Virus record (IMG/VR): IMGVR_UViG_3300050120_000442
Location: 1-63,886 of that record
Source: a virus
Taxonomy: Duplodnaviria > Caudoviricetes
Length of the DNA stretch: 63,886 bases
Strand: one strand, 5' to 3'
In this document: positions 1 to 63,886 of the stretch, piece by piece
Layout: each line of letters starts with the position of its first letter
Position numbering within the stretch: the stretch's first letter is position 1
Program-made: the position numbers and the translations under genes
The notes under the pieces: model-generated
Seen by the model: the letters and a program-made list of their open reading frames with translations, nothing else
Databases searched by the model: none
Told to the model about the DNA's origin: nothing

Positions 1-183
1 GTGACTGAAGCTATCGAGTTCCTCGCGTTGCCAGCCGTCGAACGGCTGGTTGGTCTGAAGAAAAGCAAGATCTACGCGATGGTGACAGAAGGCCTGTTCC
101 CGAAGCCGATCAAGCTCGGGCGCGCGAACCGCTGGCCCAACACCCATATCGCCGCGTGGCAGAAGGCGCAGATGGCCGCCTGA
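1..183 (+). CDS. alpA: AlpA-family regulator / excisionase (RDF)
   Basis: 60 aa with motif L..V....GL.KS.IY.M...G.FPKPIKLG; typical partner of P4-type integrases. Confidence 0.85.
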   Translation: MTEAIEFLALPAVERLVGLKKSKIYAMVTEGLFPKPIKLGRANRWPNTHIAAWQKAQMAA

Positions 184-929
184 TGCCCAACAGTGACGAC
201 GACCTGCTCGGCGTACTGCCGCAGGAAAAGCCGAAGCGTGGCGGCGGCCGACCGACCAACGAAGCTGTTGCCGCGCGCGAGAGTGAGCGGCGCGCACAGA
301 TCGAAGAGAGTCTTCGGGGGTCGCAGTTCGCCAAGCAGGGCAAGAGCGCCCTGGGCGATCCGTATAGCATCCAGGCCGGCGTCAACATCACCTGGCTCTG
401 TCAGGCCTTCCGGCAGGACATCAAGACTGTCCGCCGCAAGCTGGCCGACCTGGACCCGATCGGTGTCGGCGCCCGGAAGATGGAGATCTACGACTTCCCC
501 GCCGCGGCCTCGCGACTGGCCAAGCCGCTGCCCGACGCGATGGCCCAGTTCATCCGGGGGATGCGGGTCCAAGACCTGCCGATCCAACTGCAGCATCCGT
601 ATTGGTCGGCCATGCGGGTCCGCCAGATCTACGAGGAACACGCTGGCCAGCTATGGAAAACCGACGACGTCCTGGAGGTCTTCGCCGACACCTTCAAGAC
701 CATCAAGTCGCAGATGCAGCTCTGGGTGGATGACGTCGATTCCAATCAGGAGCTTACCAATGACCAGCGCATCCTGCTCGGCCAGATGGTCGATGGGCTC
801 CAGGATGACATCCACGCCCGCCTGGTCGAGATGCCCAAGCTCAAGCAGACCCGCAGTTCGGCAGAGGCTCCCGACATGAAGTCGATGAAGATCGACCTGG
901 CCGAGGACGACGCGGACGTGATCGGATGA
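183..929 (+). CDS. terS: Terminase small subunit (DUF1441-like)
   Basis: TGATG overlap with alpA; HTH-like segment, then helical W.T.DV..VF region; lies upstream of terL. Confidence 0.7.
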   Translation: MPNSDDDLLGVLPQEKPKRGGGRPTNEAVAARESERRAQIEESLRGSQFAKQGKSALGDPYSIQAGVNITWLCQAFRQDIKTVRRKLADLDPIGVGARKMEIYDFPAAASRLAKPLPDAMAQFIRGMRVQDLPIQLQHPYWSAMRVRQIYEEHAGQLWKTDDVLEVFADTFKTIKSQMQLWVDDVDSNQELTNDQRILLGQMVDGLQDDIHARLVEMPKLKQTRSSAEAPDMKSMKIDLAEDDADVIG

Positions 930-1606
930 GCCGCCCCAAGTTGCTCGACCTTTACTGCGGAGCGGGTGGCGCAGCCAAGGGCTACCACGACGCTGGCTTC
1001 GACGTGACCGGCGTCGATCTAAGCCCGCAGCCCCGCTTCCCATTCAAGTTCGTCGAGGGCGACTGCCTAGTGCTAGACCCGAAGTGGATCAGGCGGAACT
1101 TCGACGCGGTCCACGCGAGCCCGACCTGCCAGGCCCATACGAAGCTAAAGACCATGCACAATGCCCGCCCCCACCTGGACCTTATCCCAGGGACGAGGGC
1201 GATCCTGGAGGCCTGCGGGCTGCCCTGGATCATTGAGAACGTCGTCGGCGCTCCGCTGATAGACCCTATCATCCTGTGCGGCACGATGTTCGGGCTGGCG
1301 GCCGGCGAGCTGGAGCTTCAGCGCCATCGTCAGTTCGAGGCCAACTTCAAGCTCTACGGCTCGACCTGCCGCCATCACGGCCGCGGCACGATCGGCATCT
1401 ACGGCGATCACATCCGCGACAGGCGCCGGCGCGCCGGCAGCCAGGACCGTGGCCGAGCTGACCCCACGTTCGCGGACGGCTGCAAGGCCATGGGCATCGA
1501 CTGGATGCAGATGACCGAGCTGTGCCAGTCGATCCCGCCGGCCTACACAAGCTTCCTGGGCGCCCAGCTCCGCTACCAGGTCGAGACGTGGGACCTTATC
1601 GGATGA
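926..1606 (+). CDS. DNA cytosine-C5 methyltransferase (short type)
   Basis: Motif I LDLYCGAGG, motif IV HASPTCQ, motif VI IENV. Confidence 0.8.
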   Translation: MSRPKLLDLYCGAGGAAKGYHDAGFDVTGVDLSPQPRFPFKFVEGDCLVLDPKWIRRNFDAVHASPTCQAHTKLKTMHNARPHLDLIPGTRAILEACGLPWIIENVVGAPLIDPIILCGTMFGLAAGELELQRHRQFEANFKLYGSTCRHHGRGTIGIYGDHIRDRRRRAGSQDRGRADPTFADGCKAMGIDWMQMTELCQSIPPAYTSFLGAQLRYQVETWDLIG

Positions 1607-2304
1607 ACGAACGCGAAAAGATTGCTGCCATCATCCGTGCTCTGCGGGCCAAGACCGTTGAGAACGGCTGCACCGAAGATGAGGCCATCGCCGCCGCGGC
1701 GAAGATCGTGGAGCTGCTCGCCCGCTACAACTTGACGGTGGACGAAGTCGAGATGCGAGCTTCGCCGTTCAAGAAGCACAAGGAGGTCCACTATGACCCC
1801 GTTGGCGAGCGGGTGTGGAAGCCGGCGGTCGCCATCGCGAAGCTGACGGGCTGCACGACCTGGAAGTCCGGCCCTGGCGTGCATCCGGCAGAGATATACT
1901 TCTTCGGCTTCGAGCATGAGGTCGAGATCGCGAAATACCTGCTGGAGGTTTGCGCTGGCGCCATGCGGCGTGAGCAGGACAAGATCCTAGTGAACTACCG
2001 CCGTCTGGCGCCGGCGATGCAGCGCCGCAGGGTAGCCCCGTTCCTCGACGGGATGGCAGACCGGCTCTATCGGCGCATCCTCGAACTCATTCCGCCGACC
2101 CCGACCGGCACCGGCCTGGTGGTCCTGCGCAATGCGCTGCTCGCCAAGGCGCTGAAAGATACCGGAGTCGCCCTGAAGAAGACAAACGCCCGACCCAGCC
2201 TAGACTATGACCCGGCCTACGGCGCCGGGCGCCGGGCGGCTGACAAGGTGGCGCTGAACCCGGCCCTCGGCGGCAGCGGCGCTATCCGAGCCCTGCTGGG
2301 ATGA
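1603..2304 (+). CDS. DUF2786-like hypothetical protein
   Basis: N-terminus KI.AL.AK....GCTEDEA.AA; ATGA overlaps on both sides. Confidence 0.6.
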   Translation: MNEREKIAAIIRALRAKTVENGCTEDEAIAAAAKIVELLARYNLTVDEVEMRASPFKKHKEVHYDPVGERVWKPAVAIAKLTGCTTWKSGPGVHPAEIYFFGFEHEVEIAKYLLEVCAGAMRREQDKILVNYRRLAPAMQRRRVAPFLDGMADRLYRRILELIPPTPTGTGLVVLRNALLAKALKDTGVALKKTNARPSLDYDPAYGAGRRAADKVALNPALGGSGAIRALLG

Positions 2305-4388
2305 CCTTCCAGTACCCTTCGATCCAGGACATGATCGTGGACACGGCGGCCCTCATCCGGCCGCCCGAGCGCCTCACCGTGTCCCAGGCGGCGGCGAAGT
2401 ATCGCTACCTGAACAACCCCGGCTCCTTCGTCGGCTACTGGAACAACGACTTCGCCCCCTACCTGATCGAGCCCATGGATGTGCTGACGTCCCTGGACTA
2501 CACGGGCATGATCTTCGCCGGCCCGGCGCGTACCGGCAAATCCGATATGTTTTTCAATTGGATGGGTCACACGGCGATCTGCGATCCCGCTGACATGATG
2601 CTCGTCCACATGACGAACAACACAGCCCGCGACTGGTCCCAGGGCGACCTGGCCAAGGTGTTCCGCCACTCGAAAGCGATCGGCTCGAAGCTGTCCCGTG
2701 GCCGGCAGAACGACAACGTCCACGACAAGCACTTCACGTCCGGGATGCGCCTCCTGGTCAAGTACCCAGCCATCTCCGAGCTGAGTGGCAAGACGATCCC
2801 GCGGCTGTGGCTGATGGACTACGACCGCATGACCCAGGACGTGGAGGGTGAAGGTAACCCCTTCGACCTGACCCGGACCCGCGCCGTGACCTTCAAGAAG
2901 TTCGGCATGTGCGTGGCCGAGTCCTCGCCCGGCTTCGAGGTCGAGGGCGCCAACTGGATCGCGGGCTCCCCGCATGAGGCGCCGCCGACCGAAGGCATCC
3001 TGGCGCTCTACAACCGCGGCGACCGGCGCCGCTGGTACTGGAGCTGCCCGCAGTGCCAGGGCAAGTTCGAGCCCGACTTCCACCTGTTCGACTACCCGAA
3101 GTCCAGCGATCACATGGAAGCCGCCGAGCAGGTCACGATGATCTGCCCGTTCGACGGCTTCCCGATCACGCCCGACTTCAAGAAAGAGCTGAACATCGGC
3201 GGCCGTTGGATCAAGGACGGCATGGTCTGGATGCCCGATGGCCAGATCGTCGGCAAGCCGTTCCGCACCGATATCGCCTCCTTCTGGATGAAGGGTCCTG
3301 CCGCCGCGTTCCAGGACTGGAAGACCCTGGTCCTGAAGTACCTTCAGGCCACGGAGGACTACGACAAGACAGGCAGCGAGCAAGCGCTGAAGACGACGAC
3401 CAACGTCGATCAGGGGCTACCCTACACGCCCAAGGCGACGCTGATCGAGCGCCTGCCCGAAGACCTGAAGAACCGCGCGGTCGATTGGGGCGGCGAGGCC
3501 AACGAGCCTGTCGTGCCCCCCGGCGCGCGGTTCATCATCGCCACGATCGACGTGCAGAAGCGGGCCTTTGTCGTGCAGGTCCATGGCATCGGGGTCGGTG
3601 GCGATATTTGGATCATGGACGCCTTCAAGATCAGGCACTCCGCGCGCCTGAACGAACAGGGTGAGCGGATGGTCCTGGACCCTGCCGGCTACCCCGAGGA
3701 CTGGCAAACCCTGGTGGACCAGGTCATCGAGCGCACCTACCCGCTGTCGGATGGCTCGGGCCGCCGGATGATGGTCAAGGCCATCGGCTGCGACTCCGGC
3801 GGTAAGGCCGGCGTGACGACCAACGCCTACGCCTTCTGGCGCTGGCTCAAGAGCGACCCGTCGATCTCGCACGCCAACCATCACCGACGCTTCCAACTGG
3901 TCAAGGGCGAGCCCAGCAAATCCGCGCCGCGCATTCGGCTCGGCTATCCCGACAGCCAACGGAAAGACCGGAACGCGGGCAACCGCGGCGATGTCCCCGT
4001 CCTGTTCATCAACTCGAACCTGGTGAAGGATCAGATCTCCGCGATGCTCGGCCGGATCGACCCGGAGGGCGGCATGGTTCACTTCCCGAGCTGGATGCCC
4101 GACTGGCTCTACACGCAGCTCACCGCCGAGACCCGGTCATCCAAAGGCTGGACGAATGGCAACAAGCGCAACGAGGCCTTCGACTGCCTGGCCTATGCCG
4201 TGGCCATCGGCCTGAACGCTCGCCAGGTCATGCCGCCGGTCGAGAAGATCGACTGGGGGAACCCGCCGAAGTGGGCCGCAGACTGGGATTTGAATGACCT
4301 CGTCTTTGCCGACAAAATCAACAAAAGGTTTGCTACTCAACCCAAAAGTGTTATTGACTTGGAGGCTCTAGGTTCCGCTCTCGGCTAG
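2301..4388 (+). CDS. terL: Terminase large subunit, lambda GpA family
   Basis: Walker A GPARTGKS, DYDRM, ESSPG, CPQC zinc motif, nuclease motifs IDVQ / DSGG / NEAFD. Confidence 0.95.
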   Translation: MTFQYPSIQDMIVDTAALIRPPERLTVSQAAAKYRYLNNPGSFVGYWNNDFAPYLIEPMDVLTSLDYTGMIFAGPARTGKSDMFFNWMGHTAICDPADMMLVHMTNNTARDWSQGDLAKVFRHSKAIGSKLSRGRQNDNVHDKHFTSGMRLLVKYPAISELSGKTIPRLWLMDYDRMTQDVEGEGNPFDLTRTRAVTFKKFGMCVAESSPGFEVEGANWIAGSPHEAPPTEGILALYNRGDRRRWYWSCPQCQGKFEPDFHLFDYPKSSDHMEAAEQVTMICPFDGFPITPDFKKELNIGGRWIKDGMVWMPDGQIVGKPFRTDIASFWMKGPAAAFQDWKTLVLKYLQATEDYDKTGSEQALKTTTNVDQGLPYTPKATLIERLPEDLKNRAVDWGGEANEPVVPPGARFIIATIDVQKRAFVVQVHGIGVGGDIWIMDAFKIRHSARLNEQGERMVLDPAGYPEDWQTLVDQVIERTYPLSDGSGRRMMVKAIGCDSGGKAGVTTNAYAFWRWLKSDPSISHANHHRRFQLVKGEPSKSAPRIRLGYPDSQRKDRNAGNRGDVPVLFINSNLVKDQISAMLGRIDPEGGMVHFPSWMPDWLYTQLTAETRSSKGWTNGNKRNEAFDCLAYAVAIGLNARQVMPPVEKIDWGNPPKWAADWDLNDLVFADKINKRFATQPKSVIDLEALGSALG

Positions 4389-4396
4389 GATGTTAG

Positions 4397-4627
4397 ATGC
4401 TGTCACCGGCCGACCTGCAGATCGCCAAGACGAACCTTGTAGCCGCGCAGGCCGCCTACCACAGCCTGGTTCTGGGTAATGCCGTAGCGTCCTTCAAGGA
4501 CAGCAACGGCGAGTCGGTGACCTACACCGCCGCCAGCGCCTCGCGCCTAGCCGACTACATCAAGACCCTTCAGGACCAGATCAACCCGTGCGCGCGCATC
4601 TCTGCGCCGATGAGGTTCTGGTTTTGA
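4397..4627 (+). CDS. gpW-like head-tail joining protein
   Basis: 76 aa between terL and portal; AYH.L..G....D.NGE.V.Y...L..YI pattern. Confidence 0.8.
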   Translation: MLSPADLQIAKTNLVAAQAAYHSLVLGNAVASFKDSNGESVTYTAASASRLADYIKTLQDQINPCARISAPMRFWF

Positions 4628-6417
4628 AATACTCGCCCGATATCGAACTTCTGCTTGGGAGCGCGGCCCACGACGCGATCCCGGCCGCGCCGTCTCCCGC
4701 CGCCGGTGATCTCCCGGTAGCGGGAGGCGGCGACAGGGCGTTGGTGGGTGGCGCTTATGAGGGCGCGCGGATCTTCGACAAGGAGATCGCCCTCTGGCAG
4801 CCCGGCCTCGGCTCGGCCGACATGGACCTGCTTCCCGAGAAGCCGTTCATCGACGCCCGCGTCCGCGACAGCTTCCGCAACGACGCCTACGTGGCGAACG
4901 GCGGCGAGCTGCAGAAGGACAACATCGTCGGCGCGTCGTTCCTCCTGAACGCCAAGCCCGCCACCAAGGCCCTCGCTCAGGTCGATAAGACCTTCGACGA
5001 GTCCTGGGAATCCGAGATGCAGGAGGAAGTGGAGACGATCTTCACCCTCCTGGCCGAGAGCCCGAACAACTGGCTCGACGTCACCCGCGTCAACACCCTG
5101 ACCGAGATGACGCGACTGGCCGTGGGCATCCATTCGGCGGCCGGCGAAGTTCTGGCCACGGCCGCGTGGATGCGCGACGGGCGCCCGTTCAACACCGCTC
5201 TCCAGATGATCGACCTCGATCGCCTGTCTAACCCGTTCGGGCAGTGGAACAACCGCAACCTGCGCGACGGCGTGGTGAAGACCGACTACGGGATGCCGGT
5301 CGGCTACCAGATCCGTAACGGCCACCCCGCCGACTTCAACAACTTCGGCACCCTGGACTATCAGAAGTGGACCTTGGTCCCGGCCGCAAAGCCGTGGGGC
5401 CGACTTCAGACTCTCCACATCCTGGAACAGAACCGCGTCGATCAGAGCCGCGGCGTCTCGGGCATCGTCTCGATGCTCAAGGAACTGCGGATCACCAAGA
5501 AGTTCCGAGACGTCGTGCTCCAGAACGCCGTGGTCAACGCGACCTACGCCGCCTCGATCGAGTCCGATCTGCCGAGCGATCAGGTTATGGCGCAGCTCGG
5601 CGGCGGCAACGTCTCCGAAGCCGCATACCAGGAAGCCATCACCCAGTACGGGCTGGGTTTCCTCGGCGCCATCGGCCAGTATGCCAAGGGCTCCAAGAAC
5701 ATGGCGATCGACGGGGTGAAGATCCCGCACCTGTTCCCCGGCACGAAGCTGCAGATGCGGCCCGCCGGGCAAGGTGGCCCACTCGGCAACGACTTCGAGC
5801 AGTCGCTGCTGCGCTACATCGCGGCGGGCCTGGGCGTGTCCTACGAGCAACTCTCGAAGGACTACAGCCAGTCGAACTACTCGTCCGTCCGTGCGGCGAT
5901 GACCGAGACGTGGAAGACCATGCAAGGGCGCAAGCGGCGCGTGGCCGATCGCTTCGCCGGCACCGCCTACCGCCTGTGGCTGGAAGAAGCCATCAACAAG
6001 AACGCGCTCTCCACGATCCCCGTGTCGAAGAAGGATCTCTTCTACACGGGAGGCAAGCTGAACCTGCGCTTCGACGCCATCGCCGGATGCGAGTGGGTCG
6101 GCGCCAGCCGCGGCCAGATCGACGAGCTTAAGGAAACCCAAGCCGCGATCCAGCGCATCCTGTTCGGCCTGTCCACCTGGGAAGACGAACTCGGTCGCCT
6201 GGGCAAGGACTGGCGGAAGGTGTTCGCCCAGATCCAGCGCGAGCAGACCGACCGTGAGACGCGCGGCATCCTTCAAAACATCCAGTCCGATATGGCGAAC
6301 GCCACGACGGGCGCCGTCAGCACCGATGAACCGGGCGAGGGCACCACGGCCGAGGGCGCGGCCGGCGCTCCCGCCAGCGGCGCCAAGAAGCCCGCCCCGA
6401 AAGGCGCAAAGAAATGA
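4624..6417 (+). CDS. Portal protein, lambda family
   Basis: Motifs Q.RGVS, GLGVSYEQLSKDYSQSNYSS.R, IDELKE; probable TTG start overlapping the gpW stop. Confidence 0.93.
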   Translation: MKYSPDIELLLGSAAHDAIPAAPSPAAGDLPVAGGGDRALVGGAYEGARIFDKEIALWQPGLGSADMDLLPEKPFIDARVRDSFRNDAYVANGGELQKDNIVGASFLLNAKPATKALAQVDKTFDESWESEMQEEVETIFTLLAESPNNWLDVTRVNTLTEMTRLAVGIHSAAGEVLATAAWMRDGRPFNTALQMIDLDRLSNPFGQWNNRNLRDGVVKTDYGMPVGYQIRNGHPADFNNFGTLDYQKWTLVPAAKPWGRLQTLHILEQNRVDQSRGVSGIVSMLKELRITKKFRDVVLQNAVVNATYAASIESDLPSDQVMAQLGGGNVSEAAYQEAITQYGLGFLGAIGQYAKGSKNMAIDGVKIPHLFPGTKLQMRPAGQGGPLGNDFEQSLLRYIAAGLGVSYEQLSKDYSQSNYSSVRAAMTETWKTMQGRKRRVADRFAGTAYRLWLEEAINKNALSTIPVSKKDLFYTGGKLNLRFDAIAGCEWVGASRGQIDELKETQAAIQRILFGLSTWEDELGRLGKDWRKVFAQIQREQTDRETRGILQNIQSDMANATTGAVSTDEPGEGTTAEGAAGAPASGAKKPAPKGAKK

Positions 6418-7772
6418 CAGCCAAGAATCCTTTGATCGCCCGCTTCGTGGGTGCGGCTGCTGCGGCCTTCGTCGCCGCCGAGAGCCAGACCCAGTTCGAG
6501 AGCTGTCTGCATGAAGCTCACCAGGTCATGCAGCACCCGGCGTACCTTGAGGCGGTAGCCTCGCAGGTCAACGCCGGCCCAGCCGACTTCTGGGCGTTCG
6601 ATCCGAACTCCTACATGGCGTCGCTGCGCCCGTATGTCGTCGTAGACGGCATCCTCCAGATCCCGGTCAAGGGAGTGCTCCTGCACGACCTGCCGTATGC
6701 CCTGGGCTCCTGGGCCACCGGTTACGCCTACATCTGGGAAGCGTTCAAGCGCGGCATGGCCGACCCGGCAGTAAAGGGCATCGCCCTGGTCTGCGACTCG
6801 CCTGGCGGCCAGGTGGCCGGCAACTTCGAGCTGGTCGATAAGATGTGGGCGCTGAAGGGCTCCAAGCCCATCCGTGGCTTCGCCTCGGAGTGCGCCTATT
6901 CGGCCGCCTACTCGATCATCTCCGTGTCCGACGTGATCTACGTCACGCGCACCGGCGGCGTTGGTTCGATCGGTGTCGTGACGTCCCATGTGGATACCTC
7001 CAAGGCCGATGCGAAGTACGGTCTAAAATTCACCTTTATCTATGCCGGTCAACATAAAGTTGACGGTAATCAACATGAACCGCTGCCCGCCGATGTCAAG
7101 GGCCGGATTCAAAAGCGCATCGACGCGCTCTACGCCGTTTTCGTGTCCACCGTGGCGCGGAACCGGGGGATGGAGGAACAGGCCGTTCGGGACACCGAGG
7201 CCCTGACCTTCACCGCCGAAGACGCCCTGTCGATCGGACTAGCCGACAAAATCGGCTCGCTCGACGACTCCCTGGCCGCATATGCGGCTGACCTGTCCCC
7301 CGATGAAGGAGACGAATCCATGTCCACCCCCCAAGGGACGGTCGAACAAGCCGTCCATGAAGCTGCCGTCGCCAGCGCACGCGCCGAAGGTCTTGCCACC
7401 GGCATCACCCAAGGCACCGCTGCCGGCCTGAAGGACGGCGCCAGCGCCGAACGCACTCGGATCAGCGCCATCCTGGCGTCGGCCGAAGGCAAGGAACGCC
7501 CGGTCGCCGCGCTCGCGGCTGCCACGGATACCGAGCTGAGCGTCGAAGCTGCCGCGACCTTCCTGGCCAAGATGCCCAAGGAAACCGCCGTCGCTGCCGT
7601 CGCCCCGGCGAACGGCTTCCTGGCCGCGATGGAAACCGGCGACAACGCGGCTCTGCTGGCGAGCGGTCATGCCGCTGCCGATGCTGTCGTCAATGCCGAC
7701 AGCCCGGACACCGTCCTGGCCGCCGCCGCCGCCTTCGGCATCCCCGGTATGCGGGCGCCTGCCAAGCAGTAG
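6414..7772 (+). CDS. S49 prohead protease with C-terminal scaffold (lambda gpC-like)
   Basis: DSPGG, AYSAAY, GSIGV motifs; Ala-rich C-terminal part. Confidence 0.92.
   Translation: MTAKNPLIARFVGAAAAAFVAAESQTQFESCLHEAHQVMQHPAYLEAVASQVNAGPADFWAFDPNSYMASLRPYVVVDGILQIPVKGVLLHDLPYALGSWATGYAYIWEAFKRGMADPAVKGIALVCDSPGGQVAGNFELVDKMWALKGSKPIRGFASECAYSAAYSIISVSDVIYVTRTGGVGSIGVVTSHVDTSKADAKYGLKFTFIYAGQHKVDGNQHEPLPADVKGRIQKRIDALYAVFVSTVARNRGMEEQAVRDTEALTFTAEDALSIGLADKIGSLDDSLAAYAADLSPDEGDESMSTPQGTVEQAVHEAAVASARAEGLATGITQGTAAGLKDGASAERTRISAILASAEGKERPVAALAAATDTELSVEAAATFLAKMPKETAVAAVAPANGFLAAMETGDNAALLASGHAAADAVVNADSPDTVLAAAAAFGIPGMRAPAKQ
7320..7772 (+). CDS. Nested scaffolding protein (Nu3-like, in-frame internal start)
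   Basis: GAAGGAG Shine-Dalgarno before in-frame ATG 7320 (MSTPQG), just after the protease domain. Confidence 0.65.
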   Translation: MSTPQGTVEQAVHEAAVASARAEGLATGITQGTAAGLKDGASAERTRISAILASAEGKERPVAALAAATDTELSVEAAATFLAKMPKETAVAAVAPANGFLAAMETGDNAALLASGHAAADAVVNADSPDTVLAAAAAFGIPGMRAPAKQ

Positions 7773-7814
7773 CCCGACCTCTCGCCCATCTCTTCAACCG
7801 CAAGGATTTGCGCC

Positions 7815-8507
7815 ATGAACGACGTGACCATCCCGTATCCCAACCCCGGCGTTGCGAGCTTTGAACAGCTCGACACCTGGCATCAGCAGTTCTACCTGGC
7901 CGGCAGCTATCCGCCGTCCAAGACCCACACCTTCCAGGTCGAGCAGAACCAGACCCTGGCTCAATTCCAGGTCGTGGGCCTGAACGCCCGCCGCAAGCTG
8001 GTCCCGGCGACTGTCGTCGAGACGATCACCTACTACGCCGAGAGCGCGACCGTGGCGAACCCCGGTTCGGGCGGCACCAACGGCGTGCAAACCGTGACCG
8101 GCACGACCGGGACCGGCACGAAGTTCCAAGCGTCCGTCACCATTGCCGGTGGCGAAGTGGTCTCCGTCAACAGCTTCGTGGTGGAAGGCAGCTACTCCGT
8201 GGCTCCCGCCGCCCCGACTGTTGAACCCGTGACCGGCGCCAGCCTGACCGGCGCCGAGCTGAACGTCGTGTTCGCCGAACTGGTGAGCACTGCGGCCGGC
8301 ATCCAGGCCATGGGCGTCATGACCGAAGGCGTCACGACCGTCGAAGGTCAGGACACGGTGGGGCTGCCCGTCTTCTACTCGGGCAACTTCGACAAGAACA
8401 CCCTGGTTTGGGACGCGTCCTTCGCTCAGGACTCGGACAAGTTCAACGCCTTCCGCGGCGCGCCGTCCCCCACCCAGATCGTCATCGGGGATCGTCAGGG
8501 CTCCTAA
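7815..8507 (+). CDS. Head decoration protein with inserted beta-rich domain
   Basis: Between protease and capsid; gpD-like ends (F.VVG...; YSGNF....LVW) flanking about 95 extra Gly/Thr/Val-rich residues. Confidence 0.7.
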   Translation: MNDVTIPYPNPGVASFEQLDTWHQQFYLAGSYPPSKTHTFQVEQNQTLAQFQVVGLNARRKLVPATVVETITYYAESATVANPGSGGTNGVQTVTGTTGTGTKFQASVTIAGGEVVSVNSFVVEGSYSVAPAAPTVEPVTGASLTGAELNVVFAELVSTAAGIQAMGVMTEGVTTVEGQDTVGLPVFYSGNFDKNTLVWDASFAQDSDKFNAFRGAPSPTQIVIGDRQGS

Positions 8508-8556
8508 GCTCGAACGTCGCCTTCCAAATCAACTTTTAGTTTAGGAGCCAACCAAA

Positions 8557-9645
8557 ATGGCGAATCCCTACGAACTCTGGTCCTTCCACAAGTCTCTGGG
8601 AGTGGTCCGCAACGTCATCCCCGAGTTCACCTACTGGTCCGATATGTTCGGCAGCCAGATCAACTCGACCGACGAGTATATCGACTTCGAGAAGCTGCCG
8701 GCCCTGAACCGTCGTCTGGCGCCGTTCGTGCGTCCGCTCGGCACCGGCAAGGCGATCTACACCGACAACTCGACCGCCTACCGGTTCAAGCCGGCCTACG
8801 TGAAGCTGAAGGACGCGGTGGACTCCACCAAGATCCTGACGAAGATCCCCGGCATCGACCCGATCCTGGCCCCGGCCATCCTCAACAACCCCATGGCGCG
8901 TCGCGACGCCCTGAAGGCCGCCATGGCTGTTCAGCACGTCCGCACGATCCAACGTCGTTGGGAATGGATGGGCGCCCGCGCCATGATCGACGGCGGCATC
9001 ACGATCTCGGGGCCGGACTATCCGTCCGTCTACCTCGACTTCCGCCGCGACGCCGGCCAGACGATCGTGCTGGGCTCGGGCAACCGCTGGGGTGACTCGG
9101 GCGTCTCGATCCTGGGCCTGATCCAGGAATGGGCCGATCTGATGTTCGCTCCGGTCGGCGGCTTCGGCGGCTTCCCGGTTCGCATCACCGTGGGCTCCAA
9201 GGCCTGGTCGGCGATGCGGGTGGACCCCGAGATCAAGGACAACATGAACAAGTTCTTCCCGGACACGGGAACCTTGGTCGAGCGTGGTCTGATCGGGTCC
9301 GAGAAGGTCATCAAGGTCGGCAATCTGGGCATCGGTGGCACGTCCGGCGCCCAGATGGAAATCTGGCTCTACCGCGACAGCTACCAAGCTGACGACGGCA
9401 GCGAAGTCCAGATGATGGAAGCCACGGACATCGTCATGACGGCGAGCCCCGGCGCCATCAACGGTCACCGTTGCTTCGGCGCGATCATCGACCCCTGGGC
9501 GGAATACCAGTCGTTCGACATCTTCGCCCGCAACTACATGACCCAGGACGACCCGGCGGCGGAATACATGCTGCACCAGTCCGCGCCTCTGATGGTTCCG
9601 ATCAATCCGAACGGCACCCTCAAGGCGACCGTTGTCGCGGCCTAA
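8557..9645 (+). CDS. Major capsid protein (lambda gpE family)
   Basis: LAPFV.P, FKPAYVK.K, FGAI.D, QSAPL.VP motifs; strong AGGAG SD. Confidence 0.93.
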   Translation: MANPYELWSFHKSLGVVRNVIPEFTYWSDMFGSQINSTDEYIDFEKLPALNRRLAPFVRPLGTGKAIYTDNSTAYRFKPAYVKLKDAVDSTKILTKIPGIDPILAPAILNNPMARRDALKAAMAVQHVRTIQRRWEWMGARAMIDGGITISGPDYPSVYLDFRRDAGQTIVLGSGNRWGDSGVSILGLIQEWADLMFAPVGGFGGFPVRITVGSKAWSAMRVDPEIKDNMNKFFPDTGTLVERGLIGSEKVIKVGNLGIGGTSGAQMEIWLYRDSYQADDGSEVQMMEATDIVMTASPGAINGHRCFGAIIDPWAEYQSFDIFARNYMTQDDPAAEYMLHQSAPLMVPINPNGTLKATVVAA

Positions 9646-9659
9646 GTCGAAACCCCTAA

Positions 9660-9685
9660 ATCCCCCGGACGTGTGTCCGGGGGAT
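9660..9685 (+). terminator. GC-rich hairpin after the capsid gene
   Basis: ATCCCCCGGAC-GTGT-GTCCGGGGGAT; no U-tract, followed directly by an operator-like site. Confidence 0.5.
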
Positions 9686-9703
9686 CAACCAAAAGGTGAT
9701 TTT

Positions 9704-10021
9704 ATGCCTCTCGCTTTCGCGATCAATACCATCCATCACACCGCTCCCGCGGTGGGCAAAGCTGAGCCGAAGCGCACCGTCCAGAAGGCCGGCGCCGTGT
9801 TCATCCTGTCGGCCGAAGACAAGGCCGACTTCCTGAAGTTGAAGGCCGTGCGCGAGCCGACCACGGAAGAACTGCAGCTCTACGGCCTGGCCACCGGTCA
9901 GTACGTGGACAAGGCCTCGATCAAGAGTTCGACCAAGGTCGTGGCGCCCGTCGCTGAAGCCGAGACCCCGCCCGCCGTGGTGGCTGCCGTCGTCGGCGAA
10001 TCCGACGACAGCATCGGCTGA
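9704..10021 (+). CDS. Hypothetical head protein (gpFI position)
   Basis: Synteny; AAGGTG SD before ATG 9704. Confidence 0.55.
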   Translation: MPLAFAINTIHHTAPAVGKAEPKRTVQKAGAVFILSAEDKADFLKLKAVREPTTEELQLYGLATGQYVDKASIKSSTKVVAPVAEAETPPAVVAAVVGESDDSIG

Positions 10022-10024
10022 TAA

Positions 10025-10405
10025 GTGAGCGCCTTCCGTGACATCAAGCGGACGGCACGTCGGGACCTGCACCGGTTGGCGCAGGTCCCGGCTTACTACC
10101 TGCTGTCCGCCGACGCGGAGCCGACGCTCTGCCATGTGAGGCTGCACCTGACCTTCGGCACGGTTGGCGACATCAAAGGCGCCCGGATGTACCCGGCCGA
10201 GATGGTCAACGACTCCCCCAAGATCGTTTTCAACCTTGTCGAGTTTCCCCGGCCGTCCAAGGGCGGGATTATTTCGATCGAGGCTGGCGAGGCCTACCAG
10301 ATCGACCACATGAGCCCCGTGGACGATGAGTTCCAGACCGCCGACGTCAAGCGCCTCACGGCCGCTCTGTGCGTCGGCCTGCCGGTTCCGGACCCCAATT
10401 CATGA
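10025..10405 (+). CDS. Head-tail joining protein (FII position)
   Basis: Synteny; basic N-terminus F...KR.ARR.LH. Confidence 0.6.
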   Translation: MSAFRDIKRTARRDLHRLAQVPAYYLLSADAEPTLCHVRLHLTFGTVGDIKGARMYPAEMVNDSPKIVFNLVEFPRPSKGGIISIEAGEAYQIDHMSPVDDEFQTADVKRLTAALCVGLPVPDPNS

Positions 10406-10995
10406 GCGATGCCGGGAACTATGGCATCGCCGTCGAAGGCCTGGCCGACCTCACCGACATCACCAACCTGGATGAGCGTATTCTACGCAACGCCGCGCGG
10501 GCGATCAACACGACGGCCGACCGCGGGCGCACCGCCTCGGCCAGGGCGATCCTCACCCAAATTCACTTCCCAGCGTCCTACCTCAACCCGTCAGAGGGAC
10601 GCCTCGTCGTCACCCAGCGCGCGGCCGGACAGAGCTTGAGCGCGACCATCAAGGGCCGTGATGCGCCGACATCCCTGGCCCGGTTCGTCGTGGGCTCGAA
10701 GAAGCCCCTGGCGCCGGGCGGCGTGACCGTCGAAGTGAAGCCCGGTCATGCCCGCTTCCTAAAGCGCGCCTTCATCTTCCCGCTGAAGAACGACAACCTC
10801 GGCCTAGCCATGCGAACCGCCGATGGGTCGCCGCCAGCCAAGGCCTACAAGCCCAAGAAGATCGGGGCAGGGCTCTACCTGCTGTTCGGCCCGTCCGTCG
10901 ATCAGGCCTTCAAGGCAGTTCGCGAAGACGTCACGCCGGCCCTGCTCGACTTCCTGGATGACGAGTTCAACCGCCTCATGGATGCCGGCATATGA
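10402..10995 (+). CDS. Tail completion / minor tail protein (gpZ-like)
   Basis: A.RAIN, TSLARF, L.GPSVDQ.F motifs; synteny. Confidence 0.7.
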   Translation: MSDAGNYGIAVEGLADLTDITNLDERILRNAARAINTTADRGRTASARAILTQIHFPASYLNPSEGRLVVTQRAAGQSLSATIKGRDAPTSLARFVVGSKKPLAPGGVTVEVKPGHARFLKRAFIFPLKNDNLGLAMRTADGSPPAKAYKPKKIGAGLYLLFGPSVDQAFKAVREDVTPALLDFLDDEFNRLMDAGI

Positions 10996-11564
10996 CAGCT
11001 CCCGTACCCACGCGCCTGAAGACGCTGATCGCGCTCACCGATCTGCTGAAGACGATCACGCCGGACAACGGATACCAAACCGATCTGTCGGACTTCGTGG
11101 ACGCCAACAGCAAGACCCAGAGCCGCGTGTTCCGCGGCCGTGCGCTGTTCGGCGAGGACGATCCGCTGCCGATGCTGGCCATCCTGGAGAACCCGCACGC
11201 GGACTTGGCGGGCGTCGTGTCGCCGCGGGGCGGCGCGGTGACGGAGTCGTCGTGGGAGCTGCTGATCCAAGCGTTCGTCGAAGACGATCTGGATAACCCT
11301 ACCGACCCTGCGCACATCATCATGGCAGACGTGAAGCAGTGCCTGGCCACCGAACGGATGAAGATCCAGCGCCAGGGCCGAGACCCTCTGCGGAACACGT
11401 CCGGCATCCGCAACAACGATTTGCTGGGGATGGGCGGTGTCGTGACCGACATTAAACTCGCCCCAGGGGTGGTTCGTCCGCCCGATCAGACTTCAGCCAA
11501 GGCAATGTTCTGGCTGCAAGTGGCCCTGGTGATGGCTGAGGATATCTCAAAGCCGTTTGCCTAA
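10992..11564 (+). CDS. Tail terminator-like protein
   Basis: VFRGR..FGE.D.LP and D..NPTDPA; directly before the tail tube gene. Confidence 0.65.
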   Translation: MTAPVPTRLKTLIALTDLLKTITPDNGYQTDLSDFVDANSKTQSRVFRGRALFGEDDPLPMLAILENPHADLAGVVSPRGGAVTESSWELLIQAFVEDDLDNPTDPAHIIMADVKQCLATERMKIQRQGRDPLRNTSGIRNNDLLGMGGVVTDIKLAPGVVRPPDQTSAKAMFWLQVALVMAEDISKPFA

Positions 11565-11609
11565 GGGTCAAAATCAACCTATGGTAGACAACGCAACAAG
11601 GAGTTGATA

Positions 11610-12416
11610 ATGGCGATCGTTCCCCCCTCTGAGAATAACTACACCCTTGGCCGGGGCGTGCTGTTTTTCGCGCCCTTCCTGCCTGGCACTCAAACCCCCA
11701 GCGGCGAGCGTGACTTCGGCGACGTCAACTCGATCGACATCACCTTCAAGACGACCGACCTGGATCACTATTCGTCTCGCGCGGGCGTGAAGGAACTTGA
11801 TCAGTCGATCACCTTGCAGGTCGATCGCACCGGGTCCTTCACCACGGAGAACATCAACTCGGATAACCTGGCCCTGTTCTTCCTGGGTTCGGCTTCCAAG
11901 ATCACCCAGTCGGCGGACACCGTCACCGCCGAAGTCACCGCCGACGTCGAGCCTGGCTTGTACTACCAACTCGGCGCCACCGCCGAAAATCCGGTCGGCA
12001 ATCGCGGCCTCGATCCGGCCACGCCGATCGTCGTTACCGGCAGCATCTCCAGCCCGCCGACCTATGTCGTCGAAGAGGACTACACGATCGACTATGATCT
12101 GGGTCGCCTCTACATCGTGCCGGGCGGCGCGATCACGGGCGGCCTCAGCATCAAATCGACCTACGATCTGCTGGCCGGTTCGCGTGACGCCGTGATTTCG
12201 AGCAACGTTCCGATCGAAGGCCAACTGCGGTTCATCGCCTTCAACCCGACCGGGACAGACGACGATGCGCTGATGCCCTGGGTTCGGATCACCCCGAACA
12301 GCAACCTGTCGCTGATCGGCGACAAGTTCACCGCCTTGCAGTTCGACCTGAAGGTCTTGAAGAAGACCTCCCAGAACCAAGAGGCCCTCTACATTGACGG
12401 CCGCGTGGCTGCGTAA
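11610..12416 (+). CDS. Major tail tube protein
   Basis: NYTLGRG.LFF, LDHYSS..G, NLALFFLG motifs; AAGGAG SD. Confidence 0.85.
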   Translation: MAIVPPSENNYTLGRGVLFFAPFLPGTQTPSGERDFGDVNSIDITFKTTDLDHYSSRAGVKELDQSITLQVDRTGSFTTENINSDNLALFFLGSASKITQSADTVTAEVTADVEPGLYYQLGATAENPVGNRGLDPATPIVVTGSISSPPTYVVEEDYTIDYDLGRLYIVPGGAITGGLSIKSTYDLLAGSRDAVISSNVPIEGQLRFIAFNPTGTDDDALMPWVRITPNSNLSLIGDKFTALQFDLKVLKKTSQNQEALYIDGRVAA

Positions 12417-12431
12417 GGTAGGATCAGAACC

Positions 12432-12866
12432 GTGGGCCTGAAACATCTTACGTTGAACGTCGAAACCATTGTGACCCCGGCCGGTGATTTTACCGTCCGG
12501 GGTCTGAACTTCGACGACATCTCCACGCTTGTCCGGTTGAACTTCGAGGCGCTGTCGGCCGTGTTCGCCAACGCCAAGATGGACGCCAAGGGCGAGATCA
12601 AGGATCTGAAACTGAATAACACGGCCGCTCTGGCTGGTTCCCTTGCGACCTCCGCGCCTCAAGTCGTCGCGCAGATCATCGCTCTGGGCGCCGACGAGGA
12701 CGACCTGAGTGAGGTCGCGAAGATCCCGTTCCCCAACCAGCTCGAAGCCTTGGAGGCGATCGGTAAGCTGACCTTCGCCACCGAAGGTTCTCCAAAAAAA
12801 GTGCTGGAGACCGTCATTCGGATCGTAAACGGCGCGACGTCAACCCTCGGCAGCCTGAAAACCTAA
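12432..12866 (+). CDS. Tail assembly chaperone (gpG)
   Basis: Between tube and tape measure; A7 run at 12794-12800. Confidence 0.8.
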   Translation: MGLKHLTLNVETIVTPAGDFTVRGLNFDDISTLVRLNFEALSAVFANAKMDAKGEIKDLKLNNTAALAGSLATSAPQVVAQIIALGADEDDLSEVAKIPFPNQLEALEAIGKLTFATEGSPKKVLETVIRIVNGATSTLGSLKT

Positions 12867-13102
12867 GCGAGTGGGTATGGAGCCTGCGCAAGCAGGTCAG
12901 CCTGCTTCTCGGTAACGGCCACCACGACGCGCAGTTCTATCCGGTCGGCCTGGTGTGGGACGAAGCGAGACTGGTTGCAGAGCGGCTCAACGGCCTCGAA
13001 GCAACCAGAGCTTCCCTGCTCAAGTTGGCGGTTTCCGGGGTCCTCTCAGAGGAAGCCGGCAAAGAGTTCGCTAAGACTATCAAGAGTTTAACTGAGGAAT
13101 AG
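12432..13102 (+). CDS. Tail chaperone gpGT, -1 programmed frameshift product
   Basis: CCA AAA AAA G slippery site; the -1 frame stays open to TAG 13100-13102 (..LRKQVSLLLGNGHHDAQFYPVGLVWDEA..) just before the TMP start. Confidence 0.8.
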
Positions 13103-13107
13103 ATTGC

Positions 13108-16100
13108 ATGGCTGGTTCTGACCGCGACATCAATCTAGTCATCAGAGCCAAGAACGACGCGACTAAAGCCATCGACAGCGTCTCCGAGGCGCTCAAGCAA
13201 CTGGCCGGCATCCAGAACGATGTCGGCCAGTCTGCTGACAAGGCCGATGGCCTGCTCGGCGAACTGACCCAATCCCTGACCAACCTGATCCGCCAAGCCC
13301 AAGGCCTCGCAGCCCTGGGCACCGTGGCCGGTCAGCTCGATCGCGCAGCCGCCGCCGTCGATCGCCTGGAGAACTCCGCGCGGGCCGCAGGCGACGCCGC
13401 GACCCCCCTAGTCGAGAAATACGAAGCCGCGGCTGCCGCCACCGCCCAGCTCTCCGAGCGCGCGGAGCAGGCCAAGACCGCGATCGAAGCCCAGACCGCC
13501 GCGACGGCGGAAGCCAAGACCGCCAACTCCGCACTGGCCGAGGAACTCAAGAAGGCGGAAGCCTCCTATCGCGGGATCTACGAACAGGTCGCCAAGGCTA
13601 AGGCGCCCAGCGATGCGTTGAAGACGTCCCTGAACGAACAGGGGAACGCTCTCCAAACCCTTGTAGAGCGGCAGGAGCAGGCCCAGGCCGCCTACAACGC
13701 GCAGCGCGAAGCCCTGACCGCCGCGAAGTCCGACTACAAGCTGCTGGATACGCAGGTCACGGCCGCCGCCGGCGCCCAGACCAAGCTGGAGACGGAGTCG
13801 ACCAAGGCGACCGCCGCGGTCGGACGCGCCGAAGCCACCCTGGCCAAGGCCCGCGAAGAACTCGGTCTGATCGCGCAGCTCGGCGGCCAGGCCAGCGCGG
13901 CTCTCGGCAACGTCGCCCTGAGCCAGGAAGCCCTGTCGAAGGCGTCCCTCGATACGGCGGCCAACCTAGCGGCGGTGAAGGCGGCTGCCGATCGTCAGAG
14001 CGCGGCGGGTGTTGCTACGGGCGGTGCGCCTACGACCGGAGCCTCGGCTGCCGCGACGGCCGCCTACCGCGCTCAGGTTCAGGCTGTCCGTGAAGCGCAA
14101 GCCGCGTGGACCGCGGCCAAGGCTTCCGCGACCGCCCTAGGCGCCGAGATGGCGCGCACCGGGGAACCGACGCTCCAACTCAAGACCGACTTCCTGGTGA
14201 CCCGTGAGGCGGCCGAGTCCGCCCGCCAGGCCTACCTGGATCAGGCCGAGGCGCTGAACCAGGTACGCGGCGTCACGCAGGGGAGCATCTCGTCGTTCCT
14301 GCAACTGGCGCAGGCGATGGAATCCGAGCAGCACGCAGCGGCCGTCGCCGGCACGGCGCTACGGGATATCCCGCCGATCGCGCCCCGGATCGAGGAAGAC
14401 ACCTTCAGCCTTCGCGCCTTCCTGGCCGCGCTGTTCCAAGTCCCGCAAGCCGCCGGCGCCGCCGAGGCGGGCGTCACAAAGTTTGGCAGCGCCGGGCACG
14501 AGTCCTTCAGCATCACCCAGCGTATGCGCTCGGAGATCGTTGGCCTGGCCACGGCCTACGTCGGCTTCTACGGCGTCATCAGCCAGATCATCGGCGTCGT
14601 CGCCACGCTACGGTCGGTCGAATCCGCGCAGGCCCGTCTCGGCGTCGTGTTCGAGGGCGACCAAGCCGCGGCCGGACAGGAAATCGGCTTCGTCTACGCC
14701 CAGGCCCAGCGCCTCGGCATCGAGTTCTCCGTGCTGGCGGGCGAATACACCAAGGTCGCCATCGCGGCCAAGGAAGCCAACTTCTCGACCGACGCCACCC
14801 GCAAGATCTTCCTGGCGTTCGCCGAGGCCTCGCGTGTCGCTGGCCTGTCCACGTCCGACATCGAGAGCGCCTTCCTCGGCCTGCGCCAGTCCATCGAGCG
14901 CGGCACGATCAACGCCCGCAACTTCAACCTGGAGATCGGCTCGCGCGTCCCCGGCGCGATGCAGGCCATGGCGGCGGCCCTGGGTGTCACCGTCCCGAAG
15001 CTGACCCAGCTTGAGAAGGCCGGCGGCATGGTGGCGGCCTCCCAGGAAACCCTGGTGCGGTTCGCCGACAACCTGGCCGCCCGGTATGCCGGTGCGTTGC
15101 CTGACGCCCTGAAGCAGACCAACGCCGAGATCGGCCGCTTCCAGACCAACCTGCAAGGCGCGCAGCTTCAGGTCGCGAACGGCGGGTTCGCCGACGCGCT
15201 GAAGGACGCACTGGTGTCCCTGGACAAGGAGTTCCAGAGCGACAACGGCGCCAAGTTCTTCGGTGAGGTTGGCCATGGCCTGGGCCTCATCGTCGGCGTC
15301 ATCCCCGTGGTCGTGCAGAACTTCGGCCTGCTGGTGTCCGCCGGCCGGGCGTTCGTCGCCCTGAAGATCGCAGAATACGTGATCGGCCTGGTCGGCGGGC
15401 AGGGCAAGTTCTCCGTCGCCATGAAGGCCGCCGCGCTCGACGTAGACCGTATGACTGCGGCACTGGCGGCGATGAGCCTGGAGAAGACGGCGTCCGAGTT
15501 CGGTACGCTGCGCCTTCAGGTCGCCGTGGCCGCCGCCAGCCTGAGCACGATGAAGGTGGAGGCGATCGCTGCCGCTGCCGGCACCGCAGTTCTGGACGGC
15601 GCCCTCGTCGCCATGCGCGGCGTCATGATCAGCCTGACGGCCGTGGCCAAAACCCTGTGGGTGGCTGTCGGTGGATTCCCCGGCCTGATCCTCACGGCCG
15701 CAACCTTCATCCTGTCCGGCCTGCTGGGTGACTGGATCGGTGGCGTCGGCCAGGCGAACGAAGCACTCACGACACACGAAGAGATCGTCCGCAAAATTCG
15801 CGCGGCCTACGACGACGTGGGCACCAGCGTAGACAAGATCAAGGACAAGCTGAAAGAGGTCTCCAGCATCCAAGCAGAGATCAACGCCCAGGCTATCGGG
15901 CAACAACTCCTGGATCTACGCAGCAAAACGAAGGGTCCGTCGCTGGGTCCGTCTGATGGTGAGGCCGTCAACTTCTCCAAGAGTGAGGCGGCAGTAGACA
16001 AGGCTGTAGTCGCATTCAAAGCCGGCGCGATCTCGGCCACCAACTTCAAGACGCAGATCAACGCCATCGCCGAAGCCGACCCGCAGCTCGACCGCAAACT

Positions 16101-18525
16101 GGTCAAGCAGTTGCTGGACTCGGCAGACAGCGCCCACAAGCTTGAGACGGGCCTGATCGAAGCCAACGCCGTCGTGGATATGCTGAAGGGCACGGCCACG
16201 GATGCCGAGAAGGCTCTGCTCGGCCTGGGCAAGGCCGCGGCCACCGCGTTCGCGACGTCCCCGCTTGAGGCCTACACCAAGGCCCTGAAGGAGATGCAGG
16301 CCGAGATCCCTGAACTCGCCAAGGCGATGAAGGCCCAGGATGCGGTCAAGAAGCTCGACGACGAGCTGCGCGCCGGCCAGCTCGACCTTCAGGGCGACCT
16401 GAATAGCAAGGACCCCGCCACAAAGGCCAAGGCGCAGGCCCAGAGCGACACGCTCGCTAATGCCCACGCGGCAGCCGTGTCTCAGGCGCTCGGCGCCGCG
16501 AACGCGGACAACGCCCTGACCGGTGGCCGTAGTGGCGATCTGCTGTCGAGCGCCGCCAAGTTCCGCGGCGACACGGCCAACGGCAGCTCCGACGTCCTGG
16601 AGACGCTGTTCAAGAAGGCCAATATCAACCTCGATCCGACGCAGACCGCGTGGTGCGCGGCGTTCGTCAGCGCGATCCTGGCCTCCAACAGCCTGCCGGT
16701 TCCGACGAAGAACCCCACGGCTGCCCGGTCCTTCCTGAACTACGGCTCCGAGGTCACCCCGGAGAAAGCCGAGAAGGGCGACATCGTCATCCTCAAGGGC
16801 GCCGCAGGTGCGTCTAGCGGCCATGTCGGCTTCTTCGACGGCTACTCGGCAGACGGCAGCCACGTCAATGTCCTGGGTGGCAACCAAGGGCAGGCGGGCG
16901 GCGGCGCGGTAAAGGACTCGTCCTTCCCGACCAGTTCGCTGCTGGGTATCCGTCGCGCGCCGACCGCGCCCGAGCAAGCCAAGCAGGCCGACGAAGATCA
17001 GGACCGGATCGACAAATTCAAGCAGTCGATCACCGACCTGGTCAATGGCCTCCTGGCCGACGCCAGCGCGATTGAGGTTTCCGCCAAGCAGGCCTTCATC
17101 AACTCCAAGCTGGAGCAGGCCCAGAAGGATGCGGAGACCGCCAGCCGCCCTGGCAAGCCTGTCACCCTGTCGGATGCCGACAAGGCCAACGTCGCGTCCG
17201 CTGCTGGCACCGAGTTCGATGCCAAGGCCAACGCCGACGCGGGCAAGCAGGTCGCGGCGCTCCAGCTTCAGATCAACGCCAAGCTGAAGGGTGACGTCGA
17301 GGATCTGACCCGCGACGAGTACGCGTTGAACGAGGCGAAGAAGGCCGGCGTGGATATCGCCACGCAAAACGGCCAGAAATACATCGAACTCGCCGGTCAA
17401 CTATTCGACATGACTGCCCGGCAGAAGGCGTTCAACAGCGTCATCGGTCTGAGCCAGCAAGCAAAATCGCTGCAGGGCCAGGTCGGACAAGCCTTCAAGC
17501 AGGGTGATGGTCAGGGCGCCGCCGAACTGCAGACCCAGCTCAACGCGGTCCTCGCCGACCTGAAGGCCGCGCTGCCGGCCGCCAAAGCGTTCGCTGACGC
17601 CATGGGCGATCAGAAGCTGACGGCACAACTCGACAAGGTCAACGCCCAGCTCCTGACGATGAAGGTCAATCTGACCGATGCGAAGGAGATCAACGGTCTG
17701 CTCGCCAATGGCCTCGGCGGTGCCTTCGACAAGGTGGCCGAGTCGCTGGGCAAGTTCGCCAGCGGCTTCGGACAACTGAAGAATGTCGTCGCGGACGCGC
17801 GCACGGCACTTCTTCAATTTGCCGGTGACTTCCTAAAGCAGATCGCCGAGATGATCATCAAGCAGCAGCTTCTGATGTTGCTGCAGAAGTCGCCGATCGG
17901 TGGCGCCATCTCTGGCGCGGTGAACTCCCTCACGGGCGCCGCTGGGAGCGCGGGCCTGCTTACCGCAGGGACGACGTTGAACACCGCCGGCGCCTTGTTG
18001 ACCTCTGCCTCGGTTGCCTGGGAGGCTACCAGCGCCACGATCCTGGGCGCGGCGAGCGTGCTGAGCGGCGCGTCGGGCTTGCAGATCGTGGCGGCCACTG
18101 ACGAGGAAGCGGCGGCCTCGGCGCAGGAGATGGCCGAGTTGGTCGGGCTGTTCCATGGCGGCGGCGTCGTTGGCTCCGTTGGGGGCATGACCCGCAACGT
18201 ATCGCCGTCGATCTTCAATGGAGCCAATCGGTATCATACCGGCGGTTTCGCCGGCCTGGCGGCAGGAGAGGTCCCCGCCATTCTCCAGAAGAATGAGGAG
18301 ATCCTCACGACGGCCAACCCACGTCATGCCTTCAATCAGGGACAGACGGGCAGCGGGTCGTCGCAGCCGACGCACTCCCCGGTGAAGATCGTCAATGCCT
18401 TCTCCCCCGGCGACGTCCTGGCGGCCAGCCTTGAGACCGAGGTCGGCCAGAAGTCGATCCTGAATCATGTCCGTAGCAATCGAGGCGCATGGCAGTCGGC
18501 CATGGGCAACGGTGGCCGGTCGTGA
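13108..18525 (+). CDS. Tape measure protein with embedded NlpC/P60-CHAP-like peptidase domain
   Basis: 1805 aa, Ala-rich coiled coil; WCAAFV...GDIVIL...GHVGFF...LGGNQ at about 16640-16890; C-terminal FHGGG/YHTGG. Confidence 0.93.
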   Translation: MAGSDRDINLVIRAKNDATKAIDSVSEALKQLAGIQNDVGQSADKADGLLGELTQSLTNLIRQAQGLAALGTVAGQLDRAAAAVDRLENSARAAGDAATPLVEKYEAAAAATAQLSERAEQAKTAIEAQTAATAEAKTANSALAEELKKAEASYRGIYEQVAKAKAPSDALKTSLNEQGNALQTLVERQEQAQAAYNAQREALTAAKSDYKLLDTQVTAAAGAQTKLETESTKATAAVGRAEATLAKAREELGLIAQLGGQASAALGNVALSQEALSKASLDTAANLAAVKAAADRQSAAGVATGGAPTTGASAAATAAYRAQVQAVREAQAAWTAAKASATALGAEMARTGEPTLQLKTDFLVTREAAESARQAYLDQAEALNQVRGVTQGSISSFLQLAQAMESEQHAAAVAGTALRDIPPIAPRIEEDTFSLRAFLAALFQVPQAAGAAEAGVTKFGSAGHESFSITQRMRSEIVGLATAYVGFYGVISQIIGVVATLRSVESAQARLGVVFEGDQAAAGQEIGFVYAQAQRLGIEFSVLAGEYTKVAIAAKEANFSTDATRKIFLAFAEASRVAGLSTSDIESAFLGLRQSIERGTINARNFNLEIGSRVPGAMQAMAAALGVTVPKLTQLEKAGGMVAASQETLVRFADNLAARYAGALPDALKQTNAEIGRFQTNLQGAQLQVANGGFADALKDALVSLDKEFQSDNGAKFFGEVGHGLGLIVGVIPVVVQNFGLLVSAGRAFVALKIAEYVIGLVGGQGKFSVAMKAAALDVDRMTAALAAMSLEKTASEFGTLRLQVAVAAASLSTMKVEAIAAAAGTAVLDGALVAMRGVMISLTAVAKTLWVAVGGFPGLILTAATFILSGLLGDWIGGVGQANEALTTHEEIVRKIRAAYDDVGTSVDKIKDKLKEVSSIQAEINAQAIGQQLLDLRSKTKGPSLGPSDGEAVNFSKSEAAVDKAVVAFKAGAISATNFKTQINAIAEADPQLDRKLVKQLLDSADSAHKLETGLIEANAVVDMLKGTATDAEKALLGLGKAAATAFATSPLEAYTKALKEMQAEIPELAKAMKAQDAVKKLDDELRAGQLDLQGDLNSKDPATKAKAQAQSDTLANAHAAAVSQALGAANADNALTGGRSGDLLSSAAKFRGDTANGSSDVLETLFKKANINLDPTQTAWCAAFVSAILASNSLPVPTKNPTAARSFLNYGSEVTPEKAEKGDIVILKGAAGASSGHVGFFDGYSADGSHVNVLGGNQGQAGGGAVKDSSFPTSSLLGIRRAPTAPEQAKQADEDQDRIDKFKQSITDLVNGLLADASAIEVSAKQAFINSKLEQAQKDAETASRPGKPVTLSDADKANVASAAGTEFDAKANADAGKQVAALQLQINAKLKGDVEDLTRDEYALNEAKKAGVDIATQNGQKYIELAGQLFDMTARQKAFNSVIGLSQQAKSLQGQVGQAFKQGDGQGAAELQTQLNAVLADLKAALPAAKAFADAMGDQKLTAQLDKVNAQLLTMKVNLTDAKEINGLLANGLGGAFDKVAESLGKFASGFGQLKNVVADARTALLQFAGDFLKQIAEMIIKQQLLMLLQKSPIGGAISGAVNSLTGAAGSAGLLTAGTTLNTAGALLTSASVAWEATSATILGAASVLSGASGLQIVAATDEEAAASAQEMAELVGLFHGGGVVGSVGGMTRNVSPSIFNGANRYHTGGFAGLAAGEVPAILQKNEEILTTANPRHAFNQGQTGSGSSQPTHSPVKIVNAFSPGDVLAASLETEVGQKSILNHVRSNRGAWQSAMGNGGRS

Positions 18526-19730
18526 CCCTTCCACTGTTCAACTTCACCGCCGACTGGGGCGCAGCCTCGCTCAAGATCACCCGCGAGTTCAAGACCGATA
18601 TCATCGTCAGCCGCTCAGGCCGCGAGCAGCGGCGCGCGCTGCGCGACACCCCGCGCAAGTCGGTGGAGTTTACGAGCACGCTATCCGGCGCAACCCTGCG
18701 GGCCTTCTACCGGACGATGGAGAAGTCGGGAGGCCAGACGGGCGTGCTGCCTGACTTCAGTCGCTCCCTGGATATCACCGCCCCGGCGTCGGCTGGCGGG
18801 TTTACTGTGGATGTTGGCTCGATCCCTGACTGGATCGCGGACGGCCTGAACGTTGTGTTGATGACGCTCGATGGTGTCACGGCCGAGACCCTGGTCATCA
18901 GTACGACCTCGACCACGTCGCTGACTTTCATGAGCGCCCTGGTAAATGCGTGGAGTGCACCGGCGGTCGTCCGGCCAGGGCTTACGGGTCGCCTCGCCGT
19001 GGACACGTCGGCTAGTCAGATCACGGATGGCGTCAACCAGGTCTCGGTCCACTTCGACGTCTCGCCGGGGAGCGAGCGGGGGATTTCAGATGGCGCCGCG
19101 GCGCTGATCTACGATAGCCGCGAGGTCTTCCTCCTGCAGCCTAATTGGGCGTCGGCGGTAACCCCTAGCTACCATAGTCCGTTCGAGGTTCTCGACTACG
19201 GGTTCGGCGTGGTGGGATACTATAACCCGATCACCTTCAACACGCGCATCAAGCAAGCCGTGTACCTGGCCAGGTCGCCCGTCGAGGCGCTGTTCATGGA
19301 GCAGTTCCACCAGCGTATGCGCGGGCAGCGTGGGGAGTTCTATGCGCCGACCTGGGAGAATGATCTCCCGCTGAAGGTCCCCGCCGTGGCGCTGGCTGCC
19401 AGCATCCGCGTGGATGGCCGCGACACCCACGACGCCTACACCGGCGACACGGTCTACGGCGCTATCGCGATCATCCTGAATGACGGTAGCCTGATCACCC
19501 GCCAAGTCGTGTCGCTGACACTGGTGTCGGACGGGATCGGCACCAACGACACCCTGGTCAACCTCGACGCGGAACTCGGCGTCGATATCACCGCTGCCAA
19601 CGTCAGCGCCATATCCTGGATGCCCGTCTGTCGCTTGGCCTCTGATACCCTGACAACCGAATGGTTGACGGATGGGGTTGCGCAGTTCCAATTAAATCAA
19701 CAAACGGTTGAGAATTTACCCCCGGAGTGA
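18522..19730 (+). CDS. Distal tail / virion structural protein
   Basis: GTG overlapping the TMP stop; TDII.SRSG.EQRRALR..PR motif. Confidence 0.7.
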   Translation: MTLPLFNFTADWGAASLKITREFKTDIIVSRSGREQRRALRDTPRKSVEFTSTLSGATLRAFYRTMEKSGGQTGVLPDFSRSLDITAPASAGGFTVDVGSIPDWIADGLNVVLMTLDGVTAETLVISTTSTTSLTFMSALVNAWSAPAVVRPGLTGRLAVDTSASQITDGVNQVSVHFDVSPGSERGISDGAAALIYDSREVFLLQPNWASAVTPSYHSPFEVLDYGFGVVGYYNPITFNTRIKQAVYLARSPVEALFMEQFHQRMRGQRGEFYAPTWENDLPLKVPAVALAASIRVDGRDTHDAYTGDTVYGAIAIILNDGSLITRQVVSLTLVSDGIGTNDTLVNLDAELGVDITAANVSAISWMPVCRLASDTLTTEWLTDGVAQFQLNQQTVENLPPE

Positions 19731-19742
19731 TAGGGGTATTTC

Positions 19743-20570
19743 ATGACGTTTGACGCTCAGGAATCCAGTCGTGCTCTGGGCGCCCCCATAGGCCTGCTCC
19801 TGTTCACATACGGGGACGGCGACGGCGACTACTACGGATACACGGACGGCGAAGAGACGGTCACATTCAACTCAAAGTTGTTTGTGCCGATCCCGACTGA
19901 CCAGGATGCGGTAGTCGCCTCGGGCACGCTCGACAAGGCCACGATCGATATCCGGCTCCCACAAGACACCGACATCGTCAAGCTGTTCGATATCTACCCG
20001 CCATCCTACGTGGTCCTGCTGTCGATCTATCAGGGTCACGTCGGCAACACCGACTTCGAGTTGGCCTGGGCGGGTCGCGTTCTCAGCTTCAAGACCCAGG
20101 CCAACGAGACGGCGTTCACCTGTGAACCGATCTCCACGACGCTCCTGCGCATGGGTCTGAGCCGGAAGTACCAGTACGGCTGCCCTCATGTGCTTTACGG
20201 GCCGCAGTGTGGCGCCGACAAGGCTGCCGCAACAACGGCGATCACCGTCGAGGCCGTGGACGGCCCGATCGTGACGCTTCCCGGCGGCTGGGATGCCGGC
20301 CAGTCCACCAACTACCTAAACGGATTGGCCACCTGGACGACGCCGGACGGCAGGGTCGAGACGCGGACGATCCTGCAGATCATCGACGCAGAGAACGTCC
20401 AGCTCGGCGGCGCGATCCAAGGCCTCGTTGGCGGGGGCACTATCAACATGACGCTCGGCTGCAACCACCAGATGGGCGGCTGCATCATGCACAACAACAT
20501 CCAAAACTTCGGCGGATGCCCTTGGATTCCCTTCAAGAATCCAATCGGCGTGACCAACAACTTCTTCTAA
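19743..20570 (+). CDS. Tail hub protein, BR0599/DUF2163-like
   Basis: YQYGCPH.LYG..C and GCNH...C...NN..NFGG.P.IP cysteine motifs. Confidence 0.8.
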   Translation: MTFDAQESSRALGAPIGLLLFTYGDGDGDYYGYTDGEETVTFNSKLFVPIPTDQDAVVASGTLDKATIDIRLPQDTDIVKLFDIYPPSYVVLLSIYQGHVGNTDFELAWAGRVLSFKTQANETAFTCEPISTTLLRMGLSRKYQYGCPHVLYGPQCGADKAAATTAITVEAVDGPIVTLPGGWDAGQSTNYLNGLATWTTPDGRVETRTILQIIDAENVQLGGAIQGLVGGGTINMTLGCNHQMGGCIMHNNIQNFGGCPWIPFKNPIGVTNNFF

Positions 20571-20582
20571 GGGAGCCCGGAT

Positions 20583-20813
20583 ATGCCGTTCTGGGCCATC
20601 GCCCTACTTATCGCGGTCGTAGTCGAGGTCATCGCCTACGCCATCATCCCGAAGCCGGCGGCTCCCAAGCCGCCGGCCGTGCAGGATGAGCAGACCCCGA
20701 CCGCCGACGCGAGCAAGCCGATCCCCGTTATCTTCGGCGAACTCACAGTCAACGGGACCAATGTCTTGTGGGTCGGGAACAAGTCGCAAAACACCTACGA
20801 CGTGACGTCCTGA
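20583..20813 (+). CDS. Small tail assembly protein
   Basis: Hydrophobic N-terminus; PTA....PIPVIFG motif. Confidence 0.7.
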   Translation: MPFWAIALLIAVVVEVIAYAIIPKPAAPKPPAVQDEQTPTADASKPIPVIFGELTVNGTNVLWVGNKSQNTYDVTS

Positions 20814-21013
20814 TGGCTGAACTGATTATCACCCTCAACGACATTCGCCACGCGGGCCGCTGCGGCGCCGGGACCAAGCGTTGGTTTCAAGCCCATGGGC
20901 TGGACTTCCGCGACTTCGTGAAGAACGGCATCCCAGCCTCCAAACTGACCGCGACCGGCGATCACTACGCCCTGGATGTCGTGGCGAAAGCCGAGGCCCG
21001 CGCGAATGGGTAA
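20813..21013 (+). CDS. Small tail assembly protein
   Basis: C..G.K.WF..HGLDF..F...GI motif; TGATG coupling. Confidence 0.7.
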   Translation: MAELIITLNDIRHAGRCGAGTKRWFQAHGLDFRDFVKNGIPASKLTATGDHYALDVVAKAEARANG

Positions 21014-24000
21014 GTCCGCCGCCTCCAAGCAGCAGGTCACTGACTACCTGCTTGACCTCCATCTCGGCGTCTGCACGACGGCCGACGCCCTGACCGGGAT
21101 CTACATCGATACGAAGGCGATCTGGGAAGGCGTGGCCAATGCGCAAACGCCGATCCCGGTCAACTTGCCGCAACTGAACGGCGGCCCAACTCAGAATGGC
21201 GGCCCGCAGGGGACTGTCTACTACCTGCCCGGCAACCCTGACCAGGTCATGCCCGACAACCTGGCCGCCAATTTCGGACTGACCGGCGCCACGTCGCCCG
21301 CCTTCCGCGGCATCGCGACTCTGTTCTTCACCGGCCTGAACAACCTCGATCTGTCCACCATCCTAGAAGGACTCCTGACAGGCGGTCTGGATGCTCTTGG
21401 AAGTCTGACCCGGCCGAACAACGCCTTCATCTGGACCTCCAACGATCCGATCATCGCGCAGAACGTCTCGGCGCGGATGCTGCGCGCGCCCAAGGGGCTA
21501 GATCCCACGATCGCGATGATGACGGAGTCCGTCGAAGTCACGACGGTCACCCACACGGTCACGACGACGAATAGCGACGGGAGTACGACAGACACCACGA
21601 CGTCGAACCAGTTCATCGTCGGCACCGATCCCAACAGCTTCCAGACGTTCGAGGGCGACGTCGTCGTGACGGCGGCGACCAACGTCAACACCGCCAACCC
21701 GGCCCATATCATCTACGAGGCGATGACCAACGTCGCGTGGGGTATGGGATGCCCGAGCGCGGCCTTCGACATCGACAGCTTCGCCGCCGCCGCCACGACC
21801 CTGTTCTCGGAGGGGCTGGGCCTGTCTGTGATGTGGGCGCAGCAATCGACGGTACAGGACTTCGTCAACGAGATCATCAACCACATTCAGGCGGTCCTCT
21901 ACCTGAACCCGACCACTGGGTTGTGGACGCTGATGCTGATCCGAGGCGACTACGACCCTGCGACGCTTCCCGTCTACGACCCGACCAACGCGACCCTGAG
22001 CAACTACCAGCGCAAGCTCTGGGGCGAGACCGTCAACGAAATCTCCGTCACCTGGACGAACCCGATCAACGAGGGCGCGGAGACGGTCACGGTCCAAGAC
22101 CTGGCCAACATCGCCATCCAGGGCGGCTCGAACCCAGACAGCCGCAACTACTACGGCCTTCGTACCGCTGCCCAGGCCACCGCACTGGCCGCGCGGGATC
22201 TGCGAGCTGCCGCAGCACCGCTACGCTCGATGCTGTTGATCGCCGATAGGGCGAGTTGGAAGCGGGTGCCCGGCCAGTGCATCGTCGTGAACTGGCCCGA
22301 GTATCGCGTCGAAGGCGCGATCATGCGGATCGGCAAGATCGACTACGGGAAGAAGACCGACCCGACGATCAAGATCACGCTGCTCGAAGACGTCTTCTCT
22401 CTCGATCACCCCACCTTCACGCAGGCACCGGGCTCGGCCTGGGTTGATCCGACCCAGCCACCGACGCCCATCGACAACGCCGAGATCATCACACTTCCGG
22501 CGTTCTTCACCCTGACGGCCGACTTCCAAGGCGCGCCGATCGAGGTGGACTACCCTGACGTGCTGGCTGCCGCGCTGGTCTATAAACAGGACCGCGAGGT
22601 CGCCAGCTTCGATCTCTACACGCCGATGACCGACGCCACGGGCGCGGACGGCTACGCGCTGGCCGGCACGAAAACGATCACCGAACGATCCGTTCTGTCG
22701 GCTGCTCTGGCGTCTGAGGCGGTCAGCACGGTCCCGAGCGCGATCGTGATCGACACAGACCGCGGTCCGATTGTCAGCGGCTTCGTCTTCATCGGCAACC
22801 ACGACAGCGACTTTGAAATCTGCCTGGTCACCGACACCACTAAGCCGAACATCAGCCTGGCGCGCGGCTGTCTGGATACGGTCCCGAAGGCGTGGCCCGC
22901 CGGCACACCGATATGGTTCACGAACCTCGGCGAACGTTTCGTCGATGAGAAGGTCGTCCGCTCTGTCGGCGAGACCGTCAACTACAAGTTCCTGACTCGG
23001 ACCTCGATCGGCACGCTGGACGAGCCTTCCGCGTTCGTCTTCTCGCAGACCGTGACGGCGCGGCCACACCTTCCGCTGCGGCCCGCCAACGTGAAGGTCA
23101 ACGGTCATGGTTTCGGCGACGTCGCCATTGGCGGATCGACCGACATCACGCTCACCTGGTCAACCCGCAACCGGACCCTGGAAGATGGACAGGCGCTGCG
23201 TTGGACCGACGCGCCGGTAGCGCCCGAGTATCGCCAGGGCACCGTCGTCACGGTCGCCGACAGCACAGGCACCGTCGTTTACCAGCAGTATGGCTTGTGG
23301 ACCGAAGACGATCTGATGATGCCGGCATCGTGGTTCGCCCGCTACTCCGACGTCTACATCACCGTGTCCTCGAACAAGGACGACCTGGCGTCATTACAGG
23401 GCCACGTCATCCATGTCACGGGGCTTCCCGGTGACAGCAGCGCGGCTCTGCCGCCGGCGCCGCCTGCACTGACCGATCCGCCGTCGCCCGCCGCCGCGCC
23501 GCTGCTGGCAAACTGGGAGATCTTCGGAACCAGTGTCTCGGGCACGGACGGTTCGGAGATCCCGGCGATCCAACTTGCGGGCTTTCCCGACGTGGCCTCG
23601 GTCGAAGACCTGGTTATCCGCTACCGGGTGAGCGCATCGGTCCCGTGGTTCGTGGCGCCGCTGATCCCGCTCAAGAACGACTTCATCTCGACCTACATCA
23701 CGGGGGTACTGGCCAAGACGGCCTACGACGTCCAGATCGCCTACCAGCTCAGCTACGGCGCTGACGGCACGATCCTGTCCGAGTGGCTGGATATGGGCAG
23801 CGTCACGACCGGCGCCGGCGTGTCATCGGATTCCGCTGCGCTTGGCGCCCGCATTGCGGGAGAAGTCCTGGCACTTCTCGATGGCGCCGTGGCGGACGGC
23901 GCGGCCCTTCTGGTGAACCTGAACCAGGCGATCGAGGACGCCGAGGTCTCTGCCGAAACGATCATCGCGCAGGCGATGCTGCAGACCCAGGTCCACGGTT

Positions 24001-25334
24001 ACCTGGAGGCGATGACCTATATCAACGATCAGCCGATCGGTCCGATCGTCCAGAATACTCAGGTCACGACCGCTACCCTGGTCGAGACGATCGCTATCAT
24101 GGGAACCGCCGACCTGACCGGCGGCGTGTTCGCCCTGAATATCACCGCCCTGTCGATCGACCCGATCACAGGCGAGAAGCTGAGCGATCGCTTCGCCACG
24201 CTGACCGCGAACGACAACGCGAACGCCGCAGCGACGACCACGGAGCAGACCGCGAGGGCGACCGCAGACACTGCGGAAGCGACGGCCCGCCTTGCCCTGG
24301 CCGTGACCGTGGGTGTCAACACCGCCGCCATTGCGAACAACTTCTCGACCCTGACGACCGCCGATACCGCCGAAGCGACCGCCCGCTTGGCACTGGCCGC
24401 CGTGGTGTCAACCAACTCGGCTACGATGACCACCAATGCCACGGCGGCGGCGACCGCCAACTCGGCGACCGCGTCGGAGTTGCACACCCTCGGCGCCTGG
24501 AACGGCGCCCACACGGCATTCAACATCGTCACGGCGAACACGACCTGGGACGGCGTCCAGACAGTCGCGAGTTATCTGACCGGCGTCACCGCATCGTTCG
24601 CCACGACCAACGCCGCCGTAGCCACAGAGGCGACCACGCGAGCTACGGCCGACACGTCAGAGGCCACGCTACGCACGGCCCTGGCCTCCACGGTCGGCAC
24701 GCACACGTCATCGATCAGTTTCATCCTGAGCGCGCTGGGCGGCAATCAGGCGACCGCGGTTCTGGCTGTTGACGTCAACGGCCATGTCACCGGCTTCACG
24801 ATCAATGGCTCGACCGCCCAGTTTGGCATCGTAGCCTCCGAGTTTGCGATCGTCGATCCGGGTGGTGGCGGGATCGCCACGTCGCCGTTCGTCTACTCGG
24901 CCGGCATCATCTACCTGAACAACACCGTCTACGCCCAGGCGATCATCGCCAACTCGATTACGACCGATCACCTGGTCAATAACTCGGTCACGGTTCCGTA
25001 CAACACCAGCATCGGCAGCTTCGCGCCCGGAACCGGCAGCGATCAGCAGATCATGGCGTTCACCGTCGTCATGGTGCGCCCCGGCTACATCAAGGTCGCA
25101 GCAACCATCAGCCTGGGCTTCTCGGCGATCCCGACATCTTGGAGCTGCCGCCTGCAGATCAACGGCGGCATTTACGCCATCGCCTCGGGCACGGTCCCTG
25201 GAGATAGCGTGGCGCTTAGCGGCGTCTGCATGGGCCTGGCTGCCGGCAGCTACGTCGTCGAAATCGTAGTCAACAACGGAAGCCATATCACGCCGGGCAG
25301 CTGCAATCTCGACGGACAGGGGACCTATAAATGA
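21006..25334 (+). CDS. Central tail fibre / tail tip protein
   Basis: ANPAHIIYE, E.LGLS..W, RG.LDTVP motifs; C-terminal Ala/Thr coiled coil and beta-rich end. Confidence 0.85.
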   Translation: MGKSAASKQQVTDYLLDLHLGVCTTADALTGIYIDTKAIWEGVANAQTPIPVNLPQLNGGPTQNGGPQGTVYYLPGNPDQVMPDNLAANFGLTGATSPAFRGIATLFFTGLNNLDLSTILEGLLTGGLDALGSLTRPNNAFIWTSNDPIIAQNVSARMLRAPKGLDPTIAMMTESVEVTTVTHTVTTTNSDGSTTDTTTSNQFIVGTDPNSFQTFEGDVVVTAATNVNTANPAHIIYEAMTNVAWGMGCPSAAFDIDSFAAAATTLFSEGLGLSVMWAQQSTVQDFVNEIINHIQAVLYLNPTTGLWTLMLIRGDYDPATLPVYDPTNATLSNYQRKLWGETVNEISVTWTNPINEGAETVTVQDLANIAIQGGSNPDSRNYYGLRTAAQATALAARDLRAAAAPLRSMLLIADRASWKRVPGQCIVVNWPEYRVEGAIMRIGKIDYGKKTDPTIKITLLEDVFSLDHPTFTQAPGSAWVDPTQPPTPIDNAEIITLPAFFTLTADFQGAPIEVDYPDVLAAALVYKQDREVASFDLYTPMTDATGADGYALAGTKTITERSVLSAALASEAVSTVPSAIVIDTDRGPIVSGFVFIGNHDSDFEICLVTDTTKPNISLARGCLDTVPKAWPAGTPIWFTNLGERFVDEKVVRSVGETVNYKFLTRTSIGTLDEPSAFVFSQTVTARPHLPLRPANVKVNGHGFGDVAIGGSTDITLTWSTRNRTLEDGQALRWTDAPVAPEYRQGTVVTVADSTGTVVYQQYGLWTEDDLMMPASWFARYSDVYITVSSNKDDLASLQGHVIHVTGLPGDSSAALPPAPPALTDPPSPAAAPLLANWEIFGTSVSGTDGSEIPAIQLAGFPDVASVEDLVIRYRVSASVPWFVAPLIPLKNDFISTYITGVLAKTAYDVQIAYQLSYGADGTILSEWLDMGSVTTGAGVSSDSAALGARIAGEVLALLDGAVADGAALLVNLNQAIEDAEVSAETIIAQAMLQTQVHGYLEAMTYINDQPIGPIVQNTQVTTATLVETIAIMGTADLTGGVFALNITALSIDPITGEKLSDRFATLTANDNANAAATTTEQTARATADTAEATARLALAVTVGVNTAAIANNFSTLTTADTAEATARLALAAVVSTNSATMTTNATAAATANSATASELHTLGAWNGAHTAFNIVTANTTWDGVQTVASYLTGVTASFATTNAAVATEATTRATADTSEATLRTALASTVGTHTSSISFILSALGGNQATAVLAVDVNGHVTGFTINGSTAQFGIVASEFAIVDPGGGGIATSPFVYSAGIIYLNNTVYAQAIIANSITTDHLVNNSVTVPYNTSIGSFAPGTGSDQQIMAFTVVMVRPGYIKVAATISLGFSAIPTSWSCRLQINGGIYAIASGTVPGDSVALSGVCMGLAAGSYVVEIVVNNGSHITPGSCNLDGQGTYK

Positions 25335-25819
25335 ACGGCTATCTGGGCGTCTTCTTCAATCCCGGCCAGGGCTCTCGCGGCCTCACGCCACAGGATGCTG
25401 TGATCCTGCCCGTCCAGGGACCGCCAACCGTCCCGCACGGGGCCTTCTACGACCCCGCGCAGGCGGTGAATGGCCGCTGCGCCATCATGGGAACCTTCTC
25501 TGGAGAAGTGGCGCCTACCGAGACGCGCGCCTTCCTGGAGACCGGGGAGCACGATCGAAACTATTCCGAAACCCACTGCGTCGATGTCAGTGGGGCCACC
25601 CCTGTCCTAGTTGAAGCCCTCCCGATGACGGCGATCTGGGACCAGGTCACGCAGACCCTATCGGGATTGCCCGAGCCGTGTCTGATCTGGATCGACGGGG
25701 TGTTCCTGGAGACCTGCACGGACGGGATGGCTACCTTCGGCGGCCTGTTGCACGGCTCCTACAAGCTTCAGGTCCGCGCTGTCGGCTTCACCCCCAAGAC
25801 TTTCGCGGTGACGGTGTGA
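25331..25819 (+). CDS. Hypothetical tail-region protein
   Basis: Overlap-coupled ORF after the tail tip. Confidence 0.55.
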   Translation: MNGYLGVFFNPGQGSRGLTPQDAVILPVQGPPTVPHGAFYDPAQAVNGRCAIMGTFSGEVAPTETRAFLETGEHDRNYSETHCVDVSGATPVLVEALPMTAIWDQVTQTLSGLPEPCLIWIDGVFLETCTDGMATFGGLLHGSYKLQVRAVGFTPKTFAVTV

Positions 25820-26025
25820 CCGACTACAGCGGCCATAGACCCGACCACAAGATCAAGCGCCAAGACGCCTTTGAAGCCGAAGGTCTGACCGCGCTCGAAC
25901 TCCTGGACGCCATTCTCAGCGACATCGACCCCAAGTGCCTGGGGCCGAACGGCTTAGCCGTGCTCGCCAAGCGCCAGGCCATCAAGGCACGCATCCCTAA
26001 ACCCTCGGAGATCAAGACCAAATGA
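25816..26025 (+). CDS. Hypothetical protein (possible fibre chaperone)
   Basis: GTGA overlap; ends RQAIKARIPKP. Confidence 0.5.
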   Translation: MTDYSGHRPDHKIKRQDAFEAEGLTALELLDAILSDIDPKCLGPNGLAVLAKRQAIKARIPKPSEIKTK

Positions 26026-26294
26026 CGACCCCTCTCGAAGACGCCATGGCCGCCCACAAAGCCGCTACCGATACCATCGCAAAGATCCCGCAAGCGGACG
26101 TCCTGGCCAAGCTCAACGATCTGCTGAGTGCCGATGCGTTCACCAGCGCCTTGGTGGAAATGGAGCCGCTCTTGCGCGTGGCGCCGCAAGGCACCGTTCA
26201 GCAGTCCCTGGTCAACATGATCACCAGCGCGCGCACGGCCGTCGAGGCCGTGAAGCAGGCACAGGCTGCGGCCGTCGCCCCCACCAAAGCCTGA
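26022..26294 (+). CDS. Hypothetical protein
   Basis: ATGA overlap; phage-like codon use. Confidence 0.55.
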   Translation: MTTPLEDAMAAHKAATDTIAKIPQADVLAKLNDLLSADAFTSALVEMEPLLRVAPQGTVQQSLVNMITSARTAVEAVKQAQAAAVAPTKA

Positions 26295-26308
26295 ATCGGA
26301 GAACCTGA

Positions 26309-26848
26309 ATGACGACCTCGGATAACCCCACCTTCCTCGCCGCGATGACTCCGCTCTGGCATCAGCTCGGAGCCGGGGCGTTGTCCGAGGCCGACTTCAT
26401 GACGGCCGCCGAACCCGTCCTGGATGCCTGGGGCGGTTCGGACCTGCTGTCGAACCGCGCCCTATCCAAGCTGATCGTGGACACCATGGGGCGGGTTCAG
26501 AATACGCTGATGCTCCCCATCATCATCGAAGGATCGGCGGGGCCGGGGGAGCGGGTGTTCACCCAGTTCATCACGGCCAGCGGTATCCTGAGCCCGTCGA
26601 TCTGCGGCGGCCGGGTGTTGAACCTGCCGACTGAGACTTGGGTATTGACCCTGAAGAAGTGGTCGGCAACCGGCGGCGGGTTCGTGGATTGGGGGACCGT
26701 CACCGTCTCCACGGCCGGCGTGGTCGCCGTCTCGATCCCTGATCCGCAATTGATCGCGGGAGATCTGCTTGCCGGTTTCGCCCCGGCCACCCAGGACGCC
26801 ACGTTCGCCAATTTCTTCGGCGCCCTGACCGGCAGCGACGTGCTGTAA
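26309..26848 (+). CDS. Hypothetical virion-region protein
   Basis: GGAG SD; in the tail operon. Confidence 0.55.
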   Translation: MTTSDNPTFLAAMTPLWHQLGAGALSEADFMTAAEPVLDAWGGSDLLSNRALSKLIVDTMGRVQNTLMLPIIIEGSAGPGERVFTQFITASGILSPSICGGRVLNLPTETWVLTLKKWSATGGGFVDWGTVTVSTAGVVAVSIPDPQLIAGDLLAGFAPATQDATFANFFGALTGSDVL

Positions 26849-26909
26849 TAATCAACCAAATAGTATATCATCAACCAAAACGTAATTCCAACCCAACCGG
26901 AGACGACAC

Positions 26910-27338
26910 ATGGCTAAGAGTTCCACGTTCGACAACGACTTCCTGAAGCTCATCTTCAACGCGACTCCGATCGCCAACCTGGCCGACAACGCGGCCAGCT
27001 CGCCGTTGACCAACCTCTATATCTCACTCCACACTGCCGACCCGACCGCTGCCGGCACCCAGTCGTCCAACGAAGCGACCTACACCGGCTACGCCCGCGT
27101 CTCCACCGCCCGCACCACGGGCGCCTGGACTGTCACCGGCGCCAGCGTGTCACCCGTCTCCAATATCACCTTCCCCCCCTGCACCGCCGGCTCCAGTTCG
27201 GTAACCTACATGGGCGTGGGCGTTGCCTCCACCGGCGCGACCAAGCTGCTGTGGTCCGGGCCTGTGTCTCCGACGATCGCTGTCACAGCCGGCGTCACGC
27301 CGCTAATCAGCACCGCCACGACCATCGGCGAGGCCTAA
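26910..27338 (+). CDS. Fibre-associated structural protein
   Basis: LY.SLHTADP...E..YTGYARV motif common in phage fibre-locus proteins; GGAG SD. Confidence 0.65.
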   Translation: MAKSSTFDNDFLKLIFNATPIANLADNAASSPLTNLYISLHTADPTAAGTQSSNEATYTGYARVSTARTTGAWTVTGASVSPVSNITFPPCTAGSSSVTYMGVGVASTGATKLLWSGPVSPTIAVTAGVTPLISTATTIGEA

Positions 27339-27366
27339 GTCAAACCACCAACCCAGGAGTAGTTAG

Positions 27367-29835
27367 ATGGCAACGCGCTACTGGGTTGGTGGGACCGGCA
27401 CTTGGGACGCCTCAACGACCACGCACTGGTCAGCTACGTCCGGCGGCTCGGGAGGGGCTACCGCCCCCACTTCTACCGACGACGCTGTCTTCGATAGCGC
27501 CTCGAACGCGACCGCCTACACCGTCAACCCCAGTTCAGGGGTGTGCGCGAACCTCACCATGGCGGCCCCCGCATCGGGGTCTGTCACGCTCGCTAATGGC
27601 GCGCTCGCGATCTCGGCCAGTGTGGCGCTCGCGGTAAGCGGAGTCGTTACGACGGCTACCTTGACCCTTACATCAACATCTACCGGCAACACGATCACCA
27701 CCAACGGGATCACGGTCGGACCGCTCACGTTTGACGGCGTCGGCGGGGGTTGGACCCTTTCGGGTAATGTGGTCAGCAGCGGCGAGGTCAACCTCAATAA
27801 TGGTGCGCTGAGTCTAGGAAACAATAACCTAACCTGTACCGACGTGCGGACCAGCAACTCCAATACCCGAAGCATCGCATTCGGTGTCGGCGGCATATAT
27901 TTAACAGGCAGCAGCAACACTGCCATATTCTACGCAAACACCGCCACGGGGCTGACGCTTACCGGAAGCAAGAACGTATACCTCACCTATTCAGGGTCGG
28001 TAGGTACGCGGTCGATCAATTGGGGTGTGAATGGCGGGACCGTCTCCAACGCCCTCAACGTCTTTGTGACAGGGGGAACCGACACAATCGACGTTGCTAT
28101 GAGCCAGATAGCCAGTCTCGACCTGACAGGCTTCTCCGGGACTATCACAGCAGGGGCAGCCACGACCACTGTGTACGGAAATCTCGTCGTGCCGGCGGCA
28201 GTGACATCCACTGTTGTAGGCGGGAATAATAAGGGCCTGACGTTTGCTCCCCCGACCGGAACAACAGCCACCATCACGACAAACGGTGTCGTAGTTGGCT
28301 TCGCAGTGATGATAAACGGCGCGGGCGCTGTCCAGCTCGCCGGGGACCTATCCCTAAACACTGCCCACACGCTGACCCTGACAGCCGGTACGTTCGATGC
28401 GAACGGCTACAATGTCACCACGGGGATATTCTCATCACCAGGTAGTAGCGCCCGAACCCTGCTGATGGGTAGCGGAACTTGGACGATCACTGGCAGCAGC
28501 ACCTCGGCCTGGGGTGTCGCGGCGACGGGACTAACCATCACCCCAGGCACGTCGCTCATCGACATGACCTCGGCCAGCGCCAAGACGTTCGCGGGCGGCG
28601 GCCTGACCTACTACAACGTCCGCCAGGGCGGCCTCGGCACGCTGACGATCACCGGCAACAACGCATTCAACGACATCAAGAACAACGCCCAGCCGGCGAG
28701 CATCCTGTTTACGCCAAGCGCTACTCAGACCATCGCGAACCTCGCTCTGGCCGGAACTTCTGGGAACCTGATCACCCTCGACACCACTACGGGGGCCGGG
28801 ACGTTCACGCTCAGTTCCCCGTCCGGCCTGCGCTCTGTCTCCTACTGTTCGATCACCAGGTCCACGGCCTCTGGTGGGGCGACATGGTACGCCCGCGCGA
28901 TAGATGGCAACGTCGATGGCGGCAGCAACACCGGCTGGGTATTTTCGGCAATCTCCATCGCCGCGGTCGTAGGGTCATCATCTGTCGCGGGGGTTGGCGT
29001 TGCCCAGGTGGTCACCACAGGCACGGTAACCGGCTGCGGCACCCTCGCGGGCGTCGGCCAGTCCGTCGCTATTGCCACCGGGACGATCACGGGTAGCGGC
29101 ACCGTTGCCGGGGTCGGTGGCTCGACCGCCGCAACCAGGGGCGTCGCGGCTGGCAACAGCACCGTGAGCGGGGTCGGCATCACCCTCGGCGTTTCGGTCG
29201 GCACCCTCGCGGGCAACAGCACCGTCGCCGCTGTCGGTCACTCCACCGCCGAAGCAGCAGGCACACTGGTCGGCTCTAGTTCGGTGGTCGGGAACGACGC
29301 GGCCACGGGCGTAATGGTCGGCACGCTCACGGGCATGTCGTCAGTGGTTGGCAGCATCACCGCGCTCACGCCAACCGTTGGGAACGTGCTCGGGACTAGT
29401 TCAGTTGCGGCCATCGGAGCGTCCACGGCCCTGTCTACGGGATCGCTGACGGGGGCTGCAAACGTGGTTGGCGTCGGGCAGTCTTTCGCCGTGTCCACCG
29501 GCATTATGATCGGGGGCGGCACCCTGGCCGGCGCCGGCCGATCGACCGCCGTATCGGTCGGCTCGCTCACCGGCATCAGCACGGTTGCGGGCACCGGGCA
29601 GGCCAACGCGCTATCTACCGGCGCGATCCTTGGCCTGGGTACGATCGCTGGCGCGATCACCGCAGAGATCTTCACCACGGGCACCCTGACCGGGTCGTCG
29701 TTCCTCAACGGCTACGAGCACGCTATCGCGACGATGACCGGCACCCTGACGGGCGGCAGCGTTCTCTTCGCTCGAACACGCGGCCGAAACAGCCATTACA
29801 CCATGCGGCGACTCTCGATCGCCCGAACCGCCTGA
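27367..29835 (+). CDS. Gly/Thr-rich fibre protein (beta-helical N part, 20-aa repeats in C part)
   Basis: RYWVGG.G.W N-terminus; GNVDGGSNTGW; about 13 repeats with a 20-aa period. Confidence 0.7.
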   Translation: MATRYWVGGTGTWDASTTTHWSATSGGSGGATAPTSTDDAVFDSASNATAYTVNPSSGVCANLTMAAPASGSVTLANGALAISASVALAVSGVVTTATLTLTSTSTGNTITTNGITVGPLTFDGVGGGWTLSGNVVSSGEVNLNNGALSLGNNNLTCTDVRTSNSNTRSIAFGVGGIYLTGSSNTAIFYANTATGLTLTGSKNVYLTYSGSVGTRSINWGVNGGTVSNALNVFVTGGTDTIDVAMSQIASLDLTGFSGTITAGAATTTVYGNLVVPAAVTSTVVGGNNKGLTFAPPTGTTATITTNGVVVGFAVMINGAGAVQLAGDLSLNTAHTLTLTAGTFDANGYNVTTGIFSSPGSSARTLLMGSGTWTITGSSTSAWGVAATGLTITPGTSLIDMTSASAKTFAGGGLTYYNVRQGGLGTLTITGNNAFNDIKNNAQPASILFTPSATQTIANLALAGTSGNLITLDTTTGAGTFTLSSPSGLRSVSYCSITRSTASGGATWYARAIDGNVDGGSNTGWVFSAISIAAVVGSSSVAGVGVAQVVTTGTVTGCGTLAGVGQSVAIATGTITGSGTVAGVGGSTAATRGVAAGNSTVSGVGITLGVSVGTLAGNSTVAAVGHSTAEAAGTLVGSSSVVGNDAATGVMVGTLTGMSSVVGSITALTPTVGNVLGTSSVAAIGASTALSTGSLTGAANVVGVGQSFAVSTGIMIGGGTLAGAGRSTAVSVGSLTGISTVAGTGQANALSTGAILGLGTIAGAITAEIFTTGTLTGSSFLNGYEHAIATMTGTLTGGSVLFARTRGRNSHYTMRRLSIARTA

Positions 29836-29909
29836 CCCCCTATCAGGTGTTGCCGCAAAATCAACCCCGTGCTACATAATCAACCGTCTGTTGATTTTAG
29901 ATCGGGACC

Positions 29910-30434
29910 TTGATGCTCGGCAATTACGACCCGTCCGAAGCCCTGGTCATCGCCGACGAAGGTTCGGCCTTCACGAATAACCCAAAAGATGCAGGCGGCC
30001 CCACACGCTACGGCGTCACCATGATCGCCCTGGCCGACTTCCTCGGGCGCCCGGTATCGATCGCCGAAGTCCAGGCGCTCACCCCCGACTCCGTCAAACC
30101 GATCTACAAGGCCAACTATTGGACCGCCGTGCGCGGCGACGAACTGCCTGCCGGCGTGGACTACTTCCTGTTTGACGCCGCCGTCCAGCACGGTCGGGGC
30201 AGGGCGGTGCGGTTCCTGCAGAGCGCCCTGTTGGTGGATGCTGATGGCGACTTCGGCGACAAGACCAAGCGCGCCCTCGACGGCATCAGCGACACCGTCA
30301 TGCTTATCACGCGGCTTAGCCAAATCCGGCGCGCCTTCTACCAGGGCATTCCCTCCTTCGACACCTTCGGCAAGGGCTGGACGGCCCGGCTGGCGCGCGT
30401 CACCGCGACTTCCACCAACTGGGCAAGGAACTGA
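29910..30434 (+). CDS. Endolysin, glycosyl hydrolase family 108 with PG-binding tail
   Basis: EG...N.P.D.GG.T.YGVT; FD.AV.HG; F..FGKGW..R. Confidence 0.9.
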   Translation: MMLGNYDPSEALVIADEGSAFTNNPKDAGGPTRYGVTMIALADFLGRPVSIAEVQALTPDSVKPIYKANYWTAVRGDELPAGVDYFLFDAAVQHGRGRAVRFLQSALLVDADGDFGDKTKRALDGISDTVMLITRLSQIRRAFYQGIPSFDTFGKGWTARLARVTATSTNWARN

Positions 30435-30436
30435 CC

Positions 30437-30886
30437 ATGGGCATCCTGAACGACGCCGAGGACTTGAGCGGCGGAATCCTCTGGAAGGCTGGCGCGGTTG
30501 CGGGCGGCGTGGCGGCCGTGGTGCTGGGCATCGCGCTCACCGTGTCGAACGTCGAGAAGGGTCACCTTCAGAAGGACTACGACAAGGTCGAGCTGACGAT
30601 CAGCGATCCGCACACGGGTTACCTGGTGCAACTCGCCCAGAGCCGGACCAACGTGGATACTCTGACGGTCCAGGTGAACTCGCAGAACGACCGGATCAAC
30701 GCCATCTCGGCCGCCGACTCGGCCCGGATCGCCGCGCTGACACTGGCCGTCGATACGGCCAACCAAGCGGCGGCCGTGAGCCACTCCAAGATGCTGGCCG
30801 TCATGTCGGCCCCGCTCACCGCAGCGACCGCCTGCGGCCAGTACGACGAGGTCGATGCCCGCGTCCTGAGCCTGCTTCCCCAGTGA
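30437..30886 (+). CDS. Inner-membrane spanin (Rz-like)
   Basis: N-terminal TM helix plus coiled coil, after the lysin. Confidence 0.65.
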   Translation: MGILNDAEDLSGGILWKAGAVAGGVAAVVLGIALTVSNVEKGHLQKDYDKVELTISDPHTGYLVQLAQSRTNVDTLTVQVNSQNDRINAISAADSARIAALTLAVDTANQAAAVSHSKMLAVMSAPLTAATACGQYDEVDARVLSLLPQ

Positions 30887-31062
30887 GTCAAAAGTTCCTG
30901 CTCAGCGCCGATCTCAAGGATACTCCAGGCCGGGTGAAGCTGACGTTCCTGGAGATAACCGTCGAGTACGCCCCGAACAACCGGGACTTCGACGCGCGTC
31001 CGTTCAACCTCCTGGATGCTGATCACCCGATCGTCCAGGTCATCAAGGAATCCTTCAAATGA
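30883..31062 (+). CDS. Small hypothetical protein between the spanin genes
   Basis: GTGA and ATGA overlaps with both neighbours. Confidence 0.5.
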   Translation: MSQKFLLSADLKDTPGRVKLTFLEITVEYAPNNRDFDARPFNLLDADHPIVQVIKESFK

Positions 31063-31367
31063 AGCGCCTTCTCATCGCCGCGGCATCAGTCGGTCTGCTG
31101 CTGGGCGCCTGCGTGGCGACTCCCTCGCCCGCGCCCCCCACGGAAATTGTGACGCAGGACGTGGACAAGCCTGTCGCCGCGTCCTGCGTGCCACCGAACG
31201 TCGGTCCAGCGCCGACAGGTTATGCTGACGACCCGACCGCCATGCGGGCCGCGAAGTCGGGCGCCGCGCGCTATGACCTCTCCGTCCAGGGCAGTTCGGA
31301 CAAAACCGACCGCCTGAACACTATTGAGCCCGTGCTCGAAGCCTGCCGCAAGGCGGGCGCCAAATGA
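31059..31367 (+). CDS. Outer-membrane spanin lipoprotein (Rz1-like)
   Basis: Lipobox LLGAC; Pro-rich; extra Cys residues. Confidence 0.7.
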   Translation: MKRLLIAAASVGLLLGACVATPSPAPPTEIVTQDVDKPVAASCVPPNVGPAPTGYADDPTAMRAAKSGAARYDLSVQGSSDKTDRLNTIEPVLEACRKAGAK

Positions 31368-31693
31368 CCCAGGATACCGCCGACCAGGCCCTTCAGGTTG
31401 CCCAGAGCGCCATCACCCGGATCGACAATCACGAAGAGATTTGCGCGATCCAACTCGCCGCCATCCTCGCCAAGATCGGCGAGCTAAAGAAGGTGATGGC
31501 CTGGAGCGCCGGGATCGTGGCGTCGGTTGTGCTGACCTCGCTCGGCTGGACCGTCGTCTACATCGTGACGTCCAAGGATAACCACGATCACCAGCTCGAA
31601 GCGCAGATCGCCGTGCTGCAGGGCCGCCCGCCCGTCTTCATCGCCCAGGGCAACGGCGACACCACAACCGTCACCCCCCTCAAGCCCCGCTAA
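31364..31693 (+). CDS. Putative holin-like membrane protein
   Basis: RID.HE..CA N-terminus, one TM helix, lysis cassette position. Confidence 0.5.
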   Translation: MTQDTADQALQVAQSAITRIDNHEEICAIQLAAILAKIGELKKVMAWSAGIVASVVLTSLGWTVVYIVTSKDNHDHQLEAQIAVLQGRPPVFIAQGNGDTTTVTPLKPR

Positions 31694-31706
31694 ACCTGGA
31701 GACTCC

Positions 31707-33023
31707 ATGGCCGCAGCGCCCTTTGCCGTAGATCCCGACTGGGCACAGTACGGCACCCCGCGCCAGGTCGAAATCCTTGCGGCGGTGATCCTGCACGGCA
31801 GCAACAAGAAGGCGGCCGACGCGCTCGGGATGGCGCGGCAAAATGTCGATAGGGTCGTCCACAAACTCAGAGCCCGTGCCCTACTGGCCATGCGTCAGGC
31901 GGCGGTCGTGCCCAAGGGAACGGCCGGCTTCGTGGCTCTCGGACTGACCACGGCCTACGACGCCGCTGGCGCGGTCAAGAGCGAGTTTCTCCGCGAAGGC
32001 CCGGCACCGGTGTTCGAGCCAGGCGGGGAGGGGGAAGGCCCGGCGCGCGACGGCACGGACGGTTACTTCATAAAGGGCGTATCCACCTACTACCGCGGTG
32101 ACGGGAGCCAAGGTGGTCAGTGGGTCAAGACGAAGGCCGACGAGGAACAACGCCTCCAGGCGATCATGGCGGCCATTGCGTCGGCCTCCGCGAAGCTCCC
32201 CCGCCTGGTACCGTTACGCGGGCCTTTGCGGACCCTGCGCTCGCTGCTGAACCTCTACGTCTTCACCGACTACCATCTGGGTATGCGGGCTTGGAGCGAA
32301 GAGGGCGGCGCCGACTGGAACATGCAGATCGCCGAAGATCTGATCGTCCGCTGCTTCCAGCAGATGGTCGCGGATGCGCCGGCCGCCAGGGTCGGCTTCA
32401 TCGCCCAGCTCGGCGACTTCCTGCACTTCGATAGCCTGCTTCCGATGACGCCCACCAGCGGCCACGTGGTCGATGCGGCGGCCCACTACGAGCAGATCAT
32501 AGATGCGGCCCTGCGGATCATGCGCCGGCTGATCGACTTCGCCCTGCAGCATCATGAGGAAGTCGTCGTGCTGGCGGCCGAGGGAAACCACGACATCACT
32601 GGCTCGATGTGGCTGCGCGTGGCCATCAAGGCACTATACGAGAACGAGCCCAGGATCACGGTGGTTCGGGCCGCCGCGCCATTCTATGCCTACGAGCATG
32701 GCAAGACGATGCTTTCGTTCCACCATGGTCACCTAGTCAAGAAGGAATCCCTGCCTCTGACCTTCGCCGCAGCCTATGCGCCGATGTGGGGGCGCACGAC
32801 CAAGCGATACGCTCACTGCGGACACTACCACCATGAGGTCACGACCAAGGAAGAGTCCGGGATGCGGGTCCATCAGCATCCGACGCTGGCGCCGAATGAT
32901 AGCCACTCAGCCCGGCACGGGTATTTCTCCCAGCGCCAGACCTCAGTGACGACATACGATGAACGATTTGGGGAAGTTGGTAAGGCCACCCTCACGCCCG
33001 AGATGCTCGCCGACGCTATCTAA
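31707..33023 (+). CDS. HTH plus calcineurin-like metallophosphoesterase
   Basis: DYHLG, GDFLH, GNHD, HHGH, GHYHH motifs; N-terminal HTH (KKAADALGM). Confidence 0.8.
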   Translation: MAAAPFAVDPDWAQYGTPRQVEILAAVILHGSNKKAADALGMARQNVDRVVHKLRARALLAMRQAAVVPKGTAGFVALGLTTAYDAAGAVKSEFLREGPAPVFEPGGEGEGPARDGTDGYFIKGVSTYYRGDGSQGGQWVKTKADEEQRLQAIMAAIASASAKLPRLVPLRGPLRTLRSLLNLYVFTDYHLGMRAWSEEGGADWNMQIAEDLIVRCFQQMVADAPAARVGFIAQLGDFLHFDSLLPMTPTSGHVVDAAAHYEQIIDAALRIMRRLIDFALQHHEEVVVLAAEGNHDITGSMWLRVAIKALYENEPRITVVRAAAPFYAYEHGKTMLSFHHGHLVKKESLPLTFAAAYAPMWGRTTKRYAHCGHYHHEVTTKEESGMRVHQHPTLAPNDSHSARHGYFSQRQTSVTTYDERFGEVGKATLTPEMLADAI

Positions 33024-33238
33024 GCCAGGATCTCAGTGGCCAAACGGCTGAAGAAGCCCACCTCCACACCGCCGTAGCGACCGGCCTCGATCAAGGGCCT
33101 CATGATCTGTCCGAGCAGAGACGCCCCGGCTCCATTCCGCATAGCGAAGATGAGGCGTTCAGCCTCCGCATGACCCTGCTCGTTTTCGAGTTGGTACTGC
33201 GACTTCATTTCAGAAACAAATTCGTTTTTAGCAAGCAT
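33020..33238 (-). CDS. Hypothetical protein
   Basis: 72-aa ORF behind an AT-rich promoter-like gap. Confidence 0.5.
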   Translation of the reverse strand: MLAKNEFVSEMKSQYQLENEQGHAEAERLIFAMRNGAGASLLGQIMRPLIEAGRYGGVEVGFFSRLATEILA

Positions 33239-33364
33239 AACGATACTATTGCCCCCCTACAGGATTTAAGCGGAAAGACGAAAGTCTATAATCCGTAATA
33301 TAAAACATAATAACCGCAGCCATAATGAACACATAAGTTAATCATGTGTCAACCAGTGGTTGAG

Positions 33365-34645
33365 TTATCCTACTAAGTCCTTTTCATGGCTAGTGCCGAG
33401 CAATGTATTTATTTCATTATCGAAATAGAACGGCGCATCTGGTAACAGGAACCGGCGACGAATATCAGCCGAGAAACCATCATTGGCCTCGATCAGTACA
33501 CAGTCGAAACCCTCGGCCTTGGCCGCTGCTCCCGTCGTGCCGCTACCGGCAAAAGGGTCCAGGACCAGGCCGCCGGCCGGCGTCACCAAGCGGCAGAGCC
33601 AGCGCATCAGAGCGATCGGCTTAACGGTGGGGTGTTCGCTACCCGCCCGGTCGGCTTTGCCCGCCTTGGGATGGTAGTGAAGCGGATCTGCGGCAAGTTC
33701 TGCGACCCACTCATCTGAACCTACTGTGAACGCATTGTAGAAACGCGCGGTGTCGCCTGCGAACATTGCCGCCACTTCAGGCGATCCGTCGTGCAAGATA
33801 TTGGCCGGCCAGCGGCCTTTCGGCTGGACGAAGTCTCCACCCCCGTTGCGGAAGCCTGCACCCTTGCCACCCGCCCGATCTTCCGACTGCCACCCAGCCC
33901 CGCGCTCACGGCGCTCACCCGAGTAGGCGCCCCCGTTCAGGTTGTCCTCGGTGGGTGCCCGGCATGCGTCGATGTTGATGGCGCCGACGCCATGCATCAG
34001 GAAGTTCGCGGGGCCGTTCTTCTCGCTGAACGCCTTCTGGCCGACGTAGATGGGTTCCAGGGCGGGCTTGGTCGCCTGCGCCCCGTAATACCAACCGTCC
34101 CAGGCCTCGGCCTCGGGTGACACGGGAATGTATTCTCCGATCACCTTGGCCGGGACCACGCCCAGGTGTTTGTCGATCGCCATGGCCGCGTTGTGGGCCT
34201 TGGGCATTCCCGAGCCGTAGGCCCAGCCGAAGAACGGATGCATGATGAAGCCGGCCAGCTCCATGGCGCAGGCCTGCCAATGGCCGGTGCGCGGGCTGCT
34301 GAACGCCAGGACGTAGCCGCCGGGCTTGAGCACCTGGTAGATCAGATGCCAGAACTCCGGGTCGCGCTCGATGCCCGTGGCGTCCCAGGTGTTGCCCATG
34401 AACCCCCTGGACGCTCGGGCGAAGGCGCCGTCAGTCCCGTGCTTGGCCGGCGCGGCGTCCGCCTTCCCGAACCGCTTCGTGATCGAGGTCAGGCCATAGG
34501 GTGGGTCTGTGCAAACCGAGTCGACGAAGACACCATTCGCGATCATCCATCGCAGGACTTCGCGGTTATCGCCTTGGTGGAACTGAAGCTGGGTCACTGG
34601 GTCAGCTCCATTCCAAAGGTTAACGTGCTTTGGTGCGTCGAACAA
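33365..34645 (-). CDS. DNA N6-adenine/N4-cytosine methyltransferase (beta class)
   Basis: TDPPY precedes HPTVKP and LDPFAGSGTT; start uncertain (possibly GTG near 34597). Confidence 0.9.
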   Translation of the reverse strand: MFDAPKHVNLWNGADPVTQLQFHQGDNREVLRWMIANGVFVDSVCTDPPYGLTSITKRFGKADAAPAKHGTDGAFARASRGFMGNTWDATGIERDPEFWHLIYQVLKPGGYVLAFSSPRTGHWQACAMELAGFIMHPFFGWAYGSGMPKAHNAAMAIDKHLGVVPAKVIGEYIPVSPEAEAWDGWYYGAQATKPALEPIYVGQKAFSEKNGPANFLMHGVGAINIDACRAPTEDNLNGGAYSGERRERGAGWQSEDRAGGKGAGFRNGGGDFVQPKGRWPANILHDGSPEVAAMFAGDTARFYNAFTVGSDEWVAELAADPLHYHPKAGKADRAGSEHPTVKPIALMRWLCRLVTPAGGLVLDPFAGSGTTGAAAKAEGFDCVLIEANDGFSADIRRRFLLPDAPFYFDNEINTLLGTSHEKDLVG

Positions 34646-34661
34646 GAACGAAAGGAGAACA

Positions 34662-34898
34662 TCAGCCGATCAGATCATCATCTTCGTCGGCACCGGTGAA
34701 CGGCATCACCGGCTGCAGGCTCATGTCGTAGCGCGTGGCCTTCGCCCGCCGGACGATAGACTCGAGCTTGGCGACGAAGGCAGGGATCGCGTTAATCCCC
34801 ATCACGTGCCCTGGGTGACCCTGGACGACGTGGCGCAGCCGCATGGTGATCGACTGGTCGCCGACTTCGATATCCAGGTTGCCGCAGTTTATGGTCAT
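34662..34898 (-). CDS. Hypothetical protein
   Basis: Overlap-coupled; ends DEDDDLIG. Confidence 0.6.
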   Translation of the reverse strand: MTINCGNLDIEVGDQSITMRLRHVVQGHPGHVMGINAIPAFVAKLESIVRRAKATRYDMSLQPVMPFTGADEDDDLIG

Positions 34899-35242
34899 CC
34901 GATCAGGTCGTCCTCAGGCGATGCCGGGGAGGGCTCCACGTGGGCCGGATCGACGTCGTCGTCACCCAGAGCCGGGGCGCGGGTCGTCTTGCCATCACTG
35001 GCCTTCTGGAGGGCGTGCAGGACAGCATCCGGCGCAGAGGGGCCATAGGCAAACTCGAAGAACTCGCTGTGGTCGCGCTTGCGGAGCGAGCATTGCCACT
35101 GGCCATCCGACCGGTGGCAGAGGTTGGACACGCGCAGCCCGCCCTCGCGGACCACCCGGAACAGGCGCTCCAGGGGTGGCGGGATGGCCATGGCCAGCAT
35201 CTGGGCGATCTCACCCTGCCGGGTCGCGGTATAGGCGCTCAT
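34895..35242 (-). CDS. Hypothetical protein
   Basis: Overlap-coupled to ctrA; ends PEDDLIG. Confidence 0.6.
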   Translation of the reverse strand: MSAYTATRQGEIAQMLAMAIPPPLERLFRVVREGGLRVSNLCHRSDGQWQCSLRKRDHSEFFEFAYGPSAPDAVLHALQKASDGKTTRAPALGDDDVDPAHVEPSPASPEDDLIG

Positions 35243-35982
35243 GCAGCGTTCTCATGCCAAGCTCGATGTTCGGCTGACCCATCGTTGGCGGCCTCGGGTT
35301 GGACAGGCGCCGGGACCTCGCGCAGGACGTAGCCGCGGCCCCAGACCGTTTCGATACAGTCGCCGGCACCCGCAAGCTTCAGCTTCTTGCGCAGCTTGCA
35401 GATGAACACGTCGATGATCTTGATCTCGGGCTCATCCATGCCGCCGTAGAGGTGGTTGAGGAAGACCTCCTTGGTGAGGACGTTCCCCTTACGGAGCGCC
35501 AGTAGCTCCAGCATCCCGTATTCCTTGCCGGTCAGGTGGATAGGCTTGCCGTTTACCTGGAGGCCCTTGGCACGGGTATCGAGCGACAGGGCGCCAATCT
35601 CCAACAGCGATTGCGCATGACCCTTCGACCGGCGGATGATCGCGTCACCCCTGGCTATCAACTCGTCCAGGGCGAGCGGGATACCCAGATAGTCGTCGGC
35701 GCCGGCCGCGAACATGCGGACTTTTGCGTCGATGTCGGTAGTAGTCGAGATGATCATCACCGGGGACGCGATCTTCGCCGCCCTGATGCGGCGCAGAACA
35801 TCCAAGCCCGTCATATCGGGCAGGTCTAGGTTCAGCACGATCAGGTCGTATTCGTAGATCTTGGCCAAATCGATGGCTTCCGCGCCGAGGTCAGTCGTGA
35901 ACACCGTCTGCCCAGACGCCTTGAGCGCCAGTTCCATGGACCGGGCCAGGTTGTCGTCCATCTCGGCGATCAGGACTCGCAT
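35239..35982 (-). CDS. ctrA: CtrA homologue (OmpR-family regulator) with degenerate receiver domain
   Basis: Diagnostic CtrA strings TTDLG, RRSKGHAQS, HLTGKEY.MLELL.LRKG, FLNHLYGGMDEPE.KIIDVFICKLRKKL, IETVWGRGYVLR. Confidence 0.95.
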   Translation of the reverse strand: MRVLIAEMDDNLARSMELALKASGQTVFTTDLGAEAIDLAKIYEYDLIVLNLDLPDMTGLDVLRRIRAAKIASPVMIISTTTDIDAKVRMFAAGADDYLGIPLALDELIARGDAIIRRSKGHAQSLLEIGALSLDTRAKGLQVNGKPIHLTGKEYGMLELLALRKGNVLTKEVFLNHLYGGMDEPEIKIIDVFICKLRKKLKLAGAGDCIETVWGRGYVLREVPAPVQPEAANDGSAEHRAWHENAA

Positions 35983-36290
35983 CACTTGGCTCCGTCGCAA
36001 AATTGATCAGGGGTGACTGAGGACGAGAGGTCGCCAAGGCCGCCCGACCAGCCTGGAATATCGACCAGGTAAGTCTTGGTGACCGGATCTAGGCCGACGA
36101 CTGTCCCGTTGGCGCATGTTCGGACAGCAGAGGCGCGCGCCCACTTCTCCGCGCGCACCGCAGCCGGATCTGTTGTCGGCGCACAGGCCGCTAGGCTGGC
36201 CAACGCAGTTAGGCCCATCATGAGCGATATCGCGCTGCCCACGGCAAGCAGTAGTCCGACCATGCGCGGCGTGTTGATCGACGACATCAC
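35982..36290 (-). CDS. Putative lipoprotein / membrane protein
   Basis: Hydrophobic N-terminus followed by LAAC. Confidence 0.55.
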   Translation of the reverse strand: MMSSINTPRMVGLLLAVGSAISLMMGLTALASLAACAPTTDPAAVRAEKWARASAVRTCANGTVVGLDPVTKTYLVDIPGWSGGLGDLSSSVTPDQFCDGAK

Positions 36291-36571
36291 AGACCCCCGA
36301 TCGCGGCGAGATAGAGGTCGAGGATGGCCTCTTCCTCCAGTCGCTTCGCCTCGTCCTGCTTGCGCAGGCGCACGACCATACGAAGGATCTTGACGTCGAA
36401 CCCTTCTCCCTTGGCTTCGAGGTAGACTTCCTTGATGTCCGCCATCACGGCAGCCTTGTCCTCATCCAGGCGCTCGACGCGCTCGATGATGGTCTTGAGG
36501 CGCCCCTGGGCAGTGGAGTTCAGGACGTCGATCGAAGCGTCGTCGCCGCTGTTGTGTCCCATGCCAGCCAT
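36287..36571 (-). CDS. gapR: GapR (DUF2312) nucleoid-associated protein
   Basis: DVLNSTAQG.LK.IIERVERL...IKEVY.EAKG.GFDVK...EAILDLYL.AIG closely matches Caulobacter GapR as I recall it. Confidence 0.92.
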   Translation of the reverse strand: MAGMGHNSGDDASIDVLNSTAQGRLKTIIERVERLDEDKAAVMADIKEVYLEAKGEGFDVKILRMVVRLRKQDEAKRLEEEAILDLYLAAIGGL

Positions 36572-36930
36572 CAGGCGGCGACCTTCTGCACTCGACCAAC
36601 CCTGGGCTTCGGCGCCTTGTAGGGCTCGGCGAGAGCGGCGCGCAGCGCGACCCCGAACCGCTGGCTCGACGAAAGGTACTTCGCCGGCAGCTCCGACACC
36701 TGGCAGTGCCGCACCGCCTCGATCGTCAGCCTGCGCGACATCCGCTTGCGTTCGCCGCGGGTCATCCGAACGCTCTCGACCGATCCGTCCGGCTGGAGGA
36801 TATCGACGTCCTTCACATTCTTCGACGGACGGCGAACGCCGCCACGCGGGGCGTGCCCGGCCTTGTAGTCGCGACCCATGGCCTGGGCCTGAGCCCACGG
36901 AACGAAGAGAGTTTGAGCTGCGTTAAACAT
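36571..36930 (-). CDS. Basic hypothetical protein, first gene of the gapR-ctrA operon
   Basis: GGAG SD; TGATG coupling to gapR; ends KVAA. Confidence 0.6.
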   Translation of the reverse strand: MFNAAQTLFVPWAQAQAMGRDYKAGHAPRGGVRRPSKNVKDVDILQPDGSVESVRMTRGERKRMSRRLTIEAVRHCQVSELPAKYLSSSQRFGVALRAALAEPYKAPKPRVGRVQKVAA

Positions 36931-36989
36931 TTCGATCTCCGGTTTATTGGTCAACTTTAGGTTGATAATTATGGAAGCGCAAGGCCTCA

Positions 36990-37208
36990 TTAACGACGAA
37001 ATGCAGGTCGGTTCGTAAGGTCGGCCCAGTCCTGCATACGGACCTCGGAGTCGCCGCGCTTGCGGGCCTGCTCGGCAGCCCAGACGGCGTGCTCAGGCGT
37101 TCCAGGTTCGACAACCCTCGACACCGGCACAGGGCGTTTGCAAAGCGCGCACGCGCAGCCTAGGCCTGGGATGTAGACGTGGTCGAGCAGGTTTTCGTCG
37201 TCAGTCAT
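36990..37208 (-). CDS. Hypothetical protein
   Basis: Overlap-coupled ORF; CxCxxC. Confidence 0.5.
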   Translation of the reverse strand: MTDDENLLDHVYIPGLGCACALCKRPVPVSRVVEPGTPEHAVWAAEQARKRGDSEVRMQDWADLTNRPAFRR

Positions 37209-37507
37209 GCTGCCAGTTTCTCCTTGGCACGGCGGCCCTTACGGGTGTCCCAGGTTTCCAGGAATCGATGGGGATTGCCGGGGCGAGCGATAGCCGGTTT
37301 TGCCCGATGGCCTTCACGAAGGGCGTAGACAGGTCGGGCGAACTTTCCCCGGCCTGGCGACTTGTCGATCCGCTCGATCGCGTATTTCAGGCAACCGATG
37401 ACCCGGCCGCGTGCCGCTTTAGGGATGAAGGCATACAACTCGGCCAGGGTGGCAGGGCCGAGGGCTAGCCGCGCCAGGATCAGCGGCGGGTAGATGGATT
37501 TGCTCAT
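37205..37507 (-). CDS. Basic hypothetical protein (possible wHTH)
   Basis: Overlap-coupled; GP.T..EL pattern; ends KLAA. Confidence 0.5.
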   Translation of the reverse strand: MSKSIYPPLILARLALGPATLAELYAFIPKAARGRVIGCLKYAIERIDKSPGRGKFARPVYALREGHRAKPAIARPGNPHRFLETWDTRKGRRAKEKLAA

Positions 37508-37743
37508 GCTGAGATCATGTAGCCGCGGCGGTCGGATTTCTCCGCCGTACGCAGCTCCATCTTCACAATGCCGGCGCCAACGAAGCGCGCGAGCTGCTGG
37601 CCTCGGTCGTTGGTGGTCAGCAGCCGGCAGGCCTTGCGTTCGGCCTTCAGGCGCCCACGGGCGAGGAAGACGACGAAGGTCATCGCCCGGCCGTCATAGA
37701 TGCCGACCAGTTTCCAACGCGTTCTTTCATCTGTTCCGCTCAT
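37504..37743 (-). CDS. Hypothetical protein
   Basis: Overlap-coupled ORF. Confidence 0.5.
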   Translation of the reverse strand: MSGTDERTRWKLVGIYDGRAMTFVVFLARGRLKAERKACRLLTTNDRGQQLARFVGAGIVKMELRTAEKSDRRGYMISA

Positions 37744-37747
37744 GGAG

Positions 37748-37990
37748 TCAGATGCCTTTCATGCCAGTGAGGTTGATGGTTAAGGTGCGCTTCGTGGTGC
37801 CTTCGCTTTTTCCTTCAACAGGGGTGGCGTTGAGGAGGGCGTTGAGGAGGGCGTTGAGGAGGGCGTTGATCGTGCCGCGTGTTTCAGGGCCGGCGGTGTA
37901 AAAGAACGCGGGCCAGAACGTCCCAAGATGCTCGATCAGCAAGAGTTCGTTCTCGTCGCTAAGCCCCTCAGGGGAGGTGTTGGAGGTCAT
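37748..37990 (-). CDS. Hypothetical protein containing NALL tandem repeat
   Basis: ATGA overlap with the upstream gene. Confidence 0.45.
   Translation of the reverse strand: MTSNTSPEGLSDENELLLIEHLGTFWPAFFYTAGPETRGTINALLNALLNALLNATPVEGKSEGTTKRTLTINLTGMKGI
37826..37869. repeat. 12-bp tandem repeat (GGCGTTGAGGAG) x3.7
   Basis: Three exact units plus GGCGTTGA. Confidence 0.95.
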
Positions 37991-38400
37991 GGGGTGGGGT
38001 CCTTGATTTGGCCAGCGGCCCATTCGCGCATCCGTTGCCAGCGCGTCTCGGGCGTGTCGTCGTGCCAGCCGCCTTCGTCGTTCAGGTATTCGATCTCCTG
38101 AACGAGCGGCGCAGCGATACCGAAGGCGCGAGCGACTTGATCGGGGTCTTCCACGTCGATGCCATCCATCTCGACGCCCCGCTTCATGCCGACGCTGCCG
38201 ATGGCGCAGACCGAACCCTCTTTGTAGAGGTCGTGCGCGATCAGTCGCTTTTCGGGTAGAGCATCTAGGGCCTCGACCAACTCTTTCAGGAAGGCTTGCC
38301 CCCGCTTTCCCCGGATTGTGCTGGCGACAATTCCGCGCCACCGACCAAGTGCCAGAGCGTCGTCAATGCCATAGTCCTCGGAATATCCTGAGCGGCTCAT
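37987..38400 (-). CDS. Conserved-looking phage hypothetical protein
   Basis: MSRSGY..D, GKRGQAFL.EL..ALDA.PEKRLI, ETRW.RMR.W. Confidence 0.7.
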   Translation of the reverse strand: MSRSGYSEDYGIDDALALGRWRGIVASTIRGKRGQAFLKELVEALDALPEKRLIAHDLYKEGSVCAIGSVGMKRGVEMDGIDVEDPDQVARAFGIAAPLVQEIEYLNDEGGWHDDTPETRWQRMREWAAGQIKDPTP

Positions 38401-39566
38401 TTGTCTTCTCCTATCTGGGAGTCTGAAATCATGGCGCGGTACATCCGCATGAACCGGCCATCGCCTAGCCAGACGCCGTGGTCCTTGCAGTAGTCCGTTG
38501 CCGCTACGATCATCGCCTCAGTCGGCTCTTTCGGAACCAGCACCATCCCCTTAGGCACGCTACTAGCTGGGAAGAGGGCGAGAGCCGCCGCCAGCATCTT
38601 GCGGCTGCGGTCTGCGGTTTCGCGCATGTGCGATATGGTGGCGGGGCCGTCCCGGCTATGGGGCTCTAGACCCGCCTTGAACAGGGCTGGGGCAGCTACA
38701 CGACAGGCCGCCAAAACCATTTCATCAGTCACCTCCTCCCGTGTTGGCCGTTGGGTGGGTTGGGGTGTTGGGGCGGCCCACGATGCCAGTTCTGCGAGCC
38801 AATCAATGGGCTCCCCACCCCCTGTATCTGCTAGGGCGTCTAGAGCGGATAGGGCGTAGTCGTCGGCGGCTTCTCCGAACTCCGCGTCCTCAACCCGCAT
38901 CAGGGCAAGCTCAGGCTCGGCCTGGATGGAATTGTGCGTGTCGGTGCAGCCCTTCTCTTGAAGGAGGGCGTTTCGGACGGCCATGATTTCTGCCCAACCG
39001 TCGCCGTCGTTCAGGGCGTGAAGATTGCCGTGGTGGTAGGCGTCCTCGGCGAGCGTCAGCAGCGGACGGATCGCTTCCTCCAGCCCCGCTATCCTTTCAC
39101 GGGCCTTGGAGAGTTCGGCTTGCAACTCTTCGACGGTTTCTAGCGCGGCCTTTAGCTCGCCCTCTCGATTTCCGGCGTCGTGCTCCTGGTCTTCGGTCAG
39201 AATGGTCAGCCGCTCGTTCTCTTTCTTCAGCTTGGAGAGTTGGGCTTTCATAGCCGTCCATCCGGACAACTCGTCCCGCCAACCCGGGATAAACATGTCC
39301 AACGCGCCCGTGCCGAAGCCTCCGCGACAGTTACGGCCTTCTAGATCGATCAGGGCAGGTTGAGCGCTCCACTTCTTGCAGTAGCCCTCGTAAGCTCGCA
39401 GGTGCATGTGCCAGGGGATGCCTTCTGGCCAACCTTGCACCGGGGCGCGTTTCTCGACCGCCCGTTCCAATTCGTTCTGTTCACTCTCGGAGGGCATTAG
39501 GTCCGCCTGCTGTTGTGAGTTATTGTATTCGCTTGCGTTTGGGCTGGTAGACGTCGAGTTGTCCAT
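38397..39566 (-). CDS. Mosaic hypothetical protein (Ead/Ea22-like style)
   Basis: Coiled coil plus VTDEMV and G.VLVPKEPTEAM modules; start uncertain. Confidence 0.55.
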   Translation of the reverse strand: MDNSTSTSPNASEYNNSQQQADLMPSESEQNELERAVEKRAPVQGWPEGIPWHMHLRAYEGYCKKWSAQPALIDLEGRNCRGGFGTGALDMFIPGWRDELSGWTAMKAQLSKLKKENERLTILTEDQEHDAGNREGELKAALETVEELQAELSKARERIAGLEEAIRPLLTLAEDAYHHGNLHALNDGDGWAEIMAVRNALLQEKGCTDTHNSIQAEPELALMRVEDAEFGEAADDYALSALDALADTGGGEPIDWLAELASWAAPTPQPTQRPTREEVTDEMVLAACRVAAPALFKAGLEPHSRDGPATISHMRETADRSRKMLAAALALFPASSVPKGMVLVPKEPTEAMIVAATDYCKDHGVWLGDGRFMRMYRAMISDSQIGEDK

Positions 39567-39843
39567 TGAGACGGCGGCCTTTCTTTTGTGCGGCACGGAT
39601 CACGATCTCCCGATCACGTATGATCCCAGCGGCGCGTTTGAAGTTGTTGGCGGCGAACAGATCGTTGTCGCCTTCGGTCCAAACGATTGTTTGCTTGATG
39701 TGGGTCAGGCGAACCGTGCCGCCGGACCCGCGGACTGCTACGAGCTGCGCCGCATCCTCGGGATACTTGCACCACCCCAGGTACTCGTCGTCTGGGCTGA
39801 ACACCTTGTATTTCGGAGACATATCGTAGGTGCTGTTGCCCAT
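39520..39843 (-). CDS. Hypothetical protein
   Basis: GAAGGA SD. Confidence 0.55.
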   Translation of the reverse strand: MGNSTYDMSPKYKVFSPDDEYLGWCKYPEDAAQLVAVRGSGGTVRLTHIKQTIVWTEGDNDLFAANNFKRAAGIIRDREIVIRAAQKKGRRLNGQLDVYQPKRKRIQ

Positions 39844-39868
39844 CGTATCGTCCTTCTTCGTGCCGGGA

Positions 39869-40300
39869 TTATTTGCCCGCGCACCACCGCAATATCTGGC
39901 TGTCCGGCCCTGGTCGCGCCCACATCACGCCATCGGCTAGGTCAGGGTAAACCGGGGTTATCGGGATACAGGGGATGTTCTCATTGTGATAGTATAGAGC
40001 GTCGCAGTCCGGGGGCTCTTGGCCTGCGACGACAATGGAGAGCCGCCGACGCGTAATCTCATGATACGGGTCCTTCCAGTAGACTAGGCAGCTAGCCTTG
40101 GATGTGATCGGTCGCACGACAAGCCGGCGGGGCAGCACTCGCGCCAGGTACGGCGGCATCACCAGCGGACGCGGGGCAATCTTGATGGGCCTGGTGACCG
40201 CGACCTCGACGCCAGACAGGTCCGCGACCTGAGCGAAGGTCGAGGAAGCGGCGCAGAGCATGGCGCAGGCCATCAGAGAGATCGCGATGAGCGGTTTCAT
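39869..40300 (-). CDS. Hypothetical exported protein
   Basis: Signal-peptide-like N-terminus; GAGGA SD. Confidence 0.45.
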   Translation of the reverse strand: MKPLIAISLMACAMLCAASSTFAQVADLSGVEVAVTRPIKIAPRPLVMPPYLARVLPRRLVVRPITSKASCLVYWKDPYHEITRRRLSIVVAGQEPPDCDALYYHNENIPCIPITPVYPDLADGVMWARPGPDSQILRWCAGK

Positions 40301-40590
40301 GGGTAGTTCCTCTTTACCGCCTGCGCGGCTTCGTATTGGTCCTGGGCACTACGACCGGGAGGCGGATCGCCCATGATCTGAGCCGTCACGACCCTGGAGG
40401 GCTTGCGGTTGTCGTTGGCGCTGCGGCGAAAGATGATGCCGGACTCTGCGCCCGTCTGCTGGATTTCGCGCGGCGCGATAGACCGACCGTTGTCGAACAC
40501 AACCCCCTTTGATGACCCATGCTCAACCGGTTGTGAAGTCCTCGGCGAAAAGTTGTCCCAGGGCGTGACGGCTCTGATCTTGGCTTTCAT
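40297..40590 (-). CDS. Hypothetical protein
   Basis: Overlap-coupled; IMGDPPPGRSA motif. Confidence 0.5.
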   Translation of the reverse strand: MKAKIRAVTPWDNFSPRTSQPVEHGSSKGVVFDNGRSIAPREIQQTGAESGIIFRRSANDNRKPSRVVTAQIMGDPPPGRSAQDQYEAAQAVKRNYP

Positions 40591-40760
40591 GACCGCACCA
40601 GCCCGGCCATGCGTTCCTTCATGGCGATCTCGTTGCGGATGCGGTCGCGCCCGCCGAGCCGCTGATAGACGCCCTGCATGACCCGCATCTGGTCTTCGGT
40701 GTGCCGGCCCTCCATCAGGGCGAGCAGCGCCTTTTCCTCGGTCGCGTTGAGGGTCAGCAT
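40587..40760 (-). CDS. Hypothetical protein
   Basis: AGGA SD; overlap-coupled. Confidence 0.5.
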   Translation of the reverse strand: MLTLNATEEKALLALMEGRHTEDQMRVMQGVYQRLGGRDRIRNEIAMKERMAGLVRS

Positions 40761-41455
40761 GACGGCCGGTCCTGCTCGGTGTGCTCGATCTGAAGGCTGG
40801 ATTGGTGGTGGCTGGTGATGCACGCGACACCGGTGGAGTCCGTCCACTCGACGATGGCCATCCCAGCTTTCGTATGACCGCGGACCTCGCCTGACGGGCC
40901 ACCGTGCCAATGCCGAACCGTGTCGCCGACATCGAATTTGCGCGGGGTCTGCCAACTGCATGGCGTGCGGCCGTGGTAGCGGACGGCGTCGCTAAACAGC
41001 GACTTGGCGGCGGGCTCGGCCGCGACTTCCCGAGCACAAGCTTCCGCAAGCTTCGTGGCGTCGGACTTCTCGATGATGGGGCGGTGGATCAGCTTGAAGC
41101 GGGTAGACATCCAGCAATGCGGTCGGTCTTTTAGAACGACGTAGCCGTGCGCGTTGACATATTGGGTAAGAACTACGTGCTTATCGCCCGTCTCAAGAAG
41201 ACCGCCGCTGTCGTATGCATCGACGACTTGAACCATATCGCCGGGAAGAAACTCTCCCGGATTCTCGATCACCTCGTAGTGTTCGGCCGGACACCAACTG
41301 GAGCAACCCGCCTGATCCAGGTAGCGGATGCAGGGCGGTCCAGAGATGCGGTTGGCGACACTGGTCACCACCACGACATCGCCGATGTCGTGGCAGCCAG
41401 CGATGGGAAAGCAGATGCGGCGAACCGTATCGCCAGCCTTCAGCGGGCGTCCCAT
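40754..41455 (-). CDS. Hypothetical protein with three SH3/KOW-like modules
   Basis: LKAGDTVR, FLPGDMVQ, FDVGDTVR repeats; TGATG coupling. Confidence 0.55.
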   Translation of the reverse strand: MGRPLKAGDTVRRICFPIAGCHDIGDVVVVTSVANRISGPPCIRYLDQAGCSSWCPAEHYEVIENPGEFLPGDMVQVVDAYDSGGLLETGDKHVVLTQYVNAHGYVVLKDRPHCWMSTRFKLIHRPIIEKSDATKLAEACAREVAAEPAAKSLFSDAVRYHGRTPCSWQTPRKFDVGDTVRHWHGGPSGEVRGHTKAGMAIVEWTDSTGVACITSHHQSSLQIEHTEQDRPSC

Positions 41456-41709
41456 CAGCGTGCGCCCGACTTGCCGACCTTGCGGCGGTTCTTGATGACG
41501 CTGGCACGGGCAGCGGCCGATGCACGCTTGTCGCTGAGCAGGATCGCCCGGCGTTGGCCTTGCCGAGACAGGACCGCCGCCGGCGGTCCATAGGTTGCGG
41601 TGTTCGCTTCGAGCTTGGCGATGTGGTTGAACCGAGTCCGATCGGCGCCAGTCTTCACGACTTCCGGATAGGTCTTCGTCTCGGTGTTGGTGGCCGTCGC
41701 GCTGGTCAT
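41455..41709 (-). CDS. Basic hypothetical protein
   Basis: GAGG SD, downstream of operator 41769. Confidence 0.55.
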   Translation of the reverse strand: MTSATATNTETKTYPEVVKTGADRTRFNHIAKLEANTATYGPPAAVLSRQGQRRAILLSDKRASAAARASVIKNRRKVGKSGAR

Positions 41710-41791
41710 CTGTGCCTCTGTCTCTCAACTGCGTGTTGAGAGGATGAAGCCATGGCGCTAAACCATAGTCAACCGAAAGTTGATTATGTTC

Positions 41792-42127
41792 TCAACTTTT
41801 TTGGGACTGACCGATCTCAAGATTGCCGCCGCCTGGCACGCCGACCTTGATCTCCGACGCGGTGTTGGACGACACGAAGATCAGCAGGCCCACAGCCTGG
41901 ACGCCGAGCGACACCCAGAGCGCGATGCCGATGGCCTTGATCACGTCATGCAGGGCACTCTCGGGGAAGGCGTGCAGGGTGAGCCACGCCGTGAGCGCGA
42001 AGGTCTCGATCATCACCGAGGCAAGGAAGCAGATCAGCGTCCACTCGCCCTTCGTCGTCGGCTTGATCGTCTTGACCATGGCCGGCGTCTCGATCGCCGC
42101 GGCCTGGCCGTCTGTCATTTCAGGCAT
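41792..42127 (-). CDS. Two-TM membrane protein
   Basis: Two clear hydrophobic helices. Confidence 0.55.
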   Translation of the reverse strand: MPEMTDGQAAAIETPAMVKTIKPTTKGEWTLICFLASVMIETFALTAWLTLHAFPESALHDVIKAIGIALWVSLGVQAVGLLIFVSSNTASEIKVGVPGGGNLEIGQSQKS

Positions 42128-42234
42128 GATGGCGCATCCGAGGACTGGGGTTAATGCGCCACATAATCACGTAAAGGTGGATTTGTCCACGTTTAGGTTG
42201 ACTGTGTGATTGCGGCGTGATCTGGTCGGCGGGT

Positions 42235-42356
42235 CAAGTCGAGCCGATGTGCCCGCGATGTTGAGACCTAGCAGGAGGCTGTCATGAAATATCACGGATA
42301 GATGCCGTCATCATGTGAGCACCCAAGGCCCTTCCGTTCAGTCGGGAGGGCCTTTT
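42235..42356 (+). ncRNA. Candidate small RNA / minigene transcript
   Basis: TTGACT at 42198, AGGAGG SD then ATG AAA TAT CAC GGA TAG, intrinsic terminator. Confidence 0.4.
42325..42356 (+). terminator. Rho-independent terminator
   Basis: AAGGCCCTTCCG-TTCAGT-CGGGAGGGCC-TTTT. Confidence 0.8.
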
Positions 42357-42505
42357 GATTCCTGACTCACGGCTGCGGCTAGAGCCCACATTTTCCGGGA
42401 ACGAGCTGCATCCCTACCCAGGGGGCCAATTCGGATCTGACCCCCTGGACCTTGCCTCTGCCAGCGTTGCGGTGCAACGGTGCGCGCCACGACATGGGGG
42501 ATGCG

Positions 42506-42829
42506 ATGCGCGGATTTGCTCTAGGGGTTGGCCTGGCGGCGCTGATTGGATTAGCGGGTTGCACTAGCGTCGGATCGAACTTTGATCAGGCGACGGCCGA
42601 CGCGTTGGCGCCCGGCATGACGTTCGCCGAGGTTCGCGCAAAGCTAGGGGCGCCCAATGCCATCGCAACACGCGCGGATGGGTCAACCGTCGCCACGTGG
42701 ACTCATGGGGACGTGAACGGGTTTACGGGTAAGGTCGCGGCGCGCGCCGTGCGGATATCCTTTGACACGTCCGGCCGGATGACTGGCCAGATTCAGCGGT
42801 CACAGATTGCCGGCGGCCCGCGTCTATAG
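42506..42829 (+). CDS. BamE/SmpA-OmlA-like lipoprotein (moron)
   Basis: Lipobox LAGC; L.PGMT.AEV...LG.P motif; opposite strand to its neighbours. Confidence 0.7.
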   Translation: MRGFALGVGLAALIGLAGCTSVGSNFDQATADALAPGMTFAEVRAKLGAPNAIATRADGSTVATWTHGDVNGFTGKVAARAVRISFDTSGRMTGQIQRSQIAGGPRL

Positions 42830-42849
42830 GCCCGCAACATGGCAGACTC

Positions 42850-44139
42850 CTAGCGCCCCTTGGCCATGCGATGTAGCGTGAAGGCGAACAACAGGCCGAG
42901 GCATATCAAGATGGGCTTGGCGTGGCCACTGGCGGCGATGGCCAGGGCGCCGCCGAAACCCGCGACGATGAGCAATCCGAACAGGGCGAACACGCCGGCG
43001 CCGTTGCCTGGCGTCTCAACAGGGGCGGGCGAGATCCCGACGCCGGTAAACTTGATCTCCACGCCAGGGAACAGGACGGGAAGCGGGGGCATGGTCACGC
43101 GCACCAAGTCGCACGGCCGCGGCGATCCATCTTCGCCGATGGTGGATACAAGCGCCTGGCCAACCCCCATGGTCATAATCAGCCCTGCAGCGTCTAGCTT
43201 CGGGTTGATCGGCATGGTTTCGGCCGCGACACGGGCGGCGCGTTGATCCTGTACCGTGGCGCCGCGCAAGGCGTGCTGAACACGGTTGCCGAGCTGGGCG
43301 AGGATGGCGGCCGGTATGTCGGCGGGTGATTGCGTGGCGAAGTAGACCCCGACTCCCTTAGATCGAATGAGCCGGATTATCCGCTCGATGCGTTGAATCA
43401 AGGGCGGCGGTGCGTCGGCGAACAACAGGTGCGCCTCGTCGAAAAACAGGACGAGTCGCGGCTTATCGAGGTCGCCCACTTCGGGGAGTCGGTCATACAG
43501 GTCACAGAGCACGAAAAGCAGATACGCGCCGTATAGCGCGGGCGATCGGATAAGCCGGGTAGCGTCGAGGACGTGGACAAAGCCGGGCGTCATCAACTTC
43601 GCCACGTCAAAGCATGGTCCGATCAATGCGCCGGCGCACCCTTCGCGCTCTATCCCTAAAAGGGTGCGCTGAACGGCGCCGACGCTTGCGGGCGATATCA
43701 GCCCATATCGGGCACCAAGGCCTTTCGGATTGCTGGCCAGCTTGCGCAGGACGTCGCGGAAATCGCCTAGCGTGTTGATGGGAGTCCGTGTGTCGCTCGC
43801 ATAGGCGAAAGCGATATCCGTCACCCCGGCTTGCGCCTCGGATAGATTGAGCGCGCGCGCCAGTAGATCAGGGCCAAGCGCCTTAACGGTCAACCGGGCG
43901 TTCCGCATTGGGTCTAGCAGGACTTGACCGTCTAGCGCGGCCGTGAGAGGCGCCAGGTCGCCTTTAACGTCAGCGATGAATACGGCCGCGCCGGCATCGG
44001 CGAACCCTTGCGCCAGCTTGGCCACGGTGACGGATTTACCCGTTCCCGTGGCGCCCGCGATCAAGCCATGCCGGTTTGCGAATTGGCTTGCGATATAGGA
44101 CGCGCCGCCGTTGCCTTGGCCAATGGGGATTCGGGTCAT
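42850..44139 (-). CDS. DUF853/YjgR-like HerA-FtsK superfamily ATPase with C-terminal TM helices
   Basis: ANRHGLIAGATGTGKS, DVKGDL, LPEVGDLDKP.LV.FFDEAHLLF, RLIRSKGVGVYF.TQ, QLGNRVQHALR. Confidence 0.85.
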   Translation of the reverse strand: MTRIPIGQGNGGASYIASQFANRHGLIAGATGTGKSVTVAKLAQGFADAGAAVFIADVKGDLAPLTAALDGQVLLDPMRNARLTVKALGPDLLARALNLSEAQAGVTDIAFAYASDTRTPINTLGDFRDVLRKLASNPKGLGARYGLISPASVGAVQRTLLGIEREGCAGALIGPCFDVAKLMTPGFVHVLDATRLIRSPALYGAYLLFVLCDLYDRLPEVGDLDKPRLVLFFDEAHLLFADAPPPLIQRIERIIRLIRSKGVGVYFATQSPADIPAAILAQLGNRVQHALRGATVQDQRAARVAAETMPINPKLDAAGLIMTMGVGQALVSTIGEDGSPRPCDLVRVTMPPLPVLFPGVEIKFTGVGISPAPVETPGNGAGVFALFGLLIVAGFGGALAIAASGHAKPILICLGLLFAFTLHRMAKGR

Positions 44140-44363
44140 CGACGAATCCTCAAACGTGCAGGGACGCGCGGCAACGCTTTCAAAGCGGTAACCGTAAGGC
44201 CACAGTTCCGGGCGAGGTCGCGCCACGCTGCAGGCAACGCCTTTCTACCGTCTGAGTCGTGGCCTACGCCCGTTTGATCTTTCCAGCCGGTCCCGTCCTG
44301 CAGAATGATCACATAGCCCGCCGCAAAGCGGGCCGGTTCAATTCGGATTGTGGGCGCCATCAT
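44136..44363 (-). CDS. Hypothetical protein
   Basis: Overlap-coupled early-cluster ORF. Confidence 0.45.
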   Translation of the reverse strand: MMAPTIRIEPARFAAGYVIILQDGTGWKDQTGVGHDSDGRKALPAAWRDLARNCGLTVTALKALPRVPARLRIRR

Positions 44364-44560
44364 GAGAACACCGCGAAAAGAATGATCAGGCCACCGACAA
44401 GGGCGATGGCGCCGAGGGCGCGCAAAGCCGTGTTGATGACATTGCCAAGGAATAGGCTATGGCCCGTTGTCTCGAATGCTTGGCCGGCGCGTTGGCAAGT
44501 GCGCTGCGCAGCCTGATAGTGGGCCGTTGCGTATGTGAAGGAGTCCACGGTGCGCCTCAT
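44360..44560 (-). CDS. Small membrane protein
   Basis: C-terminal TM; ATGA overlaps. Confidence 0.5.
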   Translation of the reverse strand: MRRTVDSFTYATAHYQAAQRTCQRAGQAFETTGHSLFLGNVINTALRALGAIALVGGLIILFAVFS

Positions 44561-44838
44561 TGGCCGGACTCGTCTAAATCGACGGTCGCAATCCAAGCGC
44601 CCGGCTTGCCGATATATGCCGTTCCCGAATTGCTGAAACACGCGACATAGACTCGGCGCCAACGGCCTTCCCATTTGACCATGTATTGCGACGGAAGGCG
44701 GGCGCCATAACCACTCGCGGTATAGCTAAGCCCGCATTCTTGCCACCATAGCGGAACCCGCTTTGCGGGTACGGATAGCGTGAGGAACGGGCCAGGGGAG
44801 ACGGTCGCGCTAGACCCGAATTGCAGAAAAGCTTTCAT
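44557..44838 (-). CDS. Conserved-looking phage early protein
   Basis: TASGYG..LP..YMV...GRWRRVY..CFSNSGT.YI; GAGG SD. Confidence 0.65.
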   Translation of the reverse strand: MKAFLQFGSSATVSPGPFLTLSVPAKRVPLWWQECGLSYTASGYGARLPSQYMVKWEGRWRRVYVACFSNSGTAYIGKPGAWIATVDLDESGQ

Positions 44839-44847
44839 GCTGCAGCC

Positions 44848-45339
44848 TCAGTTGTAGAAAGTGGCGAGAGGGAAGGTTTCGCGAACGGTCGCCTTGGCAT
44901 CGGCGCGATCACTGGCGCGGAACGTCTGATCTAGGCGGCCGTCATCCGTCGCGGCCCAATAGAGCGGCTCGCCTTGGCCCCAATAGGCGCCGCAATCGTC
45001 ATAGCCGCCCGAGTCCAGCCGAACGCGGCGAAGGGTGACCTTGGGCCGATCATTCGTTTCGCGGGCTTGCGCTGCAGGGATAAGCGCCAGCGTGGCCTGG
45101 GCCTCTTCCTGAAAGTAATGAACGGCTTCGAACCAATAGCGGGCCTTCAGTCCGTCCGGGGTTTTCCGGTTTTCACGGTCGCGTTCCGCCTGGCGCGCGA
45201 ACGACTTGAGTTGCGCCGCCGCGACCTGCAGTTGCTCAACAGTCCGCGTATCAGGGGCGATAGACGGGCGACCCATCGGCGCCCCGCGTTTCCAATCGCC
45301 CATGTAGCCTTGCGGCGCGTTCGTCTCGAATGACGGCAT
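44848..45339 (-). CDS. Conserved-looking phage early protein
   Basis: GAPMGR and RVRLDSGGYD..GAYWG.G.PLYW; GAGGA SD overlapping operator 45352. Confidence 0.65.
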   Translation of the reverse strand: MPSFETNAPQGYMGDWKRGAPMGRPSIAPDTRTVEQLQVAAAQLKSFARQAERDRENRKTPDGLKARYWFEAVHYFQEEAQATLALIPAAQARETNDRPKVTLRRVRLDSGGYDDCGAYWGQGEPLYWAATDDGRLDQTFRASDRADAKATVRETFPLATFYN

Positions 45340-45380
45340 TTGGGTTAGTCCTCAACTAAAGGTTGATTGAGTTGGCGAGA

Positions 45381-45776
45381 CTAGACGGCGTGCAGGACGC
45401 GATAGCCGGCCTTTTCGAGGGCGCGAGTCCAGTCGTTCGAGTCCATACCTGGCGCGGCGTCCTGCATAGCCTTGCGATCCGCTAGAAGACGATGGCCGTA
45501 AGGCGTCATTCCGTCCTCGTATTCGCCCCTGCCATATTCCGGTATCTTGGAAATAGCGTGCGCCACGGCGGCGGAACGCTTGTCATAGCCGTAACCATTG
45601 GCAAAGCCGCGAACCATTTCCACGCCAATCAAATGCACATAAGCATACAGGCGGCTCGCACCGTCGCGCGGAAACTTGATTGCGACAGTCGCAACGCGGT
45701 CACCTTCCTTATTCAAGATCACGAAAGCCGAAACCTGCGCAAACGCCGCTTTGTGTTGTTCGTAAATGTCAGCCAT
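45381..45776 (-). CDS. Conserved-looking phage early protein
   Basis: G.A.GYGYDK.SAA motif; own promoter. Confidence 0.65.
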   Translation of the reverse strand: MADIYEQHKAAFAQVSAFVILNKEGDRVATVAIKFPRDGASRLYAYVHLIGVEMVRGFANGYGYDKRSAAVAHAISKIPEYGRGEYEDGMTPYGHRLLADRKAMQDAAPGMDSNDWTRALEKAGYRVLHAV

Positions 45777-45848
45777 TTCCGTGTTCCCTTGTGTGTCGCC
45801 TATAAACGACAATTCGGTTTAGTAGTCAACCAAAAGTGGATTATAATT

Positions 45849-46181
45849 TCAACGGTACGAAAAGGCGAAATGCCGGCCGTGCTGATCTTTGCCGTGATTA
45901 TCGCAAATGACAGACGCGCCGCGCACGGCTTCGGAATACATGCCGCCGGGGTTGAGGGCGTCTAGCAGGGTTGCCGCGCCGGTTGCGTGCGGATTGACTG
46001 GCCAGGCGAGCGAAAGGCCCGTGCGGCGGTTCATATAGGCAGCAGGTAGCGTTCCCGTGTCGTCCGGCATGATCAGGCGATAGGAAGCGGCAAAGCCGTT
46101 CGCCTGCAGCGGCCCAATCTCTTCAAGGTAGAGATTGACGGCGGGGTTTTGTTTGATCGAGCTGGCCAGGGTTAAAGACAT
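45849..46181 (-). CDS. Hypothetical protein
   Basis: GGAGGT SD. Confidence 0.5.
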   Translation of the reverse strand: MSLTLASSIKQNPAVNLYLEEIGPLQANGFAASYRLIMPDDTGTLPAAYMNRRTGLSLAWPVNPHATGAATLLDALNPGGMYSEAVRGASVICDNHGKDQHGRHFAFSYR

Positions 46182-46183
46182 TA

Positions 46184-46369
46184 TCAAACCTCCAGAACTT
46201 CGCACGGCATCGACGGATTTTGGCTTAAATAAAGAAAGCCATCACGAGGATTGAACAGTTTGCCCTTAAGTCCAGACTTGGACATTAGATAGCAATCGTC
46301 CAGCTTATGGGTGAATGCGTTGAACCGCATTACCATTTTATAGTTCTGAGTATTGGCTATATCGCCCAT
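46184..46369 (-). CDS. Hypothetical protein (AT-rich)
   Basis: Short ORF in the early cluster. Confidence 0.4.
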   Translation of the reverse strand: MGDIANTQNYKMVMRFNAFTHKLDDCYLMSKSGLKGKLFNPRDGFLYLSQNPSMPCEVLEV

Positions 46370-46380
46370 TGTCTGATTCC

Positions 46381-46563
46381 CTAGCGATAGAAGGTCAAAA
46401 TGTTGCCGGAAACCTGGGCTAGGTGGTCTTCTGTGTGAACATACCCACCTAACGCGCCCGCGAGGACGTTTGCGAAGGTGAGCAAGGCCCGAATGCGGTA
46501 ACAGGTGCGGCCGAAGTCGTCGGTCATCGTGTCGGTGGTGATCAGCTCGTATTTCTTCGTCAT
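46381..46563 (-). pseudogene. Truncated hexapeptide-repeat-type phage protein (N-domain only)
   Basis: KKYEL...GRT.YRIRAL..F..V.AG.LGGY; stops after a single VSGN. Confidence 0.5.
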
Positions 46564-46681
46564 CTGGGCAAGTCCTCGTTGTGTGATTTCGTGTCGCCTT
46601 TGTGCGACTCTTTGGTTTAGTAGTCAACTAAACGTTGATTTCATAATCAACAAAACGCAATGCGTCTCGCGGCGTTCCGTT

Positions 46682-46882
46682 TCAGTCGGTTTTGCGGAAT
46701 CGGTGGACGCGAGCGGGCGGCGCCACTTCGACGGTCACCCCTGCAGCCGCCATCGCATCGACGACCTTGGATAAACCCTTGGCCGTGAAGCGTACCTCAA
46801 TCAGCGCCCGCACCTTCGCCAGCTCGGGCGACACACGGTCAATCACGACGATCTTGCGCCGGCCGTCATCAGACGTTGACAT
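46682..46882 (-). CDS. Hypothetical protein downstream of the antitoxin
   Basis: Overlaps the antitoxin 3' end. Confidence 0.45.
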   Translation of the reverse strand: MSTSDDGRRKIVVIDRVSPELAKVRALIEVRFTAKGLSKVVDAMAAAGVTVEVAPPARVHRFRKTD

Positions 46883-47285
46883 GCGACTTGCCTTTCGTGC
46901 GGCCCTTGGACGCTTGGCCAGGTTGATAGGTGGTCACCTTGCCAATGCCGAGAGTCGTTGTGGTCCGCCCGTCTTCGTGATGCTCAATAGTCGGATTGAA
47001 TGTAGGCGTTACCGCGATGAGTTGAACGCCAAGCGCCTCAACAACCTTAAGCACTGTCGCTAGTTCCGGGTTACCGTCATGAGATAATGAGCGATAAAGC
47101 GTTTGCCTGTTCAATCCAGTGTCACGCGCCAGCTTCGCAAAGTTGTTAGCGCGCATACATATACCTAGTGCATCGGCGATCACTGCAGCGTTTCCACTAG
47201 ACATTGCGCTATTGAGGTATCCTGCGATGTCGTCTGGCGTTAATAGGTGTTCTGCCGGATCGAACGGCGTTGTTTCAACAGTCAT
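46869..47285 (-). CDS. Addiction-module antidote (HigA-like HTH antitoxin)
   Basis: FDPAE.L......YL, ALG, LAR.TGL.R..LYRSLS..GNP.L.TV.KV..ALG. Confidence 0.9.
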   Translation of the reverse strand: MTVETTPFDPAEHLLTPDDIAGYLNSAMSSGNAAVIADALGICMRANNFAKLARDTGLNRQTLYRSLSHDGNPELATVLKVVEALGVQLIAVTPTFNPTIEHHEDGRTTTTLGIGKVTTYQPGQASKGRTKGKSHVNV

Positions 47286-47575
47286 AGTTTAATGTCCTTT
47301 GCTAGTTGCTTAGCGCGCTTGATCGCCCTCTTCTGATCCGACTTATCGGAACCGGATAAAAGCACGATCAATATATCCGCTTTCTTGATTAGATAGACAC
47401 GATAGCCAGGACCTACATTAACCCGCAATTCTGAGACGCCATCGCCAACCGACTTCAGGTCGCCTAGGCCAAGCGTCAAACGTTGGACGTGATCCAAGAT
47501 GACGCGTGCGCCAGCTCGATCACGTAAGCCGTCAATCCATTGGCCGAACGTCTGAGTCTTGCGAACCTCGATCAT
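47282..47575 (-). CDS. RelE/ParE-superfamily addiction-module killer toxin (HigB-like)
   Basis: F..W..GLRD, GD.KSVG.GVSELR...GPGYRVY, LL.G.DKS.Q..I..AK; toxin-first order. Confidence 0.9.
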   Translation of the reverse strand: MIEVRKTQTFGQWIDGLRDRAGARVILDHVQRLTLGLGDLKSVGDGVSELRVNVGPGYRVYLIKKADILIVLLSGSDKSDQKRAIKRAKQLAKDIKL

Positions 47576-47582
47576 TCGTCAC

Positions 47583-47600
47583 TGTCGCTTATAGGCGACA
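47583..47600. promoter_or_regulatory. Palindromic TA operator TGTCGC-N6-GCGACA
   Basis: Perfect 6-bp arms just upstream of the toxin ATG, next to a minus-strand TTGACA (47604-47609). Confidence 0.7.
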
Positions 47601-47848
47601 CACTGTCAACGCTCATTCGTGCTGACCTGTAGCTATAGGCTTTATCTATCGTGTGGTCCGTTTGCATAGACTGAGTAATTGTCACCTTTTAGGTGTATCG
47701 ACGTTATCTATAACGCATTTGCCAACTCAAAGTTGAGAATAGCTGACCGTTGCCGGCATTTAATGAAGCCGGTGTTACGGTGTAACAGTCCTAAGTCGTT
47801 GTATTTGTTTGGCTCTGGGCCCCCTCTAGCGATTTTCGACGTCCGGGG

Positions 47849-47860
47849 CAGGCGCAGAGC
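47849..47860. other. Candidate cosN (cohesive end) CAGGCGCAGAGC
   Basis: In the largest noncoding gap, next to primase as in Chi-type maps; shares GCGCAGAGC with the Chi cos as I recall it (GGTGCGCAGAGC). Confidence 0.5.
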
Positions 47861-47957
47861 CGGGGAGGGGGAGCGATCTCAAACGGCCTTATCCGACCTG
47901 TTTGGCGCGTATAGCCATAGATTGCCTCGATATCATCCGAAAAACGCGCATACGATC

Positions 47958-48241
47958 TGGAACAGGTGGAACAGGTCCGAAAGCCGCGCCAAAAAGCTGT
48001 TCCAGCGCAAATGACTGAATTTATTGAGCAATCACAGGTGGAACAGGTGGAACAGCTTTCTATAAGGACTGTCGTAATAAGGGTAAGAGTCAGAAGGGGC
48101 TAAAGCCTCCACACTGGCCGAGCAGGGCGCGAAATAAAAACACCCCGTACAGCAAGACTCCTGGGAATCCGTGTTCCGGCTGTGCAACCTGTTCCACCGG
48201 ATGAAATTCTCAATGATTTCAAGGGTGCCGGCTGGAACAGG
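47958..48241. repeat. TGGAACAG repeat cluster (7 copies, both orientations)
   Basis: Forward at 47958, 47967, 48039, 48048, 48233; reverse at 47997, 48189. Confidence 0.85.
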
Positions 48242-48257
48242 AATCGGGTCGAAAACG

Positions 48258-48286
48258 AAAAAGGCCCCTGGATTTCTCCAGAGGCC
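48258..48286 (-). terminator. Rho-independent terminator after primase
   Basis: Minus strand GGCCTCTGGA-GAAA-TCCAGGGGCC-TTTTT. Confidence 0.8.
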
Positions 48287-48310
48287 CATTTCTCAACTCA
48301 GAGTTGACAA

Positions 48311-50755
48311 TTACTTCAGGCAGAGGGAGCCGGTTCTCCGGGAAACTCGCTGCTTCCCGTACTTCTCGAACCGCATGAATCCGTCCGAGTACCAGCCCTT
48401 GATCTTCTTCATCGCGCGCCCGAGCTGCTGGGATTGGATCTGACCGTAACCCGCGGCGTCCCTGCCCAAGCACGTCTCCCAGACCTCAAGCAGGCACGTC
48501 TCCTGCCGCAGGACCGGAAGGTCGCCTAGCACGTCGTCCAGGTCAGCCAAGCCAGTCTCATCGACGATGGGCCGGTCCAGCCAGGCTTCGATCTTACCGG
48601 CGAGGCCGTCTTCCGCAGACTCGACCCGGCGGTCCTCCTGGATACGCACGGCCTCACCGCTGGCGTCCTCGCCAGTCAGGTAGAGCGGCAGGTCGCCGTA
48701 TTCGCCGTGCTTCGCCCGCATCACGTCGTAGGCCGCCTTGGCTTCCGCCCAGACCTGGTCAACCTCGACCGCGAAGCCCGCGGTGTCGATCTCATCGACC
48801 TCGCATCGGATAGGCCAGAAGCGCCGGCCGCCGGTGTCGTCTCGCAGATATTCCTGGTCGTTGGTCGAGCCGAGCATGATGCACTGGCGGTCGTATTGCT
48901 GCGCCCGCCGGGCATAGGACAGGCGGACCTTGTCGCTCTGCCTGGAGATGAAGGCCTTGATCTGGCGCACGTCGGCGCGGCCGAAGCCGGACAGCTCCGG
49001 GATTTCCAAGATCCAGGAGCCTTGCATCGACTCGACCATCTGCTTCGGGTCGTGGAAGTCGCCGTCAAGCTCGCTGAACCAATCCTTGGCCAGGATGCGG
49101 ATGAAGGTGGACTTCCGCTTGCCCTGCAGACCTTCGAGGATGGTGGCGAAGTCGAACTTGTGGCCGGGCTTCATCACCCGAGCGACGCCGCCGACTAGCG
49201 TCATCCTGGCTACCGCGCGCGTATAGGGTGTGTCGTCGGCGCCGAGGAAGCGGATGAACAGGCTGTCGAGCCGCGGCACGCCATCCCAGGTCAGGCCGGA
49301 CAGGTACTCGCGGACGGGGTGGAAGGCGTTGTCGCGGGAGATGATGTCGATCGCGGCGTGCAGGTCCCGGTCGCTGATCTTGATGCCGTAGCCGCCCTGG
49401 CGGGTGGGCGCTTCCATCATGGCGCGGACGGCGTTGTCCTTGTCGTCGGTCCACAGGTCGCCGTTGACCTTGTCCTTCAAGACCCAGATAGGGCCTTCGA
49501 GTTGGACGGTGCCCTTGGGCGACTCCTTGCGGGCGATCTTCTTGCCCGGCATCCCGCGCTGGACCGACTCGCCGGTGAACTCGTTGAACGCCACGACGGT
49601 CTTCAGGCGCGGGTCGTTGCACACGATCAGCTTGACGTTGTGCAGGGTCGGCTTGATCGCCCCTTCCTCGTTGCGGTCGATCTTCGAGACCCATCCCAGG
49701 CTTGGCTTCGCCGGCTCGACCACCGCGACGGTGCCCAGGACGTCATCGTCGTCACCGGGCAGCTCGCCGAGCAGATCGTCGTCCGTCTCGATATTCTCGA
49801 ACAGGCCCACGCCGCTCAGCTCGTCGCGCAGGCGAGCGTCGGCCGCGGCCTTCAGGAGCATGGCGAACCGCATCGACTTGCCCGTGATGCGGAACGACTT
49901 CCACACCCGAACCAGGTCTTTCTCATCGAATTTGGCGGACTGCTTGGAGAACGCGCGCCACAGCCGCAGGCCGCCGTCGCCGCCCTCGAACTGGTGGTGG
50001 AGCGCCATGCCCACCGTCGTCCAGCCCTCGCGGTCCTCGCACCACTCGCCGAGCGGCAGGGCGGCCAGGGTCGCGTCGATCTCGTCGAGCGTGAGGTCCA
50101 TCGGCTGCTTGTGCAGATGGGCAGTGAGGTCGTTGTCGTCCTGGCCCTTGGAATCTTCCATGGCCAGGGTGGCGTGCCAGGACTTGACCCGATCGGCCGA
50201 CACGACAGGCCCGAGGCCCATCTCCACCAGGTCGAAGTCGAACTCCCGTGCCCAGAGGTAGGGGTTGCCTGTGACCGGGTGGATCGACGGCGGAAGCACG
50301 ACCTGCTTGCCGGTGCCGAACAGCTCGATCTCCCAGACCCAGTGCTTCTTGCCCTCGGTATCGTGAAAGAACTCGACGCTGTGCGCGACCTTCTTCGAGC
50401 GGAACGGCTCGGTGGTAAGGAAATAGAAGTGCCGGCTGTCGCCGCCGGACCCCGAGATCACGGTCGGCACGTCGGCATACTCTGGCAGGAAGTCGCGCAG
50501 TCGCGCCTTCGCCTGTTCGATCATCTCGGGCTTGCGGACGTCGAGGTCCAAGACCTGGAGGTACAGCTTTCCGATACGCGACGGCTCGCCCAGGCGCACG
50601 CCGACGTTATAGCCGGGGCGGTAGGCGCGCTTCAGGGCATCAAATGAGTATACGGGCTCAGATGCCCAAGCATTGGTGAAGGGCGCTTTGGACCGCTCGC
50701 GCAGCCAGTGGACGGCGAACCCCGCCTCCACAAGATGTTTTACGTCATCAAGCAA
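48311..50755 (-). CDS. Primase-helicase (Prim-Pol + PriCT-2 + VapE/VirE)
   Basis: LDLDV, SGSGG..RHFYF, QVVLPPSIHP, W..VGMALH, GLQGKRKST, D.TGGRRFWP; probable TTG start. Confidence 0.9.
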   Translation of the reverse strand: MLDDVKHLVEAGFAVHWLRERSKAPFTNAWASEPVYSFDALKRAYRPGYNVGVRLGEPSRIGKLYLQVLDLDVRKPEMIEQAKARLRDFLPEYADVPTVISGSGGDSRHFYFLTTEPFRSKKVAHSVEFFHDTEGKKHWVWEIELFGTGKQVVLPPSIHPVTGNPYLWAREFDFDLVEMGLGPVVSADRVKSWHATLAMEDSKGQDDNDLTAHLHKQPMDLTLDEIDATLAALPLGEWCEDREGWTTVGMALHHQFEGGDGGLRLWRAFSKQSAKFDEKDLVRVWKSFRITGKSMRFAMLLKAAADARLRDELSGVGLFENIETDDDLLGELPGDDDDVLGTVAVVEPAKPSLGWVSKIDRNEEGAIKPTLHNVKLIVCNDPRLKTVVAFNEFTGESVQRGMPGKKIARKESPKGTVQLEGPIWVLKDKVNGDLWTDDKDNAVRAMMEAPTRQGGYGIKISDRDLHAAIDIISRDNAFHPVREYLSGLTWDGVPRLDSLFIRFLGADDTPYTRAVARMTLVGGVARVMKPGHKFDFATILEGLQGKRKSTFIRILAKDWFSELDGDFHDPKQMVESMQGSWILEIPELSGFGRADVRQIKAFISRQSDKVRLSYARRAQQYDRQCIMLGSTNDQEYLRDDTGGRRFWPIRCEVDEIDTAGFAVEVDQVWAEAKAAYDVMRAKHGEYGDLPLYLTGEDASGEAVRIQEDRRVESAEDGLAGKIEAWLDRPIVDETGLADLDDVLGDLPVLRQETCLLEVWETCLGRDAAGYGQIQSQQLGRAMKKIKGWYSDGFMRFEKYGKQRVSRRTGSLCLK

Positions 50756-50795
50756 CTTCGTCCCCGATCGATTGAGTTCGTGGAAGGACGAAATC

Positions 50796-51071
50796 TCAAC
50801 CCATGACGAAGGCGAACAACTCTTGCGGGACGAGCCTGCCGTTGGAGGCTTCGATAGTCTTGCGAGCACCGGCGACGCTCATCTTGCCGCTTCGCAGCCA
50901 CTTATAGACGCCCTCGTCAGACATCTCGATCGACTTGGCGAAGGCCTTGACGTCGAAAATGCCCTGGTTGGTCCGCAGGTCCGGGAAGCTGGCGTCGAGC
51001 AGCTTATAGAGCGGGTGGTTGTAGAACATGGCGGGGTCGGGGGTCTTAGCGGCGGCCGTGGCGTCGTTCAT
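50796..51071 (-). CDS. Cro-like HTH regulator
   Basis: FAKSIEMSDEGVYKWLR HTH; first gene from the divergent promoter. Confidence 0.65.
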   Translation of the reverse strand: MNDATAAAKTPDPAMFYNHPLYKLLDASFPDLRTNQGIFDVKAFAKSIEMSDEGVYKWLRSGKMSVAGARKTIEASNGRLVPQELFAFVMG

Positions 51072-51109
51072 GGAGTGCTCCGGGAAATCTGCGTGATCTA
51101 CCCGTAGCC

Positions 51110-51190
51110 CTCAATTCCATAATTATCAACAAAAGAGTGGTTATAATCACTATTTGGTTGACTTTGGTTCGGGCTCATAGATTTTAGGAG
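51110..51190. promoter_or_regulatory. Divergent promoter region (cro/primase versus replication operon)
   Basis: AT-rich gap, TTGACT at 51158, degenerate operator sites. Confidence 0.6.
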
Positions 51191-51237
51191 GCACTGGCGG
51201 GCCACCCCGCAGTCATCAAAATCTGGAGATCGACAAC

Positions 51238-51726
51238 ATGAGCTTGGAAGCCGCCCTGGCCGCCAACACCGAAGCCCTCACCGTTCACACCGCTGCGCTG
51301 AATAGCCACGCGGCGCTGCTGCAGGAAGCCAATGCCGGCCGCGAAGCCGCTGTCGCCTCGCTGACCGGCGCTGTGACCGAGGGCAAGCACAAGGGCCGCA
51401 CGCCCGGCAGCAAGGCCGCCGAAAAGGCCGCCGCTGCTGCCCCCGCCGCCCCGGCTCCTGCCGAGGCCGTCGAAGAAGTGGTGACCGCCGACGTCCTGCG
51501 GGCCAAGGCCGGCGCGTTCCTGAACGTGGCCGAGCCCGAGAAGGCCGAGCGCAAGACCTTCGTGAAGTCGATCAACGCCCACTTCGGCGCCGAGACCATC
51601 GTGACGATCCCGGCTGAGAACTTCGCCCAGGTCGTGGGCTGGTTCGACCGCTTCGCTGCCGGCGAGAAGGTCAACTTCTCCGAGGGCGAGGATGAAGTCG
51701 AAGGCGAAGACGACGGCATCGGCTAG
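51238..51726 (+). CDS. Ala-rich hypothetical protein, first gene of the replication operon
   Basis: MSLE.AL..NT.A N-terminus; GGAG SD; acidic tail EDDGIG. Confidence 0.7.
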   Translation: MSLEAALAANTEALTVHTAALNSHAALLQEANAGREAAVASLTGAVTEGKHKGRTPGSKAAEKAAAAAPAAPAPAEAVEEVVTADVLRAKAGAFLNVAEPEKAERKTFVKSINAHFGAETIVTIPAENFAQVVGWFDRFAAGEKVNFSEGEDEVEGEDDGIG

Positions 51727-51739
51727 CCGACCCTACGGA

Positions 51740-52062
51740 ACCCTCGGCCTTCGGGCCGGGGGCAATCCGGCGAGCGGACGGCTGTATTGCGAACGACCTG
51801 CTGCGGGTCGCGCCCACTCCCCAGACTGCCCCCATCAACAGGAGATGACCATGCCGACCCTCAAAGAAATCGACGCCCATCTCGTAACCATCGGCGCAAC
51901 CGTGAAGAAGGGCGCCGAATACGCCGAGCACGCCTCGATCGACGCCATGATCGCCCTCGTCGGCAGCACCTTGAAGGCGTTGCACATCATCGCCTCTCCC
52001 GCCGCCACGGACTCCGCACTGGTTCCGTAAGGACGACCGGACCCTCGGCCTTCGGGCCGGGG
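51740..52062 (+). repeat. Two exact 22-bp copies of a cUUCGg hairpin (51740-51761, 52041-52062)
   Basis: ACCCTCGGCCTTCGGGCCGGGG, each shortly after a stop codon. Confidence 0.9.
51851..52030 (+). CDS. Small hypothetical protein
   Basis: AGGAG SD; flanked by the repeated hairpins. Confidence 0.6.
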   Translation: MPTLKEIDAHLVTIGATVKKGAEYAEHASIDAMIALVGSTLKALHIIASPAATDSALVP

Positions 52063-52133
52063 TGTTCCGCTGAGGCGTCGGCTGAATCCCCCCGCAGACC
52101 GACGTCTCTGCCGAACACCTGAAGGAGATCGCC

Positions 52134-52370
52134 ATGAGCTGGCATATCGAGTTTCACGCTGCGTCGAAGGCCTCCGCGATCGCGCAGATCGATGAGAGAC
52201 AGGTCAAAAGTTACGGGCATTTTCCCGTCGCCGCGGCCTCCGTGATCAAAGAAACTGTCGCCCTGCTGGCGACCGTCGAAAACTCGATCATCTACGTGAA
52301 GTCGTCGGGCCACAACGACGCCTCGAACGGTAACGTCGAGACCACCGTGCGCCTGTTCCTGCTGGTCTGA
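52134..52370 (+). CDS. Hypothetical protein
   Basis: AAGGAG SD. Confidence 0.6.
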   Translation: MSWHIEFHAASKASAIAQIDERQVKSYGHFPVAAASVIKETVALLATVENSIIYVKSSGHNDASNGNVETTVRLFLLV

Positions 52371-52858
52371 TGCCGATCCTCCGATCTCTGATCACCGGCC
52401 CCGTGTGGGAGTCGTTCGCCAAGCTCGCCTACGGGCGTGACCCGGACGTCTACATCGGCGGCAAGGAGGACACCTACCTCGAACGCTGGTGGGTGATCCC
52501 GCGCAATCCGTTCTTCAACGTCTACCTGCATCATGTCATGCGGTCGGACGACGATAGGGCTCTCCACTCACATCCTTGGCTTTTCAATCTCTCGTTAATC
52601 CTGGCCGGCAGCTACGTCGAGCACGCCGCCGAGGGCAAGGTCGAACGCAAGGCCGGCGACCTGAAGCTTCGGATCGGCCCGGCCTTCCATCGCCTGGAGA
52701 TCACTGACGGAGCCTGCTGGACGCTGTTCATCACCGGCCCAAAGTGCCGCATGTGGGGCTTTCGTTGTCCGAAAGGCTTCGTGCCCTGGACGCAGTATGT
52801 CCTGAACGATGGCCTGGGCTCATCCACCATTGGCGGCGGTTGCGGGGAGTTCGCATGA
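52370..52858 (+). CDS. Cupin-like hypothetical protein
   Basis: YLH...SDDDRALHSHPW...Y.E...HRLE...WTLFITGP...WGF. Confidence 0.6.
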   Translation: MPILRSLITGPVWESFAKLAYGRDPDVYIGGKEDTYLERWWVIPRNPFFNVYLHHVMRSDDDRALHSHPWLFNLSLILAGSYVEHAAEGKVERKAGDLKLRIGPAFHRLEITDGACWTLFITGPKCRMWGFRCPKGFVPWTQYVLNDGLGSSTIGGGCGEFA

Positions 52859-53166
52859 GCGAGGGTTACGAAATCTTCGAGGCGGACGTGCTCGCCTATG
52901 ACCCTTTCGCTGGGGACTTCGGCGATCCTTCGGGCCGACTCCTTAGCGACAAGATGGTGCGCGCCGCAAAGACCCACGACGGCTGCCATATTTGCGCTGG
53001 CCCCGTCGCCAAGGGAGACAGGCACCGAAGCCGTGTCGAGATATTCGACGGCGAAATGCTGTCGTTCCGCTGGTGCTGGTCCTGCTGCACCGCCATGGCG
53101 CGCAATTGGGACGATGCCGGGGATGAGATTTGCGCCCGGCAAGATCTGCATGGAAACCATCAATGA
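52855..53166 (+). CDS. Zinc-finger hypothetical protein
   Basis: CHIC...CWSC motifs. Confidence 0.55.
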   Translation: MSEGYEIFEADVLAYDPFAGDFGDPSGRLLSDKMVRAAKTHDGCHICAGPVAKGDRHRSRVEIFDGEMLSFRWCWSCCTAMARNWDDAGDEICARQDLHGNHQ

Positions 53167-53744
53167 GACTGATCGCATTCGCCGGCCTCAAGGGTTCGGG
53201 CAAGGACACTGCCGCACAGGTCTTCGTCGAGTCGGGCTTCGCGCACGTCAAGATGGCGGGGCCGCTGAAGGCCATGCTGCGGACGCTCCTGGAGTACCAG
53301 GGCACCGACGCGCGTACCATCGAAGCGGCGATCGACGGTCACCTGAAGGAGGCCCGGATCGGCTACCTGTGCAACCGCACACCGCGGCACGCGATGCAGA
53401 CATTGGGGACCGAGTGGGGCCGCGAGCACATGGCCAGCGACTTCTGGATCGAGATTGCCAGGAACCGGATCGAGTCGCTCGACCGCAACGTGGTCATCAG
53501 CGATATCAGGTTCCCGAACGAGGTCGAGCTAGTCCGTGAGCTGGGTGGCAAGGTCTATCGGATCGACCGACACCAGGCAGCCAACGATGATGTCCATCCG
53601 TCCGAGGCGCTGATTCTGGACCTGGAAGTCGATGGCGTCGTGCGGAATATATCCGACACCGCCGCCCACTTCGCAGAATACATCGAGTGCCTGTTCGGGC
53701 TGCAGCATTCGCGCCTACCCAGCTCCATCAGGTCCGACCCGTAG
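53163..53744 (+). CDS. Deoxynucleoside monophosphate kinase
   Basis: GLKGSGKDT, TPR.AMQTLGTEWGR, DIRFPNE, HPSE. Confidence 0.9.
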   Translation: MRLIAFAGLKGSGKDTAAQVFVESGFAHVKMAGPLKAMLRTLLEYQGTDARTIEAAIDGHLKEARIGYLCNRTPRHAMQTLGTEWGREHMASDFWIEIARNRIESLDRNVVISDIRFPNEVELVRELGGKVYRIDRHQAANDDVHPSEALILDLEVDGVVRNISDTAAHFAEYIECLFGLQHSRLPSSIRSDP

Positions 53745-54976
53745 TGGCTGCCCACGCCCGCGTTGGCCCGTCATCGCTCACCCGCGTCATCCTGTGCCGC
53801 GGCTCCGTGCGCGCGACGGACGGCCTGCCGAACCCCGACAGCGAGGCGTCGGCCGAGGGCACCGTCCTCCACGACATCGCCGCCGACTGTATGGAGAACG
53901 GCCTGGATGCCGAGGACTTCGTCGGTCAGACCTACAAGCAGGGCGGCTTTGAGTTCACGATCGGCTACGAGGACGATGAGGTCGATCCGCGTTGCATGAA
54001 CGACGCCATGGATTGGGCGCGTCAGCAGCCCGGTCTGCGGTTCGTCGAGCAGCGCGTCGAACTAGATCCCTGGATGCCGGACCAGTTCGGCACGCTCGAT
54101 CTCGGCTGGCTCTACGAAGACCTGCTGACCGTGTTCGACTGGAAGTTCGGCCGCGGCGTACTGGTCCGCGTCATGACCAACGACCAGCTCCGGGCCTACG
54201 CGCTGGGCCTGCTGCGCCTCATCCGGGCGCTCGGACACCCAGACCCTACGCGCATCAGGATCATCATCGAGCAGCCGCGCTGCCCCGGCGGCGCCCGGTA
54301 CTTCGAGCCCTGGGAAATCACGCTCGCCGAGCTGCTGGAATGGGGCGAGTTCATCAAGGGCGTGATGTTCGAGATCGACGATCCAGACGCGCCCCGACAT
54401 GCCGGCGAGAAGCCGTGCCGGTTCTGCACTGCCCAGAACAAGCCCGAGGGCTGTCCCGAGCACACGGCCTTTGAACTCGACCTGGTGGGCCTGAAGTTCT
54501 CCAACCTGGACGAAGACGACGAACCCTCGCTGCCGGACTACGACCTGCTGACGCCCGCCCGCCGCAGCTACATCGTCCGCCACAGGTCGATGTTCACGGC
54601 CTGGCTGGAGCGCCTCCATGCCAGCGCGCTTGAGGATGCCTTGATCGGCAACCCGACGCCAGGCCTGAAGGCGGTAGACGGTCAGCGCGGCAATCGGACC
54701 TACACCGACGCCGCGGCGGTCGAGGCCTTCCTCATCCCGATTCTCGGTGACAAAACTTTCAACCAAAAGTTGATTACACCACCAAAGGTTGAGGCTATAA
54801 TGATGCCCGGCAAAAAGAAGCCGGGTCACCCCGCCGCCTGGGCGGAACTGCAGGACTTCATCACCCAGAGCGACGGCAAACCCATCCTCGTCTCTGAGGA
54901 CGATCCTCGGCCCGCCAAACAGGCGGCCGTTGACCGGTTCGAGGACTTAGACGCCCCCGAGCTTTCCACCACCTGA
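53744..54976 (+). CDS. DUF2800 Cas4-like PD-(D/E)XK exonuclease
   Basis: HA..GPSS, EGT.LH, EQRV, FGTLD, DWKFGRG, QL..YALG, CRFC. Confidence 0.85.
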   Translation: MAAHARVGPSSLTRVILCRGSVRATDGLPNPDSEASAEGTVLHDIAADCMENGLDAEDFVGQTYKQGGFEFTIGYEDDEVDPRCMNDAMDWARQQPGLRFVEQRVELDPWMPDQFGTLDLGWLYEDLLTVFDWKFGRGVLVRVMTNDQLRAYALGLLRLIRALGHPDPTRIRIIIEQPRCPGGARYFEPWEITLAELLEWGEFIKGVMFEIDDPDAPRHAGEKPCRFCTAQNKPEGCPEHTAFELDLVGLKFSNLDEDDEPSLPDYDLLTPARRSYIVRHRSMFTAWLERLHASALEDALIGNPTPGLKAVDGQRGNRTYTDAAAVEAFLIPILGDKTFNQKLITPPKVEAIMMPGKKKPGHPAAWAELQDFITQSDGKPILVSEDDPRPAKQAAVDRFEDLDAPELSTT

Positions 54977-55008
54977 AACCGTGAAAACGAGAAACCGAAG
55001 GAGCCACC

Positions 55009-55623
55009 ATGGCTGAAGAAGAGAAGAAGTCGGCAGTCGCCGGCACCGAAGTCCAACTGACCAACGTCCGTCTGTCGTTCGAGCACGTGTTCGTGCCGAC
55101 CGCCTCGATCGCCGGTGGCAAGCTGAAATACCGCGCCACCTTCCTGATGGACCCCGAGACCTCCGAGGGCAAAAAGAACATCGCCCGCTGCGAAAAGGCG
55201 ATGGCTGCGGCCGAGATGCACACCTTCAAGAAGACGGGCATCAAGTACAAGGACGACCGCTGCTGCCTGACGGATGGCGAGGACAACGTCAGCCAGACCA
55301 CGGGCGAGCCCTACGAGGGCTACGTCGGCATGAAGGCCGTCTCGGCGGCCAACGGCAAGCGAATCCAGGTTGTGGACCGCAACCCGAAGGTTCCGATCAT
55401 GGCCGACGACGACAAGGTCTACAGCGGCTGCATGGTCAACGCCGTGATCCGCTTCTACTGCATCAAGGACCCGGAAAAGGGCGGCAATGGCTGCTTCGCG
55501 TCGCTGGAGTGCGTGCAGTACGTCAGCAAGGGCGTGGCGTTCGGCGCCGAGCCGGTCGATGCGTCCACCAAGTTCGCCAACCTCGGCGACGACGATGACG
55601 GCATCGACGACGACATCGGCTGA
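55009..55623 (+). CDS. DUF2815 ssDNA-binding protein
   Basis: NVRLSF, YSGC.VNA, acidic tail DDDDGIDDDIG. Confidence 0.85.
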   Translation: MAEEEKKSAVAGTEVQLTNVRLSFEHVFVPTASIAGGKLKYRATFLMDPETSEGKKNIARCEKAMAAAEMHTFKKTGIKYKDDRCCLTDGEDNVSQTTGEPYEGYVGMKAVSAANGKRIQVVDRNPKVPIMADDDKVYSGCMVNAVIRFYCIKDPEKGGNGCFASLECVQYVSKGVAFGAEPVDASTKFANLGDDDDGIDDDIG

Positions 55624-55681
55624 TCCACCCTTCGGTTACCCCGGCGTGGGCCGGGGGAATCAACCTTTAGTTGAGGATGCT

Positions 55682-56332
55682 ATGCAAGACGTAATGGTCG
55701 ATCTCGAAACCCTGGGTGACACCCCTGGGAGCGCCATTCTGTCCATCGGCGCCGTCGCGTTCGACCCCGAAACCGGCGAGATCGACGACGGCTTCTACAC
55801 CGTGATCAACGTCAATTCCTGCGTTGTCGCCGGGCTGACCTTCACCCAGGGTACCTTGGACTGGTGGAAGAAACAGTCGCCCGAGGCCAGGGGCGTCCTG
55901 AAGGCCGCCTACGCTGACACAGCCCCATCGCTGCACACGGCCTTGATCGCGCTGAACGCCTACCTGGCGCGCTTCGGCGGCCTGCGGAATTGCAAGGTCT
56001 GGGGCAACGGCGCCAGCTTCGATAACTCGATGCTCACCTTGGCCTACAAGGGGGCAGGCGCTCCGCTGGGGTGGCAATTCTGGAACGACCGCGGCTACCG
56101 GACCCTGAAGAACGAGTGGCCGCAGGTACCGCTTGGCGTCCGCGTAGGGGTCTTCCACAACGCCCTGGACGACGCCAAGACCCAGGCCGCGCACGCCCTG
56201 GAAATCTACGCTTTCAAGCGCCGCGTCCTGGCGGCCTTCGCCACCCAGGGACAGGTGGCCGAGATTGTCGGCAAAATAGACGCGGTGCTGACCCGGATTG
56301 AAGCCGAGGTCGAGGAAGACCTCGTCGGCTGA
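55682..56332 (+). CDS. DEDDh 3'-5' exonuclease
   Basis: MVDLETLG, ILSIGAV, WGNGASFD, HNALDDA. Confidence 0.85.
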   Translation: MQDVMVDLETLGDTPGSAILSIGAVAFDPETGEIDDGFYTVINVNSCVVAGLTFTQGTLDWWKKQSPEARGVLKAAYADTAPSLHTALIALNAYLARFGGLRNCKVWGNGASFDNSMLTLAYKGAGAPLGWQFWNDRGYRTLKNEWPQVPLGVRVGVFHNALDDAKTQAAHALEIYAFKRRVLAAFATQGQVAEIVGKIDAVLTRIEAEVEEDLVG

Positions 56333-58293
56333 TGGCTACGCTGATCACCGATACCGAATGTTTTCCCGGCTTCTGGTGCGCAGGCTTCAAGGTCTACGAG
56401 ACCAAGCAGGTCATCGTTCTGGAGCACAGCGCCCGCCGGCCGCTCGATCGCGCCAGGCTTGAGCGCCTCATGCGCGCCCACCGGATCATCACCTTCAACG
56501 GCCTGTCCTACGACATGGCCATGATCTGGGCGGCGATCCGTGGCTACTCCACCGAGAAGCTGAAGATCCTCAATGATCAGATCATCCAGGGCCGCGTGCG
56601 CTGGTGGGAGCTGGAAGACCTGCTCGGCTTCAAGCTCCCGAAGCTCAACCACATCGACCTGATCGAGCCGCAGCCCAACGCCATCGCCAGCCTGAAGACG
56701 CTGAACGGGCGCCTGCACGGCAAGAAGATGCAGGATCTGCCGTACCCGATCGACGCCATCCTGACGCCCGAGCAGATGGATCAGACGATCGCCTACATGG
56801 GCAATGACCTGGACGCGACCGAGCTGCTGTTCGAGTCGCTCAAAGAGCCCCTGGAGCTGCGCGAGGCGATCAGCGCCGACCTCAAGATCGACGTCCGGTC
56901 GAAGTCCGACACCCAGGTCGGCTTCGCCATCCTGAAGAAGCGGATCGAAGACGCATCCGGCGAGCGCTTGGGCAAACCCGTCGTCCGGCTCGGCAGCACA
57001 TTTACCTACCACATCCCGGAATACATCCGGTTTCAGACGCCGCAACTCCAAGAAATTCTGGAGCAAATCAGGGCGTATCACTTCGTCGTAAAAGACACCG
57101 GCAAGGTAGAGTTGCCGAAATTCCTCAGCGCGACGAAGATCAAGATCGGTGATCTAGAATACCAGATGGGGATCGGTGGGCTACACTCCACCGAAGCCAA
57201 TCGTTCGGTCTTCTCGACTGAGGATGCTGTACTGATCGACGCTGACGTCGGGTCCTATTATCCGGCTATCGCGATCAACGGCGAGATGTACCCGCCGGCC
57301 CTGGGCAAGATCTCGGTGTCCATCTTCCGCGGCGTCCGGGATGAGCGGATCGTCGCCAAGCGCGCCAAGGCTAAGACCAAGGCCGAGGGCCTGAAGATCG
57401 CCCTGAACGGCGGTCTTTTCGGTAACACCAGCAACCGGTACTCGCCGGCCTACTCGCCCGTGATGACGATCGCCATCACCCTGACGGGGCAGCTCGCGCT
57501 GCTGATGTTGATCGAGCGCGCCGAGAGCGCCGGCATAACGGCCGTCAGCGGCAACACGGACGGCGTGACCTTCCTCTGCCCGAAGGCCCAAGCCAATCCG
57601 ATCGAGAACGACCGCCTGCTCCCCTGGCCGGAAGACCGCAAAATCTCCTTCAGCTCGACCCTGAAAGAGATCACCGACCAGTGGATGACCGCGACCGGCT
57701 TCGACCTGGAGTTCGTCGGTTACAAGTCGATGCACAACGCCTCGGTGAACACCTACTTCGCCATCAAGAACGACGGCAAGGTCAAACGGAAGGGGCTCTA
57801 CTCGAACCCCTGGAACGACCCGAGCGCCATCCGTGAGCAGCTCATGAAGAACCCGAACATGACCATCTGTTCCGACGCGGCCTTGGCCTTCATCCAGCAC
57901 GGCACGCCGGTCGCCCAGACGATCCGCGACTGCGCCGACATCCGCCAGTTCGTGACCGTCGTGAACGTCCAGGGCGGCGGGACCTGGCGAGGCGAATACC
58001 TCGGCAAGGTGGTGCGGTTCTACTGGGGCGAGGACGGCGATACCATCCTCTACAAAACCCCGCACGCGACGACCGGCAACTTCAAAAAGGTCTCGAAGAC
58101 GGACGGCGCCCGCCCGCTGATGACGCTGCCGGACAAGCTGCCGGCCGACATCGACTACGCCCGCTACATCGCCGAGGCGAATGACATCTTGATTGACGTC
58201 GGCTTCCGAGCCGCGCCGCCGGCGCCTGTGAAGCTCAAGCCCCTCAAGCTGAAGCCAAGGCAAGCCCTCCTGTACGCCTGCATTTTTCCTTAA
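56332..58293 (+). CDS. Family B DNA polymerase
   Basis: Exo DTEC / FNG..YD; pol DADVGSYYP, KIALNG, NTDG, KRKG. Confidence 0.88.
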   Translation: MATLITDTECFPGFWCAGFKVYETKQVIVLEHSARRPLDRARLERLMRAHRIITFNGLSYDMAMIWAAIRGYSTEKLKILNDQIIQGRVRWWELEDLLGFKLPKLNHIDLIEPQPNAIASLKTLNGRLHGKKMQDLPYPIDAILTPEQMDQTIAYMGNDLDATELLFESLKEPLELREAISADLKIDVRSKSDTQVGFAILKKRIEDASGERLGKPVVRLGSTFTYHIPEYIRFQTPQLQEILEQIRAYHFVVKDTGKVELPKFLSATKIKIGDLEYQMGIGGLHSTEANRSVFSTEDAVLIDADVGSYYPAIAINGEMYPPALGKISVSIFRGVRDERIVAKRAKAKTKAEGLKIALNGGLFGNTSNRYSPAYSPVMTIAITLTGQLALLMLIERAESAGITAVSGNTDGVTFLCPKAQANPIENDRLLPWPEDRKISFSSTLKEITDQWMTATGFDLEFVGYKSMHNASVNTYFAIKNDGKVKRKGLYSNPWNDPSAIREQLMKNPNMTICSDAALAFIQHGTPVAQTIRDCADIRQFVTVVNVQGGGTWRGEYLGKVVRFYWGEDGDTILYKTPHATTGNFKKVSKTDGARPLMTLPDKLPADIDYARYIAEANDILIDVGFRAAPPAPVKLKPLKLKPRQALLYACIFP

Positions 58294-58321
58294 TAATCAA
58301 CCATATAGTTAGGACTCAACC

Positions 58322-58618
58322 GTGCGCGAACTCGTCGTCGAAACTGAAGGCTCAAAGCTTTTCACGTCCACGGGCTGGCGCGTTTACAAGGTCGTCTTTC
58401 CCGGCGTCCGCGGCGCCCCCGATCGGTGGATGCTGAAGTCAGGGATCTGGGCGCTCGTCGAATACAAGAAGTTCGGCGAGAAGCCGGACGCCCAGCAGCA
58501 GAAACGCCACAACGAACTGCGCGGCCAGGGCCAGCGCGTCTGGGTGATCGACAACATCCCCGCCATCTACGCGCTCCATGCGAAGCTGGAAGCCGAGATC
58601 GCAGCGCGTGCTCGATGA
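58322..58618 (+). CDS. VRR-NUC nuclease
   Basis: GAPDR...VEYK..GEKP...Q. Confidence 0.85.
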   Translation: MRELVVETEGSKLFTSTGWRVYKVVFPGVRGAPDRWMLKSGIWALVEYKKFGEKPDAQQQKRHNELRGQGQRVWVIDNIPAIYALHAKLEAEIAARAR

Positions 58619-60440
58619 TCTCATCCGCGTTGCCCTGGAGATCTGGCCGACCGACCTAAGACCAGTCAGGACGTGCTCCTGGGCGCGTGAGGACTTCCGC
58701 GACTATCAGGTGCAGCTCACCGACATGGTCAAGCTGTGCGTCCGGCCCGGCCCAAAGAAGAAACCCGGCATCATTCTGGCCCTGGAGCCGGGCGCCGGGA
58801 AGACGGCGATCGTGCTGACGGCCGCCCGCGATCTGCTCGACGAAGGCACGATCCGCAAGGCGCTCGTCACCGCCCCGCTCCTGGTCGCCAAGACCGTCTG
58901 GTCTGAAGAGATCGGCGAGTGGGAGCACCTGAAGGACACAACCTGGACGCTGATCCGCGCCGAGGACGATGACCCGGAGATCGTGGCGGCAGGGGAGGCG
59001 GCCTACGCCAAGGCCTTCGCCTTCCACTCGACCCTGTTCGAGGCCGAGGTCATGAACGAAGCCCGGCGCAACCCGAGCCAGGCCTCAGCGCGCAACATTG
59101 TCCGCGACCGCTGGGCGCGCGACGCATTCGACATGCTATCCGCCGAGGACCAGGCTCAGCTCAGGCGCCCGCGTTACAAGGGCGATGACCCGCTGCTGAT
59201 GCAGGCGGCGCTCGCGGCTGGCGCCCAGAAGATGCCGAAGGCCACCCCATCCGACCTGGCCAATCTCCACCGCATGGAGGCCGTCGCGACAGCCAAGGAG
59301 ACGCTCCTGCGTCGGCTAGCGGCCGAGCCGACCGAGATCCACATCATCAACAAAGAGGCCCTTCTCTGGCTCTGGAATCACTTCGGCGAAGGTAGCCGCT
59401 GGCCCTACGACATAATCATCGGCGACGACCTGCGCGAGTTCCGATCCGGCAAAGCGCGCTCGGCCGGCGGTGTCGCCGTCACCGCGAAGGGTAAGAAGGC
59501 CGCGGCGCCGCTGTCGCGCTGGGGCGTCCTGGCCGCGGCCCGCAAGCACGTCAAGGCCATGATCGAGTTGACGGGCACGCCGACGCCCAAGGGCCTGCAC
59601 AACCTCTGGGGGGTGGCCTACCTGGTGGACCTCGGCGAGCGCTTGGGCCTGAACCTCGAAGCGTTCATGCGGCGCTACTTCGACGTCAACCAGTACGATC
59701 GCTCGATCGAGCCTCGCGAGCACGCCTTCGCTTCCATTATCGGCAAGCTGAAGGACATCATGTTCAGCTTGGACCCGAAGGCGATCGGTGAGCTGCCTCC
59801 GTTCCTGCCGGTGCCAATCCGCGTCGAGCTGCCGGCCGATGTCCTCCAAGCCTACAAGACCTTCAGGAAGGAGCTGGTCTCCGAGGAATACGACGTCGAG
59901 GCCGTCAACGGCGGGGTCCTGCACGGCAAGCTTCTGCAGTTCGCCAACGGCTCGATGTACCAGGAGGATGGGAACGATATCCACATCCACGACCTTAAGA
60001 TCGAAGCTTTGAAGAACCTGGTGGAGGCCCTCGACGGCACGCCGCTGCTCGTCGCTTACACCTTCCAGTTCGACATCGAGCGAATCATGAAAGCGTTGCC
60101 GAAGGCCGTCCTGTTGACGCCGTCGAACGCGCTCGACTTCACGCGGCGCTGGAACAAGGATGAGATAGCAGTCGGGCTCGTTCACCGCGCATCGGCAGGT
60201 CACGGCCTGAACATGCAGAAGGGGACGGGTCATATGTGTGAGTACGGTCTGACCACAGACGCGGAGCTGTTCTTGCAGTTCAAAAAGCGGATATTGCGGT
60301 CAGGTCGAAAGACGTCGGTGATTAACCACATCATCATCGCCAAGGGCACGATCGACGAAGACGTTTATCCTATGTACCTCAACCCCCGGATAGAGAATCA
60401 GGAGCAAATTCTTGAGGCTCTCCGACTGACTCAGCGTTAA
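58608..60440 (+). CDS. SNF2-like helicase
   Basis: PGAGKT, ELTGTP, KLLQFANG, SAGHGLN.Q; start uncertain. Confidence 0.85.
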   Translation: MLDDLIRVALEIWPTDLRPVRTCSWAREDFRDYQVQLTDMVKLCVRPGPKKKPGIILALEPGAGKTAIVLTAARDLLDEGTIRKALVTAPLLVAKTVWSEEIGEWEHLKDTTWTLIRAEDDDPEIVAAGEAAYAKAFAFHSTLFEAEVMNEARRNPSQASARNIVRDRWARDAFDMLSAEDQAQLRRPRYKGDDPLLMQAALAAGAQKMPKATPSDLANLHRMEAVATAKETLLRRLAAEPTEIHIINKEALLWLWNHFGEGSRWPYDIIIGDDLREFRSGKARSAGGVAVTAKGKKAAAPLSRWGVLAAARKHVKAMIELTGTPTPKGLHNLWGVAYLVDLGERLGLNLEAFMRRYFDVNQYDRSIEPREHAFASIIGKLKDIMFSLDPKAIGELPPFLPVPIRVELPADVLQAYKTFRKELVSEEYDVEAVNGGVLHGKLLQFANGSMYQEDGNDIHIHDLKIEALKNLVEALDGTPLLVAYTFQFDIERIMKALPKAVLLTPSNALDFTRRWNKDEIAVGLVHRASAGHGLNMQKGTGHMCEYGLTTDAELFLQFKKRILRSGRKTSVINHIIIAKGTIDEDVYPMYLNPRIENQEQILEALRLTQR

Positions 60441-60553
60441 CCGTGTCAAGAGAAAAAGTTGATAATGAGTCAATTTTAGGTTGACCAATTGTCGCACCAC
60501 AAATAAACATCTCAACAGAAAGTTGGCTCCCCTCAACTTTATGGAGTGATGAA
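60440..60553 (+). promoter_or_regulatory. Repressor promoter/operator region
   Basis: AT-rich; one-mismatch operators at 60470 and 60512; TTGACC at 60481. Confidence 0.7.
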
Positions 60554-61279
60554 ATGACCACCGAGCCCGAGGTTCCGCCTGCTGCTCGCCTGATCCGTGA
60601 GAACGGAAAGGAAGTCCGTGAGCCCGGCTTCGCCAAGCGTTTGCAACAGGCGATGGACAACAATCCCTACGTGCCAGACATGATGTATGGCCGGATGACC
60701 TGGGTCCGAAAGGAGCTAGAGAGCCGGTTTGGCGTCAAGGTCAGCCTGCAAGGTCTCGGCCGCTGGTATTATGGTGAGACCAAACCAAAGGTTGGAAATC
60801 TGGTTGCCCTGGCCAAGCTCCTGGACGTTGACTCGATCTGGCTGGCGCACGGTATTGAATCCGAGATGACGCCGCGCGAACAGAAAGTCCGTAACGCCCT
60901 GGTCGATGGCGCCGTCAATCTTGTCGCAGGCTTGATCCAGATGAACGGCGGCCACCCCGCCTTCCCCGAGTCTGACGATGAGCGGGCCGAGAAGAGTCGG
61001 ATTGATCTCTACGCGATCATCAAGGGCGCGCAGTACGCCTTCCATGTCTCCACGGCCCAGGAAGTCCCTGGCGCCCAGCGGTTCATCCTGCCAACCAACT
61101 ATATGGAGGCGTTTCAGATGGGTGTCGTGCTGACCGACATGGCCGGCATCACTTTGATCGAGATCACCGAAGACCTGGTCGAGCAGCGCGGCACGAAGAA
61201 GGGTCACGGCTTCGAGGTCATCCTGAACGAAGCGGAGATCGAGGCTGCCAAGATCCACAGCCTTCGCAACCGATTGTAG
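60554..61279 (+). CDS. Immunity repressor candidate (XRE-like HTH, no S24 peptidase domain)
   Basis: FAKRL..AM, VS......W..GE.KP.....LA.LL.V...WL..G; flanked by operators. Confidence 0.75.
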   Translation: MTTEPEVPPAARLIRENGKEVREPGFAKRLQQAMDNNPYVPDMMYGRMTWVRKELESRFGVKVSLQGLGRWYYGETKPKVGNLVALAKLLDVDSIWLAHGIESEMTPREQKVRNALVDGAVNLVAGLIQMNGGHPAFPESDDERAEKSRIDLYAIIKGAQYAFHVSTAQEVPGAQRFILPTNYMEAFQMGVVLTDMAGITLIEITEDLVEQRGTKKGHGFEVILNEAEIEAAKIHSLRNRL

Positions 61280-61286
61280 GAAATAG

Positions 61287-61301
61287 TCAACTTTGGGTTG
61301 A
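61287..61301. promoter_or_regulatory. Operator TCAAC-N5-GTTGA (representative of about 20 copies)
   Basis: TAGTCAAC-TTTGG-GTTGACTA; other perfect copies at 7049, 19697, 29880, 33349, 36951, 41769, 45352, 46624, 48293, 54759, 55660. Confidence 0.85.
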
Positions 61302-61322
61302 CTAAAAGGTTGAGTTTCATCT

Positions 61323-61354
61323 AGGGTCTTCAGAGAAATCTGGAGGCCCTTTTT
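61323..61354 (+). terminator. Rho-independent terminator after the repressor
   Basis: AGGGTCTTCAGA-GAAA-TCTGGAGGCCCT-TTTT. Confidence 0.8.
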
Positions 61355-61355
61355 C

Positions 61356-62228
61356 ATGTCTCTCGCCGACGTCAAGCGCGCCACTTTCCGCCCTAGCGGC
61401 TACCGCACGCTCGGCTATGCCGAGGGCGAAGGACCGAAGGCCGCGCGGTTCGACTACCACGGCTGGAAGGTCTGGATTCCCTACACCGCCCTGGTGTTCG
61501 CCGAGGGCCGCTTCCAAGCCCCGCTCTGGGCCATCGAGTCATCCAAGAATTATCAATCGAAACGTGAGGACATAACCATGACGGAACAACGACGCTTCTT
61601 CCCCATCCAAGTCGGTGACGGGCCGCTGAACACGCGCGCAGCCCAGACCCACCTGAAGAACTGCACCGCCGGCTGGTGGACCGCCCTGAAGGATGTCCCT
61701 GCGATCTCTGCCGGCGACGCCCTGCACGGCAAGCGTAACGTCGGCGAGCTGCTGATGCTCTGTGTGTCCGAGGTCGCCGAGGGTGCCGAGGGTTGGCGCG
61801 AGTCCCTGATGGATGACAAGCTGCCCGATCGGGAAATGATCGAAGTCGAGCTGGCCGATGTGGTGATCCGCGTGCTGGACCTGTCGGGCTCGGCCTCCCT
61901 GGACCTGGACGGCGCGACGCTCGATCTGCAGAACGCCGGGCTTACGGAACATCTCCATGGCCAGAACATGGAGGGCTATCTGCTCCTACTGGTCTGCGAG
62001 TTCGCCGCGGCGATGGAGGGACACCGGAAGTCAGCGCCCGACCGCAAGCTCCCGCAACGTCAGGCCTTCGAGGTCCGCCTTGCCGCCGCGCTCTTGCTTG
62101 TCGGTGAGATCGCCGCTGAGTTTGAACTCGACGTCGAAGGCGCGATCATCGAGAAGGAAGCCTTCAACGCCCAGCGCGAGGACCACAAGCTCGAACAACG
62201 TCGCCTGGCCGGCGGGAAGGCGTACTGA
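61356..62228 (+). CDS. MazG-like NTP pyrophosphohydrolase (tandem domains; alternative start 61578)
   Basis: SEVAEGAEG...EVELADVVIR..DL, a second degenerate copy, then EK..FN..R.DHK. Confidence 0.7.
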   Translation: MSLADVKRATFRPSGYRTLGYAEGEGPKAARFDYHGWKVWIPYTALVFAEGRFQAPLWAIESSKNYQSKREDITMTEQRRFFPIQVGDGPLNTRAAQTHLKNCTAGWWTALKDVPAISAGDALHGKRNVGELLMLCVSEVAEGAEGWRESLMDDKLPDREMIEVELADVVIRVLDLSGSASLDLDGATLDLQNAGLTEHLHGQNMEGYLLLLVCEFAAAMEGHRKSAPDRKLPQRQAFEVRLAAALLLVGEIAAEFELDVEGAIIEKEAFNAQREDHKLEQRRLAGGKAY

Positions 62229-62230
62229 TC

Positions 62231-62452
62231 ATGGAAGACGCTGATTTCCAGGCTGGCGATGTGGTGGTGCTGAAGTCGGGGTCGCCGCCGATGACGGTGG
62301 CGCGGACCTGGGTGGACGACCGCTACGCCGCCAACAGGCAGTACGCCAACTGCGTCTACTACAACCCGGTCCTGGGCAACATCGAGAAGAACCTCAACAT
62401 CTGCGTCGATCTGATCGAAGCGGCCCCACCCGGTCATGTGGTGCTGCGATGA
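62231..62452 (+). CDS. DUF2158/YodC-like protein
   Basis: F..GDVV.LKSG.PPMTV. Confidence 0.75.
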   Translation: MEDADFQAGDVVVLKSGSPPMTVARTWVDDRYAANRQYANCVYYNPVLGNIEKNLNICVDLIEAAPPGHVVLR

Positions 62453-62667
62453 TCCTACCCACCTGGATTCCAAAGGTCGGCCGCCCGTTCAACCCGGATT
62501 ACGCTGAGACCTGGGAAGTCATGGATGACAACGCTAAGCGTTGGTCCTGGCTGTTCGATGCTGCTGTCGTGGTGGTCATGATCGGCGTGCTGCTGGTCTT
62601 CAGCCGATTAAGTCCTCATCATCTTCTGCCAGTCGATCGAGGAAGTCTGCCCACCATTGCATCATGA
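62449..62667 (+). CDS. Small membrane protein overlapping the integrase 3' end
   Basis: ATGA coupling; one TM helix. Confidence 0.45.
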   Translation: MILPTWIPKVGRPFNPDYAETWEVMDDNAKRWSWLFDAAVVVVMIGVLLVFSRLSPHHLLPVDRGSLPTIAS

Positions 62668-63799
62668 TCTTGCGGCCGGGTAGATACTCGGCAGCATTGT
62701 AGGCCTCGCGTACCTGGTTCTTGTCCTTGTGCGCGAGCTGCCGCTCGATCCAGTCGCGGTGAAACCCGTGCTCGTTGAGGACAGTGGACGCCATCCGCCG
62801 GAAGCCATGGCCGGTCATGTCTGTCGTCCCGTAGCCCATCCGCCGCAGCGCCGCGTTGATGGTGTTCTCGCTGATCGGCCGGGTGATCGAGCGCACCGCC
62901 GGGAACAGCAGTTCGCCCGGCGTCATCCCCATCGCCTCCCGGACGACCGCGACGGCCTGGCGCGAGAGCGGGACGAAGTGGGGGAGGGTCATCTTCATCC
63001 GCTCGGCTGACAGCGTCCAGATCCCGGCGTCCAGATCGAACTCCGACTTGGCGGCGAACCGCAGCTCCTTCGACCGCACGAACGTCAGCGCCACAAGCTG
63101 CAGGGCCGACCGCGTCGCGAAGTTGCCATCGTAGCCGCGCAGGGACCTCACCAGCGGCCCGATCCTTTTCGGATCGAGTATGGCGGCGTGGTGGGTGACC
63201 TTGGGTGCCAGGGTGGCTCCCCTGAGCGGCACGGTAGGATCGTGGATCGCCCTGGCCGTGCGAATCGCGAACCGGAACACGGCGCTGCAGGTCGAGCGCA
63301 GGCGAACCGCGCTTTCCAGCCGTCCGGTCTTCTCCACCCGTGCCAGGATCTCCAAAACTTCCGGCGGCATGATGTCGGCGACAGGTCTGTTGCCCAGCAT
63401 CGGGTAGGCCAGGCTCAGAAGCCAGGTGTGCTTCTTGATCGTGCCGGGGGTGGCGCCGTCCGCCGTCCGCCGCAGGAGCCATTCCTCGGCGACGACCTTG
63501 AAGGTGTTCGCTGAGCTGACGGCCGCCGTGATCTTGGCCAGGCGCTTGACGACGGACGGGTCCTGGCCACCGGCCAGTGTCTTGCGAGCAGTCTCGCGCG
63601 CCGCCCGCGCCGCGCCCAGGCCAACCAACGGGTAGGCGCCGAGGGTCAGCTTTTTCTGCTTCCCGCTGAACCGGTAGGCGAGATTCCAGGCCTTCGACCC
63701 GTTGGTCCGCACCAGTAGGTAGAGTCCGAAGGCGTCGCTGAGCTTGTAGTCCTTCGCCCGAGCCTTGGCCGATCGGACCTCTAATTCGGTGAGCGCCAT
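62600..63799 (-). CDS. int: Tyrosine integrase, P4/IntA family
   Basis: Arm-binding N-domain (LT..EVR.AK...KDYKL.D..GLYL), VRS.EL, HGFR..AST.LNE, IE.QLAH, AYN.A.Y; start at ATG 63799. Confidence 0.95.
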   Translation of the reverse strand: MALTELEVRSAKARAKDYKLSDAFGLYLLVRTNGSKAWNLAYRFSGKQKKLTLGAYPLVGLGAARAARETARKTLAGGQDPSVVKRLAKITAAVSSANTFKVVAEEWLLRRTADGATPGTIKKHTWLLSLAYPMLGNRPVADIMPPEVLEILARVEKTGRLESAVRLRSTCSAVFRFAIRTARAIHDPTVPLRGATLAPKVTHHAAILDPKRIGPLVRSLRGYDGNFATRSALQLVALTFVRSKELRFAAKSEFDLDAGIWTLSAERMKMTLPHFVPLSRQAVAVVREAMGMTPGELLFPAVRSITRPISENTINAALRRMGYGTTDMTGHGFRRMASTVLNEHGFHRDWIERQLAHKDKNQVREAYNAAEYLPGRKIMMQWWADFLDRLAEDDEDLIG

Positions 63800-63886
63800 G
63801 TGCCCTCTGTTGGCCTGGAGAGGGTAGCTCTGGCAGAAGGCCACCCGAAAGGCCAACAAAAACGGTGGCTCTATACGGAACTTCAT

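What the first reader, a model, noticed from the sequence alone, without database searches (positions are those of the whole stretch)
183..63799. Ten unrelated phage proteins share one C-terminal tag, D-x-[I/V]-G-COOH: a candidate phage-wide docking or degradation system
Seen in sequence, the C-termini are: TerS ..DDADVIG (929), C5-MTase ..WDLIG (1606), FI-position protein ..SDDSIG (10021), amino-MTase ..EKDLVG (33365), hyp ..DEDDDLIG (34662), hyp ..PEDDLIG (34895), hyp ..EGEDDGIG (51726), SSB ..GIDDDIG (55623), exonuclease ..VEEDLVG (56332), integrase ..DDEDLIG (62600). Related internal copies occur in the TerS N-terminus (SDDDLLG) and primase (TDDDLLG, DDDDVLG, DLDDVLG). Codons differ among copies (CTT/CTG/TTA/CTC, ATC/GTC/GTA, GGA/GGC, all three stops), so selection appears to act on the peptide. 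Several carriers have no coupled downstream gene. Families that to my knowledge normally lack such a tail (P4-type integrase, two MTase classes) carry it, suggesting repeated acquisition within this lineage. Most carriers act on DNA. Inference: a short linear motif, analogous to the bacterial SSB tail (DDDIPF), that recruits phage proteins to a common hub or compartment, a protease/adaptor, or a C-terminal-Gly conjugation or packaging pathway. I know of no description of such a system.
Basis: partly seen in the sequence, partly recalled or inferred. Interest (0 to 1): 0.88.

Follow-up and report, generated by a model that had tools for sequence, protein, structure and literature searches.

The report
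Shared acidic tail on phage proteins
Ten unrelated DNA-handling proteins of this temperate phage end in the same short acidic tail, which related phages keep or replace with their own version, so it looks like a common docking tag whose partner is still unknown.

Summary
All ten gene ends read D-x-[I/V]-G-stop. The matching DNA pattern occurs 12 times against about 0.9 expected.

It is selected at the protein level:
- Codons and stop codons differ. Gly is GGA at the three gene ends where the stop overlaps the next gene's ATG, plus the N6/N4-methylase end.
- A second provirus (G001) carries [D/E]-x-[I/V]-G on nine gene ends, although its TerS, integrase and exonuclease are only 37-54% identical.
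- Six of six close TerS homologues and three of three SSB homologues keep it.
- Only 2 of 25 nearest integrase representatives have it, so there it is an add-on.

Related Casjensviridae use other versions: DDLLG in Ruegeria phage DSS3-P1, DDMLA in AchV4, DDMLD in a metagenome relative. Each version sits on several replication proteins, and in DSS3-P1 and AchV4 also in the TerS N-terminal region and the primase.

Best reading: an expanded, lineage-specific form of the acidic docking tail known from phage SSBs (T7 gp2.5 and gp4 binding the polymerase). The partner is unidentified. Internal copies and a variable last residue argue against a degron or C-terminal glycine conjugation.

The parts
183..929 (+). 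Small terminase subunit. C-terminal tail ..AEDDADVIG (codons 915-929, stop TGA overlapping the next ATG). A second copy of the motif sits at the N-terminus, SDDDLLG (192-212), followed by a KRGGGRP basic stretch.
   Evidence: PHROG 141, E 5e-34; translation; codons; 6 of 6 close homologues keep both motifs.
926..1606 (+). DNA methyltransferase, 226 aa. It shows GAGG, PTCQ and ENV stretches, which I recall as the C5-cytosine methylase motifs. Tail ..ETWDLIG; stop TGA overlaps the next ATG at 1603.
   Evidence: PHROG 363, E 4e-32; translation; codons.
9704..10021 (+). Small protein directly after the major capsid gene (ORF open from 9632; likely start ATG at 9704). Tail ..GESDDSIG.
   Evidence: Translation. 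No Pfam or PHROG family. G001 has two post-capsid ORFs ending DDMVG and SDLVG.
33365..34645 (-). N6/N4 DNA methyltransferase, 426 aa. Tail ..HEKDLVG, written with rare codons TTA GTA GGA and stop TAA.
   Evidence: Pfam PF01555, E 6e-23; codons. The G001 orthologue has ..ILALVG followed by ten more residues.
34662..34898 (-). 78-aa protein of unknown function. Tail ..ADEDDDLIG.
   Evidence: Translation; no family. In the same position G001 has a 115-aa ORF ending DEDDLIG; its relation to the 78-aa protein was not tested.
34895..35242 (-). 115-aa protein of unknown function. Tail ..SPEDDLIG after a proline-rich linker; stop overlaps the next ATG.
   Evidence: The G001 orthologue of 112 aa ends DDDDLIG.
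51238..51726 (+). 162-aa protein, first gene of the rightward replication block. Tail ..EGEDDGIG, stop TAG. In every relative examined except the Rhizobium phage and RcRios, where its counterpart was not identified, its tail matches or closely resembles the tail of that phage's SSB.
   Evidence: Translation. Counterparts: G001 EEEDGLI, AchV4 DDDMLA, L001 DEDDMLD, DSS3-P1 DDDDILG. No named family.
55009..55623 (+). Enc34/gp2.5-type ssDNA-binding protein. Tail ..GIDDDIG.
   Evidence: Pfam PF10991, E 5e-26. Three homologues of 63-64% identity end DDGIG, DDEIG and DDGIG.
55682..56332 (+). Rv2179c-like 3'-5' exonuclease (start inferred from the alignment with G001). Tail ..VEEDLVG; the stop shares one base with the polymerase ATG.
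   Evidence: Pfam PF16473, E 8e-47. 54% identical to the G001 orthologue, which ends EDEDLVG, while the preceding ~35 residues diverge.
62600..63799 (-). P4-type tyrosine integrase (ORF open to 63886). Tail ..AEDDEDLIG, added after the conserved WWADFLDR helix.
   Evidence: Pfam PF13356, PF22022 and PF00589. The G001 integrase (47% identical) ends AGELIG. 2 of 25 nearest representatives end ENLIG or DDLIG.
48311..50869 (-). Prim-Pol/VapE primase-helicase with three internal copies of the motif in linkers: DDDLLG (49767-49780), DDDDVLG (49734-49747) and DLDDVLG (48525-48538).
   Evidence: Pfam; translation; pattern hits. The G001 primase has EEDLLG and ADDLVG at matching places.

Best explanation
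The tail is a short linear docking motif, in general form [D/E]-D-hydrophobic-hydrophobic-G. It sits at the end of a flexible acidic linker. I read it as a local version of the acidic-hydrophobic C-terminal tail that phage ssDNA-binding proteins use to hold on to replisome partners.

In this phage family the same version is written on several proteins of one genome: the SSB, the protein upstream of it, the DUF2800 nuclease, the primase-helicase linkers and the N-terminal region of TerS. It changes together on them from phage to phage. In the lineage of this window it has spread further, to both methylases, the integrase, the exonuclease, the TerS C-terminus and small head-region and early proteins.

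Inferred mechanism: the acidic run and the two hydrophobic residues bind a basic, pocketed surface on one shared partner. This concentrates the enzymes that replicate, methylate, recombine, integrate and package the phage DNA at one place.

Shown: the motif exists, is far above chance, is selected as a peptide, is conserved in diverged relatives and co-varies within genomes.

Inferred: that it binds in trans, that there is one partner, and which one. The phage family-B DNA polymerase (by analogy with T7) and the large terminase (TerS carries the motif family-wide) are my first candidates. A phage-encoded partner seems more likely than a host one, because two phages of Rhodobacterales hosts use different versions.
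For: 1. Enrichment. 12 pattern hits against ~0.9 expected. About 25-fold denser than in three bacterial genomes. DDLIG-TGA was found in 0 of 61 sampled genomes.

2. Peptide-level selection. Codons and stops differ. GGA is used for Gly in 3 of 3 tails whose stop overlaps the next ATG in the window, and likewise in 3 of 3 in G001.

3. Conservation in G001. It has 9 pattern hits against 2 for the reversed control. Nine gene ends read [D/E]-x-[I/V]-G: integrase, AlpA-like protein, TerS, two post-capsid ORFs, two small proteins, exonuclease and C5-methylase. Its proteins are only 37%, 47% and 54% identical to the window's TerS, integrase and exonuclease, and the linkers do not align.

4. TerS homologues. 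7 of 12 aligned sequences end D-x-[I/V]-G, and 11 of 12 have the N-terminal copy. SSB homologues: 3 of 3 end IG.

5. Co-variation within genomes.
- DSS3-P1: DDLLG-COOH on the SSB and the nuclease, DDILG on the upstream protein, EDLLG on the primase C-terminus, three internal primase copies, and IDDLLGG at the TerS N-terminus.
- AchV4: DDDMLA and DDPLA tails, primase DTDMLLA, TerS IDDMLG.
- L001: DDDMLD on two proteins, primase DDLLDG.
- G001: DGLI on the SSB and its upstream protein.
- [D/E]D-hydrophobic-hydrophobic-G pattern counts: window 13, G001 12, DSS3-P1 12, with reversed controls 0, 0 and 1.

6. Precedent. The T7 gp2.5 and gp4 acidic tails bind basic patches on the polymerase (passages read). 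The Enc34 SSB family has a disordered acidic tail (passages read).
Against: - No binding was shown and the partner is unidentified.
- The three tails without a hydrophobic residue at -3 (DDSIG, DDGIG, DDDIG), and the separate DGLI pair in G001, allow two partner systems rather than one.
- Why an integrase, an excisionase-like protein or a head-region protein should dock on a replication or packaging hub is not obvious.
- Four other Casjensviridae of alphaproteobacterial hosts and AchV4 show no excess of [D/E]-x-[I/V]-G-stop. The ten-protein spread is therefore confined to a narrow lineage.
- The host genome could not be examined, so the host-proteome frequency rests on unrelated bacteria.
- The co-variation is read by eye from five or six genomes, without a formal test. 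The script machine was lost.
Confidence: 0.55

Rival explanations
1. There are two or more separate docking systems, not one phage-wide hub. In one, the SSB and its upstream protein share a tail for a replisome partner. In the other, a distinct D-L-[I/V]-G tail serves TerS, integrase, methylases and exonuclease. The two merely look alike in this window.
For: In G001 the SSB and its upstream protein end DGLI, while nine other proteins end [D/E]-x-[I/V]-G. In the window those two proteins and the post-capsid protein lack the hydrophobic residue at -3.
Against: In DSS3-P1 and AchV4 the TerS motif, the primase copies and the SSB-type tails use the same version. That fits one partner better.
Confidence: 0.2
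2. The tails act in cis as acidic DNA mimics. Each folds back on its own protein's DNA-binding surface and gates DNA binding, so no common partner is needed.
For: All carriers with a recognised family act on DNA. In the Enc34 SSB, removing the acidic tail allowed binding to double-stranded DNA, and the tail lay in the groove of a neighbouring molecule in the crystal (passages read).
Against: Unrelated folds would not be expected to demand the same last three residues. The residues also would not be expected to change together on different proteins between phages.
Confidence: 0.1
3. The tail is a degradation tag read by a host or phage protease. It keeps dangerous DNA enzymes short-lived.
For: C-terminal position on ten proteins whose leaky expression in a lysogen could be harmful (inference). 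The phage CtrA-like regulator ends in AA. From memory, ClpXP substrates of Caulobacter end that way.
Against: The motif also works as internal copies in primase linkers and at N-termini. The abundant SSB carries it. From memory, acidic residues next to a C-terminus weaken recognition by ClpX.
Confidence: 0.07
4. It is a nucleotide-level or translational by-product: a signal at gene ends for start-stop coupling, reinitiation or recombination between modules.
For: Four of the ten tails overlap the next start codon (three as ATGA, one as TGATG). Seven of ten share ATCGG[A/C]TGA.
Against: - Six of the ten do not overlap a downstream start; of these, one is followed 3 nt later by a GTG start and one 16 nt later by a start, and four have no nearby downstream gene: two lie at operon ends and two are followed by hairpins.
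- All three stop codons occur, and the bases after the stop are not conserved.
- Homologues vary conservatively at the amino-acid level: DLIG, DLVG, DMIG, DPVG.
- Internal copies have no stop at all.
Confidence: 0.04
5. It is a C-terminal glycine handle for enzymatic conjugation, or a signal for loading proteins into the capsid (as cargo peptides do in encapsulins).
For: The terminal residue is Gly after hydrophobic residues. Several carriers (methylases, integrase) would be useful if injected with the DNA. Both points are inference.
Against: - In relatives the last residue is A, D, I, F or L.
- Internal copies exist.
- In DSS3-P1 the carriers are replisome proteins.
- No E1-like enzyme was seen among the 30 window proteins scanned with Pfam. 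That is fewer than half of the genes.
Confidence: 0.04

Closest known systems
Acidic C-terminal tails of the phage T7 replisome (gp2.5 SSB and gp4 helicase-primase docking on basic patches of the gp5 polymerase)
   Same: - A disordered acidic tail at the extreme C-terminus.
- Present on the SSB (here of the same gp2.5/Enc34 structural type) and on the primase-helicase (C-terminal in DSS3-P1, internal linkers here).
- Two or more proteins of one phage share the tail in order to reach one partner (passages read).
   Different: - T7 has two carriers. Here there are ten, most outside the replisome: TerS, integrase, two methylases and small proteins.
- The T7 tail ends in an aromatic residue (reference titles seen). 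Here it ends in [I/V]-G.
- The polymerase here is family B by the precomputed Pfam hits of some homologues, not family A.
- Binding to it is not shown.
Enc34 ORF6 / DUF2815 ssDNA-binding protein family
   Same: The window's SSB matches this family (PF10991, E 5e-26). The solved member has an unstructured, strongly acidic C-terminal segment (passages read).
   Different: The passages I read treat the tail as an SSB feature. They do not report the same tail on other proteins of the phage.
Bacterial SSB C-terminal tip (recalled as D-D-D-I-P-F), which binds many genome-maintenance proteins
   Same: An acidic run followed by hydrophobic residues at a free C-terminus, used as a hub contact. The window SSB shares the D-D-D-I part.
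   Different: - The topology is reversed: there one tail meets many partners; here many proteins carry one tail.
- The terminal P-F is absent.
- The phage versions differ between phages, whereas the bacterial tip is, from memory, nearly invariant.
- The comparison rests on recall, not on a call.
Clamp-centred docking in phage T4 (C-terminal peptides of the polymerase and late-transcription proteins binding the gp45 clamp) and bacterial beta-clamp-binding motifs (recalled as Q-L-[S/D]-L-F)
   Same: Several unrelated DNA-acting proteins carry one short terminal peptide and converge on one hub.
   Different: - No clamp gene was recognised among the 30 window proteins scanned.
- The motif has no Q and no terminal F or L.
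- The comparison is recalled, not tested.

Membership tests
SSB-type acidic C-terminal docking tail (T7 gp2.5/gp4, Enc34 ORF6) | Located at the extreme C-terminus, after a low-complexity or disordered linker | tested here: met
   All ten tails are the last residues. Linkers rich in D, E, P and A precede them in TerS, the 115-aa protein, the post-capsid protein, the 162-aa protein and the SSB. Disorder was judged by eye, not computed. The C5-methylase tail has only a short linker.
SSB-type acidic C-terminal docking tail (T7 gp2.5/gp4, Enc34 ORF6) | Carried by the phage's own SSB | tested here: met
   The SSB (PF10991) ends GIDDDIG. Its three homologues end IG.
SSB-type acidic C-terminal docking tail (T7 gp2.5/gp4, Enc34 ORF6) | Acidic run followed by hydrophobic residue(s) | tested here: met
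   All ten tails have D at -4 and I or V at -2. Eight of the ten have further D or E upstream.
SSB-type acidic C-terminal docking tail (T7 gp2.5/gp4, Enc34 ORF6) | Terminal aromatic residue, as in T7 | tested here: not met
   The last residue is G in all ten. In relatives it is G, A, D, I or F.
SSB-type acidic C-terminal docking tail (T7 gp2.5/gp4, Enc34 ORF6) | Binds the DNA polymerase or another replisome protein | not testable with these tools
   It needs pull-downs or a full screen of predicted complexes.
Beta-clamp-binding motif | Consensus Q-L-[S/D]-L-F or Q-L-x-L-x-L (recalled) | tested here: not met
   None of the ten tails or four internal copies has Q at the first position or F or L at the last.
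C-terminal degron of the ssrA/ClpX type | Non-polar extreme C-terminus such as L-A-A that must be terminal (recalled) | tested here: not met
   The tails are acidic and end in G. Functional-looking internal and N-terminal copies exist.
Ubiquitin-like or E1-dependent C-terminal glycine conjugation | Invariant terminal Gly, and an adenylating enzyme in the system | tested here: inconclusive
   The terminal residue varies between related phages. No E1-like domain was seen among the 30 window proteins scanned with Pfam, but more than half of the genes were not scanned.
Encapsulin-type cargo-loading peptide | C-terminal peptide that binds the inner face of an HK97-fold shell | not tested
   No virion proteome or complex model is available. 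In DSS3-P1 the carriers are replisome proteins, which argues against it.

The most novel reading that the evidence does not exclude
A phage-wide docking code. One short peptide, [D/E]-D-hydrophobic-hydrophobic-G, is written on at least ten proteins that replicate, recombine, methylate, integrate, excise and package the genome. It gathers them on a single phage-encoded hub, forming one DNA-processing assembly. Each phage lineage keeps its own private version (LIG, LLG, MLA, MLD, GLI), which co-evolves with that hub. This could also keep the machineries of co-infecting relatives apart.
Probability: 0.35. Interest if true: 0.82.

Novelty: new variant of a known kind. Interest (0 to 1): 0.68.

Why it matters
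If the tails dock on one hub, these phages coordinate replication, DNA methylation, integration and packaging through a single transferable peptide. That would be a compact organising principle that genome annotation does not capture.

It would also explain several proteins of unknown function by their membership in the tail set, and provide a short portable tag for recruiting proteins to phage DNA.

The system is directly testable. Ruegeria phage DSS3-P1 carries the DDLLG version on at least five proteins, and its database record names a host strain (Ruegeria pomeroyi DSS-3).

The lineage-specific versions are a natural experiment in the co-evolution of a peptide and its binding pocket.

Tried and rejected
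1. Complex prediction. Chains: polymerase (43-row alignment), SSB core (residues 1-185), and the last 36 residues of the 115-aa protein as partner. Result: no verdict (score 0.00, mark 0.32, controls not run). This says nothing for or against binding.

2. The script machine was lost. No proteome-wide statistics, disorder prediction or formal co-variation test could be run. Gene calls after that are by hand from ORF lists.

The contigs of the closest SSB, TerS and integrase homologues and the host contig (the window's SSB sits on a 424-kb contig) could therefore not be read.

4. Close relatives:
- Megablast of 20 kb against the phage collection gave one 70-base hit.
- Single-protein locus scans found nothing.
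- Scans with the SSB alignment gave only distant loci without the D-x-[I/V]-G pattern.
- The relative G001 was found instead by scanning viral contigs for the DDLIG-TGA pattern.

5. Translational coupling as the cause was rejected: only four of ten tails overlap the next start.

6. Family and atlas searches gave no family for the 162-aa, 78-aa, 115-aa and post-capsid proteins. The atlas gave only unnamed viral clusters for the 162-aa protein.

7. Literature. A search for the strings DDLIG, DDDLIG, EDLIG, 'DLIG motif', EDLVG and DDLVG returned one unrelated paper. A six-term search for a shared conserved C-terminal acidic docking motif in bacteriophages returned nothing relevant. Subscription journals and supplementary files were not searchable.

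8. No tRNA gene was found in the window, so the attachment site gave no clue to the host.

Full report
**What the window is.** The 63,886-base window is the whole record held for this genome. It is classed as a provirus, 98% complete, with 62-65% G+C over most of its length.
- Its modules are those of Casjensviridae-like siphoviruses. The nearest named relatives by large terminase are Achromobacter phage AchV4 (57.5% identity), Rhizobium phage RHph_X2_30, Loktanella phage pCB2051-A and Ruegeria phage DSS3-P1.
- It encodes a CtrA-type response regulator and a GapR homologue.
- The closest named polymerase homologues come from Caulobacteraceae, Sphingomonas and Mesorhizobium.
- I therefore infer an alphaproteobacterial host. 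The window's SSB sequence is on record on a 424-kb contig, but I could not read that contig.

**The observation.**
- The DNA pattern for D-x-[I/V/M]-G followed by TGA occurs 8 times against 0.44 expected. With TAA or TAG it occurs 4 times against 0.44 expected. No shuffle reached either count.
- Ten of the twelve hits are the ten gene ends. The other two lie antisense to structural genes.
- With about 77 genes by my hand count, about one protein in eight carries the tail.
- In three unrelated bacterial genomes the TGA pattern runs at 4-5 per Mb, against 125 per Mb here.
- The exact DDLIG-TGA pattern was found in 0 of 61 sampled genomes of one phylum. These are not the host.

**Selection is on the peptide.**
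- Leu is written CTT, CTG, CTC and TTA. The residue at -2 is written ATC, GTC and GTA. All three stop codons occur, and the bases after the stop are unrelated.
- Gly is GGA in exactly the three tails whose TGA overlaps the next gene's ATG (929, 1606, 34895), plus the N6/N4-methylase. Elsewhere it is GGC.
- The same holds in G001, where three of three GGA tails are ATGA overlaps. The glycine is kept while its codon bends to the neighbouring gene.
- Only four of the ten tails overlap a downstream start. Two are followed by hairpins and two end operons. Coupling cannot be the cause.

**A second phage with the same tails.**
- I scanned viral contigs for DDLIG-TGA. This gave 20 loci, one of which held two hits 344 bases apart.
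- That record (G001, a 61.5-kb provirus) has 9 hits of the D-x-[I/V]-G-stop pattern against 2 for the reversed control.
- Eight of the nine hits are gene ends:

| G001 protein | C-terminus |
|---|---|
| AlpA-like protein, 72 aa | VADLIG |
| TerS | DEDLVG |
| Post-capsid ORF 1 | TDDMVG |
| Post-capsid ORF 2 | GSDLVG |
| Small protein, 115 aa | DEDDLIG |
| Small protein, 112 aa | DDDDLIG |
| Rv2179c-like exonuclease | EDEDLVG |
| C5-methylase | LDEDLIG |

- The ninth hit has no ORF of 60 aa or more. The integrase ends AGELIG, which makes nine gene ends in all.
- The G001 primase has internal EEDLLG and ADDLVG. Its GapR-like protein begins MASEDDDLIGG.
- The two phages are far apart: TerS is 37% identical, the integrase 47% and the exonuclease 54%. 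In TerS and the exonuclease the residues before the tail do not align.

**Homologues of single carriers.**
- SSB: three of three homologues at 63-64% identity end DDGIG, DDEIG and DDGIG, behind linkers of different length.
- TerS: I aligned 12 sequences, namely the query, all ten database hits and G001.
  - Seven end D-x-[I/V]-G (DVIG, DLIG, DLVG, DMIG, DLVG, DPVG, DLVG).
  - Three more distant ones end SLV, DLV and ELL.
  - Two have neither.
  - Eleven of the twelve also carry the motif near the N-terminus, as DEDLIG or DDLLG.
- Integrase: I fetched the top 25 of the 150 listed representatives.
  - Two end EDENLIG and ENDDLIG, and one ends TAGLLG.
  - The other 22, including the closest at 61% identity, have ordinary basic or neutral ends.

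**The wider family uses other versions of the same thing.** The D-x-[I/V]-G-stop pattern is not enriched in the Rhizobium, Loktanella, Ruegeria and Rhodobacter phages or in AchV4 (0-4 hits each, some ending in TGG, close to the controls). Reading their proteins shows related tails instead:

| Phage | Carriers and tails |
|---|---|
| DSS3-P1 | SSB DDDLLG; DUF2800 nuclease VDDLLG; upstream protein DDDDILG; primase C-terminus IEDLLG; three internal primase copies (IDDLLGG twice, FDGLLGG); TerS begins MSDDLSIDDLLGG |
| AchV4 | Upstream protein DDDMLA; SSB DDPLA; nuclease DIDDLL; primase internal DTDMLLA; TerS internal SIDDMLG |
| L001 (metagenome) | SSB DDDMLD; upstream protein DEDDMLD; primase internal DDLLDG |
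| G001 | SSB DDDDDGLI; upstream protein EEEDGLI |
| RcRios | SSB SLLDF; exonuclease SELLI; C5-methylase DGLIV; TerS N-terminus TDLFS |
| Rhizobium phage | TerS begins MEDFDDIFG; nuclease ends FEDFDD; SSB ends DDDDI |

- The looser pattern [D/E]-D-hydrophobic-hydrophobic-G occurs 13, 12 and 12 times in the window, G001 and DSS3-P1. It occurs 7, 3 and 2 times in the Rhizobium, Loktanella and RcRios phages. Reversed controls are 0-1.
- In the window, 8 of the 13 hits are in-frame tails or linker copies, 2 are conserved structural stretches of the nuclease and the polymerase, and 3 are antisense (my reading).
- Within a genome, then, the same version recurs on unrelated proteins, and between genomes it changes on all of them together. 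I judged this by eye and could not test it formally.

**Interpretation.**
- A short peptide that sits at the ends of flexible linkers, also works as internal copies, is conserved while its surroundings drift, and co-varies across unrelated proteins of one genome behaves like a linear docking motif with one shared partner.
- The established precedent is T7. There the acidic tails of the SSB gp2.5 and the helicase-primase gp4 bind basic patches on the polymerase (passages read).
- The window's SSB belongs to the same structural type, and the solved member of that family has a disordered acidic tail.
- What is new:
  - The breadth: ten carriers, most of them outside the replisome.
  - The terminal [I/V]-G instead of an aromatic residue.
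  - The private versions of each lineage.
- Partner candidates:
  - The phage family-B polymerase, by analogy with T7.
  - The large terminase, because TerS carries the motif family-wide and the post-capsid proteins carry it too.
  - I lean to a phage-encoded partner, because DSS3-P1 and RcRios both infect Rhodobacterales yet differ in version. This is weak evidence.

**Rivals.**
- Two separate docking systems remain possible (the DGLI pair in G001; the three window tails without a hydrophobic -3 residue).
- Cis-acting DNA-mimic tails do not explain a shared, co-varying terminal tripeptide on unrelated folds.
- A degron or a glycine-dependent conjugation is hard to reconcile with internal and N-terminal copies and with the A, D, I or F endings in relatives.
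- A nucleotide-level signal is contradicted by the codon variation and by the six tails that overlap no downstream start.

**Limits.**
- No binding evidence was obtained, and the one complex job gave no verdict.
- The host genome and the contigs of the closest homologues could not be read.
- Scripts were unavailable.
- Paper supplements were closed. I do not think they bear on the claims.

**Verdict.** The docking reading is the best supported. The feature is a new, much expanded variant of a known kind of phage protein tail, and its partner remains to be found.

Noticed in passing
window 35239-36000 (-) and 36287-36898 (-): The phage encodes a CtrA-type response regulator (receiver plus OmpR-type output domain) that ends in ..ENAA, and a GapR-like DNA-binding protein. 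Both point to an alphaproteobacterial host.
   Followed up: partly
window gene ends at 183, 9645, 12416, 35239, 37205 (and ORF 36571-36990): Five or six proteins end in Ala-Ala (..QMAA..VVAA..RVAA..ENAA..KLAA..KVAA). From an alanine content of about 12% I would expect 1-2. Several AchV4 and G001 proteins also end in AA. It could be composition or a second terminal signal.
   Followed up: no
window 183-260; TerS homologues in alignment A3: In 11 of 12 TerS sequences the N-terminal acidic-hydrophobic motif is followed within about ten residues by a basic G-R-P stretch that looks like an AT-hook. In AchV4 the order is reversed.
   Followed up: partly
L001 9540-9575: In the metagenome relative the C5-methylase frame stops at 9556. 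The next frame reads ..TLEEMLD and stops at 9572, exactly at the polymerase start. That reproduces this phage's MLD tail out of frame. It could be a sequencing frameshift, a programmed shift or chance.
   Followed up: no
window 42850-44226 (-), and the 44-48 kb region: A HerA-like ATPase (PF05872, E 1e-114) with a hydrophobic C-terminal stretch sits beside a region of lower G+C (0.56). This region holds small ORFs that look like accessory or defence cargo.
   Followed up: no
window 51727-51770 and 55624-55665: G+C-rich hairpins follow directly after the stops of the 162-aa protein and the SSB. They look like terminators or attenuators inside the replication block.
   Followed up: no
window 4388; L047 3579; L045 3582: The large terminases end ..LEALGSALG (window), ..LRTLAEKLG (DSS3-P1) and ..LSALARELA (Rhizobium phage). 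This is a hydrophobic-Gly or -Ala end without the acidic run.
   Followed up: no
L042 10965-12215 (-) in G001: The G001 orthologue of the N6/N4-methylase has ..DPDILALVG followed by ten further residues (FPSDVAELL). A tail-like stretch is internal there, whereas the window's enzyme ends at ..DLVG.
   Followed up: no

Follow-up and report, generated by a model that had tools for sequence, protein, structure and literature searches.

Why should a phage carry the gene for a master regulator of the bacterial cell cycle, and carry it in a form from which the switch appears to have been removed? CtrA is an essential regulator, controlled by a phosphorelay and by proteolysis, and in model Alphaproteobacteria its regulon takes in the replication origin and genes for the flagellum and pilus, for division and for methylation; it also governs gene-transfer agents. 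The question is raised by a stretch of DNA of 63,886 nucleotides from a peat metagenome (hereafter the window, meaning the whole stretch analysed), classed by IMG/VR as a provirus and 98% complete. Its genes match PHROG families for terminase, portal, protease, capsid, tape measure, tail, primase/helicase, DNA polymerase and integrase. The terminase, portal, capsid, tail and integrase genes, together with the provirus classification, bear out the claim in the original prediction that the CtrA gene is phage-borne. The large terminase is 53-57% identical to those of AchV4, RHph_X2_30, pCB2051-A and DSS3-P1. The carrier and the genes that matter here are as follows.

1..63886, no strand: temperate siphovirus-type prophage, Chi-like/Casjensviridae-like by its terminase (PHROG, IMG/VR)
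33365..34645, minus strand: gene for an N6/N4 DNA methylase with a DPPY motif (Pfam N6_N4_Mtase), at the end of the leftward array
34895..35242, minus strand: downstream ORF of 115 aa, its ATG overlapping the ctrA-like stop (ATGA); no assigned family
35239..35982, minus strand: ctrA-like gene, 247 codons plus TGA (ORF, translation, Pfam, NCBIfam CtrA model NF045991)
35982..36290, minus strand: upstream ORF of 102 aa with a signal-peptide/lipobox-like N-terminus, its TGA overlapping the ctrA-like ATG (TGATG)
36287..36571, minus strand: gene for a GapR-like nucleoid-associated protein (Pfam GapR_DNA-bd, 1e-30), within the leftward array
46869-47285, in the leftward array: repressor-like gene

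The ctrA-like gene lies within a long leftward array that also holds replication genes. It runs from an ATG at 35982 to a TGA at 35239-35241, coordinates that had been given correctly, is intact, and has a GC3 (0.81) resembling that of its neighbours. The GapR-like product matches the Caulobacter GapR structures 6ozx and 6jyk (about 4e-33), and its gene is 74% identical to the one directly upstream of ctrA in a related viral contig, L089. The 102-aa ORF that stands between the two has no Pfam family and no counterpart in the other viral loci. The methylase is 47-48% identical to that of the Rhodobacter RcD phages, whose terminase places them in the same phage family and which also have a GapR-like gene nearby; considered as a CcrM, it matched 6pbd only weakly (32 bits, over one motif region), and that assignment was dropped. 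A tRNA scan found no tRNA genes in the window, and a scan of 33000-39000 for promoters and terminators gave nothing above shuffles.

Is the protein a CtrA? Judged by its sequence, it is derived from CtrA and yet stands outside the curated CtrA equivalog, since it scores 325.7 bits (residues 1-222) against NF045991, for which the curated cut-off is 350 bits, with the runner-up NCBIfam family, PmrA, about 175 bits behind at 151. The derivation from CtrA that had been proposed therefore holds. Pfam recognizes both domains, Response_reg (PF00072, residues 3-111, 70.6 bits, above its cut-off) and Trans_reg_C (PF00486, residues 145-220, 73 bits), and the AF2 model of the whole protein is a (beta-alpha)5 fold followed by a winged helix (mean pLDDT 82.8). 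The gap-free alignment to CtrA that had been noted for the receiver is seen against both the Brucella CtrA receiver (4qpj, residues 1-118) and the CtrA of C. segnis (P0099), with which overall identity is 61% and no gap appears until about residue 206. In a tree the protein groups with Caulobacter CtrA (SH-aLRT 92), on a branch of 1.24 substitutions per site, as against roughly 0.1-0.3 for cellular CtrAs. What sets the protein apart is its receiver.

35626..35982, minus strand: pseudo-receiver domain, residues 1-119 (codons, CtrA receiver alignments, AF2 fold)
35959-35961, minus strand: codon for M8 (direct codon reading)
35830-35832, minus strand: codon for N51 (direct codon reading)
35824-35826, minus strand: codon for D53 (direct codon reading)
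35680-35682, minus strand: codon for I101 (direct codon reading)

The codons, read directly (E7 GAG, M8 ATG, D9 GAC, N51 AAC, D53 GAC, S79 TCG, Y98 TAT, I101 ATC), confirm the pocket losses first noticed: EDD reads EMD, D51 is replaced by N, and I stands in place of the Lys of KPF (GIPL). Numbered as in CtrA, that Lys is at 101 rather than 105. S79, Y98, D9 and D56 are retained. M8 and I101 are each two or three base changes away from an Asp or Lys codon and so are not single sequencing errors. The codons for N51, D53, S79 and I101 lie within 35614-35850, a stretch that recurs without a difference in a contig of a second run (X2), which comes from the same habitat and year under a different study code. 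Among peat-metagenome contigs from three DNA runs, the differences over 35384-35540 and 36289-36532 were considered as phage variants, but most proved to be the ctrA and gapR genes of other organisms.

These are positions that cellular CtrAs hardly ever change. Of 79 genome-borne CtrAs, 78 have D51, all have K101 and 77 have D8, and each of the three is present in 80/80 CtrAs from metagenomes; D51 and K101 are both kept in all 158 cellular or metagenomic CtrAs examined. The sole genome-borne CtrA without D51 carries A51 and lies within a Bradyrhizobium prophage. Asp at position 53 was found in none of 84 cellular and none of 80 metagenome CtrAs. The receiver as a whole has drifted (about 51% mean identity to cellular CtrAs, which average 78% among themselves), and 12 of its 49 near-invariant columns are altered, but the pocket has fared worse than the rest: the three pocket positions at which cellular CtrAs are near-invariant have all changed, against 9/46 of the other receiver columns (p = 0.012). 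The non-conservative changes are D8M, E34A, D51N, G80T, T100G, K101I and F103L, and all except E34A fall in loops that form the phosphorylation pocket. The AF2 receiver nevertheless has the (beta-alpha)5 fold, at pLDDT mostly above 90. A domain that PF00072 still recognizes and that has lost the acceptor Asp, along with D8 and K101, has the traits of a pseudo-receiver. With M8, N51 and I101 in place of the metal-binding Asp, the phospho-acceptor and the phosphoryl-coordinating Lys, the protein should no longer be switchable by the CckA-ChpT phosphorelay.

The other half of the protein tells a different story.

35320..35610, minus strand: CtrA-type winged-helix domain, residues 125-221 (Trans_reg_C 145-220, column conservation)

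Only one of 47 near-invariant DNA-binding columns is altered (T168V), compared with the 12/49 of the receiver (Fisher p = 0.0018). The recognition region was said to be near-identical to that of CtrA, and so it is: residues 186-201 agree with C. segnis CtrA at 15 of 16 positions, and the wing, IETVWGRGYVLR, is identical in the two proteins. Against the nearest viral relative, L089, dN/dS comes to about 0.35 in the receiver and 0.28 in the DNA-binding domain, with dS near saturation. By its sequence, then, the DNA-binding domain is under CtrA-like constraint. With the complete CtrA winged helix kept, the protein should recognize host CtrA boxes, and with the recognition helix unchanged, a new DNA specificity is not expected. 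Loss of three pocket residues beside a conserved DNA-binding domain fits the suggestion that this is a variant independent of CckA and ChpT.

Do other phages carry such a protein? By sequence searches this one is a singleton: among 5.8 billion proteins there was no relative closer than about 65% identity, and the best contigs reached 62% (genomes) and 63% (metagenomes). A degenerate pattern for its L-N-L-D-L-P-D stretch hit 36 loci in viral contigs, none encoding a relative. More distant cousins exist. Viral contigs yielded 19 other CtrA-likes with both domains, of which 11 are without D51, having Glu in six, Asn in two and something else in three. All six Glu51 proteins have lost D8 but kept K101, and one Glu51 representative is encoded by a complete phage genome with terminal repeats (the contig of L092); some 20 further viral loci keep the winged helix only. 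The free tree requires at least seven changes at D51, on poor support (6 of 49 branches starred), and since a tree uniting the window protein with the Glu51/Ala51 set in one clade survives the AU test (p-AU 0.295), independent convergent loss of D51 is not demonstrated.

The original prediction stated that phage-borne CtrA homologues had been reported, which is true of winged-helix-only ORFs such as those of RDJL Phi1 and Phi2 but not of full-length proteins, for which nothing was found in print or in annotated records; supplements aside, no description of a full-length phage-coded CtrA came to light, though Figure S11 of PMC9437464 and its tables may be relevant to phage-coded copies. Hynes et al. 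2016 liken the RDJL Phi1 ORF only to "a portion of" CtrA (PMC5026251). The ORFs of the Roseobacter phages RDJL Phi1, Phi2 and RDJL6 and gp59 of the Rhodobacter RcD cluster share the CtrA-type recognition helix with the window protein; unlike it, they have no receiver, matching Pfam Trans_reg_C only, plus DUF6456 in gp59. Like the window protein, gp59 of RcGingersnap ends in Ala-Ala.

Three kinds of known protein invite comparison. With the CtrAs of Caulobacter, Brucella and Rhodobacter the window protein shares its two-domain architecture and recognition helix and, with that of Caulobacter, its Ala-Ala end; it differs in its pocket (D8M, D51N and K101I, with G80T, T100G and F103L around them), in being prophage-encoded, in its 26-residue non-homologous tail and in falling below the equivalog cut-off. 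With pseudo-receiver regulators (HP1043/HsrA, ChxR, RitR, GlnR, CmrT) it shares a receiver that a profile still recognizes, stripped of the acceptor and of other pocket residues, and a modelled alpha4-beta5-alpha5 dimer that would form without phosphorylation. RitR carries Asn at the acceptor site. Those proteins, however, are chromosomal and have regulons of their own, whereas this one is carried by a phage and derives recently from an essential, phosphorelay-controlled master regulator. The available part of a review of such regulators mentions neither "phage" nor "CtrA"; it notes that solved pseudo-receivers are dimers, that how active they are may depend on their synthesis and degradation, and that Glu, the classical phosphomimetic, is the residue most common at the acceptor site of aspartate-less receivers (PMC12632262).

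The third comparison is with laboratory alleles, CtrA D51E and D51A and VirG N54D, whose activity does not depend on the kinase; Glu51 occurs naturally in 6/19 viral CtrA-likes. In Caulobacter, CtrA D51E is active independently of its kinase. In VirG, N54 is the acceptor + 2 position, where the window protein, like VirG N54D, has Asp. The N54D allele is described, in the part of PMC11885899 that bears on it, as constitutive and phospho-mimicking, and D51A and D51E alleles of CtrA are treated for R. capsulatus in the corresponding part of PMC10589892. Unlike any of these, the window protein joins Asn51 and Asp53 with the loss of D8 and K101, a combination that no tested allele has.

Can such a receiver still pair? 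The residues of the dimer face (K87, D96, D97, E107, R111, R117, R118) are retained relative to cellular CtrAs. A homodimer model of the receiver (two copies of residues 1-120) scored an ipSAE of 0.71 against 0.00 for the best of three controls; in the benchmark, 20 of 30 proteins with solved pair structures came up to the mark, as did one of 23 with single-chain structures. At least 96% of contacts recur between runs, pLDDT for the partner does not fall below 93, and the modelled interface (residues 84-98 and 104-119) is the alpha4-beta5-alpha5 face, though OmpR/PhoB receiver dimers have already been solved and the pass may only mirror likeness to, or memory of, those family members.

One further element deserves attention.

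35242..35319, minus strand: C-terminal tail, residues 222-247, ending Asn-Ala-Ala (translation)

The protein ends ...HENAA, and residues 227-247 are predicted to be disordered (AF2 pLDDT below 50). The original prediction took this ending for the degron of host CtrA. The Ala-Ala is indeed there, on a tail predicted to be disordered, but the 26 residues cannot be aligned to cellular CtrA tails and are non-homologous to that of Caulobacter, and just 13 of 78 cellular CtrAs examined end in Ala-Ala, which makes the ending weak evidence of a degron. Targeting to ClpXP can for these reasons only be inferred.

The best reading is that the window protein is a phage-encoded CtrA paralogue turned aspartate-less regulator of the OmpR/PhoB type, one that probably acts on host CtrA-controlled genes without the host signalling pathway. 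I propose, with a probability of about 0.5, that it is a kinase-independent pseudo-receiver CtrA that dimerizes and occupies host CtrA boxes. Upon expression of the leftward array, the protein would pair through its conserved alpha4-beta5-alpha5 face without phosphorylation, as the model suggests, and take up host CtrA sites, uncoupling the CtrA regulon from the cell-cycle clock of the host. Its activity would be set by its level, and the level by synthesis from the phage operon and possibly by ClpXP turnover through the disordered Ala-Ala tail. Asp53 may partly mimic the phosphorylated state, by analogy with VirG N54D. I lean towards a protein that is on-like, and this is the least secure step: replacing the acceptor Asp by Asn normally mimics the "off" state, and a receiver that has lost the conserved Lys is usually unable to make the activating switch, so that this one may instead be locked off. 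The conservation of N51 and D53 cannot be used to judge the matter, the protein being a singleton.

If it is held permanently in its unphosphorylated and weakly active form, it might antagonize host CtrA as a dominant negative or decoy, by competing for CtrA boxes without activating, by forming dead heterodimers through alpha4-beta5-alpha5, or by titrating ChpT or the ClpXP adaptor pathway. In response-regulator biochemistry an acceptor replaced by Asn and a missing conserved Lys are both classic causes of inactivation, and this protein has both; its dimer face is that of cellular CtrAs, so that heterodimers are conceivable; helix alpha1, NLARSMELALKAS, which is the helix that docks ChpT in the 4qpj complex, is within the range of cellular CtrAs such as P0004; and the terminal Ala-Ala is on a predicted disordered tail. 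Yet 46/47 near-invariant DNA-binding columns are kept, some of them away from the recognition helix, and neither occlusion nor a receiver-only decoy needs those. Other viral CtrA-likes favour Glu51, an activating mimic, and many phage versions have dropped the receiver and kept the winged helix, which speaks for selection on the DNA-binding half. I regard antagonism as unlikely. Were another acceptor in use, such as D53, two residues past the lost one, or D9 (D56 is kept too), the protein could still be phosphorylated, but with Asp8 and Lys101 lost, G80 beside S79 replaced and the T100-K101-P-F103 loop altered, the catalytic geometry for a nearby acceptor is missing, and this is scarcely credible.

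The protein might alternatively regulate the phage's own genes, in timing or in the choice between lysis and lysogeny, perhaps at non-canonical sites. In favour are its place in the long leftward array, with its replication genes and its repressor-like gene, and the finding that host CtrA regulates genes of several Alphaproteobacteria phages (PMC9437464). The CtrA box motif used there is TTAA-N7-TTAA. The 63.9-kb window, however, contains no perfect site and two with one mismatch (1.83 expected), both in or beside coding sequence; the single copy of TTAACCAT is inside an ORF, and 23 of 100 shuffles also have one. The lack of any excess of boxes in the phage points to host targets, and the unchanged recognition helix speaks against a new specificity, making self-regulation improbable. 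Nor does the gene look like a neutral or decaying passenger, one of the findings that were to have refuted the original prediction. A singleton on a long branch, three catalytic residues short, invites that thought, but the 247-codon frame is full-length and without gaps relative to CtrA, its start and stop overlap neighbouring genes, and neutral decay would have struck receiver and DNA-binding domain alike. On sequence grounds the gene is not decaying, and a passenger without function is very unlikely.

If the protein is a kinase-independent occupant of host CtrA boxes, it reverses a known strategy: where the phages of PMC9437464 read host CtrA by means of binding sites that their genomes carry, a phage that supplies CtrA without its switch would be writing to the cell-cycle regulon of its host. 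The window protein and its Glu51 relatives are natural counterparts of the D51 alleles on which laboratory work has drawn for decades, and they extend the pseudo-receiver regulators, themselves poorly understood, by a branch that phages carry. The best-known Chi-like phages adsorb to flagella, structures under CtrA control.

A broader idea is more tentative, and I would bet somewhat against it: that phages infecting Alphaproteobacteria have time and again captured ctrA and turned it into kinase-independent forms, making up a class of host-takeover proteins that often keep a ClpXP-type Ala-Ala tail. Its forms would include Glu51 with D8 lost, Asn51/Asp53 with D8 and K101 lost, degenerate receivers, and winged helices with no receiver at all; the window protein, in its Chi-like carrier, would be the most stripped-down full-length example. 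Such proteins would seize the master regulon (replication origin, flagellum and pilus receptors, division) independently of CckA-ChpT, and the tail would leave the mimic open to clearance by host proteolysis. Like the window protein, gp59 of RcGingersnap ends in Ala-Ala.

The window's protein, phage-borne and derived from CtrA, is a novel variant within the known pseudo-receiver kind, and a singleton. Its gene and domains are as follows.

35239-35982, minus strand: ctrA-like gene, an intact ORF of 247 codons
Residues 3-111: receiver domain (Pfam, 70.6 bits)
Residues 145-220: OmpR/PhoB winged helix (Pfam, 73 bits)

Aligned to CtrA families, as the original prediction had proposed, the protein finds the CtrA equivalog NF045991 as its top NCBIfam model (325.7 bits, below the curated cut-off of 350; the runner-up, PmrA, scores 151 bits). 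Residues 1-118 align gap-free to the receiver of Brucella CtrA in 4qpj, and identity to Caulobacter segnis CtrA (P0099) is 61%, with no gap until about residue 206. Read codon by codon, the receiver has E7-M8-D9 where CtrA has E-D-D, while N51 (AAC) replaces the phospho-Asp and I101 (ATC) the Lys of T-K-P-F; metal-binding Asp, acceptor Asp and Lys are all lost. Codons and alignments bear out the three losses originally claimed; in CtrA numbering the Lys is residue 101, not 105. What remains is S79 and Y98, the salt-bridge residues of alpha4-beta5-alpha5 (K87, D96, D97, E107, R111, R117 and R118), and an intact CtrA recognition helix and wing. The AlphaFold2 model (mean pLDDT 82.8, pTM 0.71) consists of a (beta-alpha)5 receiver and a winged helix, with residues 227-247 as a disordered tail.

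How unusual are these losses? CtrA ORFs were extracted from 79 of 80 genome-contig loci, and these keep D51 in 78, K101 in all 79 and D8 in 77. Metagenome CtrA loci keep all three residues in 80 of 80. The lone exception at D51 is a 252-aa protein with A51 and P8 from the Bradyrhizobium oligotrophicum S58 chromosome (L086:10001-10759). Its position, with a phage-type DNA polymerase (7389-9404) on one side and an integrase fragment (12772-13505) on the other, marks it as prophage-borne, and in the tree it clusters with viral proteins that have Glu51. One further CtrA sequence, P0003 (350 aa, from a 1660-bp contig), has an internal duplication of about residues 52-155, which may be an assembly artefact.

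Columns at least 97% invariant among 78 cellular CtrAs are altered in 12 of 49 cases in the receiver of the window's protein versus one of 47, T168V, in its DNA-binding domain (Fisher p = 0.0018). In the receiver, D8M, E34A, D51N, G80T, T100G, K101I and F103L are non-conservative changes, and all of them except E34A fall in the four loops making up the phosphorylation pocket. Near-invariant pocket residues are changed in 3 of 3 cases, versus 9 of 46 other columns (p = 0.012). Mean identity to cellular CtrAs is 51% for the receiver (78% among cellular CtrAs themselves) and 68% for the DNA-binding domain (82%). In comparison with the nearest viral relative, the receiver has a dN/dS of about 0.35 and the DNA-binding domain one of about 0.28, with dS near saturation. 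As read from these comparisons, the selection signal is clean and domain-specific. Column, pocket, identity and dN/dS results together indicate that DNA binding is under CtrA-like purifying selection and that phosphorylation chemistry has been given up.

A profile-guided scan of IMG/VR found 39 loci, of which 19 encode two-domain CtrA-like proteins. They divide as follows.

Residue 51 in two-domain CtrA-like proteins of viral contigs
Asp, 8 of 19: L089, L090, L091, L093, L096, L097, L098, L102
Glu, 6 of 19: L092, L094, L095, L099, L101, L104
Asn, 2 of 19: L100, L107
Val, 1 of 19: L105
Ser, 1 of 19: L106
Arg, 1 of 19: L103 (N-terminus poorly aligned)

Glu at position 51 is a classical phosphomimetic. 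All six Glu51 proteins have lost D8 (to S, P or N) and all six keep K101; their genes lie at about 6001-6850 of each locus, and one record (L092), which carries direct terminal repeats, has a completeness rating of 100%. L100 has both Asn51 and the lost Lys in common with the window's protein. Pfam receiver scores run from 74 bits (L104) through 70.6 (window), 31 (L100) and 25 (L105) to none (L107). This wider pattern, with the sequence statistics, supports the earlier reading of a variant independent of CckA/ChpT. In L103:3222-3959 the first 50 or so residues cannot be aligned to a receiver and the sequence is canonical from the DMDGYEVL stretch onward; a fusion or a frame problem may explain this.

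The closest relative comes from L089, a viral contig of 65.3 kb whose terminase is 54% identical to the window's. Unlike the window's protein, its CtrA keeps the canonical E-D-D, D51 and K101. In a quick maximum-likelihood tree the two pair (SH-aLRT 82) and join Caulobacter CtrA (SH-aLRT 92), the window's protein on a long branch (1.24). That tree, itself weakly supported, requires at least seven changes between Asp and non-Asp, and only one of five viral records checked has a terminase in common with the window. Convergent loss of D51 is suggested since the residues at 51 and the phage backbones differ; it is not proven, because the tree is weak and the AU test did not reject a single clade of the window's protein with the Glu51/Ala51 set (p-AU 0.295).

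I propose that, at any time when the phage array is expressed, the protein would occupy host CtrA boxes as a dimer that needs no phosphorylation, its amount setting its activity. A receiver homodimer modelled via alpha4-beta5-alpha5 has an ipSAE of 0.71 (best of three controls, 0.00), contact agreement of at least 96% and partner pLDDT of at least 93. Of proteins solved as pairs, 20 of 30 reach the ipSAE mark, and of those solved as single chains, 1 of 23 does. The score may be mere likeness, since dimers of the same family are already solved. According to a review of pseudo-receivers (PMC12632262), those solved are dimers, the acceptor is most often replaced by Glu, and control by availability (synthesis, degradation) is plausible.

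Asp53 occurs in none of 84 and none of 80 other CtrAs. It matches the position of VirG N54, acceptor + 2. VirG N54D is a constitutive, phospho-mimicking allele, as described in PMC11885899. It is because of this analogy that I lean, at about even odds (0.5), towards an 'on-like' mimic. A serious rival is a locked-off competitor or decoy; it is the less probable, at something like one chance in five. No excess of CtrA boxes was found in the phage, and a regulator of phage genes is doubtful. Decay is improbable for an ORF that is intact, and least probable is phosphorylation of an alternative acceptor in a pocket that has also lost its metal-binding Asp and Lys.

Translation confirms the predicted terminal Ala-Ala: the protein ends in HENAA, on the tail that AlphaFold2 predicts to be disordered. 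This tail is not homologous to that of Caulobacter CtrA. Among 78 cellular CtrA C-termini, AA is found in 13, AS in 30 and SA in 8, while AA ends 5 of 19 two-domain viral CtrA-likes, 4 of 13 winged-helix-only viral ORFs and RcGingersnap gp59. The viral rate is not clearly above the cellular. Targeting to ClpXP through Ala-Ala is a testable inference.

That phage CtrA homologues had been reported holds for winged-helix-only proteins. The RDJL Phi1 ORF resembles a portion of CtrA, according to Hynes et al. 2016 (PMC5026251), and GenBank labels a winged-helix-only ORF of RDJL Phi1/Phi2 'ctrA'. Mascolo et al. 2022 (PMC9437464) treat sites for host CtrA carried by phage genomes rather than CtrA encoded by phages. 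Neither a full-length CtrA of a phage nor its altered phosphorylation site was found described in the literature searched, whose coverage was incomplete, which leaves the absence uncertain. Winged-helix-only forms occur at about 20 further viral loci and in isolated phages (RDJL Phi1/Phi2/RDJL6 and the RcD cluster). Receiver-less CtrA-type winged-helix proteins include RcGingersnap gp59 (L002:2923-3528), with a DUF6456 N-terminus, and those at L124-L127.

The carrier, a provirus in IMG/VR with an estimated completeness of 98%, comes from a peat metagenome. A second run carries identical pieces, including 35614-35850, which holds the N51, D53, S79 and I101 codons. PHROG matches comprise large terminase, portal, protease, major head protein, tape measure and tail protein, besides primase/helicase, exonuclease, DNA polymerase, repressor-like protein and integrase. 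The terminase has 53-57% identity with its counterparts in Achromobacter AchV4, Rhizobium RHph_X2_30, Loktanella pCB2051-A and Ruegeria DSS3-P1, and also matches the Rhodobacter RcD cluster, classified under Casjensviridae; RcD phages have a methylase and a GapR-like gene in common with the window. The ctrA-like gene lies within a long leftward array (about 52.1 kb to 33.0 kb), where transcription would pass from a GapR-like gene through a lipoprotein-like ORF, the ctrA-like gene and two small ORFs to an N6/N4 DNA methylase. Its ATG overlaps the upstream stop (TGATG) and its TGA the downstream start (ATGA).

36287-36571, minus strand: GapR-like nucleoid-associated protein gene (Pfam 1e-30; Caulobacter GapR structures 4e-33)
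35982-36290, minus strand: 102-aa lipoprotein-like ORF (hydrophobic N-terminus, lipobox-like L-A-A-C)

The GapR-like gene is two genes upstream of the ctrA-like gene. GapR-then-ctrA order recurs in L089, where the GapR-like gene, 74% identical to the window's, is directly upstream. The 102-aa ORF belongs to no Pfam family and lacks a counterpart at the other viral loci. The methylase was rejected as a close CcrM relative.

Small ORF 37748-37990 (minus strand) contains the sole TTAACCAT of the window (37776-37783) and a perfect 12-bp tandem repeat of 3.7 copies (37826-37869), encoding (N-A-L-L)n. G+C drops to 0.53 at 46000-48300, versus about 0.63 elsewhere. This stretch, adjoining the repressor-like gene 46869-47285 (phrog_4268) and lying beside a gap of about 1 kb ahead of the primase/helicase gene, may serve the prophage as a regulatory or origin region.
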